A program made the position numbers and the translations under genes. From the IMG/VR virus record IMGVR_UViG_3300009149_000023, positions 9,097 to 73,096 of that record: a stretch of DNA of 64,000 nucleotides. One strand, given 5' to 3'. Shown here one piece after another: positions 1 to 64,000 of this stretch; positions within the stretch are counted from its first letter, which is position 1, and the number at the start of each line of letters is the position of its first letter. Source of the DNA: a virus. The notes below the pieces were generated by a model that did not search any database, was not told the DNA's origin, and saw only the letters and a list, made by a program, of their open reading frames with translations.

Positions 1-515
1 AACACTTTAATCTGAATTAGTTTATATAACTTGTTTAGGATTCCTTCTTTGGATAAAGTCTGTAAAAGGTTTGCAAAGATCTTACTATGAATATCTTTAT
101 CCGGTCTCAAGTCTGTACTATAAAATATAGTATAGAATTTTAAAGACACGCTTGCCGCTAATACAGCTAACATTTCACTTGTGTCAAAAAATATCTGTTT
201 CTTTTTACTTCTTTGCACAATCTCCAGTTCCCTAACTACCTTAAATAGATCTTCTTTTTTACAGAATTCGAGTAAGCCCCATTTAATCTGAAGAAAGGCT
301 TTATATAAAGCAGCACCATCTCTTGTCTTTACATAGTCAAGAAATGCTTTGTCCATTAAGTTGCTAATGTATTTTGATTTCTCTAATATACTGTCAACTA
401 CAGGAAAGATGTTTTCCCTTTGGTTCCTGATTGGCACATTTTTAATCTTGTAGATGTGCTCTGTACCTTTCACAGTAATGACTAACCTTTTTTCTTCGTT
501 TAAAGAAATTCTCAT
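1..515 (-). CDS. Hypothetical phage protein, truncated at the window edge (MRISLNEEKRL...)
   Basis: Not in the ORF track. I translated it by hand: ATG at 515 with GGAGG upstream, open to position 1. Confidence 0.75.
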   Translation of the reverse strand, partial: MRISLNEEKRLVITVKGTEHIYKIKNVPIRNQRENIFPVVDSILEKSKYISNLMDKAFLDYVKTRDGAALYKAFLQIKWGLLEFCKKEDLFKVVRELEIVQRSKKKQIFFDTSEMLAVLAASVSLKFYTIFYSTDLRPDKDIHSKIFANLLQTLSKEGILNKLYKLIQIKV

Positions 516-543
516 TAAGTATTCCTCCTAATTATGTAACAAA

Positions 544-1386
544 CTAAGCTTGTTCGAAATCTGATCCAGTGAATGCTGAAACCATATCACCAAAACTGGC
601 TGCGGTATCTGCTATCTCAGATGCTGCAAAAACTTGTTGTGCTATAAAGATTCCTTCGCATACTACAACGCAAGTAGCAGCTACTGTACCGACGCCTGCT
701 GCCATAGCAACTACGCCCACAACACTTAATACAACGGGAAGGTTTTGAATCCCCAATCTTTGAAATAGTTGATTGAAGTAATTAAGAACGGGGGAAATGA
801 AGCTCCAAAGTGTTTTTAGGACTTTTAAAGTGAACATAAGGACAGGTTTTACTAGGTCCCACAATACTCCTGCTATTGCTTTTAGTACTTCTCCTCCTTT
901 TGCTAACACATCTTTGAAACCTTCTAACAAGTTCTTACCAGTACCCTCCTTAAACATTTTATTCATTTCATCATGAAATTTTTCTAACTGCGTAACTAGT
1001 TTCTTTTGTTCCGCAGCTTGTTCCTTACCAAAGGTTCCTAACAACACAATTGTTGCCGATAGATATGCGATCCTATCGTTAATAGTCATATCTTCTTGTG
1101 TGAAGTTAATTAAGTCAATTGTTTTAACATCTTTCGCTTTCTTATCTATTTTCTTAAGACTAGAGTTAAGATCAGAATCAAATTTAGAAGCAAAGCGTCT
1201 GACATTCTTTTTAAACTTAGGGTCAACATTCTTTGCATTAGCGACAAAATCTAATACCATACAGAGGATAGCAACACTTTCCTCAAGTTTCTTAGAAGGA
1301 GTATTTTCCTTGTAAAGAGCATCTATAATCTTTTTCATATCAGGATCTGTTTTTCTACCAAACAGTTCTTTTAAGTCGACTTGCAT
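544..1386 (-). CDS. Hypothetical protein with hydrophobic C-terminal helices (possible virion or membrane protein)
   Basis: Start reassigned to MQVDLKELF (ATG 1386, GGAGG at 1393-1397). Hydrophobic stretch VVLSVVGVVAMAAGVGTVAA. Confidence 0.7.
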   Translation of the reverse strand: MQVDLKELFGRKTDPDMKKIIDALYKENTPSKKLEESVAILCMVLDFVANAKNVDPKFKKNVRRFASKFDSDLNSSLKKIDKKAKDVKTIDLINFTQEDMTINDRIAYLSATIVLLGTFGKEQAAEQKKLVTQLEKFHDEMNKMFKEGTGKNLLEGFKDVLAKGGEVLKAIAGVLWDLVKPVLMFTLKVLKTLWSFISPVLNYFNQLFQRLGIQNLPVVLSVVGVVAMAAGVGTVAATCVVVCEGIFIAQQVFAASEIADTAASFGDMVSAFTGSDFEQA

Positions 1387-1402
1387 CACTATCCTCCAAG
1401 AT

Positions 1403-3199
1403 TTAAGCTGTCGCTGTGGCGCTAGGACCACCAGATGTGAGAACGGGGCTAATGCCGCCAAGAGTTGAGCTTCCATTAACTACCAAGTTACCATCGATTG
1501 TTACATTACCTTCGTTGATTATGTTAGGAGCCTTTATCTTAATGGTATCGGGAGCTTCTATCAAAGCATTCCCTGTTGCCATGTTAAAGATAAGTTTATG
1601 AGCTGTTGTTCCTGACTTTAGCTCAATGATTTGATTTTGCTCATCAAGTCTTAACTGATGACCTGCTGCTGTTATAGCAGTAATGACGCTGTCCTTCTCA
1701 CTAATTTCTATCATATGCTCACTAGGAGTCATTAATCTTATAAAGCCATCATCTTCATGAGCATTCATATAAAACACATAGCCTTCAGGTAATTGTACTT
1801 GAGCATACTTCTTGTCTTCATGCTCATTCATTTCAAATCTATATTCTGTAGGTGTCTGCATTTTAATGAACTTATCATCATCATGATCATTTATATAAAA
1901 ATAAGAACCTGCCGGGGTTTGAAGTTGGATATACTTCTTATCATCATGCTCGTTCATTTCAAATCTATAGTTAGTGGAAGTAAGCACTTTAATAAATCTA
2001 TCGTCGTCATGTGTATTCATAAAGAATAAGTAATTCTCATCTGTTTGCATTTGAATAAACTTTTTATCGTCATGTGTACACAATTCAACACGATAGCCTT
2101 TTAGAGGATCACCTTTCTGATCAACCTCATCCTCTATGCCACCTTGGTCTGAGTCAGGTTCATCGATAGCTAAGTATTTAACTCGATCTTTAGGATCCTC
2201 TTGACCTATCTTCATATCAGGATCTTTCGTTCTTTCAGACCCTCTGATGCCATTGCCACCTTTAATCCTAATAGTAGATTCTTGTCCGCCTTTGTTTACC
2301 CAAGAACCTTTCTGTCCACCTTTACCGCCACCGAGAGCATTATCTTCGTTTGTCTCATCTTCATTATTATCTTTGTTTTCTCTAGGCTGCCCTTGCTCAT
2401 CTTCAGCAGCTTCAAAGCCTTCTCCAATAGGCCCTTTATCTGAGCCAAAAGGTTTAGGCGCATCTTCTCTAGGAGCCCACAGTTCAATATTCTTTCTATC
2501 TTTGTGCTCGTTAACTTCCAAAAAGAAGTTTATGTAAGATCGAAGCATTAAGCGTTCGTTATTGTCTGAAAGAAGAATTCTATGACCATGTGGTGTCTTC
2601 ATAAGATAAAATTCTTTCTCTGGTGAGCATTTATTCTTTACTTCTTGTATAGTTGTATGTTTTATAGAGTTAATGCCGAAAGGCAGATACCTACACTGAT
2701 TAGGATCACCATCTTCAAACATTACAAGTATAAAAGCATTTCTGGCAGGAACAGCAAATGAGCCAAAGTCATCATATACTTTTTGATCTTTTCTAGCATT
2801 AGGGTCTTGCTTACCATCAGCCATTTCTTCTGAAGATTGGTGAGGCTGAGGTTTAACTTCTTCACCTAAGACTTTAGTTCCTGATTCTTCTTTAGTGTCA
2901 GAACCTTCTGTTATCTTATTTCCAAGTAGTTTACCAGCATCACAAACTTTACTTGTATTCTGACTTCCATATAAAAATACAGGATAAGCATATATACCAA
3001 CAGTCTCTTCAATGTCCATCATAAGTTCAGGAATGTATACTTCAATTCTGCCTTCTCGCTCTAAAGGCTCATTACCTTCCTTCTCTTCGTGATTGTTTAA
3101 AACCTTAGCTTTATACAGGCCGAAGTATCGCTTTTGCTCCCATCCAGACAGTAAGAAGTTTTTTCTATAGTCTTGGTTATCATCATCACGCCAATTCAT
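1403..3199 (-). CDS. Baseplate hub/spike protein, T4 gp5 / VgrG / GpV-like
   Basis: N-terminal OB-fold motifs GLYKAKVLNN..GRIEVYIPEL and VP..AFILVMFEDGDPNQ, then KTPHGHRILLSD, beta-repeats and a C-terminal GNVTIDGNLVVNG. Confidence 0.8.
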   Translation of the reverse strand: MNWRDDDNQDYRKNFLLSGWEQKRYFGLYKAKVLNNHEEKEGNEPLEREGRIEVYIPELMMDIEETVGIYAYPVFLYGSQNTSKVCDAGKLLGNKITEGSDTKEESGTKVLGEEVKPQPHQSSEEMADGKQDPNARKDQKVYDDFGSFAVPARNAFILVMFEDGDPNQCRYLPFGINSIKHTTIQEVKNKCSPEKEFYLMKTPHGHRILLSDNNERLMLRSYINFFLEVNEHKDRKNIELWAPREDAPKPFGSDKGPIGEGFEAAEDEQGQPRENKDNNEDETNEDNALGGGKGGQKGSWVNKGGQESTIRIKGGNGIRGSERTKDPDMKIGQEDPKDRVKYLAIDEPDSDQGGIEDEVDQKGDPLKGYRVELCTHDDKKFIQMQTDENYLFFMNTHDDDRFIKVLTSTNYRFEMNEHDDKKYIQLQTPAGSYFYINDHDDDKFIKMQTPTEYRFEMNEHEDKKYAQVQLPEGYVFYMNAHEDDGFIRLMTPSEHMIEISEKDSVITAITAAGHQLRLDEQNQIIELKSGTTAHKLIFNMATGNALIEAPDTIKIKAPNIINEGNVTIDGNLVVNGSSTLGGISPVLTSGGPSATATA

Positions 3200-3286
3200 T
3201 AGTAACCCTCCAAAGGAAAAAGCACAACATAAAAAACTTATGTGTGTATAACGTAGATATATATCTGAACTTGACTACCTGAAAGA

Positions 3287-4141
3287 TTAAAGTTGCTTGT
3301 AGATCTCTTTTGTCAGCTCTTTGAATGCTGCAAAGTTATATTTCTTCATACCATCATCAAACAAATCGTACGAGTTTGTTTTAATACAGTACAGTAATGC
3401 TAACAGGTATGAAGGCCTTTCAACATAAAATAACGTCTTTGGTTTAAACTTAGCATAGGAAAATAGCTGTTGAATAGTTTCGTTTTTATGAAGGAACTCA
3501 AACTCCTTAAATTCCTTAACTAGTTTGTTAATATCATCTAGTTTTAGTTTCTCTAGTTTATCTTTAGCTTCATCATATACAACAGCATCGAAATGCATGA
3601 GATATTTCTTTAACTTAGCATACTTGATAGGCGCGTGGTCTGGATCAAGAATGGTGTCAATGATGTACTTCTTAACTAAAATTTCAAATAACGCAACCTC
3701 TTGCTTCTGACTGGTTACTATTTTAGCTCTAAGACCTACCTCTCTATAGTAAAAAGAGAATAAGTAAGTTAAAAGGAAGTCATTCATTTTAGGTGTGATA
3801 AGTTGCGGCTTGTTATGAAATGTTTCAAATATTAAACCAAAAGTTATATGAAGGAATATTTTCTTAAGCAAAGCACTTGAAGAAGTTTCGTCACTTAAAA
3901 GCTTCTGTACCTGCATTAAGATAACAACTTTGCCACCATCTACTGCAACATCTAAATAGGGTTCTTTATCGGTTACACCTATGACAACCTTCTTACCTAT
4001 CTTTGCGTTGAACAAAGGTATCAATTTTGTTTCACCTGAAACACGTGCTTGAGTTTCAAATATTGTTTTTATCAATTGAAAGTTAGGGTCATTCGGGTTT
4101 AAAAGTGTGTACGGGGTCTTAGGTAACATCTTAATCAACAC
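3287..4141 (-). CDS. Hypothetical protein
   Basis: 284-aa ORF, GTG start with GGAGG, co-oriented in the operon. Confidence 0.7.
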   Translation of the reverse strand: MLIKMLPKTPYTLLNPNDPNFQLIKTIFETQARVSGETKLIPLFNAKIGKKVVIGVTDKEPYLDVAVDGGKVVILMQVQKLLSDETSSSALLKKIFLHITFGLIFETFHNKPQLITPKMNDFLLTYLFSFYYREVGLRAKIVTSQKQEVALFEILVKKYIIDTILDPDHAPIKYAKLKKYLMHFDAVVYDEAKDKLEKLKLDDINKLVKEFKEFEFLHKNETIQQLFSYAKFKPKTLFYVERPSYLLALLYCIKTNSYDLFDDGMKKYNFAAFKELTKEIYKQL

Positions 4142-4150
4142 TATTCCTCC

Positions 4151-4552
4151 TTATATAGAAACTTCTGCGTCTACTGTATGGAAAATATCTGTAGATTCAT
4201 ACAATGCTAGAACATCATTCACTCTTGCTGACTCAGGAACTTTAATTGTTTCTGTTTTAAAGTCAAGCATAGAGAACATATCATTTACATATAATAGTAT
4301 AAAGTAATAGCCGGGATCGCTATACGTATCATAACAAAACAGATCGGGTCTGTAATGATAGCCTGTGTCAAGCTGTATAGATTTTGCTGATTCAAGCAAG
4401 TATACTTTGTTTCTATCAAGTACACCCATTAAAGGAGAAGGTATAATTAAATCATACTCAGAAAAATAGTACATCTTCCTGTAACGACTTTGCTTGTATC
4501 TTACAAACTTGTTAGCAGAAACAGAGCTATTAATATTATTTGTTACCTGCAT
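4151..4552 (-). CDS. Baseplate wedge protein, T4 gp53 / LysM-like
   Basis: YRPDLFCYDTYSDPGYYFILLYVN matches the gp53-type RPD-x6-Y...IL..N pattern and is followed by IKVP. Confidence 0.7.
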   Translation of the reverse strand: MQVTNNINSSVSANKFVRYKQSRYRKMYYFSEYDLIIPSPLMGVLDRNKVYLLESAKSIQLDTGYHYRPDLFCYDTYSDPGYYFILLYVNDMFSMLDFKTETIKVPESARVNDVLALYESTDIFHTVDAEVSI

Positions 4553-5270
4553 CGGGATCCTCCTCAGGCTTATCTTCTATAAGTAATTGATCTGGATCTG
4601 GTTTATATGCACCTTTTAGCCATGACTCAGATGCATGCTCAATCCCTATTTCAGATAGTTTATTAACAACTATTTGAATATCAGGAGACATGTTTAAATT
4701 CTGCGTCAGGAACTTCCACTCACCTCTAATCAACTCAATAGGAATGTCAAGAAAACCATTATGGTATTTCTCATGTAGTGTTTTAACTAAAGGCACATAA
4801 CCTACTTTATCTGCAAAGTGTAAACCAATTACAATCTGCGCAACATCAAATGTTGAAAACTTTTCCTTTTCTTGCATTAATGTATCTGTAACCATACAAC
4901 ATACATTAAATAAAGAAATAGGATGGTGATGGATTTCGATACTGCATTCTTCGTTAGTTTCATGTGTTAGTACACATTCAGTTACATTCATCTCAGTTCT
5001 AAGGTATTTAGTCCAGTTTCTGTATTCCGGGGCAGTCCTGACCATCTTCTCAACAGCCTTAATAAAATATTTATAATCATTAACAGTGTAGAAGAAATTC
5101 TTTTTTAGTTCTAAGTTAAACTGACTTTCTTCGATCTTGAAAACAGGATTAGCAGTATCAGCTGCAATATCTTTAATTGATGGTTTGATTATTTCTGCAG
5201 TTTCTGTAACATCTGTGAAGTCTTCCTTTACTTCATCGTCTACGAAAGCTCTTTCTATTTTCTTTCCCAT
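4536..5270 (-). CDS. HNH-like (His-Me finger) domain protein
   Basis: CVLT...IEIHHHP...VGYVPLVKTLHEKYHNG pattern. Confidence 0.5.
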   Translation of the reverse strand: MGKKIERAFVDDEVKEDFTDVTETAEIIKPSIKDIAADTANPVFKIEESQFNLELKKNFFYTVNDYKYFIKAVEKMVRTAPEYRNWTKYLRTEMNVTECVLTHETNEECSIEIHHHPISLFNVCCMVTDTLMQEKEKFSTFDVAQIVIGLHFADKVGYVPLVKTLHEKYHNGFLDIPIELIRGEWKFLTQNLNMSPDIQIVVNKLSEIGIEHASESWLKGAYKPDPDQLLIEDKPEEDPDAGNK

Positions 5271-5301
5271 TTTAGTACCCTCCTAGGAAAATTATTCTGA
5301 A

Positions 5302-5529
5302 TTAACGTATACCTTCTTGAATTTTACAGATCCATGCATCGTCCACCTTTACTCTAACGTGTGGAAGAAGCTTTGTAAAATTATTATTATCAACTGGCAT
5401 TGCGAATATGTATTTTCGTGTTTCATTATCAATAGGATCTATTACTTCTTGTTCATGTACAACATATTGTTTGTCGTTATAGGTGAACTTGTCACCATTA
5501 CATAACATCCAAAAAGCAATTTCTTTCAT
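5302..5529 (-). CDS. Small hypothetical protein
   Basis: ORF with SD. Shares N-terminal F..L..G.KF.Y.D..YV with its neighbour. Confidence 0.65.
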   Translation of the reverse strand: MKEIAFWMLCNGDKFTYNDKQYVVHEQEVIDPIDNETRKYIFAMPVDNNNFTKLLPHVRVKVDDAWICKIQEGIR

Positions 5530-5550
5530 TTATTATCCCTCACTAAAACT

Positions 5551-5922
5551 TTAACTTTGGTAGTCTTCCTCAGCCTCTTGTCCTAATACAGTAAAGACCC
5601 TATATTCGCTAGGATCGTATCGAAACTTTTTAAGAAGTTCATCATTAACTAATATTTGATAAGAATTACCTAGCCATGTTATGTGAACAACACCAAATGT
5701 ATGTCTGTGGTCTGTTGAGAATGTAAATCTTTGCAGTTGACATAATTTAGTACATTCCTCAATACTGCCTCCCCATAACTCAGCAGGTATAGCTATAGGT
5801 ATATAACGATACTCTGTAGAAGTAGCTGAAACAGTAGCCCTTATTTGAAACTTTACATAAACTCTATCTTTATAGTGAAACTTTACACCTTCGTCTAAAT
5901 GAGCAAATTCTAAATAAGCCAC
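5551..5922 (-). CDS. Small hypothetical protein
   Basis: GTG start with GGAGG. N-terminal motif shared with 5302..5529. Confidence 0.65.
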   Translation of the reverse strand: MAYLEFAHLDEGVKFHYKDRVYVKFQIRATVSATSTEYRYIPIAIPAELWGGSIEECTKLCQLQRFTFSTDHRHTFGVVHITWLGNSYQILVNDELLKKFRYDPSEYRVFTVLGQEAEEDYQS

Positions 5923-5935
5923 AAATTATTACCTC

Positions 5936-7084
5936 CTAGATAGGCTCGTAATAATAAATACTAATAAAGTCATCCTTTTTAATCGGAACGTACAAGCTAA
6001 TAGTAGAAGGATCTTTTACTTTGTATTCTCTATCTTCACTCATAATACCCCAATAACTCATAACAGTTATTTTTCTATTACCGATAGGTTCAGGTAAGGT
6101 TACATCGTAAGGAGCAGTAATGTCGCTATGGTCTACAGTGATTGGTATGTTATATGATTTTTGGAATTCATAGGTAATTTGACCATCTTGGATAATAGAG
6201 TCTCCAATCTTAATCGTATTTACTCCAGGAGTTCTTTCATCGCCCGGGCCTACATACCATTCATAGAATCCTGTATCTATTTGTCCGTTAATAACAATAG
6301 ACTTTTTAAACTCATCAACACGCCAATCAGTCTTTAAAACTATATAGGCAGGCAGTTCTATATCCCACTCGAATGTCATGTTAATTCTATAGTCAGGCTT
6401 TTCAGATCCACCATACCATGTTGTTCCATCGGATATAGATGTTAGTCTGATCATAGGTGAACTATTAACAGGGAATACATAATACTGCTGGTCTACACTT
6501 CTTATAAGTTTTTGATCAAGTTCGGTCTGACTCCAATCAAGAGTATAGTGTTGTCCTGTTGATTCGTTTACATAATCATAAGTAATCATTTCTGTTGGGA
6601 TCTGTAATTGTGTAGTGAATTCAGGAAGTATAAACCATTTGTCAGTATCGAACCATTGCATAGTAGCAAATTGATAGTCATGCGCTTCAGGACTTGAATG
6701 AGCAATAAGTATAACTTCAGAAGTTCCCATAAACCTTTCAAATATAGGAGTAATCTGTACATGGTCGTCTTCATACATTTTCTCATATAAAGTAGACGCA
6801 AAGTAGTAAGCATTTCTTTTAGAATGCTTCCATGTATGATTTGTTTTCTCATCTATCTTACTAAGAGTAAAGTTTCCTGAGAGTAACGGCAATACTGGAG
6901 CATCCAAGTTTCTTGTTTTATAATCAAGCAAGTATTGTAGAGACTTTGTATAGTTTCCGCAAACTACTGTCTCTATAGAATTGTGGCACACCTGTTGAGA
7001 CATATAATTTAGAAAATGTCTGATATACGAACTAAGGTGTATATGAGGTCTAATATTTTGAGTATAAAAGGTTTCAACTGGCAT
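5936..7084 (-). CDS. Putative tail completion/terminator-like virion protein (gp15-like, tentative)
   Basis: 382-aa beta-rich ORF in a structural operon. PVLPLLSGNF and Y..NMTFEWDIELP segments resemble tail-terminator folds; function is inferred. Confidence 0.4.
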   Translation of the reverse strand: MPVETFYTQNIRPHIHLSSYIRHFLNYMSQQVCHNSIETVVCGNYTKSLQYLLDYKTRNLDAPVLPLLSGNFTLSKIDEKTNHTWKHSKRNAYYFASTLYEKMYEDDHVQITPIFERFMGTSEVILIAHSSPEAHDYQFATMQWFDTDKWFILPEFTTQLQIPTEMITYDYVNESTGQHYTLDWSQTELDQKLIRSVDQQYYVFPVNSSPMIRLTSISDGTTWYGGSEKPDYRINMTFEWDIELPAYIVLKTDWRVDEFKKSIVINGQIDTGFYEWYVGPGDERTPGVNTIKIGDSIIQDGQITYEFQKSYNIPITVDHSDITAPYDVTLPEPIGNRKITVMSYWGIMSEDREYKVKDPSTISLYVPIKKDDFISIYYYEPI

Positions 7085-7096
7085 TGTTACTCTCCA

Positions 7097-7576
7097 TCAT
7101 ATTTTGAATTTTTCAAACTCAATTTCAGCTCCGACACTTTTAACAACTTTCTTCTGACTAGTTGCGTCTATAAAATGTCTTTCGCAGTGTACATATAAAT
7201 CATGCTCTCGTAGGAACATATACAGCTGCACTTTCTGCAAAAAATCACCATTAGGTGTTTTAGTTTTACCTAAAGTGATCGTTTCATTTGAGAAGAGTAA
7301 ACACTCTTTATTCCTGATGTGTTTGAATTGGTTGGTGATTTTAAGATGTTGTGACTCTACTGAATCGAGTAATAAGTTCTGTGCTACAAAGATAGAATCA
7401 TTCACATTATCGTATTTCCTGAATACGAATCTACCTGTCACTTCTTTAATTGCTCTATTGTCAAGATCAATGTCTATGTAAGAGTTTGAACGGTGAAACT
7501 TTACATCTAATCCTAACAAGTCACTTCCTACTTGAACCGCAAGTTTGTACGTCCTTGGAAAACTAAAAAATCTCAT
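7097..7576 (-). CDS. Hypothetical protein, first gene of the leftward operon
   Basis: Start reassigned to ATG 7576 behind GGAGG; follows the promoter motif at 7617-7643. Confidence 0.65.
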   Translation of the reverse strand: MRFFSFPRTYKLAVQVGSDLLGLDVKFHRSNSYIDIDLDNRAIKEVTGRFVFRKYDNVNDSIFVAQNLLLDSVESQHLKITNQFKHIRNKECLLFSNETITLGKTKTPNGDFLQKVQLYMFLREHDLYVHCERHFIDATSQKKVVKSVGAEIEFEKFKI

Positions 7577-7616
7577 TAAAGTAAACCCTCCTTGATGCAA
7601 CATGAATAAACGTATG

Positions 7617-7643
7617 GTACTACATCAATTGTTGTGTTTTTAC
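7617..7643 (-). promoter_or_regulatory. Putative phage-specific promoter GTAAAAACACAACAATTGATGTAGTAC
   Basis: 26/27 identical to 23898..23924. Intergenic, and points into the leftward baseplate operon. Confidence 0.7.
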
Positions 7644-7723
7644 ATGTGTGAGAAAAACTCTTAAAATTTAAAAATGTAGAGTACTACTTATACATATGAG
7701 TATCTTTAAAGGAGTGTTCCTAT

Positions 7724-8773
7724 ATGGCTACTATTGTTATAGACCCTACGTATACTATCTCTGCATCTTCCTCAACTGCATCTAACTTAGCAGCACCTAC
7801 AACAACAGCAGGTGCAACAACTATACATCAGCATGGAGGATTAGCTTATGTAACAAGTACATCAGCCACCACAACTAATTATGGTTATTCACTATGGACA
7901 GACGATATGGGCGGAGGTAGCCTTGCTCCTATAGATGCTGCTAATGAAGCTACCATAAAAATGCAAAGAGATATATATGACTACTACAATGAAAGAGACA
8001 TGGTTTATAAATTTATGTATGAACCAGAATGGGGACGAATGCATGAAGATGGTGCTGTTAGGTTTAACTATCATGCTTTTACAGGATGGACAGACTTAGA
8101 AGCTATAATAGACGAAAAGAATGAGATGTTAAGATTTGCTTTTTACAAGAATAGAGGATGGAAGGACGAGGAGGCTAAAGCAGATGCGAGTGTAAAAATC
8201 AATCTTGCTTATCACAGACACAACGAATGGAAAGATTTAGATTGGTATAAAGAAACAAATCATACTATGTTAATTACAGGATTGTCTGAATGCTTAGAAT
8301 TTGAAGATTGTGACGCTCTTCGTGACATGGTTGACTTTGTACTTACAAAGGTAATAACTGAGAATAGAGGGTTAAGCACAACGATGCTTTCAGTATTATA
8401 TCAAATAATGGAAAAGATGGACAAAGCATTCATAAAGGTACTCCTGTTTAAAAATTATGGTGAAGCTAGCGAGGAGATAAGAACAATTCTTGCATGCATT
8501 GTAGAAGACGCTGCTAGCCCTTTTAAAGATTCAGATAGGCTTATGTTAGGTCAAATAGGATTACAGAAATGGTTAAAGCTAAAGGAACACGCAGATAAAT
8601 ATGCAAAAGTCTATGCTCCTTATATACCAGTACAGACATGGACTAAATCACAGCTAACCTATTGCGGGACAACAGCAGGGGCGCAACAAATTACTAATAG
8701 CACAACAGTCAGAAAACCTGATGCTTTTGCTACACTGGATATAGCAAAATCTTGGTTAAAAGGAAATAACTAA
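7724..8773 (+). CDS. Hypothetical protein with Thr/Ser/Ala-rich N-terminus
   Basis: 349-aa ORF with AAGGAG SD. Confidence 0.7.
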   Translation: MATIVIDPTYTISASSSTASNLAAPTTTAGATTIHQHGGLAYVTSTSATTTNYGYSLWTDDMGGGSLAPIDAANEATIKMQRDIYDYYNERDMVYKFMYEPEWGRMHEDGAVRFNYHAFTGWTDLEAIIDEKNEMLRFAFYKNRGWKDEEAKADASVKINLAYHRHNEWKDLDWYKETNHTMLITGLSECLEFEDCDALRDMVDFVLTKVITENRGLSTTMLSVLYQIMEKMDKAFIKVLLFKNYGEASEEIRTILACIVEDAASPFKDSDRLMLGQIGLQKWLKLKEHADKYAKVYAPYIPVQTWTKSQLTYCGTTAGAQQITNSTTVRKPDAFATLDIAKSWLKGNN

Positions 8774-8777
8774 ACTA

Positions 8778-9224
8778 ATGAAAAGTCAATCAATAATCTG
8801 TAACATTTGTAAACAATGTTGCTTAAACAGCAAAGCTGTTATTAGTCACTTAGTTCATAATCATCTTACACCTGCGTCATTAATGAAAATTACTATTGAG
8901 GACGATTCCGAATTTCATGTGGTAGAGGTCACTAATTTAGATCTTGATGCTATTAACACACAAGCTAACCTTGCTACAACATTATTAAGTGGACAAAAGG
9001 CTGAAGGTAACACTTTAATAATAAATAAAGATCACGTATATACAGTAGAGGATACAGGATTAATAGTTTTGTGTTATTATCCACAAACTAATACAGCTAT
9101 TTCTTTAGACAAGAAAGATGTTCCTGTATTATTAGAATCCTTACACGCAGTTATAGCCAAAGAGAATTCTATTAGAATTCAAAAATTAGCGAGCTTTACT
9201 TCATTAGCTCGAAAGGTAGGTTGA
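8778..9224 (+). CDS. C2H2-type zinc-finger protein
   Basis: CNIC-x12-HLVHNH at the N-terminus. Confidence 0.55.
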   Translation: MKSQSIICNICKQCCLNSKAVISHLVHNHLTPASLMKITIEDDSEFHVVEVTNLDLDAINTQANLATTLLSGQKAEGNTLIINKDHVYTVEDTGLIVLCYYPQTNTAISLDKKDVPVLLESLHAVIAKENSIRIQKLASFTSLARKVG

Positions 9225-9225
9225 C

Positions 9226-9501
9226 ATGGACAAGTTTATTGGTATCATAGAAAGGCTACAATCTTCTAAAACAATAGCATTAGAAGATATTCGTAGCTTT
9301 ACAGACATTGTTGAAAATAGTTTAAGCATGGCTGTAGATTCTTTAGAAACAGCCAGAACAAGAGAAGCGATGATCTTTTCAGAATTCTTAGACAAACATT
9401 CCGAAAGAAAAATCACAATAACTGAGTTTTTAAAAACAATGAAAGTTACTAAGGATGTTAAAGCAGTATTCAGAGATTTTGTAAATGAGGTTAAAAAATG
9501 A
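9226..9501 (+). CDS. Hypothetical protein
   Basis: Abutting ORF in the operon. Confidence 0.6.
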   Translation: MDKFIGIIERLQSSKTIALEDIRSFTDIVENSLSMAVDSLETARTREAMIFSEFLDKHSERKITITEFLKTMKVTKDVKAVFRDFVNEVKK

Positions 9502-9821
9502 CTCAAGTACGTTCCTTTTTCTGCATGTTTTCAACATTTTTTCGTCTGATAGGGATAGGCATTGCTGCCTTTATTGTTCTTTATGTAATAATGAGTTCAG
9601 GTTTTAATCAATGGATGGAGGTTAACCCTTTTGATTCTCAAATGATAAACACGATATTCTGGATAAGTATTTTCAATATCATGTTTATACTCGGACCGAG
9701 CTTTTTACTAATATATGATTTGTTTTATCAAACCAATTCAGAAACGTTTGCTAAAGCACATGAGCATGCACAACAAATTGTAGAAAAAGTACTCTCAACA
9801 AAAGATGATGAAACAAAATGA
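9498..9821 (+). CDS. Two-TM membrane protein
   Basis: Two hydrophobic segments; ATGA overlap with the upstream gene. Confidence 0.65.
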   Translation: MTQVRSFFCMFSTFFRLIGIGIAAFIVLYVIMSSGFNQWMEVNPFDSQMINTIFWISIFNIMFILGPSFLLIYDLFYQTNSETFAKAHEHAQQIVEKVLSTKDDETK

Positions 9822-10555
9822 GCCTTTGGTACATATTCAGATACAGAGCAAAACGAATGTTTTGTCTTATGTTGAGAAGAATTGCCATTAATTTAAATCA
9901 GGAGGACTTAATGAGTTCACGGTACAATCACATGCTGAAAGTTGTCAGCACAAAAAACAAGCTAAGGTATTCGGTGCTTAAAGGTTTTGTAGAAGTAGTT
10001 TCTAACTACAATCCTTTTTTGTACGAGGTTGACGAAGCTTCGTGGGAAGAGATGTCTAAATATAGCACAGTGTGGGAACCTCTATTCAGAGATCATCACT
10101 CGCTTTATTTTAAAGACTTCAAACCAACAGAAGTCGAACTAAAAAATATGTATTGTGCTTATTACGGATTATGCAAAGTGCCTTACCACAAAGTAGCCTT
10201 GAGGGCAAACTTTAAGGAAAATCCATATGTACTTATTCAACAACCTATTAAGAACCTGGAAGTAGCTGCTGAACATCTTAAGACAATGGCAGCACATTTT
10301 CCTCATATTAAAGAACCTTTCAAGTGGGCAGTAGCTTCAGTTGCTTATTTCTCAGATCCTATTAAGATAATGGATATGATAAAAGCAATTAAGTCAACTA
10401 CAGTCGGCGATGCTGTGCAGCATCCTGACGCCTTGCAGAAGGCCCTGAGAAAGGGGTTTGGTGATCAAGCTGACTCTTTAATCGACTTGGTAGATAATTT
10501 TAGGATAGCACAAGAGAAATACCAAAAAGAAGAATTGGAAATGATGGTTAGTTAA
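9818..10555 (+). CDS. Hypothetical protein
   Basis: 245-aa ORF. An alternative start at 9911 sits behind GGAGG. Confidence 0.65.
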   Translation: MSLWYIFRYRAKRMFCLMLRRIAINLNQEDLMSSRYNHMLKVVSTKNKLRYSVLKGFVEVVSNYNPFLYEVDEASWEEMSKYSTVWEPLFRDHHSLYFKDFKPTEVELKNMYCAYYGLCKVPYHKVALRANFKENPYVLIQQPIKNLEVAAEHLKTMAAHFPHIKEPFKWAVASVAYFSDPIKIMDMIKAIKSTTVGDAVQHPDALQKALRKGFGDQADSLIDLVDNFRIAQEKYQKEELEMMVS

Positions 10556-10583
10556 GACTGTTCGTATCTCCTAGTACGACAAC

Positions 10584-10633
10584 ATAAAAGAGACTCTGTA
10601 CGTAAATGCGTAAAAGGAGTCTCTTTTATTTTT
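10584..10633 (+). terminator. Intrinsic terminator-like hairpin
   Basis: ATAAAAGAGACTC ... GAGTCTCTTTTAT inverted repeat followed by a T run. Confidence 0.7.
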
Positions 10634-10655
10634 AGGTTGTTTTGCTCATATCGTT

Positions 10656-10671
10656 AAAACACAACAAGTGA
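10656..10671 (+). promoter_or_regulatory. Putative phage-specific promoter AAAACACAACAAGTGA
   Basis: Copy of the recurring motif, between a terminator and the neck/RNAP operon. Confidence 0.65.
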
Positions 10672-10701
10672 TTGGAATAGTTCATGGAGGTATACTTAAT
10701 T

Positions 10702-11268
10702 ATGAGTAAGAAAAGAGGAAAAAGTACAAAGGTCGCAAGTTGGAATTTTCTTGTAGCTAAAGATCGGATTAGAAAAGCTAAACCTTTAGTCTACAAACAA
10801 TACGAGAAAGAACTAGTTGAGATAGCAAATGTGACTCGAGCACTATTTGAAAATGCTATCCTCAAGGACATGTATACTAAGCTTGCAAAACAGTTCTTTG
10901 AGCAGATTAAAGGGACTAGAACTTTAGAGCAAGCAGGCGAAATTATTAATGAATTTCTTACACTAGCAAATGAGACTTCAAAATCATCAGCTTTATTCGA
11001 AATCGACGAACAAATCAAAGATGTCGAAAAACAAGTTACCTCAATGACAGACGAAGGCAAAACTCAGGAAGAAATTGATGCTTATGTTGAAGAGCACCTA
11101 ACTGCTCCTTTACAAAAGGTATATGAAGATTTAGAATCTGATGGTTTAGTTGAGGATGGCATATTAGCTGATGCTGAAAAAATACTTCAAGAAATTGAAG
11201 ACGAGGAAAACCAAGCCGAGGGGGAAATAGATAATGGTAACACTGACGAGTCTGTATCGCTACGCTAA
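10702..11268 (+). CDS. Hypothetical helical protein with acidic C-terminus
   Basis: Start reassigned to MSKKRG behind GGAGG. Confidence 0.7.
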   Translation: MSKKRGKSTKVASWNFLVAKDRIRKAKPLVYKQYEKELVEIANVTRALFENAILKDMYTKLAKQFFEQIKGTRTLEQAGEIINEFLTLANETSKSSALFEIDEQIKDVEKQVTSMTDEGKTQEEIDAYVEEHLTAPLQKVYEDLESDGLVEDGILADAEKILQEIEDEENQAEGEIDNGNTDESVSLR

Positions 11269-11953
11269 ACAAAAATTAGGACTACCTTATGTAGAATTTG
11301 AAAAGTCAGATGATGAGCTTTTCGAAATACTTAAAGAAACAACCATGCCTACTTTTAATCGTTACTTCCCTCATGTTAATAATATGGCACTTGACACACG
11401 TTTAGCTGAAAACTTAACAGATATTCCAAATGAGTATTGGTTAAGAGATCCAGACAATCAAGAAATATTTTCAGTTAGCAAAGTGTTAGATGTATATAAC
11501 ACGTTAATTGTTCATGGTTATCCTATTGATGTAGCATTCAGACAGTTTGATGATATTCCTAACTGGGCGTTAAGTGTAGATAGAGCTGAAACAGCTTATC
11601 TGTATTCACCTGCTAGAATGACTTTTTCTTTTATGCCTCCAAACAAAATCAGAGTAATGCCTTCTAATTCAATCTCGGGCGGAGTGTTTACTGTGCAATA
11701 TGAAAGAGGTCATAAAGACGATTTAAGCACACTTCAGAATCAATACGAGCATTATCTTAAAGAACTTTTTCTAGCTGATTGCAAACTTGAAATAGGTAAC
11801 ATAAGAAAGAAGTATCAGAACTTCACAACACCTTTTGGAGAGATTCCTCTGAATGGTGATGATCTTATTTCTCAAGGAACTGCAGAAAGAGAAAAGTTAT
11901 ATTCTGAGTTTGAAGAAAAAGCTCTGCCGAATATTCTAATCAAAGTCGGATAA
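11234..11953 (+). CDS. Neck / head-completion protein, T4 gp13-like
   Basis: KLGLPYVEFE..DDEL at the N-terminus; GNIRKKY...PFGEIPLNGDDL..G..E at the C-terminus. Confidence 0.75.
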   Translation: MVTLTSLYRYAKQKLGLPYVEFEKSDDELFEILKETTMPTFNRYFPHVNNMALDTRLAENLTDIPNEYWLRDPDNQEIFSVSKVLDVYNTLIVHGYPIDVAFRQFDDIPNWALSVDRAETAYLYSPARMTFSFMPPNKIRVMPSNSISGGVFTVQYERGHKDDLSTLQNQYEHYLKELFLADCKLEIGNIRKKYQNFTTPFGEIPLNGDDLISQGTAEREKLYSEFEEKALPNILIKVG

Positions 11954-11977
11954 GTACTAACAGGAGGATTACGCATA

Positions 11978-12625
11978 ATGACGTTTGCATTTGATATTGA
12001 TGGAGTTATTGTTGATGTTAATAAAACAGTGCAGCAATATCTCAGAAAAACACATAACCTAACATACAAACAATTAGGTGTACAATATATCTGGCCTAAG
12101 CGTTTGTCTGAGTTTGAAGGTGTATTTGATGAGATGATTCGTCTTGATATAGAAAGGTTCATCTTTCAATCTTTCGATTATATACAAGACAGCATTTACC
12201 GTACAGCCATCCTAAGCTCAATGAAGACTTTAGGCAAACAAGGACATAAAATTTACATAATTACCAATAGGCCCATTTATACAAAAGATGTTACACGACA
12301 GTGCTTTCCTGAAGATGTAGCTGAACATATAGAAGATTTCTTATTCTTTGAAGAAGGCATAGATACAGAAGGTAATGAAGACCTTTTTAAAATTAAAAGA
12401 TGTCAATCGGTTAATGTTGACGTTTTAATAGATGATCGTGCTGATAATATAAAAGCTTTCGCAGAAACTACTAAGCATGGATTTTGGTTTGTCGATGAGA
12501 TTCCTGAGGCAGATAGAATCAATGAAATTACAAAGTTAAACTCTGTTATTGTGTGTGACAGCAGTAACTTAAAGAAAAAACTCAGAGAGGTAATATACAA
12601 TGTCAACTCGTCTGAAAGACACTGA
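11978..12625 (+). CDS. HAD-superfamily 5'(3')-nucleotidase-like hydrolase
   Basis: FDIDGV, IITNR, K and LIDDR HAD motifs I-IV. Confidence 0.85.
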   Translation: MTFAFDIDGVIVDVNKTVQQYLRKTHNLTYKQLGVQYIWPKRLSEFEGVFDEMIRLDIERFIFQSFDYIQDSIYRTAILSSMKTLGKQGHKIYIITNRPIYTKDVTRQCFPEDVAEHIEDFLFFEEGIDTEGNEDLFKIKRCQSVNVDVLIDDRADNIKAFAETTKHGFWFVDEIPEADRINEITKLNSVIVCDSSNLKKKLREVIYNVNSSERH

Positions 12626-15473
12626 AAAATTCTGTGCCAAACTGATCCCCGTTACCTCTCCTTCTGTATTTAGAAAATTAGGAGAAACTGTAACCTTTGA
12701 TGAGAAAGGTATTCTTTCTTATGAGATCTTTGGTACTAATGAGAATGAAAGAAGGGTAAGACACTCTTTCATTAATCTAAAGAATGTTCAAGTTCTTCAT
12801 CCTATTCTATACGATAAACTGAAAATTAATAGTAAGTTAAAAAACATTCTATATAATAAAGGTTCTTACATTATTAAGGGTGGCGAGCTTATTGCTGACC
12901 CAAATGGAGATACAGGCATATCATTTTTTAAGTCTATTGTAGGAAGATATAAGCCTGAATCAGCTGCTATTCAAAAAGTCTTTGATATTATTAAAGTATC
13001 ACCTTTTGCTTTCTTAAATAAGATTATTGTGATACCTCCTGCATTCAGAGAGACTGGAAAAGAATTAGTTTATAGAACCGTAACGGATCTCAATAAAGCA
13101 TATACTTCTTTAATTCGTGCAGCTAATGCAATTGCGGCTTCGGGAGACGCTGATGCTTACTCGGCTGAAATACAAAGGCTCATGGAAAATCTATATATTG
13201 CTATTAAAGCACAAATTGGTTCCAAAGACGGAATATCAAGATCAAATATTCAAGGAAAACGTTTAGACTTTTCAGGTCGCGCTGTTATTACAATGGACCT
13301 GTCCTTAAAAATAGATGAATGTATTCTTCCTTTAGTTATAGCATTAAAAATGTTTGAACCTTTCATAATTGCTGAGTTTAAGAAACAGCCCGGACGTAAG
13401 CCAGGCGACTATTTAATTTATGATATGTTACAAGATGTTTATGATAATCTTGATGCCAGTGACTATTATGAAGAAGTTAAGAAAGTAATAGATTCAATTG
13501 CCGCAACACGCCTTGTGCTGCTTAATCGTGCACCTTCTCTACATAAACTATCACTGCTTGCATTCAAACCGCGCATAACCTTAGATAAGGTTATCAAACT
13601 AAATCCTTTTATACTTGATGGATACAATGCTGACTTTGATGGTGACCAGATGGGTGTATACAGTCCTTTGACAAGACAAGGACAAGAGGAAGCTAAAAAA
13701 CTTCTACCTTCCAATAACTTATTTAATGTAGCTTCAAGAAAGATATCAACACAGCTTTCTGAAAACTTTGCGTTATACTTATATTATAGTACTGCATGGG
13801 AGTCAACTTCTGCACCCGCAAGTAAGTTAGACACTAATAAAAAGAATCTTGATTTCTTTAGACGTGTTACACTTAAAGGAGAAACAGCTACCGTAGGCAG
13901 ATGGTTATTAACTCTTGCTATTAGAGAAGCTGTCTTGGATGATAAGTATCCTATAATTAAGCAGCCTATAAATAAATCAATATTTAGTCAAATGTTATCT
14001 GATATCTTTATGAAGTATGGTAAGAATGCTTTGATAGGTGTGCTGTATAAAGTTAGAGATTTGACCATGGAATATGGTTCATTACTACCAGACGTACTTC
14101 CTGAAATAAAACTTAGTGACACTGCTAAGAAAGAGCTCCTTCCTAAAATAGAAGAATTAAAACATACTCCTGATGTATGGGATGATATTGTAAGTATAGT
14201 AAAAAGAGATATAAGAAATCATCAAAAGAACTTATACATTCTTCTTGAATCTAAAACAACTAAGCTTGACTGGAATAAGATTACACAGGCGTTAGTTGCT
14301 AAAGGCTATACTCAAACACTTTCAGGTGAGAACAAATTAATGACATCAAGTCAGCTCGATGGTTTAACACAAGAAGAACTTTTAGTGGATACTTCTAATG
14401 CTAGAAGAGGTATTGTTGACAGAGCTCTTATGACAGGTAAGCCTGGTTATTTAACCAGAAAGCTAATTTTTGCATTAGGCTCAACATTACTACATCCTAC
14501 ATTAAAAGATTGTGGAACTAGCAGAACACTAAAACTAAGAGTAAACAAGAATCATGTTAATAGCTTAGTAGGAAGATATGCTTTATTAAATGGTAAGCTA
14601 GTTTTACTTGAGAAAGCTGATGCTGAAAAATTAGTAGGAAGTACAATCAATGTAAGGTCTCCTGCCTACTGTAAGAGTAAACAAATATGCCATACTTGTT
14701 ATGGCATGCTAAGCAAATATGTGAACTCAAAGAACATAGGTATTATAGCTTCTCAAGCTATAGGCGAGTTAGGTACTCAGATGATTATGAGAACCTTCCA
14801 TGTAGATACTCTTGTTACTACAGCTAAAAAGACATTACCTACTATTAAAGAATTTAAGTTAACAGATGCAGGTTATGTAGCGATGCAGCCTGTGGTAATA
14901 CATTTAAAGAAAGACGATATAGAAGAAAGGTCTGACTTTAGTATAGTAACAAAAGCTATTACTGTCAACGATGCACGATACGATTTTGTATTTACTGTTT
15001 CCTTATTAGCTGTCGAAGACTCAAGAGAAACAGCAACTACACTAGAGTTAGCATTTCCTAAAGGAGCTATTCCTCTATTCGGAGGCTCAACAGGACATCT
15101 AAGGGATAAGATATCTGAAGTTGATGGTTTATTTGAATTAAGTCAGAAACTAAAAATTAGAGATGCCACAGCATTACTAGAAAGACTATTTGATGAATAT
15201 TATACGCTTGGTAAACTAGATCATGTACATTTTGAATTGTTTATAGGTGCTATGATGAGAAGTAAAGCTAAGCCTGAAATTCCTTTCAGATTATCAACTG
15301 ATACAGCTTACCAATTAGTGCCTATCTCAAAAGTAGCACTTTATGAAAGTCCTCAACTTGCTTTTATATTCCAAAGACAGTCAGATGCTATTATTGCAGG
15401 ACTATATCAAGATACTCTTGAAGAAGACCCAGAAGAACGAACCAAATCCGATTTAGAAGAATATTACTACTAG
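12600..15473 (+). CDS. rpoC: Phage multi-subunit RNA polymerase beta' subunit (unsplit, compact)
   Basis: GKRLDFSGRAVI, LNRAPSLH, NADFDGDQM (13626-13646), bridge helix ARRGIVDRALMTGKPGYLTRKL, DCGT/RSP..C..C..CYG zinc site, trigger loop QAIGELGTQMIMRTFH. Confidence 0.95.
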   Translation: MSTRLKDTEKFCAKLIPVTSPSVFRKLGETVTFDEKGILSYEIFGTNENERRVRHSFINLKNVQVLHPILYDKLKINSKLKNILYNKGSYIIKGGELIADPNGDTGISFFKSIVGRYKPESAAIQKVFDIIKVSPFAFLNKIIVIPPAFRETGKELVYRTVTDLNKAYTSLIRAANAIAASGDADAYSAEIQRLMENLYIAIKAQIGSKDGISRSNIQGKRLDFSGRAVITMDLSLKIDECILPLVIALKMFEPFIIAEFKKQPGRKPGDYLIYDMLQDVYDNLDASDYYEEVKKVIDSIAATRLVLLNRAPSLHKLSLLAFKPRITLDKVIKLNPFILDGYNADFDGDQMGVYSPLTRQGQEEAKKLLPSNNLFNVASRKISTQLSENFALYLYYSTAWESTSAPASKLDTNKKNLDFFRRVTLKGETATVGRWLLTLAIREAVLDDKYPIIKQPINKSIFSQMLSDIFMKYGKNALIGVLYKVRDLTMEYGSLLPDVLPEIKLSDTAKKELLPKIEELKHTPDVWDDIVSIVKRDIRNHQKNLYILLESKTTKLDWNKITQALVAKGYTQTLSGENKLMTSSQLDGLTQEELLVDTSNARRGIVDRALMTGKPGYLTRKLIFALGSTLLHPTLKDCGTSRTLKLRVNKNHVNSLVGRYALLNGKLVLLEKADAEKLVGSTINVRSPAYCKSKQICHTCYGMLSKYVNSKNIGIIASQAIGELGTQMIMRTFHVDTLVTTAKKTLPTIKEFKLTDAGYVAMQPVVIHLKKDDIEERSDFSIVTKAITVNDARYDFVFTVSLLAVEDSRETATTLELAFPKGAIPLFGGSTGHLRDKISEVDGLFELSQKLKIRDATALLERLFDEYYTLGKLDHVHFELFIGAMMRSKAKPEIPFRLSTDTAYQLVPISKVALYESPQLAFIFQRQSDAIIAGLYQDTLEEDPEERTKSDLEEYYY

Positions 15474-15482
15474 GAGGCAGCT

Positions 15483-18400
15483 TTGTATCTGCAAAGATTT
15501 AGATTATTTAGTTCACGAGACCCTAAACTCCGGTTTGAAGACGAAGGTTATAGAATATTTACTATAGTGGAGAATTCAACTTTTCCTAAACTATATCCTA
15601 AGTCAGGCCTCATGAAAGAAGATTGCCGTATTGTAGTAATCCCTAAAGTTCAGACAAAGTTTGGTTTAGTGCAGACTGCTAAATTAAAATCCGATTACTC
15701 CGCAACTAAATTAGTTTCGTATATTGATACACATACTATTAAAGAATCCGATAAGAATGCTTATATAGACTTAACACCTGTAATGGACTTTATGCGCCCA
15801 CGTTTAAAAAGGTTTGATTCAGATGTTGCCTACAGAACATTTATGGCTATGATGGATAACCTAGATACAGGTCCAGGTAAAAAAGTTTTACTTTATATGC
15901 TTGATATGACAAGGCCTGCAGCATTACGATTAACAGAGATGTATATAGCTGTATTGATTTATGCTATGATGCGAAGAAAGACTATGCCTTTCCATACAGT
16001 AATGTTTGGTGCTATTGGCGGTGGTAGTAAGTTTAGAAAGATTTATGAAGCTGACGATTCGTTAAACAGTTATCAAAAGATTATATCAACTATGAGGACT
16101 GAACTTTCACATATGAGTTCAGGTGCCATGTCTATTGCAATGGCGCAGCAAATTAGCGAAGACTTAGATGTGCCTACAGAAAAGGTAATTCCTATTATAA
16201 AGACTCTAATAAGTGATACACCCCCTGAGCAAAGATCTAGACTTATAAACCTCGCAAATGCTGATCCTAAGAAGATTAGGGAAATAGTAGTTAAGACTTC
16301 TCAGAAGATGACAGGGCATACTATCATTAAAGATCTACCTTTACAGCTAAAGAAAGTTGAAATGAAAACTTTGTCTGCTGATATGCCTAGTGCACAAATT
16401 ACACAAGTAACGGAGTTAACAAAAGCTAAGCAACCTGTTACTTCACTTGATATAAGTTCAGATCTTAATACACATTTAGTTATTCCTAGGATGACTTTAA
16501 ACGTTAATTCAGTATCATTAGCTCCTTTAGTTAATCATGTTACTGGTAAAGAGTTTTCAACTACGTTGGATGTTAGCCCTAATCCTAAGTTTTCAGGAAC
16601 TAACCTTATTAAAGTTAAGATTGTTGATTCCAAGACAAATAAAACACAGGACATCGAAGCAATTATCCCTAACTTAAAGTCTGATGGATCCTTTAAGATG
16701 TATGGACAAACATATACACTTAAGAAACAAATTGCGTCACTTCCTGTAGCAAAGTATAAAGAGAATGAGATTTCTATTGAAACATTACTGACTAACTTTA
16801 AGCTTGTTCGCAAAAAAGTAGGGCATAAAGTTTATATCAATTTCAGTAAGTATACTTCACTGCCTTTATTCTATTATTTAGCTGCTGTTATAGGACCAGA
16901 AGCTCTTTGTAAGAAACTAGACATCGAGGTCACTAAAACAGGAAAAGGTTTAACACTGCAACCTAAAGGTGGCTTAGGTTCAATAATTTCTCCAAAGATG
17001 CTAGAATCAACTGACAAAGACTACTTTAAAAAAGAGTTAGAGAAGATGATAGGTAACAGAGGATTAATTCACTACTTAGTAGAGAAGCTTCCAGAAAAAG
17101 CAATAGATCCTAGCACGCTTGATTTACTTAAAACATCTAAGATGCCAACTAATTTTATTGATATGATTATATTTGCAGCAACAAAACTGGTTAAGGATTT
17201 ACCGGAAGCTCCTAATGACCTACATCATAGAAGAATAAGATCAACAGAAGTAGTTAATAAGATATTCTTATCTGGCTTAGATAGAGCACTTAGTACTTAT
17301 AAACAGGATGTAGCTTCTGGTAGAGTAGATGCTGACATTGTAATTGATCCTAACTTTGTTATGAATACTTTGAGAGAAACGGGTGCTATAGACTTTGCGG
17401 AAAGTAAACCTAATCCTGTAGCAGAAATTGCTAGTAAGAATAAAGTAAATTATTCAGGCTATGCTACGTTTAGATCAGAGAATACTCCTATAGCTTTTAG
17501 AGATATTCATCCGTCACAGAAAGGATTACTTGATCCAATCGAAACAGCAAAAGATTCTTCAGTGGGAGATCAATTATATTTAACAGTATCTCCTAACATA
17601 ATGTCTAATAATAATCTTTTTGTTCCTACAAGCAACCCTGATTCAATGCTAGGCTATACAACTAGCTTAACTCCTTTTCTTGAATCTTCTGCTACCGCAC
17701 GTACAAACATGGGAACCTCTCATACAAAGCAAGCAGTACCTATAGTTGAGTCTGAAGCACCTTTTGTTATGAGTGGTATAGAAGGTGTCTATAAAGACAT
17801 TACTTCTGACAAGTTTATTACTAAGTCACCTGTAGACGGAAAAGTTACTTCTATTAAGAAAACTTATATGACTATTACAGACAAGGCTAAAAAGACACAT
17901 AAGATCAATCTTGTTAAACCGCATATTACTACAGGAACAGGTATAGCAATAAATAATGTACATGCACCCGTTGTAAGTGTAGGTGATAACGTAAAGGTAA
18001 AGGATATCCTAGCTGAAAACTTTACCTTCAAAGGCGGCATTCTTGCTATAGGAAAGAACTTGCTCTGTGCCTTTGCTTTATACAATTCTACTAATTACAT
18101 GGATGGTGTTATCATATCATCACATTTAAAAGAGAGCATGGCTGTTGAAGAGATTAGTAAAAAAGTAGTGTATGTAAATCCTGAAACAGATAGAATACTT
18201 CATTTTCATTCTAAGCTAGGACCTATTGGAAAGAATACAACGCTTATTAAGTATGATACTTCTGCTTTTAACATAGCAGCTTATGAAAGGTCAGTAGTTA
18301 CAGTAAAAGGAAATGCTATAGGATCATTAGAAGCTATTGTATTAAAAGCACCTAAGAAGTCCTTAGCAGATGAGCTGTTACGAAAACTTCCAGACATAGA

Positions 18401-19334
18401 TAAGAGTAATATAACTGTTATCATTAAGGATGACATAGATAAAACCGTCGAGCTTACATTTGAAGTTAAGTTACTGAATACTCTTAAAGTTGGAGACAAG
18501 TTTGGTAATAAGCACGGAAACAAAGGTGTTATTAATCACATCATTCCTGAAGAAGAAACTCCTTACATTGTAGAAGATGGAAGATGGTTAGATTGTGTAT
18601 TAAATCCTTTGGGACTGTTTGGTCGAACTAACTGGGGACAGTATAAAGAATTATTGGTGTCTGCTATATTGTATGAGTTTAACAAACAGTTTGTAGAGAT
18701 ATACAAAGTCAAAGGAAGGAAAGCAGCTTCTGAATATTTTGCTTCTTCTGCTGTTAAGTTAAACAAGATTAAAGATTATGACAAACTAATTCTTTCTAGG
18801 CTTAACAGGATGTCTGACAAACAGATGAAGGAATTAGTTACTAGCATTAAAAAGGAAGAGCAATTACTTCCTATACACATTCCTCCATTCAAGAGTGCTT
18901 CGTATAGTGATCTATTAGCATTAGGAGAACAGCTAAATGTAGTTAAGACTATTAGATGTCCTGAACTTGGTAAAGATATTAGAGCATTAGTAGGTTACAT
19001 GTATTTCCATAGGCTAGAGCATTTACCTGAGTACAAATTAAATGCTAGGTCTACAGGTGTTTATAGATACAGAACTAAGCAGCCTGTTGCTGGAAAGAAG
19101 ATGATGGGTGGACAAAGATTTGGAGAAATGGAAAATTGGTGTTTACTTTCACATGATTGTCCTACAATAATGCAAGAGTTTAAGACAGTGCAGTCTGATG
19201 ACTTTGATTATAAGAATAAAGTTATAACACAGATACTAAATGGTGAAGTTCCTGAAATGCCTGCAACTAAACAGCATACTGCAATTTACGATATGTTCAA
19301 AGCTTTAATGACCGGGTTGCATATAGATATTTAA
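15483..19334 (+). CDS. rpoB: Phage multi-subunit RNA polymerase beta subunit with N-terminal extension
   Basis: RDIHPSQ.G.LDPIET, RTNMG..H.KQAVP, GDKFGNKHGNKGVI, NPLG..GRTN.GQ, GYMYF..L.H, ARSTG.Y, QP..GK..GGQRFGEME. TTG start with GGAGG. Confidence 0.93.
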   Translation: MYLQRFRLFSSRDPKLRFEDEGYRIFTIVENSTFPKLYPKSGLMKEDCRIVVIPKVQTKFGLVQTAKLKSDYSATKLVSYIDTHTIKESDKNAYIDLTPVMDFMRPRLKRFDSDVAYRTFMAMMDNLDTGPGKKVLLYMLDMTRPAALRLTEMYIAVLIYAMMRRKTMPFHTVMFGAIGGGSKFRKIYEADDSLNSYQKIISTMRTELSHMSSGAMSIAMAQQISEDLDVPTEKVIPIIKTLISDTPPEQRSRLINLANADPKKIREIVVKTSQKMTGHTIIKDLPLQLKKVEMKTLSADMPSAQITQVTELTKAKQPVTSLDISSDLNTHLVIPRMTLNVNSVSLAPLVNHVTGKEFSTTLDVSPNPKFSGTNLIKVKIVDSKTNKTQDIEAIIPNLKSDGSFKMYGQTYTLKKQIASLPVAKYKENEISIETLLTNFKLVRKKVGHKVYINFSKYTSLPLFYYLAAVIGPEALCKKLDIEVTKTGKGLTLQPKGGLGSIISPKMLESTDKDYFKKELEKMIGNRGLIHYLVEKLPEKAIDPSTLDLLKTSKMPTNFIDMIIFAATKLVKDLPEAPNDLHHRRIRSTEVVNKIFLSGLDRALSTYKQDVASGRVDADIVIDPNFVMNTLRETGAIDFAESKPNPVAEIASKNKVNYSGYATFRSENTPIAFRDIHPSQKGLLDPIETAKDSSVGDQLYLTVSPNIMSNNNLFVPTSNPDSMLGYTTSLTPFLESSATARTNMGTSHTKQAVPIVESEAPFVMSGIEGVYKDITSDKFITKSPVDGKVTSIKKTYMTITDKAKKTHKINLVKPHITTGTGIAINNVHAPVVSVGDNVKVKDILAENFTFKGGILAIGKNLLCAFALYNSTNYMDGVIISSHLKESMAVEEISKKVVYVNPETDRILHFHSKLGPIGKNTTLIKYDTSAFNIAAYERSVVTVKGNAIGSLEAIVLKAPKKSLADELLRKLPDIDKSNITVIIKDDIDKTVELTFEVKLLNTLKVGDKFGNKHGNKGVINHIIPEEETPYIVEDGRWLDCVLNPLGLFGRTNWGQYKELLVSAILYEFNKQFVEIYKVKGRKAASEYFASSAVKLNKIKDYDKLILSRLNRMSDKQMKELVTSIKKEEQLLPIHIPPFKSASYSDLLALGEQLNVVKTIRCPELGKDIRALVGYMYFHRLEHLPEYKLNARSTGVYRYRTKQPVAGKKMMGGQRFGEMENWCLLSHDCPTIMQEFKTVQSDDFDYKNKVITQILNGEVPEMPATKQHTAIYDMFKALMTGLHIDI

Positions 19335-19433
19335 AAATCCCCGTGTAATTTCTCATAACAGTAGTATTTGTTATTATGGACAAATTAAACCCAGTTTTTA
19401 TGTACGAGGGTGCAAGATTAAACTTAGAGGAAA

Positions 19434-19787
19434 ATGATGGCTAAATTTTCTTCTGATAATCCTATTATTATTGTAGATAAAGGTGTTATAAATTTAATTC
19501 CTATACTAAGGGATGCTGTTATTTTAGTAGCAGTAAAACATCCTGAAAAGGGAAATAAGTATACAGCTCGTATAACTACTACATTAGGAAATACTTACAA
19601 TCTAGGCTTATGGGATACAAGAGACGATGCCGAAACTTTTTTGCATGTTTTAGGTGATCTACTTTACGAGTATGCTGAAAATATTCAGAAATCGGAAAAC
19701 TTTCCTGAAATGATGATGAAAACAACATCACAATCAGATGATATAGATACTAAGAAATTCTCAAGGATGTTAAGGTTTGATGATTAA
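19434..19787 (+). CDS. Hypothetical protein
   Basis: 117-aa ORF with GAGG SD. Confidence 0.6.
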   Translation: MMAKFSSDNPIIIVDKGVINLIPILRDAVILVAVKHPEKGNKYTARITTTLGNTYNLGLWDTRDDAETFLHVLGDLLYEYAENIQKSENFPEMMMKTTSQSDDIDTKKFSRMLRFDD

Positions 19788-19815
19788 CTTTAACATATCA
19801 TATTCAACAAGTCTG

Positions 19816-19843
19816 TTGACTCATTCACAATCTTTTTTAAACT
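19816..19843 (+). promoter_or_regulatory. Possible sigma70-type promoter TTGACT-N16-TAAACT
   Basis: Intergenic, upstream of the small-gene array. The -35 overlaps the inverted repeat TCAACA-AGTC-TGTTGA. Confidence 0.35.
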
Positions 19844-19892
19844 TTGTAGATAATTTGCTGCCATTATACAGTTTTTATACAGGAGGTGCATA

Positions 19893-20075
19893 ATGTCTTG
19901 GGAAACTACTTATATGCTTATGAGGCAAAATAGCTATACGTTTCTATGTGTAGGAGTACTACTAGCTGAATGTGGCTTGTTTTACTGGGCCTTTACATTA
20001 AAGCAGTGTGCGAAGAAAGAAGCTAGACTAGTTGAACAAGCACTTGGTAAAGTTAGGAAGATAACTAATGATTAA
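19893..20075 (+). CDS. Small membrane protein
   Basis: AGGAGGT SD and one hydrophobic segment. Confidence 0.6.
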   Translation: MSWETTYMLMRQNSYTFLCVGVLLAECGLFYWAFTLKQCAKKEARLVEQALGKVRKITND

Positions 20076-20349
20076 TTTTCTAAAACTTAAGTGCAGGTTC
20101 GCGGAGATGGTTAATTTGAGGCTTTTACTAGAACAATGTGTCTCTATTACGAAACAAACATCAAACCACGACTCTGTACCCATAATAGTTTGTTATCTTC
20201 CAGGAAATGGTAATCAAGTATTTTACTATGAAAGTCACCAAGAGAATCTGCGTGACGCTGACTATGACAGATTATTCATGTATTTAAATGACATACAAGA
20301 TACAAAAGAAAAACAACTCACTAGAAAATTAAATATGGAAGATAATTGA
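20068..20349 (+). CDS. Hypothetical protein
   Basis: Overlapping ORF in the array. Confidence 0.55.
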   Translation: MINFLKLKCRFAEMVNLRLLLEQCVSITKQTSNHDSVPIIVCYLPGNGNQVFYYESHQENLRDADYDRLFMYLNDIQDTKEKQLTRKLNMEDN

Positions 20350-20357
20350 GGTAGTTT

Positions 20358-20618
20358 ATGAAAGTTAGAACAGGTTTTGTTTCTAATAGTAGTTCTGCTA
20401 GTTTTGTGATAGAAGATTTTACTTACCATATAACAGTTGAGCAAACCTATGCGCTTCTTAACTGTCATGATAAAATAAACGATTGTTGGGAAGTAAATGT
20501 AAGAACAGGAGAGCGTCCTGAACTTAGAGGACACACTTTTATGGATAACGGGGACATGAGTCAATTTATGAATAAGATAAAAATACCTAAAGAATGCGTA
20601 GAGTGGGATGAAGACTAG
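20358..20618 (+). CDS. MK.R.GFVSNSSS-motif family protein, function unknown
   Basis: N-terminus MKVRTGFVSNSSSASF, a motif I recognise from uncharacterised phage and bacterial proteins. Confidence 0.7.
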   Translation: MKVRTGFVSNSSSASFVIEDFTYHITVEQTYALLNCHDKINDCWEVNVRTGERPELRGHTFMDNGDMSQFMNKIKIPKECVEWDED

Positions 20619-20877
20619 TAACTTTAATTTCTTGCATCAAAGACAAATTGACTATACGTTTCAGCCTGTATTGTTTGGCAGAAGGGAGTCTGCTTTCACT
20701 GTCCTTTACTCATACAGTAGAACTTTTCATAAAAGAAAAATATTAACAAAAAGGTACTTTAGCCAGTTCACATTACTAAATAGAAAAGAAATAATGCATA
20801 TAGAAAAGAGAAAGGATAATTGGTTACATACTTGTTTATTTTTTGTGAGGTTTAACGATGAAAGATGTTTGCCATGA
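20608..20877 (+). CDS. Small hypothetical protein
   Basis: Overlap-coupled ORF. Confidence 0.5.
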   Translation: MKTSNFNFLHQRQIDYTFQPVLFGRRESAFTVLYSYSRTFHKRKILTKRYFSQFTLLNRKEIMHIEKRKDNWLHTCLFFVRFNDERCLP

Positions 20878-21148
20878 TTGTATCCTACAACGTTATCTAC
20901 TTAAATCTGCAAAACATATAATGCCTGATACAACTGGACAGTGGGATGTAGTAATTGCTAAACCTTATAGTCCAGGTAATCCCGAGGAAGATGCAGAACT
21001 TACACGTATTGTTAATAGAGAATGTTTTTTAAATACGATGTTTTCAGGAGTTATACAAGAAGTGATTACATATAGAAACGGAACTAAAATTACAGTAATA
21101 GAACCCCGATTAGCTGTGAGGAGTATACATTGTCAACTACTCAAATAA
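20858..21148 (+). CDS. Small hypothetical protein
   Basis: GAGG SD, overlap-coupled. Confidence 0.5.
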   Translation: MKDVCHDCILQRYLLKSAKHIMPDTTGQWDVVIAKPYSPGNPEEDAELTRIVNRECFLNTMFSGVIQEVITYRNGTKITVIEPRLAVRSIHCQLLK

Positions 21149-21477
21149 AGCCACGTGAGCAAATGAGTTTTATAGGAACGAATGATACACCTAGAGACTT
21201 TTGTCATATTATTACTGCAATATGTAAACCATGGTGGGTACGTAATCATCTTCGGTATGCTGTGGAACCAAGTTATACAGGAAGTGACTATGGTTTTTCT
21301 ACATTCTCTTCAAATGATCAACATATACTTGCAGCAGCTGATTGTTATTGTTTTGGTAATAGAGTTGAGATAAGGAGTTATGATTTTAATGAAGCTTATT
21401 CGAGGAATGAGTATGATTGCAAACCAGCTAATAGTCGCATAAGTTGGATAACGGAAAGAAGGTATATATGGTCATAG
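21130..21477 (+). CDS. Small hypothetical protein
   Basis: TTG start behind GAGGAG. Confidence 0.5.
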   Translation: MSTTQIKPREQMSFIGTNDTPRDFCHIITAICKPWWVRNHLRYAVEPSYTGSDYGFSTFSSNDQHILAAADCYCFGNRVEIRSYDFNEAYSRNEYDCKPANSRISWITERRYIWS

Positions 21478-21731
21478 CTTCGACTGATGTTTCATTGTTT
21501 CCTACATGTAACATATCACGACAAGAATCTTCTCAACGATATTTAATAAGCTGTTTTTTACAAGCACGTGTTAATCGTCAGCAAGAATGGTTTAACCATG
21601 AGGAGCATTGCATTATGTATAGACGACTGTTTGGTTCAACCCGCCATCGGCTTATTTTAAGCAGTGTTAAAGGTGGCTATACACTAATAACATCTATATT
21701 TAATAATGAGGGGAAGCGCGAGTATTTATGA
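21468..21731 (+). CDS. Small hypothetical protein
   Basis: Start reassigned to ATG 21468 behind GAAGGT. Confidence 0.5.
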   Translation: MVIASTDVSLFPTCNISRQESSQRYLISCFLQARVNRQQEWFNHEEHCIMYRRLFGSTRHRLILSSVKGGYTLITSIFNNEGKREYL

Positions 21732-21945
21732 ATGACATTGACAATCTTACATTTTTTAAATCCTTCTTTGTTCTAAATATGAACTAACACATTTTAGGAA
21801 GGTAAGGGCTATGAATACTAGATGTATAGAATTGAGTTGTGACACAGCAGCTGAAGCCCTCATAAGTTTTTATATATTTTCACATTCTTGTTTCATTATA
21901 GACAAGGGTGAAAAAAGCTCGATAGCACGAAGAAGGTTTTTATGA
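21728..21945 (+). pseudogene. Frameshifted paralogue of 21942..22169
   Basis: MNDIDN... start. Restoring one base near TTTTTTAAA (21752-21760) gives a frame reading ELTHFRKVR...DTAAEALISFYIFSH...RRFL, collinear with the next gene. Confidence 0.6.
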
Positions 21946-22103
21946 ATGAAATTAACATAGACTACTTTACTGTAAAGTTTCAGAATGAGGATCGAAAATT
22001 GATATATTTTAAAAGGGGACGAAGTTTTGAACATAACTGTCATACAGCAATTCTTTATGATACAGCAGCTGAAGCCCTCATAAGTTTTTATATATTTTCA
22101 CAT
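21844..22103 (+). repeat. Exact 42-bp direct repeat (21844-21885 and 22062-22103)
   Basis: ACAGCAGCTGAAGCCCTCATAAGTTTTTATATATTTTCACAT occurs twice. Confidence 0.95.
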
Positions 22104-22169
22104 GCAGCTTATATCGTTGAATGGTGTGACAAGCGTGCAGTAGAACAAAGGAGGTTTTTATGGGTTTAA
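21942..22169 (+). CDS. Small hypothetical protein
   Basis: ATGA overlap; intact paralogue of the upstream frameshifted copy. Confidence 0.6.
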   Translation: MNEINIDYFTVKFQNEDRKLIYFKRGRSFEHNCHTAILYDTAAEALISFYIFSHAAYIVEWCDKRAVEQRRFLWV

Positions 22170-22711
22170 AAATAGCAAAGCTTTCTGAGAATTTTTATCA
22201 GAAAGAGGAATTACGATTCATTAAATACTGTTGCCAGAAATACTTAGATAAGAATCCTGGCTGGAGAGATGAGTTTGACGAACAATTTCATATTAGATTT
22301 TGTCATCATATGTGTACATGTTGGATGGATGATAAATGGTTTGATGATGAAAACTTCCTGATACGTATGATGGGTATGTTATTTTGCGGCGTTCCAAGAA
22401 TTGTTAATAACAAAGAAAGAGCTATGCAAGTATTGTCGGAGCTCTATAGCTTAACGCAGGATAGTTTAATTACCTTATCAGAATTAATAGGTGAATTATC
22501 CTATAGAGTAGTAGAGGATCGTAAAGAGTTTAAGTTTCATGATTTGAATACTTACTACCTTAACAGTAGATTTGAATATATTTTTGAGATAGTAAAAACT
22601 CCTGCAATAGTTAGAGTACTTACTTTCCTAAAACCATACAATGAGCAAATGCATAAGATAGTAAAAAACGAACTCATAAAGGAAAGTGATAATGAGGTTA
22701 TAGGAGCATGA
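22160..22711 (+). CDS. Hypothetical protein
   Basis: AGGAGG SD, 183 aa. Confidence 0.7.
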   Translation: MGLKIAKLSENFYQKEELRFIKYCCQKYLDKNPGWRDEFDEQFHIRFCHHMCTCWMDDKWFDDENFLIRMMGMLFCGVPRIVNNKERAMQVLSELYSLTQDSLITLSELIGELSYRVVEDRKEFKFHDLNTYYLNSRFEYIFEIVKTPAIVRVLTFLKPYNEQMHKIVKNELIKESDNEVIGA

Positions 22712-22977
22712 CTAAATCAATCTTTAACCATATCTCACACTCCTATATATTTCAGAATACTGCATTAAGTCAAAAGAAGTTTTCTGAAAGGATAGTAACA
22801 AGTTACCCACACCATAGAAAAAGAACAGTAATCTTAGAGCTCACATTACATCAGATGATTATTGCTTATGCCTATCAATTTTTGTTTACTATTAGATGGT
22901 TTCCTTTAAAAGACCCTCGTCACTTAAACATAAGTCTCCTAAGGCCACACCTCTACAACTGGAAACACACTAAGTAG
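22708..22977 (+). CDS. Small hypothetical protein
   Basis: ATGA overlap. Confidence 0.45.
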   Translation: MTKSIFNHISHSYIFQNTALSQKKFSERIVTSYPHHRKRTVILELTLHQMIIAYAYQFLFTIRWFPLKDPRHLNISLLRPHLYNWKHTK

Positions 22978-23021
22978 CCGTTTTGTATTAATATCTTATA
23001 CATAAAGGGAGGGTTCATGAA

Positions 23022-23411
23022 ATGGCTTTAGGGTCCCACATAATAGTTGATTTAGAAAATTGCGACAAAGCTTTGCTTAACGATGCTACCTTTATTGAAC
23101 AACTTCTAAAAGACGCTGTAGTTGTAGCAGGTGCTACCGAGTTAAATACTTATGTACACTCATTTAATCCGCAAGGTATAACGGGTGCTACTGTTTTAGC
23201 TGAGTCACATATCACTATACATACTTTTCCAGAGTTAGGCGTAGCTTGTTTAGACGCTTTTACTTGTGGAGATCATACCAAACCACAAGCAGCTATTGAT
23301 CATATGGCTAAAGCATTGAAAGGAACGATGAATGAAATAACTGGTCTTACTAGAGGGAAAGATTTTAAGTTTCTTACCGAAGAAGAAAGGAATGCTATAG
23401 TTTATGACTAA
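23022..23411 (+). CDS. speD: S-adenosylmethionine decarboxylase proenzyme
   Basis: G.HIIVDL..C, HSFNPQG.TG..VLAESHITIHTFPE.G....D.FTCG, including the autocleavage E/SH site. Confidence 0.93.
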   Translation: MALGSHIIVDLENCDKALLNDATFIEQLLKDAVVVAGATELNTYVHSFNPQGITGATVLAESHITIHTFPELGVACLDAFTCGDHTKPQAAIDHMAKALKGTMNEITGLTRGKDFKFLTEEERNAIVYD

Positions 23412-23523
23412 GTACGAACTCTTAGGAAACAGGGTGTTAAGAGAAAAGACATTGCTAAGAAATTTAATATGCGTTATGAGATGATTTGGGCTATTTGCAA
23501 GGATACTACATAAAGGAGCACAC

Positions 23524-23883
23524 ATGACTGACCACTCACTTTCTTATAGTGAAAAAGATGGCTGCCTAATCTTTTCACTACAGGGGCCTCTTAATTATAT
23601 TTCCTGTACTGTGCTAGAATCACAAAAACTTTACTTTGTTGAGAAAGCCGTGGAAGATAAAGTAAAAGCAATAATTATTGATTTTAGTGCTGTAGGCTAT
23701 GTGGATAGTGCAGGTATCTCTGTTTTGCTACAATACTACGCAGTTTGTAAAGATTTAAACATACCGTTAGCATTAATTTCAATGAATTCAATAGTATACA
23801 AAGTCTTTCGAATAACTAATTTAAATCGACTTTTCTTAATTACCAAGACTTATTCTGAAGCAATAGAATCCATTAATCAGTAG
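23524..23883 (+). CDS. STAS-domain anti-sigma-factor antagonist
   Basis: IIIDFSAVGYVDSAGISVLL...VYKVFRITNL is the SpoIIAA/RsbV signature, with the phosphorylatable Ser. Confidence 0.85.
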   Translation: MTDHSLSYSEKDGCLIFSLQGPLNYISCTVLESQKLYFVEKAVEDKVKAIIIDFSAVGYVDSAGISVLLQYYAVCKDLNIPLALISMNSIVYKVFRITNLNRLFLITKTYSEAIESINQ

Positions 23884-23897
23884 TTTCTCCTCATAAC

Positions 23898-23924
23898 GTA
23901 AAAACACAACAATTGAAGTAGTAC
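23898..23924 (+). promoter_or_regulatory. Putative phage-specific promoter GTAAAAACACAACAATTGAAGTAGTAC
   Basis: Near-identical to 7617..7643; precedes the fibre operon. Confidence 0.7.
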
Positions 23925-23942
23925 ACTTTAGTACTACTTTTT
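23916..23942 (+). terminator. Hairpin AAGTAGTAC-N6-GTACTACTT plus T run
   Basis: Perfect 9-bp inverted repeat overlapping the 3' end of the promoter motif. Confidence 0.5.
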
Positions 23943-23969
23943 CTGTGTTTATTCAAGGAGGTTTACCTT

Positions 23970-24380
23970 ATGCCAGCAAGAGAATTTAACAAAGAGAAGT
24001 TAGCAGCTTACTCTAAAAAGAAGCTTCATCCCCGTCACATCTATTCAGAAATCACATTCGACATTGAAAAGTTACCTGAGGACATAGGTAAAGGTTATCA
24101 GGGAATACTACTGTCTGACGGGTTTCCTATTATACACATTTCATACTTTGATTTCTTAGGACGTGTTGAGAAGAAAGCAGATGCTACGAAGTATATGACA
24201 TACATCACAGAAAAGTATAAAAGATTGGATGAAGTTTCTATTACAACTTGGGAGCTTCGCTCTCTTGTAGATGCAAAAGAACTTAGTCAAAAATTAATAG
24301 ATGAGTTGCTTGATTCATATGTAATGTATTTGAGACTGCAAGTACAGTATAAACCAGAAGCTGAACTTAGTAATGCATAA
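23970..24380 (+). CDS. Hypothetical protein
   Basis: AAGGAGG SD, 136 aa. Confidence 0.7.
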   Translation: MPAREFNKEKLAAYSKKKLHPRHIYSEITFDIEKLPEDIGKGYQGILLSDGFPIIHISYFDFLGRVEKKADATKYMTYITEKYKRLDEVSITTWELRSLVDAKELSQKLIDELLDSYVMYLRLQVQYKPEAELSNA

Positions 24381-24400
24381 TATAAAGGAGGAATACCTCG

Positions 24401-26539
24401 ATGTCTGACCAGAGTGCAATCCAACACAGATATCTAGATCCATTTGAAAAATTAACATCGGATACTACTAACAGGATTCTGATGGCTGTCTACCCAGACG
24501 GCAAAGGTTTGAAGACGGGACTAGAACTTTCAATTAACGGAACTGACCCTAGAGTAGTTGATGTTACACAAGGTGTAGCAATTAAGGACTTTGTAGTTAT
24601 CAACTACTTTGCGGACTTTACTATTACGTTCGATGAAGCAGTAGTACCTGATGATTACTATGTAGTTGTTCTGGAGTATAGATATCAGAAGATGTCTCCT
24701 CCTCCAATAGCAATTGTTAAAATCATTGAAGCAGCTGATTACTCTCCTTTATTTCATATTGTATTAGGAGTACTTCATGTAGCTGGTAACCAGATTGTAG
24801 GAATTACCAACCAGCATCCAACTATTCCTGAAATAGTAAGACCTGCTGCCGCATTAAGTGATCATAATTCACTTCCAAACCTTCAGGGTGGCCTTGCAGT
24901 AAGTGAATACTATCATTTGACACAAGCTGAGTATGCAATAGTTCATCAATTGTTTTTAGATGGACAGTTAGATCATAACGAACTAACAGGCATTCAAGGT
25001 GGTGCTCCTGGTTCAGGTGGAAGTCCTGGAGAAAGATATCATCTAACATTATGGGAACATGATCATGTACAGCAAGCTCTTGCAGGAACTTGGAAGGTTC
25101 CTTTTGCTGACAAGCTAGATGATCATCCTGCTGCAGATTTTTCTTTAGTAACACATACTCATATACATAATAGTTTGTCAGATTTACAAGGCGGTAATGG
25201 TACAGATGAGTTTTATCACTTTACAGTTGACGAACATTCCGATCTTCAGGGTGTACTTGATGGAACCTTTGCAATAGACGATTCCTTACGACTTGGTGGA
25301 AAGCTTCCTAGTGAGTATGCAGATGCTATTCATAACCATGTGCATAATACATTGGACAATCTGCAGGGAGGGAATGGTACGGATGAGTTCTACCACTTCA
25401 CTGCCTCAGAGCATGTTAATATCCTTGGGGTCCTTTCAGGCTCTTATAAAGCGTCTGATGCTGACTTACTTGATGGATTAGATTCTAGTGCATTTGCATT
25501 AGCTGTTCATACACATGTGCATAATGATCAGGTTGATTTACAAGGCGGCATATCTACTGAAAGATATCATTTAACATTAGCAAGCTATAATAATTTGCAA
25601 GGATTGATTGCAGGAACTATCTCAGTTCCTAATGCAGACAAACTTGACGGCTATGACTCAACAGATTTTGCAACAGCAACTCATACACATACTCACAATA
25701 GTCTTTCCAACCTTCAAGGTGGTAATACTACTGAACGTTATCACGTGTATAGTAATTGGTACAATGCTATGCAGAATGCGACAACACCTTCAAGTACAAA
25801 TCCATTTATGACTATAAATGATTTGTCAGCTATCCAGCATAATGCTATTGGTGGTCTACAAGGTGGAACAACTAATCAGTATTATCATTTCACACAGGCA
25901 CAGCATACTGGCTTAACTGGCGGTGGAGATGCTTCTGCTTATCATAATCACAATACATGTTATTACACTAAAGCAGTAGCTGACAGCAGATACTTAAGAG
26001 TAGATGGTTTTAATCCGATGCAAGGAAACCTTAACATGGGTAACAATCGCGTGCAGTATGTTGCTACTCCTGTAAGTTCTACTGACGGTGTAAACAAAGC
26101 GTATGTTGATGGTTGGACTCCTTCAGCGATTTGTCATAATGAATTGACTAACATTCAGGGCGGTACATCAACAGAAAGATACCATATTAGATTAAATCAA
26201 TATAATATGCTCACAAACTCTAATGGAACTGTTGACGATGCTTCAACAATGCATCATCACGATAGTTGTTATTATACTAAGACAACTTCTGATGGAAGGT
26301 ATCTCTTTGCAGCCGGTGGCTCAATGACAGGAACTCTAAATGCAAATAATAACAGAATTTGCGGACTTCCTTCATCACCTCTTACTGCAACAGAAGCTGT
26401 TTCTAAAGCATGGGTTGATTCCTTAGCAGGTGTTCCAACAGGAGCTGTTGTAGGTAAACAAACTAACGACGGCTTAACAGGTTTCGCAGCATTAAACATT
26501 CAAGACAGTGCCGGAATGTGGTTGTACCAGAAATCATAG
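24401..26539 (+). CDS. Tail fibre-like protein 1 (His-rich QGG..YH repeats, short tip)
   Basis: Eight HN.L..LQGG...YH repeats, ADKLDG...FA...HTH fibre motifs, NNR....P...D..NK.YVD stalk motifs. Confidence 0.75.
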   Translation: MSDQSAIQHRYLDPFEKLTSDTTNRILMAVYPDGKGLKTGLELSINGTDPRVVDVTQGVAIKDFVVINYFADFTITFDEAVVPDDYYVVVLEYRYQKMSPPPIAIVKIIEAADYSPLFHIVLGVLHVAGNQIVGITNQHPTIPEIVRPAAALSDHNSLPNLQGGLAVSEYYHLTQAEYAIVHQLFLDGQLDHNELTGIQGGAPGSGGSPGERYHLTLWEHDHVQQALAGTWKVPFADKLDDHPAADFSLVTHTHIHNSLSDLQGGNGTDEFYHFTVDEHSDLQGVLDGTFAIDDSLRLGGKLPSEYADAIHNHVHNTLDNLQGGNGTDEFYHFTASEHVNILGVLSGSYKASDADLLDGLDSSAFALAVHTHVHNDQVDLQGGISTERYHLTLASYNNLQGLIAGTISVPNADKLDGYDSTDFATATHTHTHNSLSNLQGGNTTERYHVYSNWYNAMQNATTPSSTNPFMTINDLSAIQHNAIGGLQGGTTNQYYHFTQAQHTGLTGGGDASAYHNHNTCYYTKAVADSRYLRVDGFNPMQGNLNMGNNRVQYVATPVSSTDGVNKAYVDGWTPSAICHNELTNIQGGTSTERYHIRLNQYNMLTNSNGTVDDASTMHHHDSCYYTKTTSDGRYLFAAGGSMTGTLNANNNRICGLPSSPLTATEAVSKAWVDSLAGVPTGAVVGKQTNDGLTGFAALNIQDSAGMWLYQKS

Positions 26540-26550
26540 GAGTAAGATAG

Positions 26551-29500
26551 ATGCCATCCCAAGACCTAATCCAAAGAAGGTCTTTAGACTACAAACAGCG
26601 AGTTATATCAGATACAGTAAACTTAAAGTTTGCAGCATTAACAGTCTGGCCTGACAATGTTGTAATAGATGGTTTTGAACCAATTAAACTATCCAATACT
26701 AAGCTGAAAATTACTCCTGGTTATGGTTTAAAGGACCGTGTACTCATAACGTACATAGACAAGGTAGAAATAGATACTACCTTGCTTGCTGACGCAGATT
26801 ACTGCGTGGTAATGCATTACGAACGGGATTTGGTAGAGCCGCCAAACGCTGCTGAAATAAAAACAATTACTTTAGCTGAATATCAAGCTAATAGCACTAA
26901 GTATGTGTTCTTAGCATATCTTGAAGTAGTTAATGGTTTAATTGTTACTTTGCTAGATCATCATCCTACCATCAGTACCATCAGAGTTCCTAGATGGGGA
27001 CACTCAGAACTATCAGGTCTCCAAGGTGGTAAGGTAACATAAAATGAATACTATCATTTATCTGAGGCTGAGCATACAGCCTTATCCTCTTTAGTTGTTT
27101 CTTCTACTTTAGATCACAATGCTGACCTTTCTAACATTCAAGGTGGAGACGTTGATGAATATTATCATTTTCTAGCAGATGAAGGGCTAGGCATCAGTGC
27201 TATTTTGTCAGACGATCAAGTTGCTTGGCATGCTAATTTTATCTATACAGATTTAGGCGGTTTTGTAAACGCTGACAAATTAGGGACATTATCTTCAACA
27301 GATTTAGCATTAGCTGTTCATACACATGAGCATAAAAGCCTTTCAGATCTACAAGGCGGTGTTGCGGATGAGTATTACCATTTTGATCAAACAGAACATG
27401 CAGGCTTACAAACTATACTGACATCCTCTGTTGTAGAAAATACTGAAAAGCTTGGAGGAAGATTAGCTAGTGATTTCGCATTAGCAATACACAATCATCA
27501 ACACTATAATTTATTAAATGTTCAAGGCGGTGCTGCTTTTCAGCAATTCCATCTTTCATTGAATGATAGAAATAGTATAAATGCTATTGCTAATGAAACT
27601 GTGCCTTTTCCTAATGTAGACAAGCTAGACGGAAAGGACTCAACTGGTTTTGCATTAGCAGAACATGTGCATAGCCATACTACTTCTTTTACAGGAAAGC
27701 AAGGTGGGACAACTAATCAGTATTATCATGTTAAGGCATCTTCTATCTCTTTCATAGCGAATGTTATTTCAGGAGCGCAGAAGATTCCTAACGCTGATCT
27801 TATAAATGGTAAGACAGCGGCAGATTTCGCCTTCTCAGGCCATACACATAATCATGGCAATATTAATAATACGCAAGGTGGCGTGTCTGGACAGAAATAT
27901 CACCTTACTAAAAACTTTTATGATTCGTTAAGTGCTTCCAACAGTCCGAGTGCAACTAATGTTTTATTAACTAAATCTTTTGTTAACTCAAACAACCTTC
28001 AGCATACTAATTTATTAGTGCAAGGTGGTCAGTATCATTTAACTAGTTCACAAGTAAATCTGTTAACTGGTGCTTTTGATGCTAGCTCGTTACACGTTCA
28101 TGGAAGTAGCTATTATACAAAAACTTTATCTGAAGGCAAGTATGTTAATGTTACAGGAGATTCTATCCCTGTTAATAGTTTAAGTATTGGTAATCATAAG
28201 ATTACTAATTTAGCTATTCCTGTTAGTTCGAGTGATATAGCTTCAAAAAGTTACGCGGATACTAAACTTGCTGGATCTTTAAATCATAATCAGATAGCAG
28301 GTCTTCAGGGCGGTTCCTTTAATGATTACTATCACATAAAAAGTTCATCACTTACTAATTTAACAACAAGTATTGATGGATCGCTTGAACATTTGCATGC
28401 TAGTAGATACTATAAGAAGTCAGTTGCTGATACTACTTTTATAGATGTCGCTGGTGATACTATAACATCCAATCTTAATATGAATGGGAACAGAATTAAT
28501 GTTGCTCCATTAGCAACAGATCCTACTGACATAGTTACTAAAAGCTATGTTGAGGCAGCAGGAGTAATAATTCCTACTGGCACATTGCTAAGACATACAT
28601 CTAACAATGCTACTGCTATGACTAGTAGTGGTTATGTACAAGTTAATAAAACAATATCTTTCCCTTCTCTAATAGCAGCAGGTTCTGCTGATACTCTTCA
28701 CAGGCATGTGTATCCTGTAGGTTTTAGCCAGAAAGGCGAGGCTGCAAGATTAAATAGTTATACTGTTGCTAATAACAGTGCTGACTCTCATGTATTTATT
28801 GTAGTAAAAGAAGACGTCCTTGCCCCGTACGGAGGAATGTTATATCAAGTTTGGTATTGTTATGATGCTAACGTAGCAACAAATTCAGTATCACTTGTGC
28901 AGACATTTACAAGTGAGCCTGTTTTCCCCGGACCTGTAAATCCTCCTCCACCTGACCCTAGTTACCCAGTTCCTGCTTTCTTAACATTTGTAAAGATAGC
29001 TGGAAAGTATTATTCTGTATTTGCAAATAGTTTACAAGAAAGCACTGACTTGTTATCATGGACAGTAAAAGCAAGTGTAGGTAACTCGTCAGCGAAGTTA
29101 GCATATAACGCTGTAGACAATACTATCGGCATTATCACAGCGGCAGGGCAATTTACTCGATATGATATTAGTGCAGGTACAAAGCTCGGTCCTATAAACA
29201 TGGGACTAGCTGGAACATCTATTGCAAACTTTGATATATTCCCTGCTTTAAGTAATACAGGAAACATTGTAGGATTTTATGTCTATAAAAAGACAACAGG
29301 AGAAATGATATTTATTAACATACTTAAAACAGGCGCAGCCTTACAGTATAAAAAGGTTTCCTTAGGCGTCACCCCTTCGGCAGGTAATCGTGACTTTACA
29401 ATGCTTAACGGAAGTGCAGGACATTTCCATATGATGGGCTATCCAACTACAGGAGGGCTTAATACTATATTAGCTCCTTGCGTTTATACTCCTGGTTATA

Positions 29501-29769
29501 GTTATGTTACAACATCTGTTGCCATTTCTAATTATGCATCCGCTGGTGTTTCTCAACATTACAGTGGTGGCTCTGCCTACGCTGTAGAAGTTGAACAAGT
29601 TGTAGGGCCTACTGATTACTTTACTTGGATAAAAGTACAAACAACAAAGTTTTCAGGTTCAAGCAATTATTCAGTTCCTGCGGTGTCAATGTCTGTTAGA
29701 GCAGATACATCAGTTGTTAATGATAGAATGTTACTTGAGCAATCTAATTTTTATTATAAGAAGTTGTGA
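26551..29769 (+). CDS. Tail fibre-like protein 2, one frame interrupted by an in-frame TAA at 27040-27042 (readthrough, nonsense allele or sequencing error)
   Basis: Track ORFs 26551..27042 and 27205..29769 are in the same frame. The junction reads LQGGKVT*NEYYHLSEAEH against LQGGQKTTDEFYHLSEAEH in the paralogue. Confidence 0.75.
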
Positions 29770-29784
29770 GGGAGGATACACTAA

Positions 29785-32700
29785 ATGAGCGTCGACCAAA
29801 GATTAATACAAGTACGTTCAGTTGATCCACTCCAGGAGATTACATCCGATGGAGTGAACAATAAACTAAAAGCTATAGTGTCTGAGAACAAAGGTGTCTT
29901 CAGTGGCTTTGAGTTTATTCAACTGACACCTACTACTTTCAAAGTAAACCCTGGTATATGTTTGAAAGACTATGTAACTATTAAATATGATGAAGCGGTT
30001 ACCTTAGAAATTACCTCCCTTGGTGATGGCTTTCATCACATTGTATTAGAATATGTTTATGAAAAAACTATCCCTTTATATATAGCAGAGATTAAAATAG
30101 TAACCCCAGCAGAGTATACTGCTGAGCCTGCTAAGTATTTATATTTAGGAACTTTACAGATTGATCTAGCAGCAATTGTTTATTTATCACAAGTATATCC
30201 AGCAGACCCTTCTTTATTTAGAAGAGTACTTTTAACACACAACTCTTATGAAGACTTACAAGGTGGTCAGAAAACTACGGATGAATTTTATCATTTATCT
30301 GAAGCAGAACATACAGCCGTTGGTTCTATGGTTGTTCCTACAGGAATGCCTCATAATGGTCTTGGTCACCTTGAAGGTGGTAATGGCACAGATGAATTTT
30401 ACCACTTTATAGCAAATGAATGGTCAGGTATTGTAGCTGTAATGAATGACGACCAAGCAGCTTGGCATCTTAACCCTCTATACATTGGAGGCAGTTTTGT
30501 AAATGCCGATAAGCTAGGAACTAAAGATGCAACAGATTTAGCATTAGCTGTTCATACTCATGTGCATAATGACTTAAATACTATTCAAGGTGGAGTAGCA
30601 ACAGAAAGATATCATGTTGACGAACAAGAACATATTGACTTGTCTGCTATACTAGCTACACACACTGTGGAGAACACAAGTAAGCTAGGAGGAAGGCTGG
30701 ACAGTGACTTTGCTTTAGCAACTCATGTTCATGATCATTCTGGTGTAGAGATTTTAAGTCAGCAAGGCGGACAAGCAAATGAATACTATCATTTATCTGA
30801 TAGTCAGTTAGTAACCATATGGGACATAGTACAGGAAACTGAGAAGTTTCCTAATGCTGACAAGCTTAACGGCCACGATTCATCATACTTTGCTTTAGTA
30901 GGTCATGTACATAGTCATAACGATGAATGGACAAACCTACAAGGTGGACAAGCAAATGAATACTATCATCTAAGTGCAGCTAACTTAACATTCCTTCAAG
31001 AAGTTATCAGTGGAGCCACGAAGGCTCCGAATGCTAATCTACTTGGTGGTTATGATAGTTCTCATTTTGCTCAAGCTAATCATACACATAACCACAGTAA
31101 CCTGTTAACTATTCAGGGAGGCATTTCGGGCCAACAGTATCACTTAGACGCAGACTTTTATGATGCTTTAACTAATGCAGCTACCCCGACGGGAACAAAC
31201 TATTTATTAACAGGTAGTGACTTTTCTGTAGGAGTCCTTGATCATAATGACTTAACTACTATTCAAGGCGGAAGCTCAACTTATAGAATGCATTTAACAC
31301 AAGCTCAACATGGAAGTTTGTCTACAGGTATAACAACGACATTGCATGCACATTCGGCTTATTACAGGAGATCAGAGTCAGATGCTAACTATGTAAACAG
31401 AACAGGAGATACTTTAGCAGCGCTTAATCTCGCTAATCATAGTATTATTGGATTAGCTGCTCCATCTGTTTCTACAGACTTAGCAAACAAACAATATGCT
31501 GATAGTCATTTAGCATCAGCTTTTGATCATAATGCTGTTCAAGACATCCAAGGCGGCATCCCGACTGAAAAATATCACTTTACCTTACAGCAATTTAATG
31601 AACTGACTGGAGTCGCTGTAGTAAGTCAACATGAGCACGATGGAAGATATTACACACAATCATTAAGTGACACTGCTTTTATAAACAGGAATGGTGATAT
31701 GTTAACTGGAACTGTTAACATGAGTAACAATAGAGTTACAACTGTTCCTTATGCATCTGTTGCTACAGACATAGCAAGTAAGCAGTATGTAGAAGATAAT
31801 GCGGGCATACTTCCAACAGCGAGTGTATTAAAACATTATAGCAGAAATGCTTCTCCTATGACAGGTAAAAGTTTTGCACATATAAATAAAGCTGATAACT
31901 TCTTTGATAACTTTACTGCAATAGCAACTAAAGCATTTCCTACAACTCCTCCGTGGACTCCAACATCAGTGCAACTAAGCTTTACTTTTTCACAGTATGA
32001 CGCTTTTTCTGATTCAACTATTGTTATGGGGTCAGCATTGTCCACTGGACAAGGTTTTGCTTCTTTTGTTCAAAAGATTTCATCGTCCCATACAGTAACA
32101 GATATCGCAACTGTTAACTATTGGTTATTCTGTTCACCTATTGTTAGACATCCTGCAAACGGAAAGTATTATGTTTTATCTATGGATGATGGCTCAGGCG
32201 GTATTACGCCTTCTGACAATAATGTTAAACTATTATCATCTACTGATTTAATTAGTTGGAGTGCGGCTGATAGCAATGTATTTACTGGCAACATGACATC
32301 CAGCCCACTGTTCGGTTATCTATTAGCAGAAGGCAATTATATCTATGCTTTAATTTTCACCGGAGGAGGAACTCCGGGCAATTCAGTAAGATTCTATAGC
32401 TGGGATGTAACTTCCGGTCATGCAAGAACATTATACTTTACACGTTCAGTAGGTGCTGTTACTAAGTTTGATGGATTGTTTAATTTCAACAATGCAGGCT
32501 TTATGACTACTATTAACAATAAAGTAAGCGTATTCGATACAGCAGGTACTTGGGTTGATATAACAGCTTCTAGTCCTGCGCAAGTTGCTGCTGTTAATAG
32601 TAATACACTAGTAACAAATGATTGGTCAGGTTCATCTATACAGTTAGGCGCTTACAACGGTGAATCAACTCCTAACGGTATAACACATATCTTATATTCA

Positions 32701-32937
32701 TCAGTAAATGCAATAAACGTTTCTCAGAATATGAGAACAGCTTCATTAGCAACAAGAAGTAATGCTACATACTTTGTGGGGAGACCTAATACAGGTATGG
32801 GTGCTTTAGACTTATATAAGATTTATAGAACCACTACTACACATGCTTTCAAGAGTCCTTTGATGACTAATAATAACTACGCAAGCAATACTCTCGCTCA
32901 AAAATTCAATAATCAATACTACTATAAGAGGTCATAG
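29785..32937 (+). CDS. Tail fibre-like protein 3 with beta-rich receptor-binding tip
   Basis: Same N-terminal domain and eight repeats as fibres 1 and 2, with a distinct C-terminal domain. Confidence 0.75.
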   Translation: MSVDQRLIQVRSVDPLQEITSDGVNNKLKAIVSENKGVFSGFEFIQLTPTTFKVNPGICLKDYVTIKYDEAVTLEITSLGDGFHHIVLEYVYEKTIPLYIAEIKIVTPAEYTAEPAKYLYLGTLQIDLAAIVYLSQVYPADPSLFRRVLLTHNSYEDLQGGQKTTDEFYHLSEAEHTAVGSMVVPTGMPHNGLGHLEGGNGTDEFYHFIANEWSGIVAVMNDDQAAWHLNPLYIGGSFVNADKLGTKDATDLALAVHTHVHNDLNTIQGGVATERYHVDEQEHIDLSAILATHTVENTSKLGGRLDSDFALATHVHDHSGVEILSQQGGQANEYYHLSDSQLVTIWDIVQETEKFPNADKLNGHDSSYFALVGHVHSHNDEWTNLQGGQANEYYHLSAANLTFLQEVISGATKAPNANLLGGYDSSHFAQANHTHNHSNLLTIQGGISGQQYHLDADFYDALTNAATPTGTNYLLTGSDFSVGVLDHNDLTTIQGGSSTYRMHLTQAQHGSLSTGITTTLHAHSAYYRRSESDANYVNRTGDTLAALNLANHSIIGLAAPSVSTDLANKQYADSHLASAFDHNAVQDIQGGIPTEKYHFTLQQFNELTGVAVVSQHEHDGRYYTQSLSDTAFINRNGDMLTGTVNMSNNRVTTVPYASVATDIASKQYVEDNAGILPTASVLKHYSRNASPMTGKSFAHINKADNFFDNFTAIATKAFPTTPPWTPTSVQLSFTFSQYDAFSDSTIVMGSALSTGQGFASFVQKISSSHTVTDIATVNYWLFCSPIVRHPANGKYYVLSMDDGSGGITPSDNNVKLLSSTDLISWSAADSNVFTGNMTSSPLFGYLLAEGNYIYALIFTGGGTPGNSVRFYSWDVTSGHARTLYFTRSVGAVTKFDGLFNFNNAGFMTTINNKVSVFDTAGTWVDITASSPAQVAAVNSNTLVTNDWSGSSIQLGAYNGESTPNGITHILYSSVNAINVSQNMRTASLATRSNATYFVGRPNTGMGALDLYKIYRTTTTHAFKSPLMTNNNYASNTLAQKFNNQYYYKRS

Positions 32938-32954
32938 TATGATAAGGAGTGAGT

Positions 32955-33080
32955 ATGCAACAAGACACAACACAAGTAAAGGTAGACGACCATGAACTCG
33001 AACGCCCGCCCTCTCTTGACTCAGTATTGGAACTGCTTGAATGGATCATGCGACCCGACGAAAAAGAAAAAGGGGAGTGA
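32955..33080 (+). CDS. 41-aa hypothetical protein (MQQDTTQ...)
   Basis: Translated by hand; AAGGAG SD. More plausible than the 5' part of track ORF 32992. Confidence 0.45.
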   Translation: MQQDTTQVKVDDHELERPPSLDSVLELLEWIMRPDEKEKGE

Positions 33081-33081
33081 C

Positions 33082-33204
33082 ATGGTCATAGCAAAAGATG
33101 ATAAGGATCTCAATTACGGTTTGAACTATACAACCGATGAACATTTACTTGCATTTCACGATAATGAACTATTAAAGAAGAAGGAGCCTAAAGATGAGCT
33201 TTAA
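33082..33204 (+). CDS. 40-aa hypothetical protein (MVIAKDD...)
   Basis: GGGGAG SD; 3' part of track ORF 32992..33204. Confidence 0.45.
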   Translation: MVIAKDDKDLNYGLNYTTDEHLLAFHDNELLKKKEPKDEL

Positions 33205-33466
33205 GCATGAATTGAGTGCTATACTAGTAGAAGCACTTGAGGTTACTGATAAGGTTGCACTAACAGACAAAGACGTACCTAGTCTAACAGTACCTAAACT
33301 AATAGCATTTATTAGGCGGACTGGTAAGAAAAGTGAAACCTTAGCTGCATTAAATAGTATTAAGAGTCGTTTGGAAAAAGAGAACCCTCGCGTATCAAAA
33401 AAAGCTGCAGAATTAGTTGAAGCTTTGAAAAAAGATTCCGCTTGGGCAACCTTGAAACAGAAGTAA
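33194..33466 (+). CDS. Hypothetical protein (possible head protein)
   Basis: AAGGAG SD; N-terminal ILVEALE. Confidence 0.6.
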   Translation: MSFKHELSAILVEALEVTDKVALTDKDVPSLTVPKLIAFIRRTGKKSETLAALNSIKSRLEKENPRVSKKAAELVEALKKDSAWATLKQK

Positions 33467-33475
33467 GGAGTTACA

Positions 33476-33661
33476 TTGTTTAAGTCTAAAGAGGAAGCGC
33501 TGCTTGCAGCGAAGAAAACAATAGCTTGGTTAGATTCTGATGAAGGCAAACAAGCTATGCAAGATGCTATTAAGAAAGGAACACCTTTTTCTGACAAGAT
33601 AGCGCGGGCTCGAAGAATTGATCCTGCACTGCTTAGAATACCATTGTGCCCTTTTCGGTGA
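33476..33661 (+). CDS. Small hypothetical protein
   Basis: TTG start behind AAGGAG. Confidence 0.5.
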   Translation: MFKSKEEALLAAKKTIAWLDSDEGKQAMQDAIKKGTPFSDKIARARRIDPALLRIPLCPFR

Positions 33662-33679
33662 TTTATTGTAAGTTTGTTT

Positions 33680-33694
33680 AAACACAACAATCGA
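33680..33694 (+). promoter_or_regulatory. Putative phage-specific promoter AAACACAACAATCGA
   Basis: Intergenic copy of the motif. Confidence 0.65.
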
Positions 33695-33730
33695 TAGATA
33701 CTTAACTTTCTTCAGGAGGAATACTTAATC

Positions 33731-34315
33731 ATGACGACTGTAAATCAAATCACTACCTACAAACACAAGTTACTTTACCAAGTTAGTAAGAAGGTCGCTA
33801 CTCATTTAAATGAGGTAAACTGGCAGGGACAAACCGAAAGATTGTATCATACGTTGGTAATCATGTTAGAACAAATGATTGATAGACTTGCAGTTTCACG
33901 AATGAGAGTTGCTGTATGGAATGTGTTAGGTACTGAAAAAATTTCATGTGAGTACGAACTAGGTGCTTGTTTAAATGAACTATGTTACAATTCTGTTTCA
34001 TCTTCATCTTACTTAATAGACATAATTGTTTCTTACATAGTTGAAAAGAAGAAAGAAGATCCAGCAGAATTTTTTAGAAAATGTGTTGTAGAGTTCACAG
34101 CTATTTGGTTGGATGAACGAGGTGAACATATTGGGCATGACGATCCCATTACCGAAACAGATATTTATTCTCTGTTATTACATGAGCCTGAAACACGAAA
34201 GTTAGTTCAAGCTATGCTTATAACTAGAGGAATTTTAAAACCTTCAGCAGAACCAGTTGAAGATGTTAAAGGCAATCAGCCTGAACAATTAGAATTATTT
34301 GATCAAGGAGCTTAA
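33731..34315 (+). CDS. Hypothetical protein
   Basis: AGGAGG SD, 194 aa. Confidence 0.7.
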   Translation: MTTVNQITTYKHKLLYQVSKKVATHLNEVNWQGQTERLYHTLVIMLEQMIDRLAVSRMRVAVWNVLGTEKISCEYELGACLNELCYNSVSSSSYLIDIIVSYIVEKKKEDPAEFFRKCVVEFTAIWLDERGEHIGHDDPITETDIYSLLLHEPETRKLVQAMLITRGILKPSAEPVEDVKGNQPEQLELFDQGA

Positions 34316-34318
34316 ACA

Positions 34319-34621
34319 ATGTCCGACAGCAAAAGTAGAACTAACTTAATGATAGATGCAAGACACTACTTCACTGCTGTATGGAAGTCAGAGCAACTTG
34401 CAAATAATATTCCTTGCTTTGAGAATGTTTTAGAGAAAGCAACTGATCTTGCAATGTTATCTGCTGCTTATGAACTAAATGAAGCATTAGCAGAAGAGTT
34501 AGCTGCTCGTGCATTAACAGAGCAGACTATGAATGTAGAATGGATTCAGCAAAAACTTACCTCTCTTGGTAAGCAGAACGATAAAATCATTTACTTGATT
34601 AAGAAGGTGTTAAGAGCATAA
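34319..34621 (+). CDS. Hypothetical protein
   Basis: AAGGAG SD, 100 aa. Confidence 0.65.
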   Translation: MSDSKSRTNLMIDARHYFTAVWKSEQLANNIPCFENVLEKATDLAMLSAAYELNEALAEELAARALTEQTMNVEWIQQKLTSLGKQNDKIIYLIKKVLRA

Positions 34622-34715
34622 CTAGCTACCGCTTTTCAAAGATAAACGAATATATCTGAAGGATTAGAAAAGCACATGCAGTATGCTGAACAGGATAGAA
34701 GGAGGTTTCTATATC

Positions 34716-35750
34716 ATGAGTAATAACATCAAAACCCTACTGGAACAAATTGAAGCCAAATACAATGGCCCAATCGAACCACTTATTCGCGCAAAAGCTA
34801 ATCTTAATGCGGGAGTAGACTATAGCACACTAGGTAAAAGACTTCAGGGTTTCATTTCGCAGAAACTTTATGAGTCTCTTAGCTCAGGCAGTGTAGTTGA
34901 CGTTGACGGATTGTGTGAAAACATTATCGGTATTATCCGTGAAGAAATGGATGAACGTGAACTAGTAAAACATGAAAAAGGTGACAAAGACGAAGAAGAG
35001 GAAGTGCAAAAAGAAGCCACAGACTCTGACAATGATAACGAAGCAGAGTTTCGACAGGATGATGATGCTGTAACTGAATCTCTAGAAGAGCAGGTTAACG
35101 CAATCCTTGAAGAACTGGAAGGCGAAGAAGAAAAAGAAAAAGATGGATCTCTTGAAGAAGAGATTAATCAGATCTTTGAAGATCTTGAGGATGAAGGCGA
35201 AGGAAGCGACGAAGCTGATGAACAGGAAGAGCCTGAATGTATTCCTAACCCAAAGTTTAAAGCAAAAGAAGCTCCAGCCGAAGAAGTTCCAGCCGAAGAA
35301 GAAAAGAAAGATGACGAAGATCTTTCTTTAGAAGATCAGATCAACACAATGCTTGATGAACTTCTAATAGAAGGTGAAGGTGAAGGCGAAGAAGAAGAAG
35401 AGAAAGATGAACCCGCTATGGATGAACTTGAAGACGAAGAAATTGAAAAAGAAATTTCTGAAATCCTCGAAGCTCTTGATAAAGACGACGACGAAGAGAA
35501 AAAACCTGAAACAGTAGAGGAATCTCTTTCTGAACTCGTTTCCAGTATCCTTGAAGAACTTGAAGATGACAAAGACAACGCTGAAGACATCGTCAATGAA
35601 ATGAAAGAAGGTGCTGAAGAAGAAGAATCAGTAGAAGACATCGAGAAGAAAGTTGAAAGTGTTCTCGAAAGTCGTGGAATCAATATCGGATCCAATAAAG
35701 TTAAAGCTCTTACAGAAGCTCTTGTGAATTCAATTCTCAAGGATCTGTAA
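34716..35750 (+). CDS. Highly acidic prohead core/scaffolding protein
   Basis: Very Glu/Asp-rich with repeated SLEEQ(I/V)N.I(L/F)EEL units, upstream of the portal/protease/MCP cluster. Start reassigned behind AAGGAGG. Confidence 0.6.
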   Translation: MSNNIKTLLEQIEAKYNGPIEPLIRAKANLNAGVDYSTLGKRLQGFISQKLYESLSSGSVVDVDGLCENIIGIIREEMDERELVKHEKGDKDEEEEVQKEATDSDNDNEAEFRQDDDAVTESLEEQVNAILEELEGEEEKEKDGSLEEEINQIFEDLEDEGEGSDEADEQEEPECIPNPKFKAKEAPAEEVPAEEEKKDDEDLSLEDQINTMLDELLIEGEGEGEEEEEKDEPAMDELEDEEIEKEISEILEALDKDDDEEKKPETVEESLSELVSSILEELEDDKDNAEDIVNEMKEGAEEEESVEDIEKKVESVLESRGINIGSNKVKALTEALVNSILKDL

Positions 35751-35775
35751 TCTCAAATTTTAACTACGTTTACAG

Positions 35776-35812
35776 TATGGCGGAGTGTTTAGTCGCTCCG
35801 CCATATTTTTTT
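35776..35812 (+). terminator. Rho-independent terminator
   Basis: TATGGCGGAG...CTCCGCCATA followed by T7. Confidence 0.85.
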
Positions 35813-35837
35813 GCCAATTTCCTAAGGAGGAATACAA

Positions 35838-36266
35838 ATGAAGAAGATTAAGATACTAACCGCAGGAAGGATTAAGCTTCCCTACTTTGGTACTTTCCAA
35901 GAAATGCGCTTACCTGCAACTATCCCCTATTCATCAGCAGCTGAAATGATTTGCAGGTCACACAAACTCAAGTTTGAAATTATCGATGAAGTAGAAGCTA
36001 GTGTTCCTAAAGTTGATCCTATTAAGGAAGAAGCCCCTAAAGTAGAAGAAGTACTTCCTGAGTTAAAGGATGAACTAGTCAAAGAACTAGAAAAAGAAGG
36101 AGTGATAGCAGAAGAAGTAGTTGCTGGCCAGGAACTTCCGGATCCTAACGAACTTGCTAAACAAGAAGAAGCGAAGAAGTTAGTTGCGGAAGAGAAAGCC
36201 AAAAAGAAAGCTAAAGAACAGAAAGAAAAAGAAAAGAAAGCTAAAGAGCAAAAAGCTAAGAAATAA
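35838..36266 (+). CDS. Hypothetical protein with Lys/Glu-rich tail
   Basis: AAGGAGG SD. Confidence 0.7.
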   Translation: MKKIKILTAGRIKLPYFGTFQEMRLPATIPYSSAAEMICRSHKLKFEIIDEVEASVPKVDPIKEEAPKVEEVLPELKDELVKELEKEGVIAEEVVAGQELPDPNELAKQEEAKKLVAEEKAKKKAKEQKEKEKKAKEQKAKK

Positions 36267-36301
36267 TCACGCAAGTTTACAGCCTCAGGAGGGTTACTTT
36301 A

Positions 36302-36571
36302 ATGACAACGAATCTTTACAAGCTAGTGATGATTTTAAAAGGTGGTAGAGCTGTCGTGATAACCACATCTTCAAGCAGAGAAGACCTTTTGGTACAATTT
36401 GAAATTGTGTTAGAAAGGATAAAAGACAAAGCAAAATTTATCCACTTAAACAGTGGAGACGACGATGCTTTAATATGTGTTGATGAGATTGCTACTATAA
36501 TGATTAGTGATTCTCAGAATTCATATTCTATGTCTCAAAATAACGATCATAAAAGAAGGAGTAATAGCTAA
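36302..36571 (+). CDS. Hypothetical protein
   Basis: AGGAGG SD. Confidence 0.65.
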   Translation: MTTNLYKLVMILKGGRAVVITTSSSREDLLVQFEIVLERIKDKAKFIHLNSGDDDALICVDEIATIMISDSQNSYSMSQNNDHKRRSNS

Positions 36572-37059
36572 TGTATTCCTTTCTTTATTTCCTAGGAGGC
36601 TTTGTTACATGTTTGGTGTTAGCAATAGCATACAATCATAGAGCTAATAAAGCACCCAAGATCAACAATCATTTAAACGAGTTCAAGACAGCTCTTGCTC
36701 TAATACAATTTTTCTGTGAAAGAGCTTATGAGTTATTTTATCGTTTAAAGATACAACCTACAAACATTATAAAAGAACCTTTATCTAATGTAGAGTATGC
36801 TGCATTAAGAAAAGACTTTTATAAGTTTACGTTGGAACAGATGGGTGACGAGCTTGCTAAGGTAGGAAGTTTCTATTTTGGCGGCACAATTCCACTTATC
36901 CGTTATATTTCTAATTACTTTGAGGATAAGTTGATGGAAACTAGATCAACAGCTTCATTGGATTTGTTTAACACATCCACCAGACAAGGAAAGCAGCGTT
37001 TAGCTGATCTTGCTAAGCAATATGTTGAAGTTCGGCCTGACCGGGCTGAAGGGAAGTAA
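36571..37059 (+). CDS. Hypothetical protein with N-terminal TM segment
   Basis: Hydrophobic N-terminus; TAATG coupling. Confidence 0.65.
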   Translation: MYSFLYFLGGFVTCLVLAIAYNHRANKAPKINNHLNEFKTALALIQFFCERAYELFYRLKIQPTNIIKEPLSNVEYAALRKDFYKFTLEQMGDELAKVGSFYFGGTIPLIRYISNYFEDKLMETRSTASLDLFNTSTRQGKQRLADLAKQYVEVRPDRAEGK

Positions 37060-37062
37060 TCA

Positions 37063-39048
37063 ATGGGATTTGATACACAATTAAAAAACTTAAAAGATAC
37101 TTTATTCGGAGCTTCAGTTGTTTCAGTTGATGATGCTATAGAGCAGGTAACTAAGGAGATCATCACTAAACAAAAGTTTAAGACTACTACCATTGTTGAG
37201 CTTCTTAGAAATTTAACAAAGTTAGAAGGCAAAGAGGAAACCGATCAGCCTGGAACTTCTTTTGTTGAAATGCTTAAGAAAGGTGTCTCAAGAAAGAAGT
37301 TTGCTCCAGAGACAGATAGGTCAGAAAGATATAGACAAATTGATTATATCTATGATAACAATCCTCAGGTTGCGCAGGCTCTTAAAGTGTTTGTGGATAA
37401 CTGCTTGTCTCCTGACGTGTTTACTAAAAACACTTTAGACGTAATTTGTACATTACTTCAGTCAGAGGATACATCAGAATTTGAACAAGCTAAACGATAT
37501 ATGCTTTCTATTCAGAAACATTATAAGATGGAAGAGCATGTAACGGAGATAACAGCCTTGTTCTTAAAGTATGGTGATGTGTTTGTAGAAGTTATTAATC
37601 CTAAAGAAGAATTAATGTACTACGGTGTACTGCAAGAAAAAGCAGCATCCGCTGATGACCATGTTAGACATTATTCTTTAGCCGGTCCGCCTTTACATGA
37701 ATTCACACAATCGTCTACTACACTACTAGAACAAAATATGCCTAAGATAACGGGCGGTGATGTTCTTATGGAAGCAGACACTAGTGAAAGAAGTGCTGGC
37801 GAAGGAACTGGTAAAAAAGATACATCTGGTTTAAACACTGATGGAAAAGAAAAAGACGTTAAGAAAAGTAAATGGGAACTTAACGATCTTAGGATTAAAG
37901 TACACAACCCCAACAACGTTATAGTGTTGCAGGAACAAGGTATTATCTTAGGCTACTTAGTTTTAGAAGCTAAGGACACCGGAGCAAGTTTTGCTGGTGG
38001 TGGAATGTCTGGTGGTGTAAGTGAAACAGGGGCTGTAATAGATGAAATAGTTAGAAACATTCTTCAAAAAGCAGGAGACCTTTTACAGCGTCCCGGATTA
38101 AAGAATGATTCTGAAGCTATTAACATACTATACAATTTATTAAAAAGAGAGAAGTTAAAGTTAGGTGAGATGGTAACTAGGTTAGTTATGCCTAACCGCT
38201 TACAGCACTTCAAACTTCTTCCTTCTAAGTTTGACCCTTATGGAGAGTCTATATTCTATCCTGTGCTGTTTACAGCAAAACTTCTCACTACATTAAGAGG
38301 AGCCTTAGTTATTTATAGACTTTCAAGAGCGCCGGAAAGGCGCGTGTTCAATATTGAGACAGGTCTATCGAGAGATGCTGCTGCTATAATTGAACAGGTT
38401 AAGAATGAAATGGATAGACGAGAAGTTACTATCGACGATTTAGGATCGATAGATACAATCTCTTCTATGACATCTACCTTTGAATCTATTTACTTGCCTA
38501 TGACTAATGGTAAGAAGTTCATAGAACTTGAAACTATGCAAGGTGGACAACTTGCTGACAAAGTAGAAGATATTAACTTTGTACTAAAAGAAGTCCTTTC
38601 AGGATTAGGAATCCCGCCAGCACTATTAGGATACGAGGCAGACATTGAAAGCAAATCGACTTTATCGCAACAAAATATTAAGTTTGCGAGAAGCATTATT
38701 CAGATACAAAAACTACTATCGCAGTACTTCACTAATCTATACTTGATGACTGTTGAGATAACAGAACCAGAAATGATCAATCTAGTTACTATGACAACTG
38801 CCGTAGCTCTAAAACCTCCTAGAAGTTTAATGCTTGCAGGCTTAACAGAAATGGCTGAAGAATTAGACAAGCTTGTTGATACTTTTAAGAAGCTTGAATA
38901 TCCTGTTGAAAGGATTATTAGTTATTACTTCGGTGATATTATGGAGCCTGAGATACTTGAACAGTATAGAGTGCAAGCTAGAGCTGAAAAGCAGATACTA
39001 GCTGCTGGAGACGAAGAAGATGAAGGCGGCGAAGGTGGAGGCTTTTGA
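37063..39048 (+). CDS. Portal protein, T4 gp20-like
   Basis: LVIYRLSRAPERRVFNIETG, IETMQGG-like segment, L..LGIP, FARSI..IQ. Confidence 0.9.
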   Translation: MGFDTQLKNLKDTLFGASVVSVDDAIEQVTKEIITKQKFKTTTIVELLRNLTKLEGKEETDQPGTSFVEMLKKGVSRKKFAPETDRSERYRQIDYIYDNNPQVAQALKVFVDNCLSPDVFTKNTLDVICTLLQSEDTSEFEQAKRYMLSIQKHYKMEEHVTEITALFLKYGDVFVEVINPKEELMYYGVLQEKAASADDHVRHYSLAGPPLHEFTQSSTTLLEQNMPKITGGDVLMEADTSERSAGEGTGKKDTSGLNTDGKEKDVKKSKWELNDLRIKVHNPNNVIVLQEQGIILGYLVLEAKDTGASFAGGGMSGGVSETGAVIDEIVRNILQKAGDLLQRPGLKNDSEAINILYNLLKREKLKLGEMVTRLVMPNRLQHFKLLPSKFDPYGESIFYPVLFTAKLLTTLRGALVIYRLSRAPERRVFNIETGLSRDAAAIIEQVKNEMDRREVTIDDLGSIDTISSMTSTFESIYLPMTNGKKFIELETMQGGQLADKVEDINFVLKEVLSGLGIPPALLGYEADIESKSTLSQQNIKFARSIIQIQKLLSQYFTNLYLMTVEITEPEMINLVTMTTAVALKPPRSLMLAGLTEMAEELDKLVDTFKKLEYPVERIISYYFGDIMEPEILEQYRVQARAEKQILAAGDEEDEGGEGGGF

Positions 39049-39626
39049 TGAATGACGCTTTCAACAAGTTCTTAACCTTACTTGAACAAGCGGAGGATAG
39101 TTATCCTTTCTTAGACGATGTAACTGCGCCAGAGCCGCTAACAGAAGCTCCTAAAGCTGAAGAAAAGAAAAGTAAGGAAAAAAAGAAGAAAGAAGCTCCT
39201 GATCCTTTTGCAGCAGGAGACGAAAAGAAAGAAGACGCACCTGCCGGGGATGAAAAGAAAGAAGATGCTCCTGCAGATGACAAGGATCCTTTTGGTGGCG
39301 GAGATGCAGCCGAAGGTGGTGAAGAAAAAAGTGATGAAGATGTATTCAAGAGTTGGATAATCATTCAGACTACCATTAAAGCTTTAAAGAACTACCTTGT
39401 ATTACTTGATCTATTACTTAGACGCGACTTTGAAAAGAAGTTCTTTGAATTTCAGAAGAAGGTTGCTTCTTTTGATGATACTTTACAGATTCTAGTAAAG
39501 TATTGGAAGAACATCAAAGAACGCGATAAAATTATTAAACTTGTGCAGCATACGTCTATTGCACTGAAGAAAGATTTCATTAATCTCTTAAAGGAAGCTA
39601 AACATGATGAACAACACAAATCGTAA
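39045..39626 (+). CDS. Hypothetical head-cluster protein with acidic low-complexity linker
   Basis: Lies between portal and protease; N-terminal FLTLLEQAE. Confidence 0.6.
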   Translation: MMNDAFNKFLTLLEQAEDSYPFLDDVTAPEPLTEAPKAEEKKSKEKKKKEAPDPFAAGDEKKEDAPAGDEKKEDAPADDKDPFGGGDAAEGGEEKSDEDVFKSWIIIQTTIKALKNYLVLLDLLLRRDFEKKFFEFQKKVASFDDTLQILVKYWKNIKERDKIIKLVQHTSIALKKDFINLLKEAKHDEQHKS

Positions 39627-40287
39627 CGGTCTTTACATACTATCAGAAGAACCTTTGTTTGAGTCAGAGATTGTCATTGACAAGAGCAGAGCTGACAACA
39701 CAGTAATAGCGAGAGCAGTTATGCAGATTACTGATGTTATGAATGCTAACCGCAGAATTTACCCTAGAGAGCTTTTAGAAAGGCATCTTGAATTAGCACA
39801 ACCTATGATTGCTAAAAGAAGATTATTCGGAGAAGCAGATCATCCACCAGCAGATGCACCTATGCATAGAATACTTTCAATTCGCTTTAAAGACAGTTGT
39901 CACTGCTTTAATAAAATGTGGATTGATCAAGAAAGAGGTAGAGGTGTTGTAAGAGCTATAATCGAAACTACTCCTACTACTTGGGGTTACACTTTAGCCG
40001 CAATGTTAAGAAAAGGAATGGGTGTAGGCTTTTCTCTAAGATCAACAGGTCGCGTACAGATGAGAGGGGATGTTGCTTATGTGGCTGAGCCTTTCAAATT
40101 CGTGACGTATGACGCTGTTATTAATCCTTCCAATGAAGCCGCTTTCGTAGAAGAAATACTAACAGAAGCAAGCAATTGTGTAAAAGAAAGATATTTAACA
40201 GAAGGCAAAGAATTAACGTCTTTAATTGAGTCTTATATTGAAGCTGAAGTTAGAGATTGTGCATCCAGAATGCTTAGGTTCCTGTAA
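39604..40287 (+). CDS. Prohead core protease, T4 gp21-like
   Basis: NANRRIYP, GEADHP, T..G, GFSLRSTG, YDAVINPS...A. Confidence 0.9.
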   Translation: MMNNTNRNGLYILSEEPLFESEIVIDKSRADNTVIARAVMQITDVMNANRRIYPRELLERHLELAQPMIAKRRLFGEADHPPADAPMHRILSIRFKDSCHCFNKMWIDQERGRGVVRAIIETTPTTWGYTLAAMLRKGMGVGFSLRSTGRVQMRGDVAYVAEPFKFVTYDAVINPSNEAAFVEEILTEASNCVKERYLTEGKELTSLIESYIEAEVRDCASRMLRFL

Positions 40288-40296
40288 GAGGATAAT

Positions 40297-40728
40297 ATGC
40301 TTATTAATTTTAAAGCCTTAGAACAAACTTTACGTCCTATTGTTAAAAGACCTAATGTATTTAAGGTAGCTATCGTTATTGATAAGCTATCAGGTCAAGG
40401 TGGAGATGTTAGAGTTTCTACATACGATGATAAAGACAACAGAGTAAGTTTTTGGCGACAGGATGCTGCAACTCCAGCTAAACGCGGAGAAGTTAAAGTT
40501 ATTAATGAAACAGTTGCCTCTATGAAGAACAAACTCGTCATTAATTTTCTTGGCTTAGAGCGCATATTAGCACATCTTTCTAGACGAAGTGCTGCACTAG
40601 AACGCATTCTTATTTTGTTTGACTTGATAAATGGTGTAGCTAAGATTAATGTTTATCGTGGTAATAAAGAAATTCAATCTTGGGCAGAAAAAGCAAGTCA
40701 TAATTCGAAGGTTATCAAACTCAGGTAA
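40297..40728 (+). CDS. Hypothetical basic protein
   Basis: GAGG SD, 143 aa. Confidence 0.65.
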   Translation: MLINFKALEQTLRPIVKRPNVFKVAIVIDKLSGQGGDVRVSTYDDKDNRVSFWRQDAATPAKRGEVKVINETVASMKNKLVINFLGLERILAHLSRRSAALERILILFDLINGVAKINVYRGNKEIQSWAEKASHNSKVIKLR

Positions 40729-40811
40729 ATGGATTTAGTACTAGAACCAGGAGACTGATTCTTAGTTCTTTTTACTTTAAAATTTCTAATACGTTTATAG
40801 TACAGTTCTAT

Positions 40812-40826
40812 AAACACACTAATTGA
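40812..40826 (+). promoter_or_regulatory. Variant promoter motif AAACACACTAATTGA
   Basis: Two mismatches to AAACACAACAATTGA; intergenic, ahead of the MCP transcript. Confidence 0.5.
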
Positions 40827-40845
40827 AGAGATGGAGGAATACTTA

Positions 40846-41124
40846 ATGCACGTTGAAGGGATTCTCACACAAGAGACAGATATTGTCTTGAAAAGAGACA
40901 CTGTAGACAAACTAACTGAAAAGCTAGTGAAAGACACTAATAAAGACATTTACAACAGACTTAGAATTGTAAGAGCGTGTACAACTAGAGTCTCAAATGA
41001 TACTATTAAAGTTAAAGAAGAAATTTCAATTTTAGAAGACAAAATTGAATTAAATGAAACGGAAATTCAGAAGTTACTTCTTGTAATAGCTTCGGCTATA
41101 GAACAGGAGGCTGCAAATGAGTAA
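40846..41124 (+). CDS. Coiled-coil protein (head assembly candidate)
   Basis: Start reassigned to ATG 40846 behind GGAGG. Confidence 0.6.
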   Translation: MHVEGILTQETDIVLKRDTVDKLTEKLVKDTNKDIYNRLRIVRACTTRVSNDTIKVKEEISILEDKIELNETEIQKLLLVIASAIEQEAANE

Positions 41125-41443
41125 GCCGTTAACCATAACACCAATCGGAGAGAGAAGTCTCTTTGATGAAGTGTTGAACGAGCAACTAACACAGCTCGTG
41201 CTTCAAGAAGTTTCTCAAGACGCGAAGGAAAAGAAAGAGCGAATTAATAAAATTGAGAACTTACTCTTGAAACACAGAGCCGTTTTGAAAAAGCTACGCA
41301 GTAAACGTGAATCACTTTTAGTTGAGTTCGACCGCCAAGAGCGAAGGAAGAAGGAATTACGCGATCTCATCCAAAAGATTCAAACAGTTAAGTTAGTTGT
41401 ACCAGCTGATGTAAAAGCTGAAGTAAGACAAATCTTTAATTAG
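41117..41443 (+). CDS. Coiled-coil protein (scaffold candidate)
   Basis: AGGAGG SD; directly upstream of the MCP. Confidence 0.6.
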   Translation: MSKPLTITPIGERSLFDEVLNEQLTQLVLQEVSQDAKEKKERINKIENLLLKHRAVLKKLRSKRESLLVEFDRQERRKKELRDLIQKIQTVKLVVPADVKAEVRQIFN

Positions 41444-41476
41444 AAACAAGTTAAAAACTATCGGAGGAACACTTTT

Positions 41477-42910
41477 ATGAGACAGATTCTTTTAGAGACC
41501 AAACAACGCCTAGAAGCTAATCATGGCGTGAACATGGTTACAGAAATGCAGCGTATCCTCGCTGAACCAGTACTTTTTGAGGAATATATTGACGGCTTGT
41601 CACAGGGCATGAATGATGCCGATGCTGAGCAGTTTAAAGTTCTTGCAGAGAATACTGGTGCTAACCTGATGGAAAACTCCATCTTCGGTTATAATCCTTA
41701 TGCAGTTTTGGTTATGCCTCTTCTTAGGAAGTTCTGGCCACGCCTTTCTGTTAAGGAAGCTGTAACTGTATCCCCAATGAGCAGCCCAAGCGTTGTTCGT
41801 TATTTCATTAAGCCTATGGCTAAAACCTATCTGGGAACAGAAGTCGAACTTCCAGATTTCAACAACAACGTATCACTCGGACCACAAGTTCCTGTGACTC
41901 CAGCTGTTGTCGTTCCTTCCCAGACTGATCTTCTGAATCTTCTTGGATTGACTTCCGCAATGGGTTCAATCTCTAGAACTCTCAGAGTAACTGCAGTATC
42001 CGATGGAACTAACACTGAACCATGCAGCATCGAGACAGACATCGATGGTAACTTCTCTTCAGCTGTTACTTTCCAGGCTACTTCAGTAACAGACGTCATC
42101 CAGGGTCATGTTGATTTTAAGAATGGTATAATCAGCCTTAGCTCAGTTGGTGGAGTCATCACTGGCGCTACTCTGTATGCTATCGTCTCTCTGGAACAGA
42201 ATACTATTAATACAAACATCGAATTCAGAACTGAAAAGATTTTGTTCGAAGCTCTGACACGAAAGCTTAGTGCTCGTTGGTCAGTTGAGTTTGAACAGGA
42301 TACTAAAGCTCTGTTCAATCTCGATGCACAGGCCGAGCTTATCAGCATCATGAGCAATCAGATTGCTGTTGAAATCGACAAAGAAATCATCACCGAACTT
42401 CTGACTACAGTACAATTCCTGCACAACACAGCTATCGATACTTTTGATAAGACTGTTCCTGCTGGTTTTGCTTTAGGTCCGAAGGCTTGGTACGAAAACA
42501 TTCTTGTTAAGATGAATGCTCTTAGCCAGACTGTATACAAAGATACAAACATCGCACCTGCGAACATTATTCTTTGTAACCCAAGCGAAGCTGCTATCCT
42601 TGAAACAACTAACAGGTATGTATATGTAAGTGATGGCTTCTCCGGAAGCGAGCACACATATCGCGTAGGCACACTGGAATCAGGTAAGTGGAGAGTTATC
42701 GTAACTCCTATCGTTCCTGAAGGCAAAATGCTTATGCTCATCAAACCTGCAGAAGAAAGAGCAGCTGTGTATTTCTACTGCCCATACATTCCAGTAACTA
42801 TTTATCCGTTCCCACTAGGAACCATGCCAAGCATGACACTTATGACTCGCTATGCGAAAGCAGCAGTGCGTCCTAAGGGTATTGCTTTGCTCAATGTTGT
42901 TGCTACATAA
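41477..42910 (+). CDS. Major capsid protein, T4 gp23-like (HK97 fold)
   Basis: V.PM.SP, TRKLSARWSVEFEQD.KA...LDAQAEL...MS.QI..EIDKEII, FYCPYIP, MTRYA. Strong codon bias and a terminator downstream. Confidence 0.93.
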   Translation: MRQILLETKQRLEANHGVNMVTEMQRILAEPVLFEEYIDGLSQGMNDADAEQFKVLAENTGANLMENSIFGYNPYAVLVMPLLRKFWPRLSVKEAVTVSPMSSPSVVRYFIKPMAKTYLGTEVELPDFNNNVSLGPQVPVTPAVVVPSQTDLLNLLGLTSAMGSISRTLRVTAVSDGTNTEPCSIETDIDGNFSSAVTFQATSVTDVIQGHVDFKNGIISLSSVGGVITGATLYAIVSLEQNTINTNIEFRTEKILFEALTRKLSARWSVEFEQDTKALFNLDAQAELISIMSNQIAVEIDKEIITELLTTVQFLHNTAIDTFDKTVPAGFALGPKAWYENILVKMNALSQTVYKDTNIAPANIILCNPSEAAILETTNRYVYVSDGFSGSEHTYRVGTLESGKWRVIVTPIVPEGKMLMLIKPAEERAAVYFYCPYIPVTIYPFPLGTMPSMTLMTRYAKAAVRPKGIALLNVVAT

Positions 42911-42935
42911 GAGTAGTTTCAAACGCTAAGAAATC

Positions 42936-42972
42936 AAGAAGGCTCAGTTTCGGCTGAGCCTTCTTTTTTTTT
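42936..42972 (+). terminator. Rho-independent terminator
   Basis: AAGAAGGCTCAG-TTTCGG-CTGAGCCTTCTT followed by a T run. Confidence 0.9.
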
Positions 42973-43005
42973 GCCTTTTCACTATTTTAGGGAGAACATA
43001 ATTGT

Positions 43006-43887
43006 ATGATTCAACTATATCAAATTGGTACAACACTAGCATCGCTAGGGCTGATCAGACAGGCTTTAGAGGAAGAAGGAGAACGCACTGCGCTAAAAAC
43101 TCTTGACACTTTAATGGTATCTATCTATACACTCATAGGTCTAAGCCAGGCTGCTGCAAAGTCTGTTCATGAAGAAAAAATCATCCCTAAACTCCAAAAA
43201 GCTCCTATACACGCTTACTTCACTGAAAGGATACAAGACCTAACTAAGAATAAAACTATTAGTGTGCACTCAGCTCCTCATGCAATAGAGCAAAAAGGGT
43301 TACAACCTTGTTTTATAGTTCCTGGAATTAAGAATAAGATTTTTGTAGACCCAGTAGTTATGGATAGACTACATGTGCCCCCTAAGTTTACTAGATACCA
43401 AGTGCAGATAGCTTTGCTATTACATGAGTATGGTCATTTAAAACTAAACCACGATAAATACTATGAAAGTTTTAAGAAAAGAGTACTACCTAATATCTTG
43501 TTTAGTTTAGGTAAACATCTCTTAACTAGAATGGCAATCAAACGTATTGAAGAAAATGCTCATGATATGACCGATGAAGAAAAGAGCAAGTTCTTTAACT
43601 TTGTCGTTCTGTGTGCTGTTTCCTATACAATAGTTGAAATACTAGCTGTGGCTTATTTCAAGAGAGAACCTGAATATGCAGCTGATACAGAAGTTAAGGG
43701 AGCATTTAAAGATGCTTACGAAGCTTATCTTAAATCAATGGCTAAAGCTGAACAAGCACAGACTGCCCACTATGACAAGTTAATGAGGATATTTAAAACT
43801 GTGCTTAAACATATAAAAGACATATCATCTCAGAATCCTACGTTTGAACAGAGACTCAATAAAGTTGCTAAATCGGACACCCCGTAA
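43006..43887 (+). CDS. M48-like zinc metallopeptidase
   Basis: ALLLHEYGH, a hydrophobic segment, REPEYAAD and a C-terminal NPT.EQRL. Confidence 0.75.
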   Translation: MIQLYQIGTTLASLGLIRQALEEEGERTALKTLDTLMVSIYTLIGLSQAAAKSVHEEKIIPKLQKAPIHAYFTERIQDLTKNKTISVHSAPHAIEQKGLQPCFIVPGIKNKIFVDPVVMDRLHVPPKFTRYQVQIALLLHEYGHLKLNHDKYYESFKKRVLPNILFSLGKHLLTRMAIKRIEENAHDMTDEEKSKFFNFVVLCAVSYTIVEILAVAYFKREPEYAADTEVKGAFKDAYEAYLKSMAKAEQAQTAHYDKLMRIFKTVLKHIKDISSQNPTFEQRLNKVAKSDTP

Positions 43888-43914
43888 AAACCTTAATAGA
43901 TCGAGCATTTTCTG

Positions 43915-43930
43915 AAACACAACAATTAGA
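43915..43930 (+). promoter_or_regulatory. Putative phage-specific promoter AAACACAACAATTAGA
   Basis: Intergenic copy of the motif. Confidence 0.65.
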
Positions 43931-43957
43931 AGAACATCACCAGGAGAATTAGTAATT

Positions 43958-44734
43958 ATGGAAAAATCATATCTAGTAGAACTGTTTGAACAGAATGTTA
44001 GTTCTGTGTGGAAAGAGCATTCTCCTGCAGAACTATACTCAGTAACAGATAGGCAAGCAGCTAAGTTTAAACGACTCACTTATGGTAGAGAAGCTGAACA
44101 AGGTAAAGTTTTCCTAGAAGCTGTAATGCTACATGGAATGCTAGCTGTTGCTGATAGACTTAAAAGCAAACTTGGTTCTAAGTTTTTTGCATCAGTTCAA
44201 GCTGACTATGGAAAACTTCTTGTGAAACTTAGAGGACATGCTTCGATGGATGAGCTAAGAACTATTGTTAAGCATCAAGGTTCCATTGCTGCTAAAGTAA
44301 GTGAAGTACTTCTTAAAAGAGGCACGCTTCAGCTAAGTGATGATAGAGTAACGATGTTTACTATAGGAGGTATTGCTAAGTTTCTTGAACAATATCTTTT
44401 ACCTGCACCTACTGCTTGGAGAATTAGAGGTGGTCTTACTTCTAGGGTAGAGAAAGGCGGATCAATTCAACATCAAGCCTTAAAACTATATGTATCCTTT
44501 GCAGCACAAGCAGCACATGCTCTTGGTGAATTACTTGCACTAGTTATGTTTATTAAAAAGCATAACGTTAACAGACAGACATTAGAAAAAGATTCTGCTT
44601 ATTACAATAGACTAAAAATGGAACTAACAAAAGCATATAGGTCAGCAACAATGGTACTACCTACACTTGCTAGGATGGATCCTTTGAAGCTACTGCCTAA
44701 CGTTAAACCCATTACACCGCAAAGAGCGGCATAA
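43958..44734 (+). CDS. Hypothetical protein (possible head protein)
   Basis: AGGAG SD; N-terminal YLVELFEQ. Confidence 0.65.
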   Translation: MEKSYLVELFEQNVSSVWKEHSPAELYSVTDRQAAKFKRLTYGREAEQGKVFLEAVMLHGMLAVADRLKSKLGSKFFASVQADYGKLLVKLRGHASMDELRTIVKHQGSIAAKVSEVLLKRGTLQLSDDRVTMFTIGGIAKFLEQYLLPAPTAWRIRGGLTSRVEKGGSIQHQALKLYVSFAAQAAHALGELLALVMFIKKHNVNRQTLEKDSAYYNRLKMELTKAYRSATMVLPTLARMDPLKLLPNVKPITPQRAA

Positions 44735-44796
44735 ACTACTTTAAAGGTAGTTAAGAATAGTTACTTTAATTAATTTTTTCAAGGAGGTTTACACCT

Positions 44797-45570
44797 ATGA
44801 ACGGACCCTTACCAAAGATGGATCTTCCTCAGTACGACGTTATCACCCCGCAGACTAACAAAACATTTACCCTGAGGACAATGACAGTTGCGGAAGAAAT
44901 GAAGCTGAAAGGCTCATTAATCACACCAGAGCAAATTGTTTCACACGTCACAGCAGTGCTTTATGACTGTATTGTTAACAAGCCTGAAGACATCAAAGAC
45001 ATCAAAGACTTCATGACCAAAGTAACAACTCACGACCGGCAAGCACTATTGTTCGGCTTATTTCATGTTACTCATGGCGAAATTCAAAAGTATCCTGTTG
45101 AGAGTTGTAAAGGTTGCGGCAAGTCCTACGAGTATAACTTCCCTACTGATTCTTTATGTAAGATTACTCAGTATGAGGGCGAAGAAGATATACTTACTAT
45201 GTTAGTAGAAGTTAAGCTGCCTATCTCTAAGCTATCTTGCTTTATTAAGCAGCCAACAATTAGAGATGAAATCGTTGCAGCTAAAACTGCTGTACAGATT
45301 CCACATGACAAAGAATTCTTGGATGAATTAATCTTTGTAGAGAAATTTACAAAAGGTGCTAAAGAGTTTTCTGAGATCATGGAGAAGCTTAGTTTGTTCA
45401 AAGCTCTGCCTTCTAAGGACAGGCGTGTACTTTGGCAGAAGTATACTGAACTGTTCGGACAGTATCAAGTTAAGGTTTCCGGAGAAGCTGTTTGTCCTTT
45501 CTGTAAGACCGAGATCGAGATAAATATCGATTTCATGGAAATCTTTTTTCGCATGGTTTATGAGCAGTGA
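44797..45570 (+). CDS. Baseplate hub assembly / tail chaperone, T4 gp26-like
   Basis: LP.Y.V..P......LR.MTV.EE..L, D...LL, two CxxC ribbons (CKGC, CPFC) and a C-terminal FF. Confidence 0.7.
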   Translation: MNGPLPKMDLPQYDVITPQTNKTFTLRTMTVAEEMKLKGSLITPEQIVSHVTAVLYDCIVNKPEDIKDIKDFMTKVTTHDRQALLFGLFHVTHGEIQKYPVESCKGCGKSYEYNFPTDSLCKITQYEGEEDILTMLVEVKLPISKLSCFIKQPTIRDEIVAAKTAVQIPHDKEFLDELIFVEKFTKGAKEFSEIMEKLSLFKALPSKDRRVLWQKYTELFGQYQVKVSGEAVCPFCKTEIEINIDFMEIFFRMVYEQ

Positions 45571-45760
45571 GCCTAGTGACTTTCTCGAGATAGTTTATAA
45601 AAACATCGCTCAGTACCAATTCCTTTCAAAGGCGCCTTTCTCAGACATTTTTTCAATGCCCGCAAGGTATTTACCTATCGCAGTGAAAGAACTAGGCGAG
45701 AAGACGCGAGAACTATTGAAGGCACAGGCTTCAATGTTTCTTCCTATTAAGACTGATTAG
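45560..45760 (+). CDS. Small tail chaperone-like partner of the gp26-like gene
   Basis: Position, plus SDIFSMP.R pattern typical of tail-chaperone C-domains. Confidence 0.5.
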   Translation: MSSEPSDFLEIVYKNIAQYQFLSKAPFSDIFSMPARYLPIAVKELGEKTRELLKAQASMFLPIKTD

Positions 45761-45774
45761 AGGTAGCAAATAAA

Positions 45775-47142
45775 ATGGCAACAAATGATTCCATTCGAGG
45801 GGCAGCTGCTCCTCCGGGTGCAGACACTGGAAGTAATGACGTAACATCGGGCGCTTCACAGCGCCCTTTTTATTCATTAGAAGTTGCATGGATAGTTAGT
45901 GAAAAAGGTGAAGCAGGTAGCACAAAGTCTATAGACATTTCACCTTTTGTCATGCGTTTAGTTATTGATAAATCAGTTCGGATACTTGCTCCTATAATAA
46001 CAGTTGAGCTTAGGCCTACTGTTAGAGGTATTTTAAAATACAAAATAGGAGTAGCAGACACAGTAAAAATAAAATTATGGAAGTCAGAAGGGACAGGAAA
46101 GAAACAACTAGAGCTAACCGCTGAGATGTATCCTGCTGAATTCTCTTTCTTATATCATAGGATGAAGACTGAGAATAGTTTTGAGCATGCTGATAAGTCT
46201 CCTCTATCTCTTTTGCTGTATCCTACATTTTTTAACAAGATACTTGCTCATCCTAAAAATCAGATATTTAAAGAACCTAGGAAGCTCGATAAATCTTTCT
46301 TGGAAGAAGTAATTCAATCTGCTTTTAAGAATGCTCCAGGTAAGACTGAATTTGACATACAGATAGACGAACCAGATAACACTGTACAACTTCCTCCTAG
46401 GTTTATGGTTCATAAAACCCCATTAACTGATTACATGCGTTACTTAGTACAGCGATACGGATTATATAAGTCAGCAACGTTGTTTTATGCTGATTTTCCT
46501 GATATGAAAGAAGGTGCAGGAGATAATGCAAAACCTGTTATTAATTTAAAAGCGTTGCATAAAGATTCAGAGGAGCTTGCTTTTAGTTTGGTACTTTCAA
46601 ATACTAATGAGAAATACGAACTGCAAGAGAAAGAACATTTCATTTATCTTGCAGTTAATGAAACAGATAGAAAACCTGATGCAGCCATGCAATATAAGAC
46701 AGCTACTAACTATCTTATATTTACTAGAGACTTTCTTTATAAGAGAGCGAAGTTAGGGCTTGAAGGTTTGCAAAAAGAAATTAAAGATGTGTCGGAAGTA
46801 ATGTCAGCTGAGCAATTCTTCGAGATTGAAGACTTCTGGAAGATCGAAAAAACTAGCATGACTAACACTATTGATAACAAGTTTTCACATATTCCTTATT
46901 ACTCAGATTGTCTAACAGGGCTAAGGGTTGTTCCTTTTACTCCTGATTTCTTCTTCCCCTTTGATAAACTTAGGGTAGGCAGATTAGTTACTATTGACGT
47001 TAAAGATCCTGACTTTATACAAGCAGATGGTAAATTGATAGGTAAGTATATGATCAGAGATATCACAATTAATATAACTAGACAATCAGGTGGTCAGGAT
47101 CGTTGGGACATAATTCCCACATTTAGTTTAATAAGGAGGTAG
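45775..47142 (+). CDS. Baseplate hub protein (gp27/gpD-like)
   Basis: IDISPFV..LVI at the N-terminus; RVGRLVTI...GKYMIRDIT at the C-terminus. Confidence 0.5.
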   Translation: MATNDSIRGAAAPPGADTGSNDVTSGASQRPFYSLEVAWIVSEKGEAGSTKSIDISPFVMRLVIDKSVRILAPIITVELRPTVRGILKYKIGVADTVKIKLWKSEGTGKKQLELTAEMYPAEFSFLYHRMKTENSFEHADKSPLSLLLYPTFFNKILAHPKNQIFKEPRKLDKSFLEEVIQSAFKNAPGKTEFDIQIDEPDNTVQLPPRFMVHKTPLTDYMRYLVQRYGLYKSATLFYADFPDMKEGAGDNAKPVINLKALHKDSEELAFSLVLSNTNEKYELQEKEHFIYLAVNETDRKPDAAMQYKTATNYLIFTRDFLYKRAKLGLEGLQKEIKDVSEVMSAEQFFEIEDFWKIEKTSMTNTIDNKFSHIPYYSDCLTGLRVVPFTPDFFFPFDKLRVGRLVTIDVKDPDFIQADGKLIGKYMIRDITINITRQSGGQDRWDIIPTFSLIRR

Positions 47143-47146
47143 AATT

Positions 47147-48817
47147 TTGGCTAAGCCGTCACCACAATGGATTCAAGAAGAGTTTACAAGATGTAAAAGC
47201 TCTTTTCCTTATTTTGTTGAACACTATTGTTATGTCAATACGGGTGCCGGTTTCCAGTTAATGAATTTAGCTGCTAAGCAAAAGAAACTCTGTGATAAAC
47301 TAATTGAAGACAATAACGTTTTAATACTTGGTTCAAGACAGACAGGTAAGACTACAATAATGGTTTGTTATTGTGCATGGGTAATGTTATTCTTTCCTGG
47401 AATGGACATTACATTCATATCAAGAAAAGAAGCACAGGCTAAAGAACAAATGGTTGATCTTGAAATATTGTTTGAAAGACTTCCTGATTTCTTAAGACCA
47501 ACGTTGAAACCAAATGCTGCGACAGAAAAGAAAGTATTAGAAACAGGATCAAAGATTAAAATTGAATCTGTTCTCACTAATCCAGAAGGTAAAGGTCGAG
47601 GTATGAGGTCTCATATTGTTTGGATCGATGAGGCTGCATTCTTAAAAACATTAAGCCCTTTGCTTTCGGGTTTGCTGCCTACTACGGCTCAACGTTTCCA
47701 GATGGCTAAGAAACATAATCTGCCTCATGGTATAGTAATGACTACAACGCCTAATGGAACAAAAGGTGTTGGTAAAGTATTTTATGACTATTGGGAAGCA
47801 GCAGAAGAGAGTAGAGTAAAGTTCGAAGACGATGGAGAACGCAATAGAGAGATATTACAAAACTGCTTCTTTACATCCTACAGAGTGCATTGGTCTGAAA
47901 TGCCTTTCTACGATGAGAAATGGTATGAAGGTGAAAAGAAGAAATTTGGTAAACGGTTAAGAGAGTTTCATCAAGAATATGATTTGTCATTCTTAGGAGG
48001 AGAGGATACTTTCCTTCCTGATTCCGTAATAGAAGCACTTACGTCTAAACCTCCCATCAAGAAAGAGGGAGCTCTTTGGATTTGGAAAACAGCTGACTTA
48101 TCTCACGTTACAGGCGGTAAGGTTAAAGAATATTTAATAGCTGTAGATGTTGCTACTATGTACGGACATTGTAAATCAGCTATTCAGGTATTGGATATGG
48201 ATACGTTAGAACAGGTAGCTGAGTTTAGTGATAAACTTCCTATAGGTCCTCCTATACCTTATAACTTAACAGATGAAATATCAAAACTAGTCATGTTATA
48301 TCCTAACTGCACAGTGACTTATGAGAATAACGGTGTAGGAAATCAGCTGGTAGAACAACTTCCTTTTCATCCTGTTATAGGTCCGAAACTTTATAAGGAA
48401 GATGAAAAGAAAAAGAAGACAGGATTTCATACATCCGAGAAAAGTAAAGAAGATATCTTTAATCAAGTATATTCATTGTTACTCAATAGAGCAGACACTA
48501 TAAACTCTTCTAGGTTAATAGGAGAACTTGTTGGATTAATTAATAGTAAGACAGGCAAAGTAACTAAGACATCAACAGCAACAGATGATTTAGTTTTAGC
48601 CTTAGGTCAAGGTTACGTAGTATTTTCTAGATTATATTCAAATCCTGTAACTGCTATCAATTCTCATCCAGAAACGGAGCAAAATCTGAAACATGTCCTT
48701 TTAATGAATGTTAAAGAAACGGATAACCCTTACACGCAGGCAAGTCAGGAGCTATCAAAAGAGCAGATGATTGAAATCATTAACCGTCTTAAGTCACAAA
48801 GTAAGGGAGGGAAGTAA
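47147..48817 (+). CDS. terL: Terminase large subunit, T4 gp17-like
   Basis: YFVEHYCY, SRQTGKTT (Walker A), WIDEAAF (Walker B), TTPNG, VHWS, F.QEY, AVDVA, ENNG.G, DDLVLAL. Confidence 0.93.
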   Translation: MAKPSPQWIQEEFTRCKSSFPYFVEHYCYVNTGAGFQLMNLAAKQKKLCDKLIEDNNVLILGSRQTGKTTIMVCYCAWVMLFFPGMDITFISRKEAQAKEQMVDLEILFERLPDFLRPTLKPNAATEKKVLETGSKIKIESVLTNPEGKGRGMRSHIVWIDEAAFLKTLSPLLSGLLPTTAQRFQMAKKHNLPHGIVMTTTPNGTKGVGKVFYDYWEAAEESRVKFEDDGERNREILQNCFFTSYRVHWSEMPFYDEKWYEGEKKKFGKRLREFHQEYDLSFLGGEDTFLPDSVIEALTSKPPIKKEGALWIWKTADLSHVTGGKVKEYLIAVDVATMYGHCKSAIQVLDMDTLEQVAEFSDKLPIGPPIPYNLTDEISKLVMLYPNCTVTYENNGVGNQLVEQLPFHPVIGPKLYKEDEKKKKTGFHTSEKSKEDIFNQVYSLLLNRADTINSSRLIGELVGLINSKTGKVTKTSTATDDLVLALGQGYVVFSRLYSNPVTAINSHPETEQNLKHVLLMNVKETDNPYTQASQELSKEQMIEIINRLKSQSKGGK

Positions 48818-50040
48818 TGAAAGTACCACAAGCGCCTTTTGTAGGAGCACCTGTATATGGTTTACCTCCTATGTCTTGGGAGATTCTAGATACCAAGTGG
48901 GAGAAAGTAGTACTGAATGGATTTTTCATAGTTAAAATAACCCCTGTAAAGATAGACATCAAGTGGGACGACGATAAAGCTTCTGGTGTTTTAACGCCAC
49001 GTGCTGTAACTACTAAACCACATGATGAAATTCTAGGCAAAATATCAAGCGACTTAGGTGTATCTGGTTCTTCTTTTTATTTCGCAACACAAGCTAGAAG
49101 TTTAATGGAAACTATGGAAAATAACTTTGGAGAAAGTTTTTACCAACAAGCAGCAGATGCAGGTTCTACTATGGGAACATATTTTAGCCAGTTTAGGCAA
49201 CTTCATGGAGGCACAGGAACAAAAGAGCAATTTAGCAAATTTGTAGGACAAATTGCAGACTCCGCTGGATCGAGTCTCCTCAAAAACATAGCATCAGGTC
49301 TTGTAACTGCAGCAGATAAGGCTATTAGTGGGATCGGAAAAGCAGGGGTTGGAGATATAGCAAATGTGCTGACAGGCGGGCGTGTTGATTTGCCTAGAGT
49401 ATGGACAGGGTCAAGTTGGAGTTTCGATAGCACGCTTAACTTTAAGTTTATAGCTCCCTCAGCTAACCAACAAGATGTAATTGATCATGTTGTAACGCCC
49501 ATCCATATCTTAAAGTATTTAGCAGCTGCTATTTCAAGAGATGGTGGTTTGATTTACAATGAGCCTCCTTTCCTAGAAGTAGAAATCCCTTTCCTTTATT
49601 ATAACCCAACATGCGGTTTTCGTTCTTTAAATATAGAGCATGGCGGTGATAATGGTACCTTTAGTTTTGATCAATTGCCTTTAATAACAAATGCATCAGT
49701 GCAATTTGAATCATTGAGACTTGTGCAACCTACTTTAATAGATAAAGACCCACGTGGTTCTTACGATATATCTACTAAAAAGTCATTTGCTTATAGTTCA
49801 GGGAAAGGCACAGCTGGCGGTAATGGTACATTACGTCCAGGAAGAAAAGCAGAAAACTTAAATGATGTTTTCCAGGACCCTAGTACTAGCTCATCCGCAG
49901 GAAAGCGCTCTGCTCCTGAAGGCGCTGACACTGAACCTCAAAATATTGCTAACTTTGCAGCACCTAATATAAGTAAACCAAGTGCTAATCAAACTATTGC
50001 TGCGCAGAGAGACGTTGCTGACAAATTGAAAGGTTTCTAA
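48817..50040 (+). CDS. Baseplate / tail-tube initiator-like protein (gp48-like, tentative)
   Basis: LP.VW.GS....S..FKF.AP and PPFLEVEIP...SLNIEHG pattern; adjacent to the tape measure. Confidence 0.45.
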   Translation: MKVPQAPFVGAPVYGLPPMSWEILDTKWEKVVLNGFFIVKITPVKIDIKWDDDKASGVLTPRAVTTKPHDEILGKISSDLGVSGSSFYFATQARSLMETMENNFGESFYQQAADAGSTMGTYFSQFRQLHGGTGTKEQFSKFVGQIADSAGSSLLKNIASGLVTAADKAISGIGKAGVGDIANVLTGGRVDLPRVWTGSSWSFDSTLNFKFIAPSANQQDVIDHVVTPIHILKYLAAAISRDGGLIYNEPPFLEVEIPFLYYNPTCGFRSLNIEHGGDNGTFSFDQLPLITNASVQFESLRLVQPTLIDKDPRGSYDISTKKSFAYSSGKGTAGGNGTLRPGRKAENLNDVFQDPSTSSSAGKRSAPEGADTEPQNIANFAAPNISKPSANQTIAAQRDVADKLKGF

Positions 50041-50051
50041 GGAGATAAAGT

Positions 50052-53000
50052 ATGAATGATAAAGATCTAATTATTCTACAAGGTTTGCTTGAAGAACTAA
50101 GAACGCAGACCCGTACGGAAATTGCTCAAAAAGTAGAAACTCTTCTTGTTGAAGCTAACAAAGATTCCTTTACCAAAAAAGACGTAAATGAATTAAAGAA
50201 AGTACTTAAAGATATTGAGAAGTCTGCTGATATAGGTAATGCTGACTTAGCTGAAACAGTTACCGACGTAAAGCGGGTCCTTGAGAAAAGTTCCCCTAAA
50301 CTTGATACATTAAATAAAACAGTTAGAGGCACAACAGGCGCAATTGATAAGTCTTCTAGAAGTATATCAGGCGCAGTAAAAGAATCAGCTCGAGAGTCTG
50401 CAGGATTAATATCAACTCCTATTAGACTACTAGACAAGACAATGAAGATGTCTGCTAATGCAGTTAGTTCTTTAGCTTTAGCTTCTACCTCTACTGTCAG
50501 AGGAGCTAATGCAAGATTAGGTGTAAGAATAGGATCCGACTTAACTAGACTTAGAGAAAGCCTTTTAGAAAGAGATGACTTCCATAGAGATAGCGAAGAG
50601 ACTTTAGTTGAAAGCATAGCTTTTGCTATTCCTTATAGACTTAAACAGTTAGCTGAGATAAGTGGAAACTTTGCTTCGTCCTTTGCTGGAAAGATGACGG
50701 ATGCCTTTTCAACAGGCACTGGGATACAGTTTGGTACTTTAATTGATGAAGTAAAGAAGATAAACCCTGTATTGACGGGATTAGGTAAACTTGTAGGCGC
50801 AGTGTTTTCTCCTATAGGATCACTATTTAAGTTACTACACGGTGTACTGTCTTCCACCTTTAAGAAAACATTCAGTTACTTAATTTCTGGTATTGGAGGT
50901 TTATTTTCTCCTATTACTAATAGATTCACTAAAGAGGGAAGAGAAAAGCTAGACGAGTACGCATTTCAGCATAAGCAGATGCGCACACTAGAAAAGATTG
51001 AAGCTAATACTAAAGAAGCAGCTAAAGGAAAAGGCGGCAGTATACTAAGTGCGCCTTTTAGAATGATTAGGTGGTTAGCTAAACTTCCTTTAAATATGAT
51101 TACAGGCGGGCTAGCTACTTTAGCTAATCCTGCTGCTTTAATAAGCTTACTTGCTAAGTCTTTAGGTTTCCTAGCTGTAGGCGGTTTAGGCGCAGCTGTA
51201 CTATTACCTCCACAACAAAGACGACAAGTTGCAGCAGCTATGTTTAAATATCTGCCTAGTGCTATTAAACCAGGCTTCCTTAAAGCTTTCGGTGCAGCAG
51301 GCGCAGGTTTATTTGGAGATCAAGATGTAAATGATTGGGAGAAGGACGCTGCAGAAGATGCTAAGACTAGTGATAGACAAAAAATTACTGATGCATATTA
51401 TGAAAAAATGCTTGATGGAATTGGTAATGTTAAATCAGGTGTAGGCTCACTAAAAGATAAGATGGCAAAGCCTTTAGGTACCATCGCAGACTATAGTAAA
51501 CGAGGCGCTAAGAATACACAAGACATGGCACTGGACCTTTCTACCTCTTTTAAGAAAGGTGGTGTGTTCGGTGTATTAGGCTTCCTTGCTAAACAATGGC
51601 TTAAATTTGAATTCTTTAAGATAGGTTTAGCTTTAAAAGGATTAGTATGGTTAATGAATCCTTTTAGATGGGTTAAGGTGTTTACTAAAACACTAGCTGG
51701 AGCGCTAACAAGTGTTACTAGAGGCATTGGTGGTATGCTAGGCAATGCTTTTAAGAAAACTACGGATCTTGTACTGTGGCCCTTCAAGAAAGCACTCGCT
51801 ATACCTAAAGCGCTAGGTAAAGGTATCTTAGGTATGTTCGGAGTTAAGTTTGACAAAGATATGGAAAAGAAGAAACAATCTTTGTTTGGCAAGTTATTCT
51901 CTTTCGGTAAGAAAGAAGAAGAAAAGAAGAAAGGCTTCTGGGGAAGTCTATTTCCTGATAAGAAAAAAGAGAAAGAAAATATCATAGGAACTATCACTAC
52001 TAAAGGGAAAGAGTTTTGGAATAAGTTCTTCCCTGGTAAAAAAGAAGTTGAGAAACAGAAACAAGGCTTGTTCGGTACTTTACTTGGCAAAGGTAAAAAA
52101 TTATGGGATGATTTCTTTCCTGATAAGAAAGAAGCTGCAAAGAAGAAAGATGATCTATTCGGTACTATATTTAGTAAAGGAAAGGATTTATTCAAAGGCC
52201 TCTTTGCTGACAAGAAGGGTGCTGCTGAAAAAGTTGTAAAGCAGCAAACTGCTGCGGGGAAAACATCTGCAGCTACTGGTACAATAGAGCCTCCTAAAAA
52301 GAACACTAGCAAAGTGATGAGTTACAAAGAGTGGCAGGCTTTATCGAAAAAAGAACAAGATCTATCTAACGATTTTAGTGGCCAAACGTCTCACCTAACT
52401 GCAGAGAAAGTTACAGGCACAATAAAGCTGCCTGAAAAGAAAACACTTAAGCAGAAGGCGCAAGAAAAGCTTAACTCAGTAAAACAATCATGGGAAAACT
52501 TTTATAAAAGTAATGAAGAAGCGGTTGAACAAACAACAGCTACCGTAGATGATTTAAACGCAAAGCAAGAGACTAAGTCTAAGAAACTATTTAATGTTTT
52601 TAAGACAAATCTTGCTAAGCTATCTGGTGGCATGTTTGACTTTTGGAATTTTGCACAAGACGGGCAAGGTAACATAATAGACAAAGTAATACTAAGTTCT
52701 GATAAACATCTTGAACAAGCAAATAAAGCAAATAAACAAGCTGAAGAACTTTTAAGCACAATAGATGTTGACCTTTCTCAATTTCAAGTATCTCAAGAAA
52801 AGTTAACAACACAGGCTGAAGAGCAGACTGGAACTATAACGGATAGCATCTGGAAGTTTGCTAGAAAAGGATTAGAGCAAGCTGATGGTTTAAGAAAGAA
52901 GTTGCTTGGACAAGAAACCAGAATACTAGAAATTGATGGTGAGCAAGTTGCAGCGGCTTCTGAAGAAAGAAAGAAATCCCTTGAAGAAATTGTCATGGGT

Positions 53001-54800
53001 TCGGAAAAGAATTTAGGAAGTAAAATAGACTTAATAGCTGCCGGCAAAGGTTTCTTAACAGGAACAGCTGTTACGGGTAGCCCTGTACTTGGTTTAATAA
53101 ATGCAATTAGATCGAGTCAAAAATCTTCAGCAGGAGACATAACAACTTCCGTAGGAGCATTAGAGCAACGTATGATGACTGCTAATGATTTACTACAGGG
53201 TATATTAGGAGCTATTAGAGAGTCAGGTAGTGTAAGTGTTGCTGATAAAGCAGTAGCAGACTTCGCTAATGCAACTTCTTGGAACTTAATAGAAAAGCTT
53301 GATGAGGCTGTAGTTCCTGAAGTTAAGGAAGTTGCAGAAAAGAAAGAACCTTCTAAGATAGAAGCATTAGGTGCACTGTCTCCTGCCGAAGAAAAGAAAG
53401 AGGCAACTACATTTGCTGCTACCGTAAGTGCAAGTGAAAGTCTTAAAGCAATTAGAAGTGCTTTGTTAGGAGAAGGAGAAGCAGGCAAAGGTATAGTTGG
53501 CATGTTAGGAGGGTTATTCCATCGCAAGGATAAAGAGGAATCTTCCGGTCTTCTTGGAGGCTTATTAGCAGGCGTAACAAACGCTGTTTCTGGATTAACC
53601 TCTACTTTTACCGGTGCTGTTGCCGGAGGTCTTTCCGGGCTACTTGCAGGGCTTCTTCCGTGGGTTACAGGTACAGCACTTCCTGCTATAATGGGTGTCC
53701 TTACAGGAGCAGCTACAATGGCTCTTATTACAGCTGCAGTGGTCCTGGCTCTAAAAATCGGTACTGACTTAGGTACTGCTTTGCGAAAGATGCGAGAGTA
53801 TAGTAGAGTCTTGAAAGAAGAAGAATTTAATGTTGACCAAAAAAGAGGTATTTTAGAACTTGCTCAAGATATACAGTCTGGTAAAAAACAATTTGCATCT
53901 GAGAAAGAAAAAAGGGATGCAACTGCTAGTATAGTATTCTCAGCACAAGAAGCGCTTAAAACACAGAAAGAGGCTCAGGAAAAACTTGCGAGTATGCAAC
54001 AAGACTACTCAAAAATGGGTTTCTTAGAAAAAAAGAAACAGGCAGTAGCAATGGCTGGACTACAAGCTAGAGTAGACTCAATGAAAACAGAAGGTAAAAT
54101 GTCTGAGCAAGCAATTGCACTGTTAACAGCGCCTAAGGAGCATCTTGAAAAACTGGGGATTAAGTATGCAAAGAACGTACAAACACCAGAATCAATACTT
54201 GAAGCGAATAAGTCGTATACACAATTTATGCAAAACAAGAAAGACGGTAAACAGCAGACAGATAGCTATTTCTCAACGTTTACTCCCGAGAAACTTGCGA
54301 CTTATGGGAAGGCAATTGAAGCACACAAAGCTGTAGCTGATCAGTATATTGCGAGCAAACCAGACTTTACACACTTAAAAAATCCTACAGGTATTCTTAA
54401 TACAGGGGCTGACTTTAAGCCATTTAAGTCAGGAGAGGAAGAAGACAAATGGTGGAATGATGCCTACCTTGAAAGGATGAAGAAAAGAGAAGAAACTGGT
54501 ATTATTAAACAGGGGGCAGAAACTTGGGAAGCTCCTACATTTGAAGAAGAACGTATGGCAGCTGAAGAAGCAGCAAGACAAAAGAAAATGAAGGATGAAG
54601 AAAAGGGTAGAAATTCACTAGGAAAAGAACTTGCCGCAGGTGCAAAAACAACAGCTAGTACTTTAGCCGCAGCCTTTAACAGCTTTACACAGTCATCCTC
54701 TACAAGTTCAAATGTTTCTAATAATAGTAACGTTACACATAACAATCCAATTATGGCATATGACAATGACAGAGTCCGAGCACTTCATGGGAGAGGATAA
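50052..54800 (+). CDS. Tape measure-like protein
   Basis: 1582 aa, helical, with G/A/L-rich hydrophobic blocks and periodic W/F repeats, in the tail cluster. Confidence 0.65.
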   Translation: MNDKDLIILQGLLEELRTQTRTEIAQKVETLLVEANKDSFTKKDVNELKKVLKDIEKSADIGNADLAETVTDVKRVLEKSSPKLDTLNKTVRGTTGAIDKSSRSISGAVKESARESAGLISTPIRLLDKTMKMSANAVSSLALASTSTVRGANARLGVRIGSDLTRLRESLLERDDFHRDSEETLVESIAFAIPYRLKQLAEISGNFASSFAGKMTDAFSTGTGIQFGTLIDEVKKINPVLTGLGKLVGAVFSPIGSLFKLLHGVLSSTFKKTFSYLISGIGGLFSPITNRFTKEGREKLDEYAFQHKQMRTLEKIEANTKEAAKGKGGSILSAPFRMIRWLAKLPLNMITGGLATLANPAALISLLAKSLGFLAVGGLGAAVLLPPQQRRQVAAAMFKYLPSAIKPGFLKAFGAAGAGLFGDQDVNDWEKDAAEDAKTSDRQKITDAYYEKMLDGIGNVKSGVGSLKDKMAKPLGTIADYSKRGAKNTQDMALDLSTSFKKGGVFGVLGFLAKQWLKFEFFKIGLALKGLVWLMNPFRWVKVFTKTLAGALTSVTRGIGGMLGNAFKKTTDLVLWPFKKALAIPKALGKGILGMFGVKFDKDMEKKKQSLFGKLFSFGKKEEEKKKGFWGSLFPDKKKEKENIIGTITTKGKEFWNKFFPGKKEVEKQKQGLFGTLLGKGKKLWDDFFPDKKEAAKKKDDLFGTIFSKGKDLFKGLFADKKGAAEKVVKQQTAAGKTSAATGTIEPPKKNTSKVMSYKEWQALSKKEQDLSNDFSGQTSHLTAEKVTGTIKLPEKKTLKQKAQEKLNSVKQSWENFYKSNEEAVEQTTATVDDLNAKQETKSKKLFNVFKTNLAKLSGGMFDFWNFAQDGQGNIIDKVILSSDKHLEQANKANKQAEELLSTIDVDLSQFQVSQEKLTTQAEEQTGTITDSIWKFARKGLEQADGLRKKLLGQETRILEIDGEQVAAASEERKKSLEEIVMGSEKNLGSKIDLIAAGKGFLTGTAVTGSPVLGLINAIRSSQKSSAGDITTSVGALEQRMMTANDLLQGILGAIRESGSVSVADKAVADFANATSWNLIEKLDEAVVPEVKEVAEKKEPSKIEALGALSPAEEKKEATTFAATVSASESLKAIRSALLGEGEAGKGIVGMLGGLFHRKDKEESSGLLGGLLAGVTNAVSGLTSTFTGAVAGGLSGLLAGLLPWVTGTALPAIMGVLTGAATMALITAAVVLALKIGTDLGTALRKMREYSRVLKEEEFNVDQKRGILELAQDIQSGKKQFASEKEKRDATASIVFSAQEALKTQKEAQEKLASMQQDYSKMGFLEKKKQAVAMAGLQARVDSMKTEGKMSEQAIALLTAPKEHLEKLGIKYAKNVQTPESILEANKSYTQFMQNKKDGKQQTDSYFSTFTPEKLATYGKAIEAHKAVADQYIASKPDFTHLKNPTGILNTGADFKPFKSGEEEDKWWNDAYLERMKKREETGIIKQGAETWEAPTFEEERMAAEEAARQKKMKDEEKGRNSLGKELAAGAKTTASTLAAAFNSFTQSSSTSSNVSNNSNVTHNNPIMAYDNDRVRALHGRG

Positions 54801-56005
54801 TGAGCACTGGATCTTTAGTTAGGCACTATTATCAATACTTAGAAGAATACATTACTATGACGCATAGTACGTATAGTAAAAGCGGCAATGCGGTTTATTG
54901 TGATTACTATTCGTTAGATAAGGATGCTAGTGTATGGGATGAAAACTATGTTGCTAGTTACCAAGACATTGGTGACCTCAGTGGTTTAAGATGGAATAAA
55001 GTTTCGTTGTTTCCTGTATTCTTTGGAGAAGGTGCACCTGCTTCTTTAACTGGTAATGAGAAAGGTACTACAAGAGAAGAAAGTATTCGTCCTACAGTAA
55101 TGGTTCCTAGAACAGCTGACTTAGAACCTAAGCTTCAAGACTACATAGTCTTTACAAACCTTCAAGGTGAAACATTAGTTTATCAAGTTGTTAACCTTGA
55201 TTACAGTATGCCTAACAATCGTGCGCATTTTAAGCTTCAGTTATTTCCTTCGCATCACGAAATAGCAGACATTGAAGCTAAGGTAAGTAGCAGGTATGTG
55301 TATAATGATGTTTTAGACATTATTAATACGCAAGACATCGGTATTCCTTTATTCAATATAACAAACGTTATGTTCGCAGTTGATCATTATATTAGAACAA
55401 CTTATTTCTTCAGAAGGTTAGATTGTGTGTTAGAAAACAATTTATGCATAGTTGATTTAAACTACTATCTAAATTGGCTATCAGACAACTTCCCTACAAG
55501 CAAGATTGAATTATACAACTTGGCGCAGGAAGAATTTAAAGTAGCTCCTGCATTTGCAGATTCTGCTTTTGGTTTATTGTTTGATTCTTCCTATGTTGCT
55601 GCATCTTATTCATTGCTTGGTGCAAACCTTGAAGAGACTAATATGTCCAATACATTATTTCATAGATGGAAACCTTTAGTAGGTATCGCTATAAAAGGTG
55701 GATCAGCTGGAGGTATTGGAACAGCTGACTTATTCGCAACTATGTATATGGGAACAGCTTATGTTGATGTTGTTCTCGCTCTTAACAATCTCTTAACTTA
55801 TCGTCAGGGCGGTGTTTATACTCCTTCAACTAGCACAGTAGCTTTACCAGCTATGATTAACCAACTAGTTACTTTAGAGGAAGCAGGTACACTTCCTTCA
55901 AACTATCAAAAGCAATCCACAAATCTCGTTGAAGCAGTTTTTGAAATTGCTTTCTTTAAACAAGCTTGTGAATTTGCTATTACCAACAAAATTACCGGTC
56001 TATAA
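54800..56005 (+). CDS. Virion structural protein (head-closure/neck candidate)
   Basis: YYSLD...S.WD....Y..IG.LSGLRW.K...FPV and P...DYI.F patterns; TAATG coupling. Confidence 0.4.
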   Translation: MSTGSLVRHYYQYLEEYITMTHSTYSKSGNAVYCDYYSLDKDASVWDENYVASYQDIGDLSGLRWNKVSLFPVFFGEGAPASLTGNEKGTTREESIRPTVMVPRTADLEPKLQDYIVFTNLQGETLVYQVVNLDYSMPNNRAHFKLQLFPSHHEIADIEAKVSSRYVYNDVLDIINTQDIGIPLFNITNVMFAVDHYIRTTYFFRRLDCVLENNLCIVDLNYYLNWLSDNFPTSKIELYNLAQEEFKVAPAFADSAFGLLFDSSYVAASYSLLGANLEETNMSNTLFHRWKPLVGIAIKGGSAGGIGTADLFATMYMGTAYVDVVLALNNLLTYRQGGVYTPSTSTVALPAMINQLVTLEEAGTLPSNYQKQSTNLVEAVFEIAFFKQACEFAITNKITGL

Positions 56006-56017
56006 CCAATCCTTCTT

Positions 56018-56034
56018 AAAACACAAAAATTAGA
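56018..56034 (+). promoter_or_regulatory. Putative phage-specific promoter AAAACACAAAAATTAGA
   Basis: One mismatch to the 43915 copy; intergenic. Confidence 0.55.
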
Positions 56035-56069
56035 TATATATCTACTATACTGCTAACAGGAGAGTATCT

Positions 56070-58340
56070 TTGAAAGTTACTGCTTTATTTCAAAATATCA
56101 TTAACTATTACAGAACTGGTGATACCTCCTACCTTAATACGGTTGGAACCACTGGAACTAACTCACTACTTAGTATTGCTAATAACTCCTATACGGATTT
56201 AAAAGTATTTTTAGAGAAGTCAGTAATCCTTCCTAATACCTATAATGATGACACAGCTAAGTTGTTTTTAACTATACTAGAAGTATTTGCTGCGTTGAGA
56301 ACAATCTCAACTGTAAGAAAATCTATTACTAATCCTTTTGTTATACCTGATGATGCTGTAGCTGAATATCTAAAGTCTTACGGATTTGATATTTGGCATT
56401 TGTTTGATGAAGGAACCAGAAGGTTTATTTTAGCAGATTTGTTTAACCTGTATAAAGAAACTGGAACAGTTCAAGGCATTGTTGACGTAATGAAACTTTT
56501 AGGCTTTCCGTCTATTCGTGTTTTAGAACATTGGGTAGAATACGAAGACCCTGACTATGTTATAACTTCGGAAGTAGTATACGGAGTAAACACCGCTGCT
56601 GCTTCTGCACTAAAGTTCTTTGTAGATGATGCTATAATCCAAGGAGACCCTCTTTGGTATTTAACATCAGCCAATATTGGAGTATTAGAAGCAGCGGAAG
56701 ATTGGAAGACTCCTTCCAAAACATCTTACTTTTCTGTATTAGCAGATTTTGACGTATTTGGAACATATACAAAGATGAGTGGTTTCCTTGCTTCCATGAT
56801 AGCTTCTGAGTTAGCTGAATTAGAGGAGTCAGGAACTATTACAACTCGCAAGGTATATAGTAATGCCTTTGAAGAAAACCTTAGTTTCCTTGAATTAATT
56901 TTAGCTTATACATTTTGTGTGGAAGCTGCTGTTCCTAATGGCTATGGTTGGGATCCTACTAAAATTCCTAATGAAGTAGCAACGGGCTCACATCCTGCGC
57001 ATGAATTTGATGATGGCTCTATTGAGCATGATGACGGAACTGCTATATATGATGAAGTGATTGTTGATACAACTGAAGTAAGAAAGATGGACTACACTCC
57101 AGAGATAACTGATCCTGATTCTGCTTTTGACATTATAGTGACAGACTACAATAATATAGTACAAGACATCGAAGCTTCTGACTATAGAGAAAGAGAACAG
57201 CGACTAGCTGATTTTATTACTAAGTTTACTTCTCCTGGAAACTATAGAATTGTTGATAATATAACAGATAAAGCTTCTGAGAAGTTAAGAGAAATTAACG
57301 AACCTTTTTATATGTTTGTTGCTGATAAGATTTCAGCTAATGAAGCAATTTCTGCAGCTGAGAACATTTTAACAGATATTCAATCATACTTCATTGCCGC
57401 TACCGGCTTATACTTCCAAATGAATCCTGTAATTGATGTTGAAAAAGTGCGTGAAGCTATTAATTTTATTAAGCCTTACCGTGCTAGACCTCTTGTTATC
57501 TCAACATCTAACTTAATCAAGGATCCGTGGGATACTTTTTATATTCATGAAAAACTAATAACAACAGGAAGCATGAAAATCAAATGCCCTGTGCTTCAGT
57601 ATGATACAGGTGTTAAATATGATTGGCTTGTTCACGATTTAGAAAGAGGCGAAAAGCAGCCTCAGCTACATGATACAAGTATTGGTTATGACTTAGGTGC
57701 TATCTTTGACGATAGATTAAGCTTTCCTGTGCTTACAATGAATCGTGGATTGCACATGGACTCATTAAAAACATTTGATATTCCTTTTGAGAACAGTAAT
57801 TTGTGTAATGTATTTTCTATAGCAGAAGCTGTTAAGTCAACAGGCTATGTTGTTCTAAAGAAACTTTTGTATGATGAATATATAAACAATGAAGAAACAT
57901 CCGGTGGACAATATGTTGACAGCACGGTATTAGTTAAGATGGTTGACTTACAAACCTTTAGAGTAAGTCAGACTCAAGACAATGTTATACTTGCTCAAGC
58001 CGCTTACGATGCTATTCCAGACGACGAAGAACATGCTGCAGAAAAAGAAGCAGCACGCTTAGTTCTTCTTAACCTTCAAGCATTGTTAGTGTACGAGGAT
58101 AACAAATTGCTTACACTACAAGATGCATTGTCTGCACATGGTAATCCAAAAGGTAAATTGGAATATAGTGCTTATGATGGCAATGATATTTATGATAGTG
58201 GCTCAGAGTTTCGTTTTTATGATGGATTAATTCTGAAACGGCTAAAAGAAGCAGCATGTGACAACGGGTGTTTTTATGATGTGTTTGAAGCAACGTATGA
58301 TCAAGATTTTATATATGTTGAAAATGTAAGAATAATATAA
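56070..58340 (+). CDS. Baseplate wedge protein (gp7 / P2 gpI-like)
   Basis: L.SYGF...LYKETGT.QGI..VMKLLGF and INFIKPYRAR motifs; acidic (Y/F)D repeats at the C-terminus. Confidence 0.6.
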   Translation: MKVTALFQNIINYYRTGDTSYLNTVGTTGTNSLLSIANNSYTDLKVFLEKSVILPNTYNDDTAKLFLTILEVFAALRTISTVRKSITNPFVIPDDAVAEYLKSYGFDIWHLFDEGTRRFILADLFNLYKETGTVQGIVDVMKLLGFPSIRVLEHWVEYEDPDYVITSEVVYGVNTAAASALKFFVDDAIIQGDPLWYLTSANIGVLEAAEDWKTPSKTSYFSVLADFDVFGTYTKMSGFLASMIASELAELEESGTITTRKVYSNAFEENLSFLELILAYTFCVEAAVPNGYGWDPTKIPNEVATGSHPAHEFDDGSIEHDDGTAIYDEVIVDTTEVRKMDYTPEITDPDSAFDIIVTDYNNIVQDIEASDYREREQRLADFITKFTSPGNYRIVDNITDKASEKLREINEPFYMFVADKISANEAISAAENILTDIQSYFIAATGLYFQMNPVIDVEKVREAINFIKPYRARPLVISTSNLIKDPWDTFYIHEKLITTGSMKIKCPVLQYDTGVKYDWLVHDLERGEKQPQLHDTSIGYDLGAIFDDRLSFPVLTMNRGLHMDSLKTFDIPFENSNLCNVFSIAEAVKSTGYVVLKKLLYDEYINNEETSGGQYVDSTVLVKMVDLQTFRVSQTQDNVILAQAAYDAIPDDEEHAAEKEAARLVLLNLQALLVYEDNKLLTLQDALSAHGNPKGKLEYSAYDGNDIYDSGSEFRFYDGLILKRLKEAACDNGCFYDVFEATYDQDFIYVENVRII

Positions 58341-58354
58341 CGGAGGACATATTA

Positions 58355-59458
58355 ATGAATATCGAACGCTTAAAAGCAATGCTTAGAGAAAAATTCGGTG
58401 ATAAAGTTGTTGATGAACAAGCCGAAATACTTAAGGTTATGCCTGATGCAAAGGATGTAAAAGATGAAGCAACTTTTAGAGATGCTATAAATAAAATATT
58501 TGCTCAAGGTAAAGATATACCAGAATCTTTTAAACGCTTTTTCTCGTCAGCAGGTCAAGATAATGCAGCAGCTAATGATGTTGAAAAAGAGGTCAATAAA
58601 GTAGCTAAGGACACCGGTATTAAACAGCTTATAGCTTCTATTATCAAAACATTTAACAAGAAGTTTGCTGCCATAAAAGATTTTCTTGTTAACCAAGCTA
58701 AACTTTCACCTAAATCAGCTATGGTAATAATTATAATAATAGCTACAGGCATAGCTCTTGCTATATATGCACTCCGTAAAAAGCAAGGAGCAAAGGCTAC
58801 AGAAGAGCAATTAACTGAAGGACTATTTGATGGGTTAGATAGTTTTAAAACTAGCATTGATAACTTCTTTAGTGATTTAGTTGGTTTTATGAAAGAACTT
58901 AAAAAAGGAATATCTACAGGAGATCTTATTGCTTTTATAGGTACTCTAGTTTTTATGATATGTATGTATGTAGCATTGATGGCTTTAAGCATTTATGAAT
59001 TTACACATGCAGAAGAGCTAGCATTTAAATTTCCTGGTGAAACAGAAAAATCAATAAAGCAGGTAGCGCTTGTAGGAGCTACTATACATACCGCCTTCTT
59101 TATGTTTATTATGGGTGCTTCCTTAAGACCACTGTACATAGAATTTAAACGATACAGAAACGTTAGGGATAATCAACGTAGAAATGATCCTGATAATGAA
59201 GACTTTTTAACAGCAAGTAAAGCATTTAAAGACTTAGGCTTTAAAGGAAAAGTATCTCCTAAGGAAGTTAAGAAGAAATTCAGAGAGCTTGTAAAAACAA
59301 AGCATCCTGCTATCGCAGAAAGGCTGTTCAAGGAAAAAGAAGGTAGAGACATAACTGAGGAAGAGAAAGAAGAAATGAATGAAGCATTCAGGCTTATAAC
59401 TCGTGCTTATAAATTTTTAAAGAGAAAAGGCTTAGCTGAAGCGCTGTCTTTAGCTTAA
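58355..59458 (+). CDS. Multi-TM membrane protein with C-terminal J-domain-like region (HPA instead of HPD)
   Basis: Three hydrophobic segments; AFKDLG...S.KEVKKKFRELVK.KHPA...AFRLITRAYKFL. Confidence 0.7.
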   Translation: MNIERLKAMLREKFGDKVVDEQAEILKVMPDAKDVKDEATFRDAINKIFAQGKDIPESFKRFFSSAGQDNAAANDVEKEVNKVAKDTGIKQLIASIIKTFNKKFAAIKDFLVNQAKLSPKSAMVIIIIIATGIALAIYALRKKQGAKATEEQLTEGLFDGLDSFKTSIDNFFSDLVGFMKELKKGISTGDLIAFIGTLVFMICMYVALMALSIYEFTHAEELAFKFPGETEKSIKQVALVGATIHTAFFMFIMGASLRPLYIEFKRYRNVRDNQRRNDPDNEDFLTASKAFKDLGFKGKVSPKEVKKKFRELVKTKHPAIAERLFKEKEGRDITEEEKEEMNEAFRLITRAYKFLKRKGLAEALSLA

Positions 59459-59470
59459 TAAGAGGATTAG

Positions 59471-60757
59471 ATGAATAACCATAGTTTTATTTTAAAGTTA
59501 GCAAAGTTAAATTTGCCTGGTGTTAAAATTAGAAGAGTCCCTGGAATAGCTCAAATTACTATAAAAGGCATAGGAAGTTTGTATGCTGTAAGTTATTTCT
59601 TTGATAATGGTAAAGGTTTTACAAAAGTTAGGTTTACTTCTAAAAGTAAAGATTTCAGCAAAGCCTACGGTTATGATTTATTTAATGCAGGCCTTCAATT
59701 AGAAATGGGTGTTACTTTTAAAGAAGACTTGCCTGCAGCAGAATTAGAGAAGCTGGTTACTCATTTATTCAAAACTATATACGTTAAAAGTAAAAAAACA
59801 CATGCTGCTACTGAAGCTATAACTGAAGGCAAACATGATATGCCTGAGAATACTCCTACCTGGCTCAAAGTTTTAATGGGTGTAGGTGGAATCATTGCCG
59901 GAATTTTCGGACTGCTTGAAATCTTTAAGCATGCTTTTACAAAAGTTAGGAATTGGCAGCAAGAACGCGAAGCTGCTTCATCTCTTGAACAACGCATAAA
60001 TGATTCTTTGTTTTCAGACCAGACAGGCAATGAGCCTGCATTTGCTATTTATAATAAACTGGTCACTTATCTTAAGCATATAGTTAGTAAACAAGCAAGA
60101 GCTTTGATTATCTGCGGTCCTCCCGGAATGTCTAAAACTTATATGGTTAGACGAACATTTCATTTCGCAAAGCTTAATCCTGGAGATGATTATGTAATGC
60201 TTAAAGGGTCTACGTTAGGACTATCACATTTTTATAGTTTATTATACAAATACCGTAAAAGCATTATAGTCTTAGATGATTTTGATACACCATTAAAAGA
60301 TGAAGCTATGGTTAATTTATTAAAAGCTGTCACTGATTCTTATCCTATCCGGGTAGTATCCCTTCCTAAGGAAGATGTGATTGTATCTGGAGAAAAAGGA
60401 ACTATAGAAAGAGCTGCTCCTGACAAGTTTGAGTTTAAAGGTCAAATTGTTTTAATAACTAATCTAAAAAAGAACGAGATAGATACAGCATTATTAAGCA
60501 GAGCACCTGCGGTTGAGGTTTATTTCAATACACGAGAAACAATGGATGCGCTTAAAACTTTAATGCAGTATGTAGCTCCTAGTATCTCTGATGACATAAA
60601 ACAAGAAGTCTACGATTACTTAGTTAGTTTATATGCAAAAGATAAAACAATAGATGTAAACTTTAGAGCATTTCAATCTTGTGTTGAAGCTCGATTTTGC
60701 ATACCAGAAGAGTGGAAAGCTATGGTACATATTATCGTCGGTTACAAAGGAAAATAA
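59471..60757 (+). CDS. AAA+-type ATPase with internal TM segment
   Basis: GPPGMSKT (Walker A), IIVLDDFD (Walker B), LITN, ALLSR; hydrophobic VLMGVGGIIAGIFGLL. Confidence 0.8.
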   Translation: MNNHSFILKLAKLNLPGVKIRRVPGIAQITIKGIGSLYAVSYFFDNGKGFTKVRFTSKSKDFSKAYGYDLFNAGLQLEMGVTFKEDLPAAELEKLVTHLFKTIYVKSKKTHAATEAITEGKHDMPENTPTWLKVLMGVGGIIAGIFGLLEIFKHAFTKVRNWQQEREAASSLEQRINDSLFSDQTGNEPAFAIYNKLVTYLKHIVSKQARALIICGPPGMSKTYMVRRTFHFAKLNPGDDYVMLKGSTLGLSHFYSLLYKYRKSIIVLDDFDTPLKDEAMVNLLKAVTDSYPIRVVSLPKEDVIVSGEKGTIERAAPDKFEFKGQIVLITNLKKNEIDTALLSRAPAVEVYFNTRETMDALKTLMQYVAPSISDDIKQEVYDYLVSLYAKDKTIDVNFRAFQSCVEARFCIPEEWKAMVHIIVGYKGK

Positions 60758-60770
60758 TCAGGAGGAATAC

Positions 60771-61433
60771 ATGCCTACTATTTTAGAAGATGGAAGAAAG
60801 ATTTGGAAAGGAAGAATTAAAGACGAAACTCTAAGGAAGAGTTTTGCTGATAAATTACAGAAACCTAATCCGGAGTTAGGGCTAAGAGGTGCTGTAAGAA
60901 TAAATCATATCAGAAAGAATGCTGACGGTTCTGAAGAGATTGTTGAAACTTTTGAGAAGAGCAACCTTGTCGTGCATAATGGCAGACTTTGGGGATTCCA
61001 CAAAATTTTTGATTATCCAGCATCAACAATTGCTAATTATAAGCCCTACTGGTGGTCCTGTGGTGAGGGAGGGGCAACTACGGACAACCCTATGAATCCA
61101 TTATATCCATTGGATCACGATGTAGCTTTATACAGTCCAGTTGTCTTAGATCCAACCAATGTGACTTTTGCGGATAATGGGTATAAAGCACCTTTAGCTC
61201 CAGGAACAAACTTTATTACGGAGAATATAATCGCAATCATATATTCAGTGTACATAGATTTCAATCAAGCTACTGGAGCCGGCACAACTAATCTAAATGA
61301 ACTCGGTCTTTGGTTAGCACCAACTCAAGATCCTACTGAAACAACATTTATGTTACTGTCACATGTTTGTATGGCCACTAGGCCTAAGACAACCGCTGAC
61401 GCATATGAGTTTGAGTGGTGGCTATATATGTAG
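60771..61433 (+). CDS. Baseplate / tail-fibre attachment-type structural protein
   Basis: NLVV..GR, G.GGA....P..P...D..L, NELGL, ..KT......FEW. Start reassigned behind AGGAGG. Confidence 0.5.
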   Translation: MPTILEDGRKIWKGRIKDETLRKSFADKLQKPNPELGLRGAVRINHIRKNADGSEEIVETFEKSNLVVHNGRLWGFHKIFDYPASTIANYKPYWWSCGEGGATTDNPMNPLYPLDHDVALYSPVVLDPTNVTFADNGYKAPLAPGTNFITENIIAIIYSVYIDFNQATGAGTTNLNELGLWLAPTQDPTETTFMLLSHVCMATRPKTTADAYEFEWWLYM

Positions 61434-61441
61434 TTTCTGGG

Positions 61442-61476
61442 ATCCAGGACATAACAAATACATCTGGAAATCTTAA
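61442..61476 (+). repeat. 35-bp direct repeat, copy 1 (promoter-like)
   Basis: ATCCAGGACATAACAAATACATCTGGAAATCTTAA, identical at 62700..62734. Confidence 0.95.
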
Positions 61477-61496
61477 GTAAGGAGAATAAGAAAACA

Positions 61497-62696
61497 ATGG
61501 ATATAAATGGTAAAGATATTGTTTGGAGAACGGCAGGTAAATATTGGGGCTTTTCTACAATATTAACTAGTCCTACTGAGAAAGCGTTTACACTAACAAA
61601 TGCTATATCAAAAAAAGCACAAGAAGGGACAGCACGTAAAAAATTGTCTAAAACTTATTATGGATATGACTCGTCGGTAAAGCGAATATTTATAGGGTGT
61701 CAGTACTATGATGGACACGCTGATGATGCTAAGCGGCCGATACCTCAACTGATACTATGGTATCTTCCTAAAAAAGCCACGATAGCTGATATTGAAAATA
61801 TTCCTAAAAATTGGGCTGAACAGCTTTTTGATAAATTATTGAAGCCTGGTTATATAGCTATCTATGATATGTCGGATGATAATATCAAAACAGATGCAGA
61901 CATTGCAAACCCTATGATGGCAGTCATCAAAAAAGTAAACCCCTCAGGCACTATAACTATTAAACAGCAAGCTCCGCTTATTCACAAAACAGCAGAGGAG
62001 CTGGAGGTTGCTCCTCTGGCTAAAGGCGAACAAAATCAAAAGGAAGAGTCAGAAATTCCAGAAGGTCAAAAAAATACAATCTTGAGCAACGTTAAGAAAA
62101 CGATTGAGTCCGGTGACCCAAACAGCGCTGTAGAGCTTCTAGGAAAAGAGTTTCCTGATTTAGATAAGGACATGTTGGAGAAAGCAAAAAGCGACCCTTC
62201 TCTTCTTGCAGATTTGCTTAAAAAAGTTGAAGGGGAGGCTTCAAAAGATTCTAAGTTTAAAGAAATATTTGATAAGGTAAAAACAAAACTAAGAGATTTT
62301 GTAAAAAAGATTATGGAACCAATTAAGAAGTTTTACAAGGATAACAAAAAAGCAATAATGATAGGGGTTACTATCTTCATTGGAATTGCTCTATTTATCT
62401 TTTTAAGAAAGAAAGCTAAAAAAGAAACAAATGTTGAAGCAGTCATAGAGTCATTAACTAAATTAACAGAACAAACTACATTGCAGGAAGCTACATTAAA
62501 AGATGTTAGCGTAGGTGTTGCTTCTACAGTGATTGTAGTGTCCGTTATCGCCATGGCTAAAAATTTAAAAGATTCCACTGGTAAGGCAGCTAAGAATGCT
62601 ATGATGTTTTTTATGGGTGGAATACTAACGCTCATCGCTGCCTTTGCAGGACCGTCTGTTTTGAACTTTTTCAGAACTAAAGTATTTCAGAGTTAA
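61497..62696 (+). CDS. Membrane protein with three C-terminal TM segments
   Basis: AAGGAG SD; TM-LRKK-...LTE-TM-TM architecture. Confidence 0.7.
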   Translation: MDINGKDIVWRTAGKYWGFSTILTSPTEKAFTLTNAISKKAQEGTARKKLSKTYYGYDSSVKRIFIGCQYYDGHADDAKRPIPQLILWYLPKKATIADIENIPKNWAEQLFDKLLKPGYIAIYDMSDDNIKTDADIANPMMAVIKKVNPSGTITIKQQAPLIHKTAEELEVAPLAKGEQNQKEESEIPEGQKNTILSNVKKTIESGDPNSAVELLGKEFPDLDKDMLEKAKSDPSLLADLLKKVEGEASKDSKFKEIFDKVKTKLRDFVKKIMEPIKKFYKDNKKAIMIGVTIFIGIALFIFLRKKAKKETNVEAVIESLTKLTEQTTLQEATLKDVSVGVASTVIVVSVIAMAKNLKDSTGKAAKNAMMFFMGGILTLIAAFAGPSVLNFFRTKVFQS

Positions 62697-62699
62697 AAA

Positions 62700-62734
62700 A
62701 TCCAGGACATAACAAATACATCTGGAAATCTTAA
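62700..62734 (+). repeat. 35-bp direct repeat, copy 2
   Basis: Identical to 61442..61476. Confidence 0.95.
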
Positions 62735-62762
62735 TTGACATAATTTGAAAATCATTAATTTT

Positions 62763-62803
62763 AAAAGCTGTTTGTGCTCGTACATACAAATAGCTTTTTA
62801 TTT
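62763..62803 (+). terminator. Terminator-like hairpin
   Basis: AAAAGCTGTTTGT...ACAAATAGCTTTT followed by a T-rich tail. Confidence 0.6.
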
Positions 62804-62877
62804 ACTGTATGTAACAATCGTAAAAATAGGTTGAAAGTATTAACTATTGACATAATATAACTTAGAGGAGACCCACT

Positions 62878-63978
62878 ATGCAGTTCGTTGATTCATTATT
62901 AGGCTTGTTAAAAGTTGATCGTAAGACAGCAGAGACTTTTAAGACTGCTACGGAAGGGGCGGCTAAAGGTGGAAATCCTGCAGAAGCTTTAAAAGATATA
63001 GAAGGTGTTGTTCCTGGAGAGAATGCAGAAGATACTGTAGAAAAAACTGCTAACTCTTCTAAAGTAAAAGAAGCTATACAAGGGCTAAGAAACAAAATCA
63101 TGAAGGACAAGTCCTTAAAAGAATTATGGGATACTGCTAAAGCTAACATGAGTAAGTGGTATGCTAAAATTCTAGCTTTCCTAAAGAAACACCTTTCTCC
63201 TACTATTGTAAAGATTGCAGTTGCAGTACTTCTTTTAGGAACTGTACTTTGTTTGTATGCCTTGAAAAAGAAAAAGGGTGAAAAAGAAACTACTGAATCT
63301 ATTTGTAATGAGATGGCTGCGTTCACAGAAGCTTCACAAGAAGAAATGGAAATGGAAAAGAAGCTACTTCCTTGGGCTATCTTAAGCATGCTAATTGGTG
63401 TAGTTGCTTTCTTTATGAGTCACCCTATTGTTGGTATATTTGCTATTGCTTTTGGAATAGCTATACTTTGGGTTGGTCCTAAAGTCGCAATAAAAGCTAT
63501 TAAGTATGTGAAAGGTGGCAAGGGTGCAGAAAAAGCAGCGGCTGAGGCTAAGCCCGATTACAGAGAGTTTACTGAAGAAGATATTCGTCATTATGATAAT
63601 GAGTTTAAAAAATTCTATAAACAGTCAATAGGTCAGCATATAGACTTAGACTATGAGTCTGAACTTAGCATACCTGAAGACATTGGACAAAAGTTGAAAG
63701 CGAAATTTCCTTGGAGCGGAAAAATATATGAACCTGAAGAAATCCCTATTAAGTCTGTAGGCAGAAAAAAATGGTTCGAAAAGAAAATCCGCGAACATGG
63801 CTACAAACCATATCATGATGACCCGAATATGCTTTGTGCCCAGCTCATGGATATTCTGAACACAAAAGCGCACAGGGCCGCACTCGAAATTCTTAAACCT
63901 TATACAGCAAAGGACAAGATGAAAAGATGGAAAGAATTGTATGATAATGAGCCTTACAGGACATATGAGAAACTATAA
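62878..63978 (+). CDS. Three-TM membrane protein, paralogous architecture to 58355 and 61497
   Basis: GAGGAG SD; TM-YALKKKK-ETTES...FTE-TM-TM followed by a charged domain. Confidence 0.7.
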   Translation: MQFVDSLLGLLKVDRKTAETFKTATEGAAKGGNPAEALKDIEGVVPGENAEDTVEKTANSSKVKEAIQGLRNKIMKDKSLKELWDTAKANMSKWYAKILAFLKKHLSPTIVKIAVAVLLLGTVLCLYALKKKKGEKETTESICNEMAAFTEASQEEMEMEKKLLPWAILSMLIGVVAFFMSHPIVGIFAIAFGIAILWVGPKVAIKAIKYVKGGKGAEKAAAEAKPDYREFTEEDIRHYDNEFKKFYKQSIGQHIDLDYESELSIPEDIGQKLKAKFPWSGKIYEPEEIPIKSVGRKKWFEKKIREHGYKPYHDDPNMLCAQLMDILNTKAHRAALEILKPYTAKDKMKRWKELYDNEPYRTYEKL

Positions 63979-64000
63979 ATGAACTTCACACAAATAGCAA

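What the first reader, a model, noticed from the sequence alone, without database searches (positions are those of the whole stretch)
7617..56034. Recurring non-sigma70 promoter motif AAACACAACAATT(G/A) heading structural operons on both strands
Seen: intergenic copies at 7617-7643 (-), 10656, 23898, 33680, 43915 and 56018, plus a variant at 40812. Each points toward the next gene and lies about 20-50 nt before its start. Two copies share 26/27 nt. The motif is neither -35/-10 nor the T4 late TATAAATA. Inference: it is the recognition element of the phage-encoded RNAP, i.e. a candidate orthogonal RNAP-promoter pair. The AACA core recalls AR9 late promoters, but the AR9 downstream spacing does not fit.
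Basis: partly seen in the sequence, partly recalled or inferred. Interest (0 to 1): 0.78.

Follow-up and report, generated by a model that had tools for sequence, protein, structure and literature searches.

The report
Phage polymerase promoter motif, AR9-like
A 15-base signal repeated in front of the virus-particle genes of an uncultured phage is most likely the promoter read by the phage's own RNA polymerase, through a helper protein related to the promoter-recognition subunit of Bacillus phage AR9.

Summary
AAACACAACAATT occurs 6 times at up to 1 mismatch (0.32 expected), plus one 2-mismatch variant. All 7 copies are intergenic, point at the next gene and lie 21-55 nt before an SD-supported start. 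Two related lineages (capsid about 72-73% identical) keep AACACA(A/C)TAA(T/A)TGA at six further sites. Three of these are syntenic with window sites, and their flanks have diverged.

The contig is a 73-kb fragment of a phage with unsplit beta'/beta, the "mReC" type. It also encodes a 454-aa homolog of AR9 gp226, the sigma-like promoter-specificity subunit that reads AACA in AR9 late promoters. Its only PDB hit is 7s01_A, E 3.6e-7.

The motif keeps AACA invariant (13/13 sites). T-G/A follows after 7 nt (12/13), not AR9's 6 nt (0/13).

My reading is a late promoter of a phage multisubunit RNAP holoenzyme with a gp226-like factor.

Which core enzyme reads it is open. The in-window RNAP operon is itself headed by the motif. 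All six large relatives checked carry a second beta' gene.

No transcript data exist. This is a new variant of a known kind.

The parts
7624..7640 (-). Promoter-like site 1 (AAAACACAACAATTGAT). It sits in the 147-nt divergent intergenic region and heads the minus-strand operon of about 21 genes, which includes a baseplate-wedge-like gene and the gp226-like gene.
   Evidence: 25.0 bits. 50-nt predicted leader to the start at 7576.
10656..10672 (+). Promoter-like site 2 (AAAACACAACAAGTGAT). It heads the operon 10702-19334: a 188-aa ORF, a virion-structural-protein homolog, a HAD/NT5C-like gene, beta' and beta.
   Evidence: It lies 24 nt after a strong terminator hairpin. Gene content.
10584..10633 (+). 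Intrinsic-terminator-like hairpin (-22.4 kcal/mol) with a U-run, just upstream of site 2.
   Evidence: RNAfold. The simple scanner missed it because the loop is long.
23901..23917 (+). Promoter-like site 3 (AAAACACAACAATTGAA). It heads 23970-32937: a 136-aa ORF followed by large Ig-like, fibre or decoration-like proteins.
   Evidence: 26 of 27 nt identical with site 1.
23915..23940 (+). 10-bp hairpin (-11.3 kcal/mol) that starts at the predicted +1 of site 3 and is followed by UUUUU. It could be a 5' stabilising stem-loop or an attenuator; its function is unknown.
33679..33695 (+). Promoter-like site 4 (TAAACACAACAATCGAT). It heads 33731-35750.
   Evidence: It is the only site with C instead of T before the G.
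40811..40827 (+). Promoter-like site 5, a variant (TAAACACACTAATTGAA). It heads two small genes and the Gp23-type major capsid gene (41477-42910).
   Evidence: It is syntenic with conserved copies in L117/G001 and in L118.
43914..43930 (+). Promoter-like site 6 (GAAACACAACAATTAGA). It heads 43958-56005: baseplate hub, large terminase, virion proteins and a 1582-aa protein.
   Evidence: It is syntenic with the L117 site at 12801.
56018..56034 (+). Promoter-like site 7 (AAAACACAAAAATTAGA). It heads 56070-61433, which begins with a P2-I-like baseplate protein. It overlaps the palindrome TAGATATATATCTA.
1..515 (-). 5' part (N-terminal 171 codons) of the gene for a 454-aa gp226-like promoter-specificity subunit. 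The gene continues upstream of the window; the whole gene is G000:C1:8247-9611(-).
   Evidence: The only PDB hit is 7s01_A (464 aa, AR9 nvRNAP subunit), E 3.6e-7. tblastn to the AR9 gp226 locus gives E 3.9e-10. phrog_25005 'RNA polymerase' gives 2.5e-7. Pairwise BLASTP gives 26% identity over 312 aa.
12600..15473 (+). Unsplit RNAP beta' (957 aa).
   Evidence: Pfam Rpb1 domains 2 and 5. The closest relative is 42% identical. It is of the clade-A type.
15483..19334 (+). Unsplit RNAP beta (1283 aa).
   Evidence: Pfam Rpb2 domains 3, 6 and 7. It matches G002 set-A beta over 959 aa.
42936..42974 (+). Terminator hairpin (-21.0 kcal/mol) with U9 after the capsid gene. It closes the unit started at site 5.

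Best explanation
The element nAACACA(A/C)(C/T)AATTGA is the core late-gene promoter of this phage's own transcription system. A multisubunit (beta/beta'-type) phage RNA polymerase is directed to it by the 454-aa gp226-like, sigma-analogous subunit encoded on the same contig.

By analogy with AR9, the invariant AACA would be the element held by the specificity subunit as the DNA is melted. In AR9 this is the template-strand 3'-UUGU-5' at -11 to -8, plus the non-template AANA. Transcription would then start at the G/A that follows the conserved T, 8-9 nt downstream of AACA. That is one base further than in AR9. It gives 21-55-nt leaders that carry a strong GGAGG ribosome-binding site.

The promoter drives the virion-gene operons on both strands, and also the operon that holds the beta'/beta genes.

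Shown:
- copy number, placement, orientation and conservation of the motif;
- presence of the gp226 homolog and of beta'/beta.

Inferred:
- that it is a promoter;
- the start site;
- which core enzyme it joins. That could be the in-window clade-A beta'/beta, or a second clade-B polymerase expected on the unsampled part of the genome.
For: 1. Seven near-exact copies are all intergenic, all co-oriented and 21-55 nt from start codons, in a contig that is 96% coding.

2. The motif is the top non-SD word in a de novo count of upstream regions.

3. Placement argues for initiation rather than an RNA element. Site 1 sits in a divergent 147-nt gap with no co-oriented gene upstream. Site 2 sits 24 nt after a -22 kcal/mol terminator.

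4. Conservation: the G001/L117 lineage has 5 copies and L118 has 1, all on the gene strand before an SD and ATG. In the MAFFT alignment of the capsid-operon leaders, only the motif and the SD are conserved.

5. AACA is invariant in 13 of 13 sites, and T-G/A follows after 7 nt in 12 of 13. AR9 late promoters are AACA-(6N)-T-A/G(+1) and need gp226 (PMC5312081; PMC7598289; PMC9209446; passages only).

6. The gp226 homolog is supported. The best-conserved stretch is the sigma2-like/2.1bis region (W208, Y210, L211 and K212 kept).

7. The capsid's best named relatives are Listeria LPJP1 and Bacillus AR9/PBS1, at 25-28%.

8. A more distant relative, G002 (capsid 37%), has two upstream motif classes. 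One is TTAGAACAAAA: 26 of 68 TAGAACA occurrences are intergenic, and 24 of those are co-oriented. The other is cTATATATATTAAT: 30 of 51 TATATATTA occurrences are intergenic, and 27 of those are co-oriented. These parallel the AR9 late and early consensus.

9. There is no sigma-70-type or T4-late signal at the sites.

10. There is no sigma-70-family hit among the gene products scanned: 49 against Pfam and 49 against PHROGs, together 79 of my 81 gene calls.
Against: - There are no transcript 5' ends, so promoter function and the start site are untested.
- The AR9 spacing is not met (0 of 13 sites at 6N).
- The polymerase here is unsplit and closer in sequence to bacterial beta' than to the AR9 or phiKZ enzymes. 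No AR9 or phiKZ chain appears among the 60 PDB matches shown (123 passed the threshold).
- Homology to gp226 is modest (26% identity).
- A 7-sequence profile of the family, dominated by G002-like members, does not hit 7s01_A at E up to 1. hhalign gives only 52.5% probability, E 1.4e-4.
- The residue aligned with AR9 Val206, which is critical for uracil reading, is Pro here. The detailed recognition chemistry may therefore differ.
- The gp226-like gene and the beta'/beta operon are both downstream of the motif itself. An additional start-up promoter or a packaged enzyme is therefore needed, and I could not identify one.
- The exact motif is not enriched in more distant relatives: matches against controls are 12 vs 10, 9 vs 13 and 3 vs 7.
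Confidence: 0.62

Rival explanations
1. The motif is a promoter, but it is read by the host RNA polymerase. The host enzyme would carry an alternative host sigma, or a phage-encoded or phage-redirected sigma or appropriator, as in T4 gp55/gp33 late transcription.
For: - The phage encodes a STAS-domain protein of the anti-sigma-antagonist type (23524-23883, PF01740, E 1.9e-17) right upstream of site 3. This hints at manipulation of host sigma partner-switching.
- Which polymerase reads the motif has not been shown.
- Only 73 kb of a probably much larger genome is available, so a sigma gene could lie elsewhere.
Against: - There is no -35/-10 architecture at or near the sites. Sigma-70-like matches are below chance and TATAAATA is at chance.
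- No sigma-70-family domain was found in the proteins scanned.
- The phage invests in its own beta'/beta and in a gp226-type specificity subunit.
- The invariant AACA matches the one known gp226-dependent promoter class.
- From recall only, the motif matches no Bacillus sigma B/F/G/H/W consensus. This was not tested by any tool.
Confidence: 0.12
2. The motif is the binding site of a phage late activator or repressor placed next to a weak or unrecognised core promoter. It would not be the core promoter element itself.
For: - It is a 15-nt, highly conserved, strictly oriented element at a roughly fixed distance from genes, which also fits an operator or activator site.
- Site 7 overlaps a perfect palindrome (TAGATATATATCTA), which is typical of dimeric regulators.
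Against: - The motif itself is not palindromic or repeated.
- Nothing else is conserved between the motif and the SD across three lineages, so no separate core promoter is visible.
- Leaders as short as 21 nt leave no room for one downstream.
Confidence: 0.12
3. The motif acts at the RNA level, as a processing site, a 5'-end stabiliser or a translational element in polycistronic transcripts.
For: - It is always in the sense orientation and upstream of strong SD sequences.
- A hairpin follows it at site 3, and the leader can pair at site 1.
Against: - Site 1 has no co-oriented gene or other recognisable promoter upstream within the divergent gap.
- Site 2 follows a strong terminator.
- The hairpins are not conserved among sites.
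- Conservation is at the primary-sequence level, with no covarying structure seen by eye. No covariation test was run.
Confidence: 0.06

Closest known systems
Late promoters of Bacillus phage AR9/PBS2, read by the non-virion RNAP with gp226 (PMC5312081, PMC5449584, PMC9209446)
   Same: - An invariant AACA core lies about 10 nt upstream of a T-purine where transcription would start.
- It heads virion genes.
- A gp226 homolog is encoded.
- The capsid is distantly related.
- A relative (G002) also has an AT-rich second motif class like AR9 early promoters.
   Different: - The spacing is 7 nt, not 6 (0 of 13 sites fit AR9's spacing).
- The consensus is much longer (15 nt against 4+2).
- Beta and beta' are unsplit and bacterial-like rather than split into four or five polypeptides.
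- The residue aligned with uracil-sensing Val206 is Pro.
- Whether the DNA contains uracil is unknown.
mReC, the multimeric-RNAP-encoding Caudovirales (Weinheimer & Aylward 2020, PMC7481178)
   Same: - Unsplit beta' of at least 800 aa with NADFDGD, plus beta.
- A PF07068 (Gp23) capsid.
- A metagenomic origin.
- This is the lineage or type the contig appears to belong to.
   Different: That paper does not deal with transcription signals. The words 'promoter', 'virion', 'AR9' and 'phiKZ' each occur 0 times in its main text. The second RNAP set, the gp226-like subunit and the promoter motifs are not described there. Its supplements could not be seen.
phiKZ non-virion RNAP with gp68 and its late promoters (TATG at the start site)
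   Same: A phage multisubunit RNAP with a sigma-like fifth subunit, giving host-independent late transcription.
   Different: - There is a different, minimal promoter signal.
- No detectable sequence similarity to gp68 was seen: the only PDB hit of the 454-aa protein is the AR9 chain.
T4 late promoters (TATAAATA, gp55/gp33 with host RNAP)
   Same: A short, single-element late promoter in a phage with a Gp23-type capsid and a Gp20-type portal.
   Different: TATAAATA is at chance here and absent from the sites. The more distant relative L002 does show a repeated gTATAAATAAT upstream of small genes.

Membership tests
AR9-type (gp226-dependent) late promoter | Conserved AACA tetranucleotide upstream of the start site | tested here: met
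   AACA is invariant in 13 of 13 sites across three lineages.
AR9-type (gp226-dependent) late promoter | AACA-(6N)-T-A/G spacing, with the purine as +1 | tested here: not met
   0 of 13 sites fit 6N. 12 of 13 fit AACA-(7N)-T-G/A. The AR9 paper reports 17 late promoters with other distances or with 1-2 nonconsensus bases; its table S3 could not be seen.
AR9-type (gp226-dependent) late promoter | Primary transcript 5' ends at the purine after the T | not testable with these tools
   No RNA run was listed for the sequence.
AR9-type (gp226-dependent) late promoter | Genome encodes a gp226-family specificity subunit | tested here: met
   PDB 7s01_A at E 3.6e-7 is the only hit. tblastn gives 3.9e-10. 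phrog_25005 gives 2.5e-7. Weaker points: the family profile gives no PDB hit and hhalign gives 52.5% probability.
AR9-type (gp226-dependent) late promoter | Uracil-containing DNA; recognition of template-strand dU by the Val206 pocket | tested here: inconclusive
   The residue aligned with Val206 is Pro and the one aligned with Ile207 is Phe, in an alignment at 26% identity. DNA chemistry cannot be read from the sequence.
AR9/phiKZ-type jumbo-phage RNAP | Beta and beta' split into four or five polypeptides | tested here: not met
   There is a single 957-aa beta' and a single 1283-aa beta.
AR9/phiKZ-type jumbo-phage RNAP | Two RNAP sets per genome (virion and non-virion) | tested here: inconclusive
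   Only one set lies on this 73-kb fragment. Two beta' loci are present in 6 of 6 large related records, G002-G007.
mReC phages (Weinheimer & Aylward 2020) | Beta and beta' each at least 800 aa, an NADxDGD motif, and a PF07068 capsid | tested here: met
   Lengths are 957 and 1283 aa. N343-D349 is invariant in the family alignment. PF07068 gives E 8.8e-43. Placement inside their tree was not tested.
Sigma-70-type promoter | -35 TTGACA and -10 TATAAT hexamers 16-18 nt apart | tested here: not met
   None of the listed sigma-70-like matches lies in the sense orientation at the three motif sites inside the scanned stretch (7000-26999), where the scan finds 58 against 77.2 expected. The other four sites were checked by eye only.
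T4 late promoter | TATAAATA about 10 nt before the start site | tested here: not met
   8 matches against 7.6 expected, none at the seven motif sites.

The most novel reading that the evidence does not exclude
The uncultured phages with unsplit, bacterial-like beta/beta' (mReC type) as a group run an AR9-like programme. That programme would have two polymerases, two promoter classes (AT-rich early and AACA-type late) and a gp226-type sigma analogue. In this lineage the uracil-sensing valine is replaced, so template-strand AACA recognition may work on ordinary thymine DNA. If so, this would be a compact, three-gene, host-orthogonal multisubunit RNAP/promoter pair with a long, highly specific 15-nt promoter. 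It would also link the split jumbo-phage RNAPs to the deep-branching unsplit ones.
Probability: 0.3. Interest if true: 0.72.

Novelty: new variant of a known kind. Interest (0 to 1): 0.57.

Why it matters
Promoters have been mapped for only a few phage multisubunit RNA polymerases (phiKZ, phiR1-37 and AR9 are the ones named in the passages read). I found none described for the unsplit 'mReC' enzymes in the searches listed below.

Here a long, specific promoter candidate, its probable sigma-like reader and one core enzyme lie together on one contig. That makes the pair directly testable in vitro, and it is a candidate orthogonal expression module.

The link to AR9 gp226 also suggests that AACA-type recognition is older and wider than the uracil-DNA Bacillus phages. 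The two-polymerase strategy also appears to extend to this metagenomic clade: two beta' loci were found in 6 of 6 large relatives.

Tried and rejected
**Searches for relatives and data**
- Close DNA relatives among deposited phages: megablast of 12 kb found none.
- The beta protein as a single query in viral contigs found no relative.
- Transcript evidence: no RNA holder was listed for window:34101-44100.
- An exact 18-nt motif scan of viral contigs gave 5 hits. All look like chance and lie in unrelated contexts.
- The exact motif is not enriched over the reversed-pattern control in G002-G004. L017 and L029 were not held and were not searched.

**Which polymerase is virion and which non-virion**
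- BLAST against AR9 gives mixed signals.
- A FastTree of 284 columns puts the window's beta' and G002 set A with the AR9 vRNAP beta'N, but at only 0.66 support. I draw no conclusion from it.
- Gene linkage points the other way. A gp226-like gene lies within 10 kb of beta' in 6 of 12 clade-A loci, 0 of 49 clade-B loci and 0 of 19 unclassified loci.
- Promoter context is also mixed. Set-A operons carry the AACA-type motif in L003, L007, L016, L029 and L036. gp226-like genes carry the AT-rich motif in L003, L008 and L046, with a variant in L029, but not in L007 or G002. Of 12 clade-B loci inspected, 2 carry an AACA-type motif before the set-B operon and none carries the AT-rich pattern I searched for.

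**A second, early promoter class in the window**
- ACATAAT and TTGACATAAT and ATATATAT give too few copies to judge.

**Other checks**
- A profile of the gp226-like family against the PDB gave no hit to 7s01.

**Literature**
- Searches: (noise from MreC). No description of promoters for mReC-type phages was found in these.
- I read passages only of PMC5312081, PMC7598289, PMC7481178, PMC9209446, PMC12619734 and PMC13282480. All other papers were seen only as search listings.
- Supplements were closed. AR9 table S3 and the mReC supplementary datasets may bear on the spacing variants and on RNAP copy number.
Full report
**What is there**

The window is bases 9097-73096 of a 73,096-nt virus record, which is a fragment. 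AAACACAACAATT occurs 6 times at up to 1 mismatch against 0.32 expected; 0 of 100 shuffles reach 6. A 2-mismatch variant lies at 40812. At 3 mismatches there is no excess (47 found, 50.9 expected), so the signal is a small set of near-exact copies.

With my own heuristic gene calls, only 2,738 of 73,096 nt are non-coding. Even so, all 7 copies are intergenic and point at the next gene.

A 17-nt PWM gives 20.1-25.4 bits for the seven sites and 15.7 bits for the next best. That next site is at window -753..-737 on the minus strand, in sense inside the 3' end of a gene. The PWM was trained on the seven sites, so the gap is partly circular.

An independent word count is not circular. AAACACAA is in 6 of 26 upstream regions and occurs only 7 times on both strands of the contig.

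**Surroundings**

The contig carries a T4-type portal, a Gp23-type capsid, a prohead protease, a large terminase, baseplate hub and wedge proteins, and several 'virion structural protein' homologs. It also carries an unsplit RNAP beta' (957 aa) and beta (1283 aa).

This combination is the 'mReC' type of Weinheimer & Aylward 2020 (PMC7481178). The words 'promoter', 'virion', 'AR9' and 'phiKZ' do not occur in that paper's main text (passages only, supplements closed).

The seven sites head the following units:
- the roughly 21-gene minus-strand operon (site 1, in a divergent 147-nt gap);
- the RNAP operon (site 2, 24 nt after a -22.4 kcal/mol terminator);
- fibre or decoration-like genes (site 3);
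- a small operon (site 4);
- the capsid operon (site 5);
- the hub, terminase and virion-protein operon (site 6);
- the baseplate operon (site 7).

Sigma-70-like matches are below chance (58 found, 77.2 expected) and TATAAATA is at chance.

**Conservation**

The closest relatives found share 72-73% capsid identity.
- G001, a 27.7-kb record that is 99.9% identical to L117, has five copies of (C/G/T)(A/T)AACACA(A/C)TAA(T/A)TGA. All are on the gene strand just before an SD and ATG.
- L118, a third lineage, has GAACACAATAATTGAA before the small gene that opens the capsid operon.
- Alignment of the three capsid-operon leaders shows only the motif and the SD conserved.
- Over all 13 sites AACA is invariant. 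A T-G/A follows after 7 nt in 12 of 13.

**Link to AR9**

AR9 late promoters are AACA-(6N)-T-A/G(+1) (PMC5312081). They are recognised by the non-virion RNAP only when it carries gp226, a sigma-like subunit. gp226 reads the template strand 3'-UUGU-5' and the non-template AANA (PMC7598289; PMC9209446).

The contig does encode a 454-aa protein (G000:C1:8247-9611, minus strand; its first 171 codons are window 1-515). Evidence that it is a gp226 homolog:
- Its only PDB match is 7s01_A, the 464-aa AR9 nvRNAP subunit, which has the length of gp226. E is 3.6e-7 over residues 92-407.
- tblastn places the match on the AR9 gene annotated 'non-virion RNAP subunit', E 3.9e-10.
- PHROG 25005 'RNA polymerase' gives 2.5e-7.
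- Pairwise identity is 26% over 312 aa.
- The best-kept stretch is the sigma2-like/2.1bis region, with W208, Y210, L211 and K212 conserved. Val206 aligns with Pro and Ile207 with Phe.

Weaker points:
- A 7-member family profile dominated by G002-like sequences misses 7s01.
- hhalign gives 52.5% probability, E 1.4e-4.

**Relatives and the two-polymerase question**

G002 (254,910 nt, capsid 37% identical) has two beta'/beta sets.
- In set A, beta' is interrupted by a homing-endonuclease gene.
- Set A sits next to a gp226-like gene and next to homologs of the window's minus-strand structural genes.
- The window's enzyme is of this set-A type.

Two beta' loci are also present in each of the five other large records checked, G003-G007. 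A second polymerase is therefore likely on the unsampled part of this genome.

De novo word counts in G002 give two upstream motif classes.
- TTAGAACAAAA: 26 of 68 TAGAACA occurrences are intergenic, and 24 of those are co-oriented. They mostly precede larger genes.
- cTATATATATTAAT..TGA: 30 of 51 TATATATTA occurrences are intergenic, and 27 of those are co-oriented. They mostly precede small genes.

These resemble the AR9 late (AACA) and early (AAATATATATTAT-6N-G) consensus.

**Which core reads the AACA class is unresolved**

Three observations suggest that set A is the late, perhaps packaged, enzyme and that another core pairs with the factor, as in AR9:
- Set-A operons, including the one in the window, are themselves behind AACA-type motifs.
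- The gp226-like gene carries the AT-rich motif in L003, L008 and L046, with a variant in L029.
- A weak tree (support 0.66) groups set A with the AR9 vRNAP.

Two observations point the other way:
- The gp226-like gene is linked to clade-A beta' (6 of 12 loci), never to clade-B beta' (0 of 49), and not to the 19 unclassified loci.
- Two of 12 clade-B operons inspected also carry an AACA-type motif.

**Verdict**

- The most likely mechanism is a late promoter for a phage multisubunit RNAP directed by a gp226-like subunit, with initiation at the purine after the conserved T (confidence about 0.6).
- It is not a member of the AR9 promoter class in the strict sense. The spacing, the consensus length and the enzyme architecture all differ. 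It is best described as a new variant of that kind.
- Rivals are host RNAP with an alternative sigma, a regulator site, and an RNA element. None is excluded, but each fits the placement and the gene content less well.
- No experiment or transcript data back any of this.

Noticed in passing
window 3253-3266 (-) and 56031-56045 (+): The perfect palindrome TAGATATATATCTA (shared 14-mer AGATATATATCTAC) occurs in two intergenic regions. One copy lies before the 598-aa gene that leads to the gp226-like gene. The other directly abuts promoter-like site 7. It could be an AT-rich second (early) promoter class, like that of AR9 and G002, or an operator. ATATATAT occurs at only 3 places in the contig.
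   Followed up: partly
window about 61442-61476 and 62700-62734: A direct repeat of about 35 nt (ATCCAGGACATAACAAATACATCTGGAAATCTTAA) flanks the 399-aa gene 61497-62696. This suggests an inserted cassette or a repeated terminator or regulatory hairpin.
   Followed up: no
window 62735-62744 and 62847-62856; also 531 (-): TTGACATAAT occurs twice in one 181-nt intergenic region, and a similar TTGTTACATAAT lies just before the gp226-like gene. There are too few copies to judge.
   Followed up: partly
window 23524-23883 (+): A 119-aa STAS-domain protein of the anti-sigma-factor-antagonist type (PF01740, E 1.9e-17). It may act on host sigma-factor partner-switching.
   Followed up: no
window 23022-23411 (+): An S-adenosylmethionine decarboxylase (PF02675, E 8.5e-36), a polyamine-pathway auxiliary gene.
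   Followed up: no
window 11978-12625 (+): A HAD/NT5C-like 5'(3')-deoxyribonucleotidase-type gene overlaps the start of beta'. The AR9 annotation also shows a 5'(3')-deoxyribonucleotidase (gp150) near its virion beta' gene. No direct similarity between the two was detected. It may be relevant to nucleotide-pool or DNA-base changes.
   Followed up: partly
window -753..-737 (-), i.e. G000:C1:8343-8359: A weaker copy, AAAACAAACTAATTGAA (15.7 bits), lies inside the 3' end of the gp226-like gene and 109 nt before the next gene. It may be an internal promoter.
   Followed up: no
G002 (L093-L105): 196166-202232 and 236006-244058: This 255-kb relative carries two beta'/beta sets. Set-A beta' is split by a 295-aa homing-endonuclease gene that is 35-39% identical to AR9 homing endonucleases. 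It also has two upstream motif classes, TTAGAACAAAA and cTATATATATTAAT.
   Followed up: yes
L002/L122: 11871-17974: A relative with a 42%-identical capsid has a different repeated upstream motif, gTATAAATAAT(C/T)TC(A/C)CAAAAAA. It is T4-late-like or AT-rich and precedes at least 6 small genes downstream of the capsid gene.
   Followed up: no
window 9221-9248 (+): The best sigma-70-like match in the scanned stretch (TTGACA-16-TATCAT with a TG, 11 of 12) lies at the junction of two genes in the plus-strand block 7724-10555, which has no AACA-type site. TTTACA-17-TAAAAT at 7639-7667 lies before that block. These may be host-RNAP promoters.
   Followed up: no
L111:4189-4929 (-), upstream of the window: A 246-aa protein matches phrog_1706, 'CRISPR/Cas system associated' exonuclease-like (E 4.6e-23). 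It sits within the minus-strand operon.
   Followed up: no
window 35806-35830 and 42966-42990: Both strong terminators are followed by a similar TTTGCC(A/T)(A/T)TT(C/T)C stretch and then directly by a gene without an AACA-type site. Those genes, including the portal block, must rely on read-through or on an unrecognised signal.
   Followed up: no

What the first reader, a model, noticed from the sequence alone, without database searches (positions are those of the whole stretch)
12600..19334. Unsplit two-gene beta'-beta RNA polymerase in a phage with T4-like virion genes
Seen: complete catalytic motif sets in two single ORFs, in the order beta' then beta (the reverse of rpoBC). Beta' is only 957 aa and lacks the N-terminal Cys4 zinc finger (GILSYEIFG runs directly into ERR..HSFINL). 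No alpha, omega or sigma gene is adjacent. Known: T4-like phages use host RNAP with gp55, whereas phiKZ/AR9 RNAPs are split into several genes. From memory, a metagenomic Caudovirales lineage (mReC) with deep-branching beta/beta' has been reported but not characterised biochemically. Inference: a minimal multi-subunit RNAP of that type, here with candidate cognate promoters.
Basis: partly seen in the sequence, partly recalled or inferred. Interest (0 to 1): 0.8.

Follow-up and report, generated by a model that had tools for sequence, protein, structure and literature searches.

The report
Unsplit virion-type phage RNA polymerase genes
Two adjacent genes on a fragment of a large uncultured phage encode the catalytic core of the phage's own bacterial-type RNA polymerase, and comparisons indicate it is a two-gene version of the multi-piece polymerase that some giant phages carry inside their particles.

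Summary
Window 12600-15473 encodes a 957-aa beta' and 15483-19334 a 1283-aa beta, in that order. Both carry the catalytic motifs, and beta' has no N-terminal Cys4 zinc finger. The window is 64 kb of a 73-kb IMG/VR phage fragment (about 25% complete) with Gp23-type capsid, T4-type portal and terminase genes, as described for the published mReC phages.

1. Four of four larger relatives carry two such gene pairs. Class A has a zinc-finger-less beta' and a beta with a ~390-aa N-terminal extension. Class B has a zinc finger and a ~1000-aa beta. The window's pair is class A.
2. Class A matches the virion RNA polymerase of giant phage AR9/PBS1, and class B matches its non-virion polymerase. Beta' N-terminal scores split 15 of 15 and 28 of 28. 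A tree, an AU test (p 0.027) and a fold match of the beta extension agree.
3. A 15-nt motif sits before this operon and before structural gene blocks. It suggests late co-expression, not a cognate promoter.

Packaging into virions and enzyme activity are untested. Most likely reading: an unsplit virion-type polymerase.

The parts
10589..10636 (+). Inverted repeat (AGAGACTC...GAGTCTCT) followed by a T-run; terminator-like element closing the upstream unit
   Evidence: Read from the sequence. Not listed by the terminator scan, whose loop limit is 3-8 nt.
10657..10671 (+). Copy of the 15-nt promoter-like motif (AAACACAACAAGTGA, 1 mismatch) heading the operon that ends in beta' and beta
   Evidence: 6 matches at <=2 mismatches against 0.51 expected; 0 of 100 shuffles reach 6. 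All are intergenic and co-oriented with the next gene.
10702..11268 (+). First ORF of the operon, function unknown. The likely start is the ATG at 10702, after a GGAGG box; the ORF caller gives 10684.
   Evidence: (no convincing family).
11234..11953 (+). Homolog of a virion structural protein
   Evidence: phrog_18911 'virion structural protein', E 2.4e-23. tblastn to AR9 87530-88183, E 1e-12, annotated there as virion structural protein next to the head maturation protease.
11978..12625 (+). HAD-family phosphatase, 5'-deoxynucleotidase-like; overlaps the beta' start by 26 nt
   Evidence: PF00702 E 4.5e-05 and PF06941 E 5e-04, both below the curated cut-offs; phrog_2643 E 4.5e-09.
12600..15473 (+). 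RNAP beta' subunit, 957 aa, class A (virion-RNAP-like), unsplit
12708..12779 (+). Junction where the Cys4 zinc-binding domain is missing (aa 37-60)
   Evidence: The junction aligns almost without gaps (two single-residue gaps) to the AR9 virion RNAP beta' N-terminal protein.
13626..13646 (+). NADFDGD catalytic Mg-binding motif of beta'
14505..14699 (+). Second zinc site retained (C638, C691, C697, C700)
   Evidence: these four Cys are invariant in the 24-sequence alignment.
15472..15477 (+). AGGAGG ribosome-binding site for beta, overlapping the beta' stop codon
15483..19334 (+). RNAP beta subunit, 1283 aa, class A, TTG start
15483..16661 (+). N-terminal extension of beta (aa 1-393): an alpha/beta domain, a helical bundle and a linker. 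Absent from bacterial and class B beta.
18504..19139 (+). Beta active-site region (GNKHGNKGV to GGQRFGEMENW)
7625..7639 (-). Motif copy (exact) heading the leftward operon 7603 to 1403
23902..23916 (+). Motif copy (exact) before 23970 and the large fibre/decoration-like proteins; followed directly by a hairpin at 23915-23940
33680..33694 (+). Motif copy (1 mismatch) before the block that leads to the portal gene
40812..40826 (+). Motif copy (2 mismatches) before the block that holds the major capsid gene. The next ORF more likely starts at 40846.
43915..43929 (+). Motif copy (2 mismatches) before 43958
56019..56033 (+). Weaker motif copy (3 mismatches) before 56070, a protein with a P2 gpI-like tail domain
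37063..39048 (+). Portal protein (context)
   Evidence: PF07230 E 2.2e-30; AR9 homolog E 1.7e-32.
39604..40287 (+). Prohead protease (context)
   Evidence: PF03420 E 3e-10 and PF20034 E 5e-10; AR9 head maturation protease region, E 1.5e-12.
41477..42910 (+). Major capsid protein, Gp23 type (context)
   Evidence: PF07068 E 8.8e-43; AR9 major head protein, E 6e-35.
47147..48817 (+). Large terminase (context)
   Evidence: PF03237 E 2.4e-11; phrog_2 E 6.9e-32.

Best explanation
The two ORFs encode the catalytic core (beta' and beta) of a phage multisubunit RNA polymerase of the deep-branching phage lineage published as mReC. Within that lineage there are two paralogous enzymes. This one is 'class A', defined by a beta' without the N-terminal zinc finger and a beta with a ~390-aa N-terminal extension. 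Class A is the counterpart, here unsplit, of the virion RNA polymerase (vRNAP) of AR9/PBS1- and phiKZ-type giant phages. Class B is the counterpart of their non-virion polymerase. Shown here: the identity as a complete beta'/beta pair, class A membership, and the specific similarity to vRNAP subunits. Inferred by analogy: the enzyme works without alpha, omega or a sigma70-type factor; it is made late together with virion proteins, from a promoter motif shared with structural gene blocks; it is packaged and injected to transcribe early genes. On this reading the 15-nt motif would be read by another polymerase (a class B enzyme elsewhere in the genome) rather than by this enzyme.
For: Complete domain and motif sets. 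PDB matches to bacterial beta' and beta at E 2e-49 and 9e-59, against 4e-18 for archaeal and 4e-14 for the AR9 non-virion beta-C chain. Four of four larger related records (97-255 kb) carry two beta' loci, and each second set is beta' ~904-919 aa followed by beta ~1016-1035 aa. Trees: the beta' tree has class A (17 rows including the window) at 97* and A+B at 100*, apart from bacteria; the beta tree, rooted on an archaeal and a eukaryotic sequence, has bacteria at 100*, A+B at 100* and class A at 82. Beta' N-terminal parts: 15 of 15 class A rows score higher against the AR9 vRNAP beta'-N ORF, and 28 of 28 class B rows score higher against the non-virion one. The window scores 83.2 bits (E 5e-22) against 55.8 bits (E 5e-13), with the zinc-finger-less junction aligned. 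In the site-heterogeneous tree, AR9 vRNAP beta'-N falls in a set with the 15 class A rows (96*). Forcing the two AR9 paralogs together costs 16.6 lnL, AU p 0.027. Beta N-half: window aa 1-640 hits one place per jumbo-phage record, which in AR9/PBS1 is the gene annotated 'virion RNAP subunit' (E 4e-6), and it gives 0 PDB hits at E<=10. The class B N-half instead hits the AR9 non-virion beta-N chain 7s00_c (E 1.2e-13) and a different AR9 locus. The model of the extension (pLDDT 80.6) has as its best viral fold match a 921-aa PBS1 protein (E 2.1e-6, prob 1.00). Gene 80 of PBS1, the vRNAP beta-N gene, has that length. hhalign gives prob 96.1%, E 3.1e-9. In 201phi2-1 the window's beta'-N hits gp275 and its beta N-half hits gp273/274. 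Both are annotated as identified by mass spectrometry, lie next to a virion protein, and stand in the order beta' then beta. The operon also holds a homolog of an AR9 virion structural protein. The motif before the operon recurs before structural blocks. In relative G001 the class A operon likewise carries the motif class that marks the capsid-gene strand block.
Against: Virion packaging, activity and promoter use are untested. No class B pair exists in the 73-kb record, which is only ~25% complete; if the phage has one polymerase, the division of labour fails. The window is a long branch (1.41 in the beta tree), and class A support there is only 82 SH-aLRT. The C-terminal halves of beta' and beta do not discriminate virion from non-virion. 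Genome-scale tblastn of the window's beta' found only the AR9 non-virion beta'-N, and in Staphylococcus jumbo phages its best place is annotated 'non-viral RNA polymerase beta-prime'. The fold match has TMq of only 0.38 and rmsd 22.9. That the BFVD entry is PBS1 gene 80 rests on equal length and collinear sequence matches, not on an accession link. The AU p-value is modest, and the grouping was proposed after BLAST results. The virion/non-virion labels come from two reference phages, as annotated in their records.
Confidence: 0.6

Rival explanations
1. This is the phage's working, non-packaged RNA polymerase, possibly its only one. It is made after infection and itself reads the AAACACAACAATTGA promoters before structural genes and before its own operon (positive autoregulation).
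For: The motif is strongly over-represented, intergenic and co-oriented. Sigma70-like sites are not enriched around the operon (47 found against 62.7 expected). No second RNAP is present in the 73-kb record. Some best hits of the window's beta' are to non-virion subunits.
Against: Class A groups with, and scores higher against, virion RNAP subunits. Four of four larger relatives carry a second, non-virion-like pair. An enzyme cannot make its own first transcript from its own promoter. The record is only ~25% complete.
Confidence: 0.28
2. The pair needs host subunits (alpha, omega or sigma) to work, or is a decaying relic with no transcription role.
For: No accessory subunit was identified. The sequences are very divergent: 42% identity to the nearest relative and about 30% to the rest.
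Against: All catalytic motifs and the second zinc site are intact over 2240 codons without stops. The family is conserved across hundreds of viral contigs. Per the sections of PMC9209446 read, the AR9 non-virion enzyme lacks alpha and omega and nothing compensates for them. No alpha or Sigma70_r4 match in four larger relatives.
Confidence: 0.07
3. Recently captured bacterial rpoB/rpoC, or a chimeric assembly of phage and host DNA.
For: Bacterial enzymes are the best solved-structure matches. One other 'viral' contig (L082) does carry a bacterial-type pair.
Against: Only 26-30% identity to bacteria of many phyla, with no preferred phylum. The pair lies outside the bacterial clade in both trees. 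The gene order is reversed. G+C is uniform at 0.33-0.39 across the window. The genes sit inside a phage operon between virion genes.
Confidence: 0.01

Closest known systems
mReC phage RNAPs (Weinheimer and Aylward 2020, PMC7481178; abstract, Results part 1 of 2, and passages read)
   Same: Metagenomic tailed-phage contigs from IMG/VR that encode both beta and beta' in a clade apart from cellular enzymes, with capsid PF07068 and terminase PF03237. The window meets all of these.
   Different: The text I read does not mention two paralogous sets, a virion enzyme, the missing zinc finger or the beta extension; a term search found 0 occurrences of 'copies', 'two RNAP', 'virion', 'sigma' and 'split'. 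According to PMC7598289, the mReC authors left jumbo-phage RNAPs out of their tree. I could not compare with their sequence set because supplements are closed.
Virion RNAP of AR9/PBS1 and of phiKZ-type phages (201phi2-1 gp275 and gp273/274)
   Same: Beta' N-terminus without a zinc finger, with the same junction. Beta with ~400-470 residues before the first conserved beta block (window aa 402, PBS1 about aa 472). Best sequence, profile and fold matches. Order beta' then beta. Neighbouring virion protein genes.
   Different: The jumbo-phage enzyme is cut into at least five polypeptides (PMC7598289), with introns and homing endonucleases in AR9. Here there are two ORFs. Identity is only ~26-31% over the matched parts. 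Presence in the virion is not shown here.
Non-virion RNAP of AR9 (PDB 7S00 and related entries) and phiKZ
   Same: Phage beta/beta' homologs that work without alpha and omega (PMC9209446). This is the likely counterpart of the class B pair found in relatives.
   Different: The window's beta N-half finds no solved chain at all, and its beta' N-part scores lower against this enzyme. No homolog of the AR9 promoter-specificity subunit gp226 was searched for.
Bacterial RNAP core (alpha2-beta-beta'-omega)
   Same: Same domain order and catalytic motifs. Closest solved structures.
   Different: Reversed gene order, no Cys4 zinc finger, short beta' (957 aa against ~1150-1650 aa in the bacterial loci), extra beta N-terminal module, and no alpha or sigma in the record.
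Other phage unsplit or fused enzymes (Rhizobium phage RHph_TM30 beta'; fused beta-beta' ORFs)
   Same: Unsplit bacterial-type subunits in phages.
   Different: RHph_TM30 beta' keeps the zinc finger. In the beta' tree it and the fused forms lie on the bacterial side, outside class A+B; in the beta tree the fused forms are sister to class A+B.

Membership tests
mReC (multimeric-RNAP-encoding Caudovirales) | One viral contig encodes both beta and beta', detectable with profiles built from cellular enzymes | tested here: met
   Pfam Rpb1 and Rpb2 domains above their cut-offs in adjacent ORFs. The record is an IMG/VR virus record.
mReC (multimeric-RNAP-encoding Caudovirales) | The RNAP falls in a deep clade apart from Bacteria, Archaea/Eukarya and giant viruses | tested here: inconclusive
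   It lies apart from 26 and 14 bacterial rows and from one archaeal and one eukaryotic beta.
mReC (multimeric-RNAP-encoding Caudovirales) | Tailed-phage hallmark genes, capsid PF07068 and terminase PF03237 | tested here: met
   PF07068 E 8.8e-43, PF03237 E 2.4e-11, and portal PF07230 E 2.2e-30.
Jumbo-phage virion RNAP (vRNAP) | Subunits closer to vRNAP than to non-virion RNAP paralogs | tested here: met
   Beta'-N 83.2 against 55.8 bits. Class A 15 of 15. Tree set at 96* and AU p 0.027. The beta N-half hits only the vRNAP gene in AR9/PBS1. The C-terminal halves do not discriminate, and some genome-scale best hits go to non-virion genes.
Jumbo-phage virion RNAP (vRNAP) | Physically present in the virion and injected | not testable with these tools
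   Only context: a virion-protein homolog in the same operon and a promoter motif shared with structural blocks.
Jumbo-phage virion RNAP (vRNAP) | Core split into at least five polypeptides | tested here: not met
   Two ORFs cover everything. Three of 7 class A relatives split beta' once.
Jumbo-phage virion RNAP (vRNAP) | Transcribes early genes from conserved AT-rich promoters | not testable with these tools
   No such motif class was found in the 73-kb record. Relative G001 has a 14-nt AT-rich motif at 17 strict sites.
Bacterial RNAP core | Beta' N-terminal Cys4 zinc-binding domain | tested here: not met
   Only C12 in the first 120 aa. Ten of 24 aligned phage beta' lack it.
Bacterial RNAP core | Alpha dimer and a sigma factor encoded or used | tested here: not met
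   No PF01000, PF04542 or PF04545 match in the record, nor PF01000 or PF04545 in four relatives. Use of host subunits cannot be excluded.

The most novel reading that the evidence does not exclude
The window holds a natural two-gene version of the giant-phage virion RNA polymerase. The duplication into a packaged (class A) and a non-packaged (class B) enzyme happened once, before the split between AR9/phiKZ-type phages and the mReC phages with Gp23-type capsids, so the two groups inherited rather than convergently acquired their polymerases. The ~390-aa beta extension shared with the AR9/PBS1 virion subunit would then be the module that adapts the enzyme to packaging, ejection or sigma-free early-promoter recognition.
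Probability: 0.45. Interest if true: 0.8.

Novelty: new variant of a known kind. Interest (0 to 1): 0.64.

Why it matters
No solved chain matched the N-terminal half of this beta at E<=10. To my knowledge (recalled, not checked by a search) no giant-phage virion RNAP structure is solved, and the known ones are cut into five or more pieces with introns. A two-ORF natural version would be a much simpler object to express, assay and image. The class A/class B pairing with virion and non-virion enzymes bears on two open points. First, the mReC analysis left jumbo-phage RNAPs out (PMC7598289). Second, a 2025 phylogenomic study suggested convergent acquisition in Chimalliviridae and Straboviridae (PMC11835377, passages read). 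If the mapping holds, a two-polymerase infection programme is older and wider than the nucleus-forming phages. It also changes how the conserved intergenic motifs should be read: as a late signal for another enzyme, not as this enzyme's own promoter.

Tried and rejected
A single-protein locus search found only one relative. The word-indexed search with beta returned 20 proteins other than the query's own record: 18 bacterial-type beta, one unclassified 1790-aa protein, and one archaeal and one eukaryotic homolog. No phage relatives appeared, because its words come from the unique N-terminus. Both gaps were filled with alignment-based searches.

The first fold of the beta extension, with 8 sequences, was poor (pLDDT 55.6) and gave no PDB match. 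The 52-sequence fold was good but still had no PDB match at E<=0.001; the top rows were F1-ATPase subunits at TM 0.12-0.22, which I regard as noise. A P-loop reading of GAIGGGSK was dropped because the stretch is not conserved in relatives.

The window's 15-nt motif is not conserved in relative G001 (4 scattered 2-mismatch hits). I considered a link to the AR9 late promoter AACA-N6-TA (PMC9209446). The window motif contains AACA-N6-TT, but four shared bases are too few, so it stays a lead only. Sigma70-type promoters are not enriched near the operon.

My regular expression for the first beta block failed on class B, PBS1, AR9 and one class A row. Those positions therefore come from BLAST alignments. 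I looked for the promoter of the class B operon in G001 and found none within 1.5 kb.

Literature: six searches and passages of PMC7481178, PMC12619734, PMC7824862, PMC9123017, PMC11835377, PMC13282480, PMC7598289, PMC9209446 and PMC13573597 turned up no statement that mReC-type phages carry two RNAP classes matching virion and non-virion enzymes. Subscription journals and all supplements were out of reach, so this is not proof that the point is unpublished. No complex prediction, read mapping or protein-atlas search was run.
Full report
WHAT IS THERE. The window is bases 9097-73096 of a linear IMG/VR virus record of 73,096 bp, estimated about 25% complete. G+C is even at 0.33-0.39. ORFs lie at exactly the stated places: 12600-15473 (957 aa, ATG) and 15483-19334 (1283 aa, TTG).

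Pfam finds Rpb1 domains 2 and 5 in the first ORF, and Rpb2 domains 3, 6 and 7 in the second, all above their curated cut-offs. The catalytic NADFDGD, the second zinc site, the trigger-loop helix and the beta active-site blocks are intact. The N-terminal Cys4 zinc finger of beta' is absent, because the first 120 residues hold a single Cys.

The TTG start of beta is supported in two ways. An AGGAGG box overlaps the beta' stop, 5 nt upstream of the TTG. Homologs also align from residue 1. The capsid (PF07068), portal (PF07230), terminase (PF03237) and prohead protease (PF03420, PF20034) genes lie downstream.

NOT A CAPTURED BACTERIAL OPERON. The best solved-structure matches are bacterial: beta' at E 2e-49 and beta at E 9e-59, against 4e-18 for archaeal enzymes. 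Identity to bacteria of many phyla is a uniform 26-30% over the conserved core.

A FastTree of 90 beta' rows puts the window in a phage clade at 100*, apart from 26 bacterial rows. An IQ-TREE quick tree of 54 beta rows, rooted on one archaeal and one eukaryotic sequence, gives bacteria at 100* and the phage groups as their sister at 90. My coverage filter dropped L016 and six bacterial rows from that beta tree.

A KNOWN KIND. Weinheimer and Aylward (PMC7481178; abstract and Results part 1 of 2 read) described 97 such contigs, called mReC. They carry capsid PF07068 and terminase PF03237, and the window meets those features. An alignment-based scan of IMG/VR matched 588 stretches, 529 of them relatives, and kept 80 loci.

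Of the 81 loci examined:
- 33 have separate beta' then beta ORFs;
- 43 have a single fused beta-beta' ORF;
- 5 are something else.

No isolated phage covers 80% of either protein. The nearest protein is 42% identical and the rest are about 30%.

TWO CLASSES. In an alignment of 24 phage beta', 10 (including the window) lack the zinc finger and 14 keep it. All 8 loci whose beta is long (1283-1408 aa) pair it with a zinc-finger-less beta'. Their beta share an N-terminal extension of 393-468 aa before the first conserved beta block.

That first block starts at:
- aa 402-477 in class A (7 of 8 by pattern);
- about aa 85-95 in the short beta (BLAST alignments);
- aa 114-185 in 6 of 7 bacterial beta.

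A profile of the extension, searched against 1.84 billion representatives, found 147 proteins. In 31 of the 31 that are longer than 1200 aa the match starts at residue 1-26, and no unrelated family appeared.

Four of four larger related records (97, 194, 245 and 255 kb) hold two beta' loci (the record behind a fifth locus, L029, was not held and so not searched). In each, the second set is a ~904-919-aa beta' followed by a ~1016-1035-aa beta. I call the sets class A (the window's) and class B. Class A is monophyletic at 97* in the beta' tree and 82 in the beta tree. Class B is at 91 and 100*, and A+B at 100* in both. The window and P0003 form the deepest and longest class A branch. 'Unsplit' is not universal, since 3 of 7 class A relatives encode the last ~230-250 aa of beta' as a separate ORF.

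LINK TO GIANT-PHAGE VIRION POLYMERASES. The extension folded well with 52 sequences (pLDDT 80.6). It has no PDB match at E<=0.001. In the viral structure library its top hit is a 921-aa PBS1 protein (E 2.1e-6, prob 1.00, TMq 0.38). PBS1 gene 80 is 921 aa long and annotated as RNA polymerase beta subunit. The same gene in AR9 is annotated 'N-terminus; virion RNAP subunit' and lies beside a virion protein gene. Equating the library entry with gene 80 rests on length and on collinear sequence matches.

Sequence comparisons agree with the fold match:
- hhalign of the extension profile against gene 80 gives prob 96.1%, E 3.1e-9.
- BLASTP of the window's beta against gene 80 gives collinear matches, aa 401-449 with 471-522 and aa 508-659 with 766-914 (E 3e-12).
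- The window's beta aa 1-640 hits one place in each of 20 jumbo-phage records, and no solved chain at E<=10.
- Reciprocally, the class B beta N-half hits the AR9 non-virion beta-N chain 7s00_c (E 1.2e-13) and a different AR9 locus.

For beta' N-terminal parts, 15 of 15 class A rows score higher against the AR9 virion ORF, and 28 of 28 class B rows score higher against the non-virion ORF (the AR9 labels were confirmed). For the window the scores are 83.2 bits (E 5e-22) against 55.8 bits (E 5e-13), and the zinc-finger-less junction aligns almost without gaps (two single-residue gaps).

In an LG+C20 tree of 65 rows, AR9 virion beta'-N sits with the 15 class A rows (96*) and the non-virion one sits nearest class B. 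Three rows without the catalytic motif were dropped from this tree. Forcing the two AR9 paralogs together costs 16.6 lnL, AU p 0.027.

A second reference agrees. In 201phi2-1 the window's beta'-N hits gp275 (E 2e-5), and its beta N-half hits gp273/274 weakly (E 0.9). Both are annotated as identified by mass spectrometry, stand in the order beta' then beta, and lie next to a virion protein. Class B hits another locus in that phage, and in Erwinia phage RAY it hits a gene annotated nvRNAP.

EVIDENCE AGAINST.
- The C-terminal halves of both subunits do not discriminate virion from non-virion.
- Genome-scale tblastn of the window's beta' reported only the AR9 non-virion gene. Its best place in Staphylococcus jumbo phages is annotated non-viral RNAP.
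- The window is a long branch.
- The AU p-value is modest, and I named the grouping after seeing BLAST results.
- The record holds no class B pair, which a 25% fragment cannot settle.
- Nothing here shows packaging or activity.

CONTEXT AND REGULATION. A 15-nt motif, AAACACAACAATTGA, occurs 6 times at <=2 mismatches, against 0.51 expected, and 0 of 100 shuffles reach 6. The pattern was derived from these same data. A seventh copy has 3 mismatches. All seven are intergenic and co-oriented, 20-55 nt before a GGAGG box.

One copy heads the operon that runs unknown ORF, virion-protein homolog, HAD phosphatase, beta', beta. That copy sits just after a terminator-like hairpin. The other copies head the leftward operon and the blocks that hold the fibre-like proteins, the portal, the capsid protein and tail parts.

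Relative G001 has two motif classes. One, TTAGAACAAAATA, lies mostly before plus-strand blocks including the capsid block, and also before its class A operon. The other is an AT-rich CTATATATATTAAT at 17 strict sites before short minus-strand genes. The two often stand back to back.

In phiKZ-type phages, conserved AT-rich early promoters are attributed to the virion enzyme (PMC7598289, passages). By analogy, class A genes look like late genes, and the window's motif is more likely read by another polymerase. This step is inference.

No sigma70 region 2 or 4, and no alpha, was found in the record. No region 4 or alpha was found in four relatives. Omega and AR9 gp226 were not searched.

The phage also shares capsid, portal, protease, terminase and two further genes with AR9 at E 1e-12 to 6e-35 (terminase only 4e-7). 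The AR9 capsid protein itself passes the Gp23 threshold. 'T4-like' therefore does not separate this phage from AR9-type phages.

VERDICT. The genes are real and complete, and they belong to the published mReC kind. The added value is their assignment to a class that matches giant-phage virion polymerases, in two ORFs instead of five or more. I put 0.6 on that reading including likely packaging, 0.28 on a non-packaged enzyme that reads the motif itself, and little on the remaining rivals. In six literature searches and the passages read I found no report of the two-class mapping. Supplements and subscription journals were not visible.

Noticed in passing
IMG/VR loci L002, L031, L033-L035, L038-L045, L047-L053 and others (43 of 81 loci): A large second group of viral contigs encodes beta and beta' fused in one ORF of about 1800-3600 aa, in the bacterial order. 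They form their own clade (99* in the beta tree). Some isolates are annotated the same way (Erwinia phage PhiEaH1 'RpoBC', Klebsiella phage FBKp24).
   Followed up: partly
Record G001 (loci L168-L180), whole 254,910 bp: Two strongly conserved intergenic motif classes, TTAGAACAAAATA and CTATATATATTAAT..TGA. They are often back to back at divergent junctions, with opposite strand preferences (24 plus / 12 minus against 4 plus / 26 minus), as expected for two promoter classes read by two polymerases.
   Followed up: partly
window 11978-12625 (+): A HAD-family, 5'-deoxynucleotidase-like gene overlaps the beta' start. Rhizobium phage RHph_TM30 also has a 5'-deoxynucleotidase about 5.4 kb upstream of its beta' gene. 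This could point to manipulation of the nucleotide pool or to modified DNA.
   Followed up: no
window 24401-26539, 27205-29769, 29785-32937 (+): Three large neighbouring proteins share weak matches to the same head-decoration and tail-fibre families (phrog_2647, phrog_11338, phrog_18671). They look like paralogous fibre or decoration proteins.
   Followed up: no
window about 61440-61480 and 62697-62735: A ~33-nt direct repeat (TCCAGGACATAACAAATACATCTGGAAATCTTAA) containing an inverted repeat lies after two successive genes. It may be a shared terminator or regulatory hairpin.
   Followed up: no
window 4151-5270 (-) and 59471-60757 (+): ORFs 4536-5270 and 4151-4552 have homologs just upstream of the class A pair in five relatives, and two paralogs in AR9 (one beside virion protein genes and a virion RNAP subunit). 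ORF 59471-60757, which has weak AAA ATPase matches, is 43% identical to the ORF directly after class A beta in L008. These are candidate accessory genes of the class A enzyme.
   Followed up: partly
L008 beta' (1390 aa), L046 beta' (1274 aa); proteins P0015, P0031, P0043: Some class A beta' are much longer. Related proteins carry LAGLIDADG (PF14528) or intein-type (PF14890) domains, which suggests inteins or homing endonucleases inside phage RNAP genes, as in AR9.
   Followed up: no
L082 (IMG/VR contig, 63,973 bp): This 'viral' contig carries a bacterial-type rpoB-rpoC pair that nests inside bacteria in both trees (next to a Bacillota row in the beta tree). It is probably host DNA or a misclassified contig.
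   Followed up: no
window 3257-3268 and 56034-56045: The palindrome AGATATATATCT occurs in two intergenic regions. At 56034 it follows the weak copy of the 15-nt motif directly.
   Followed up: no
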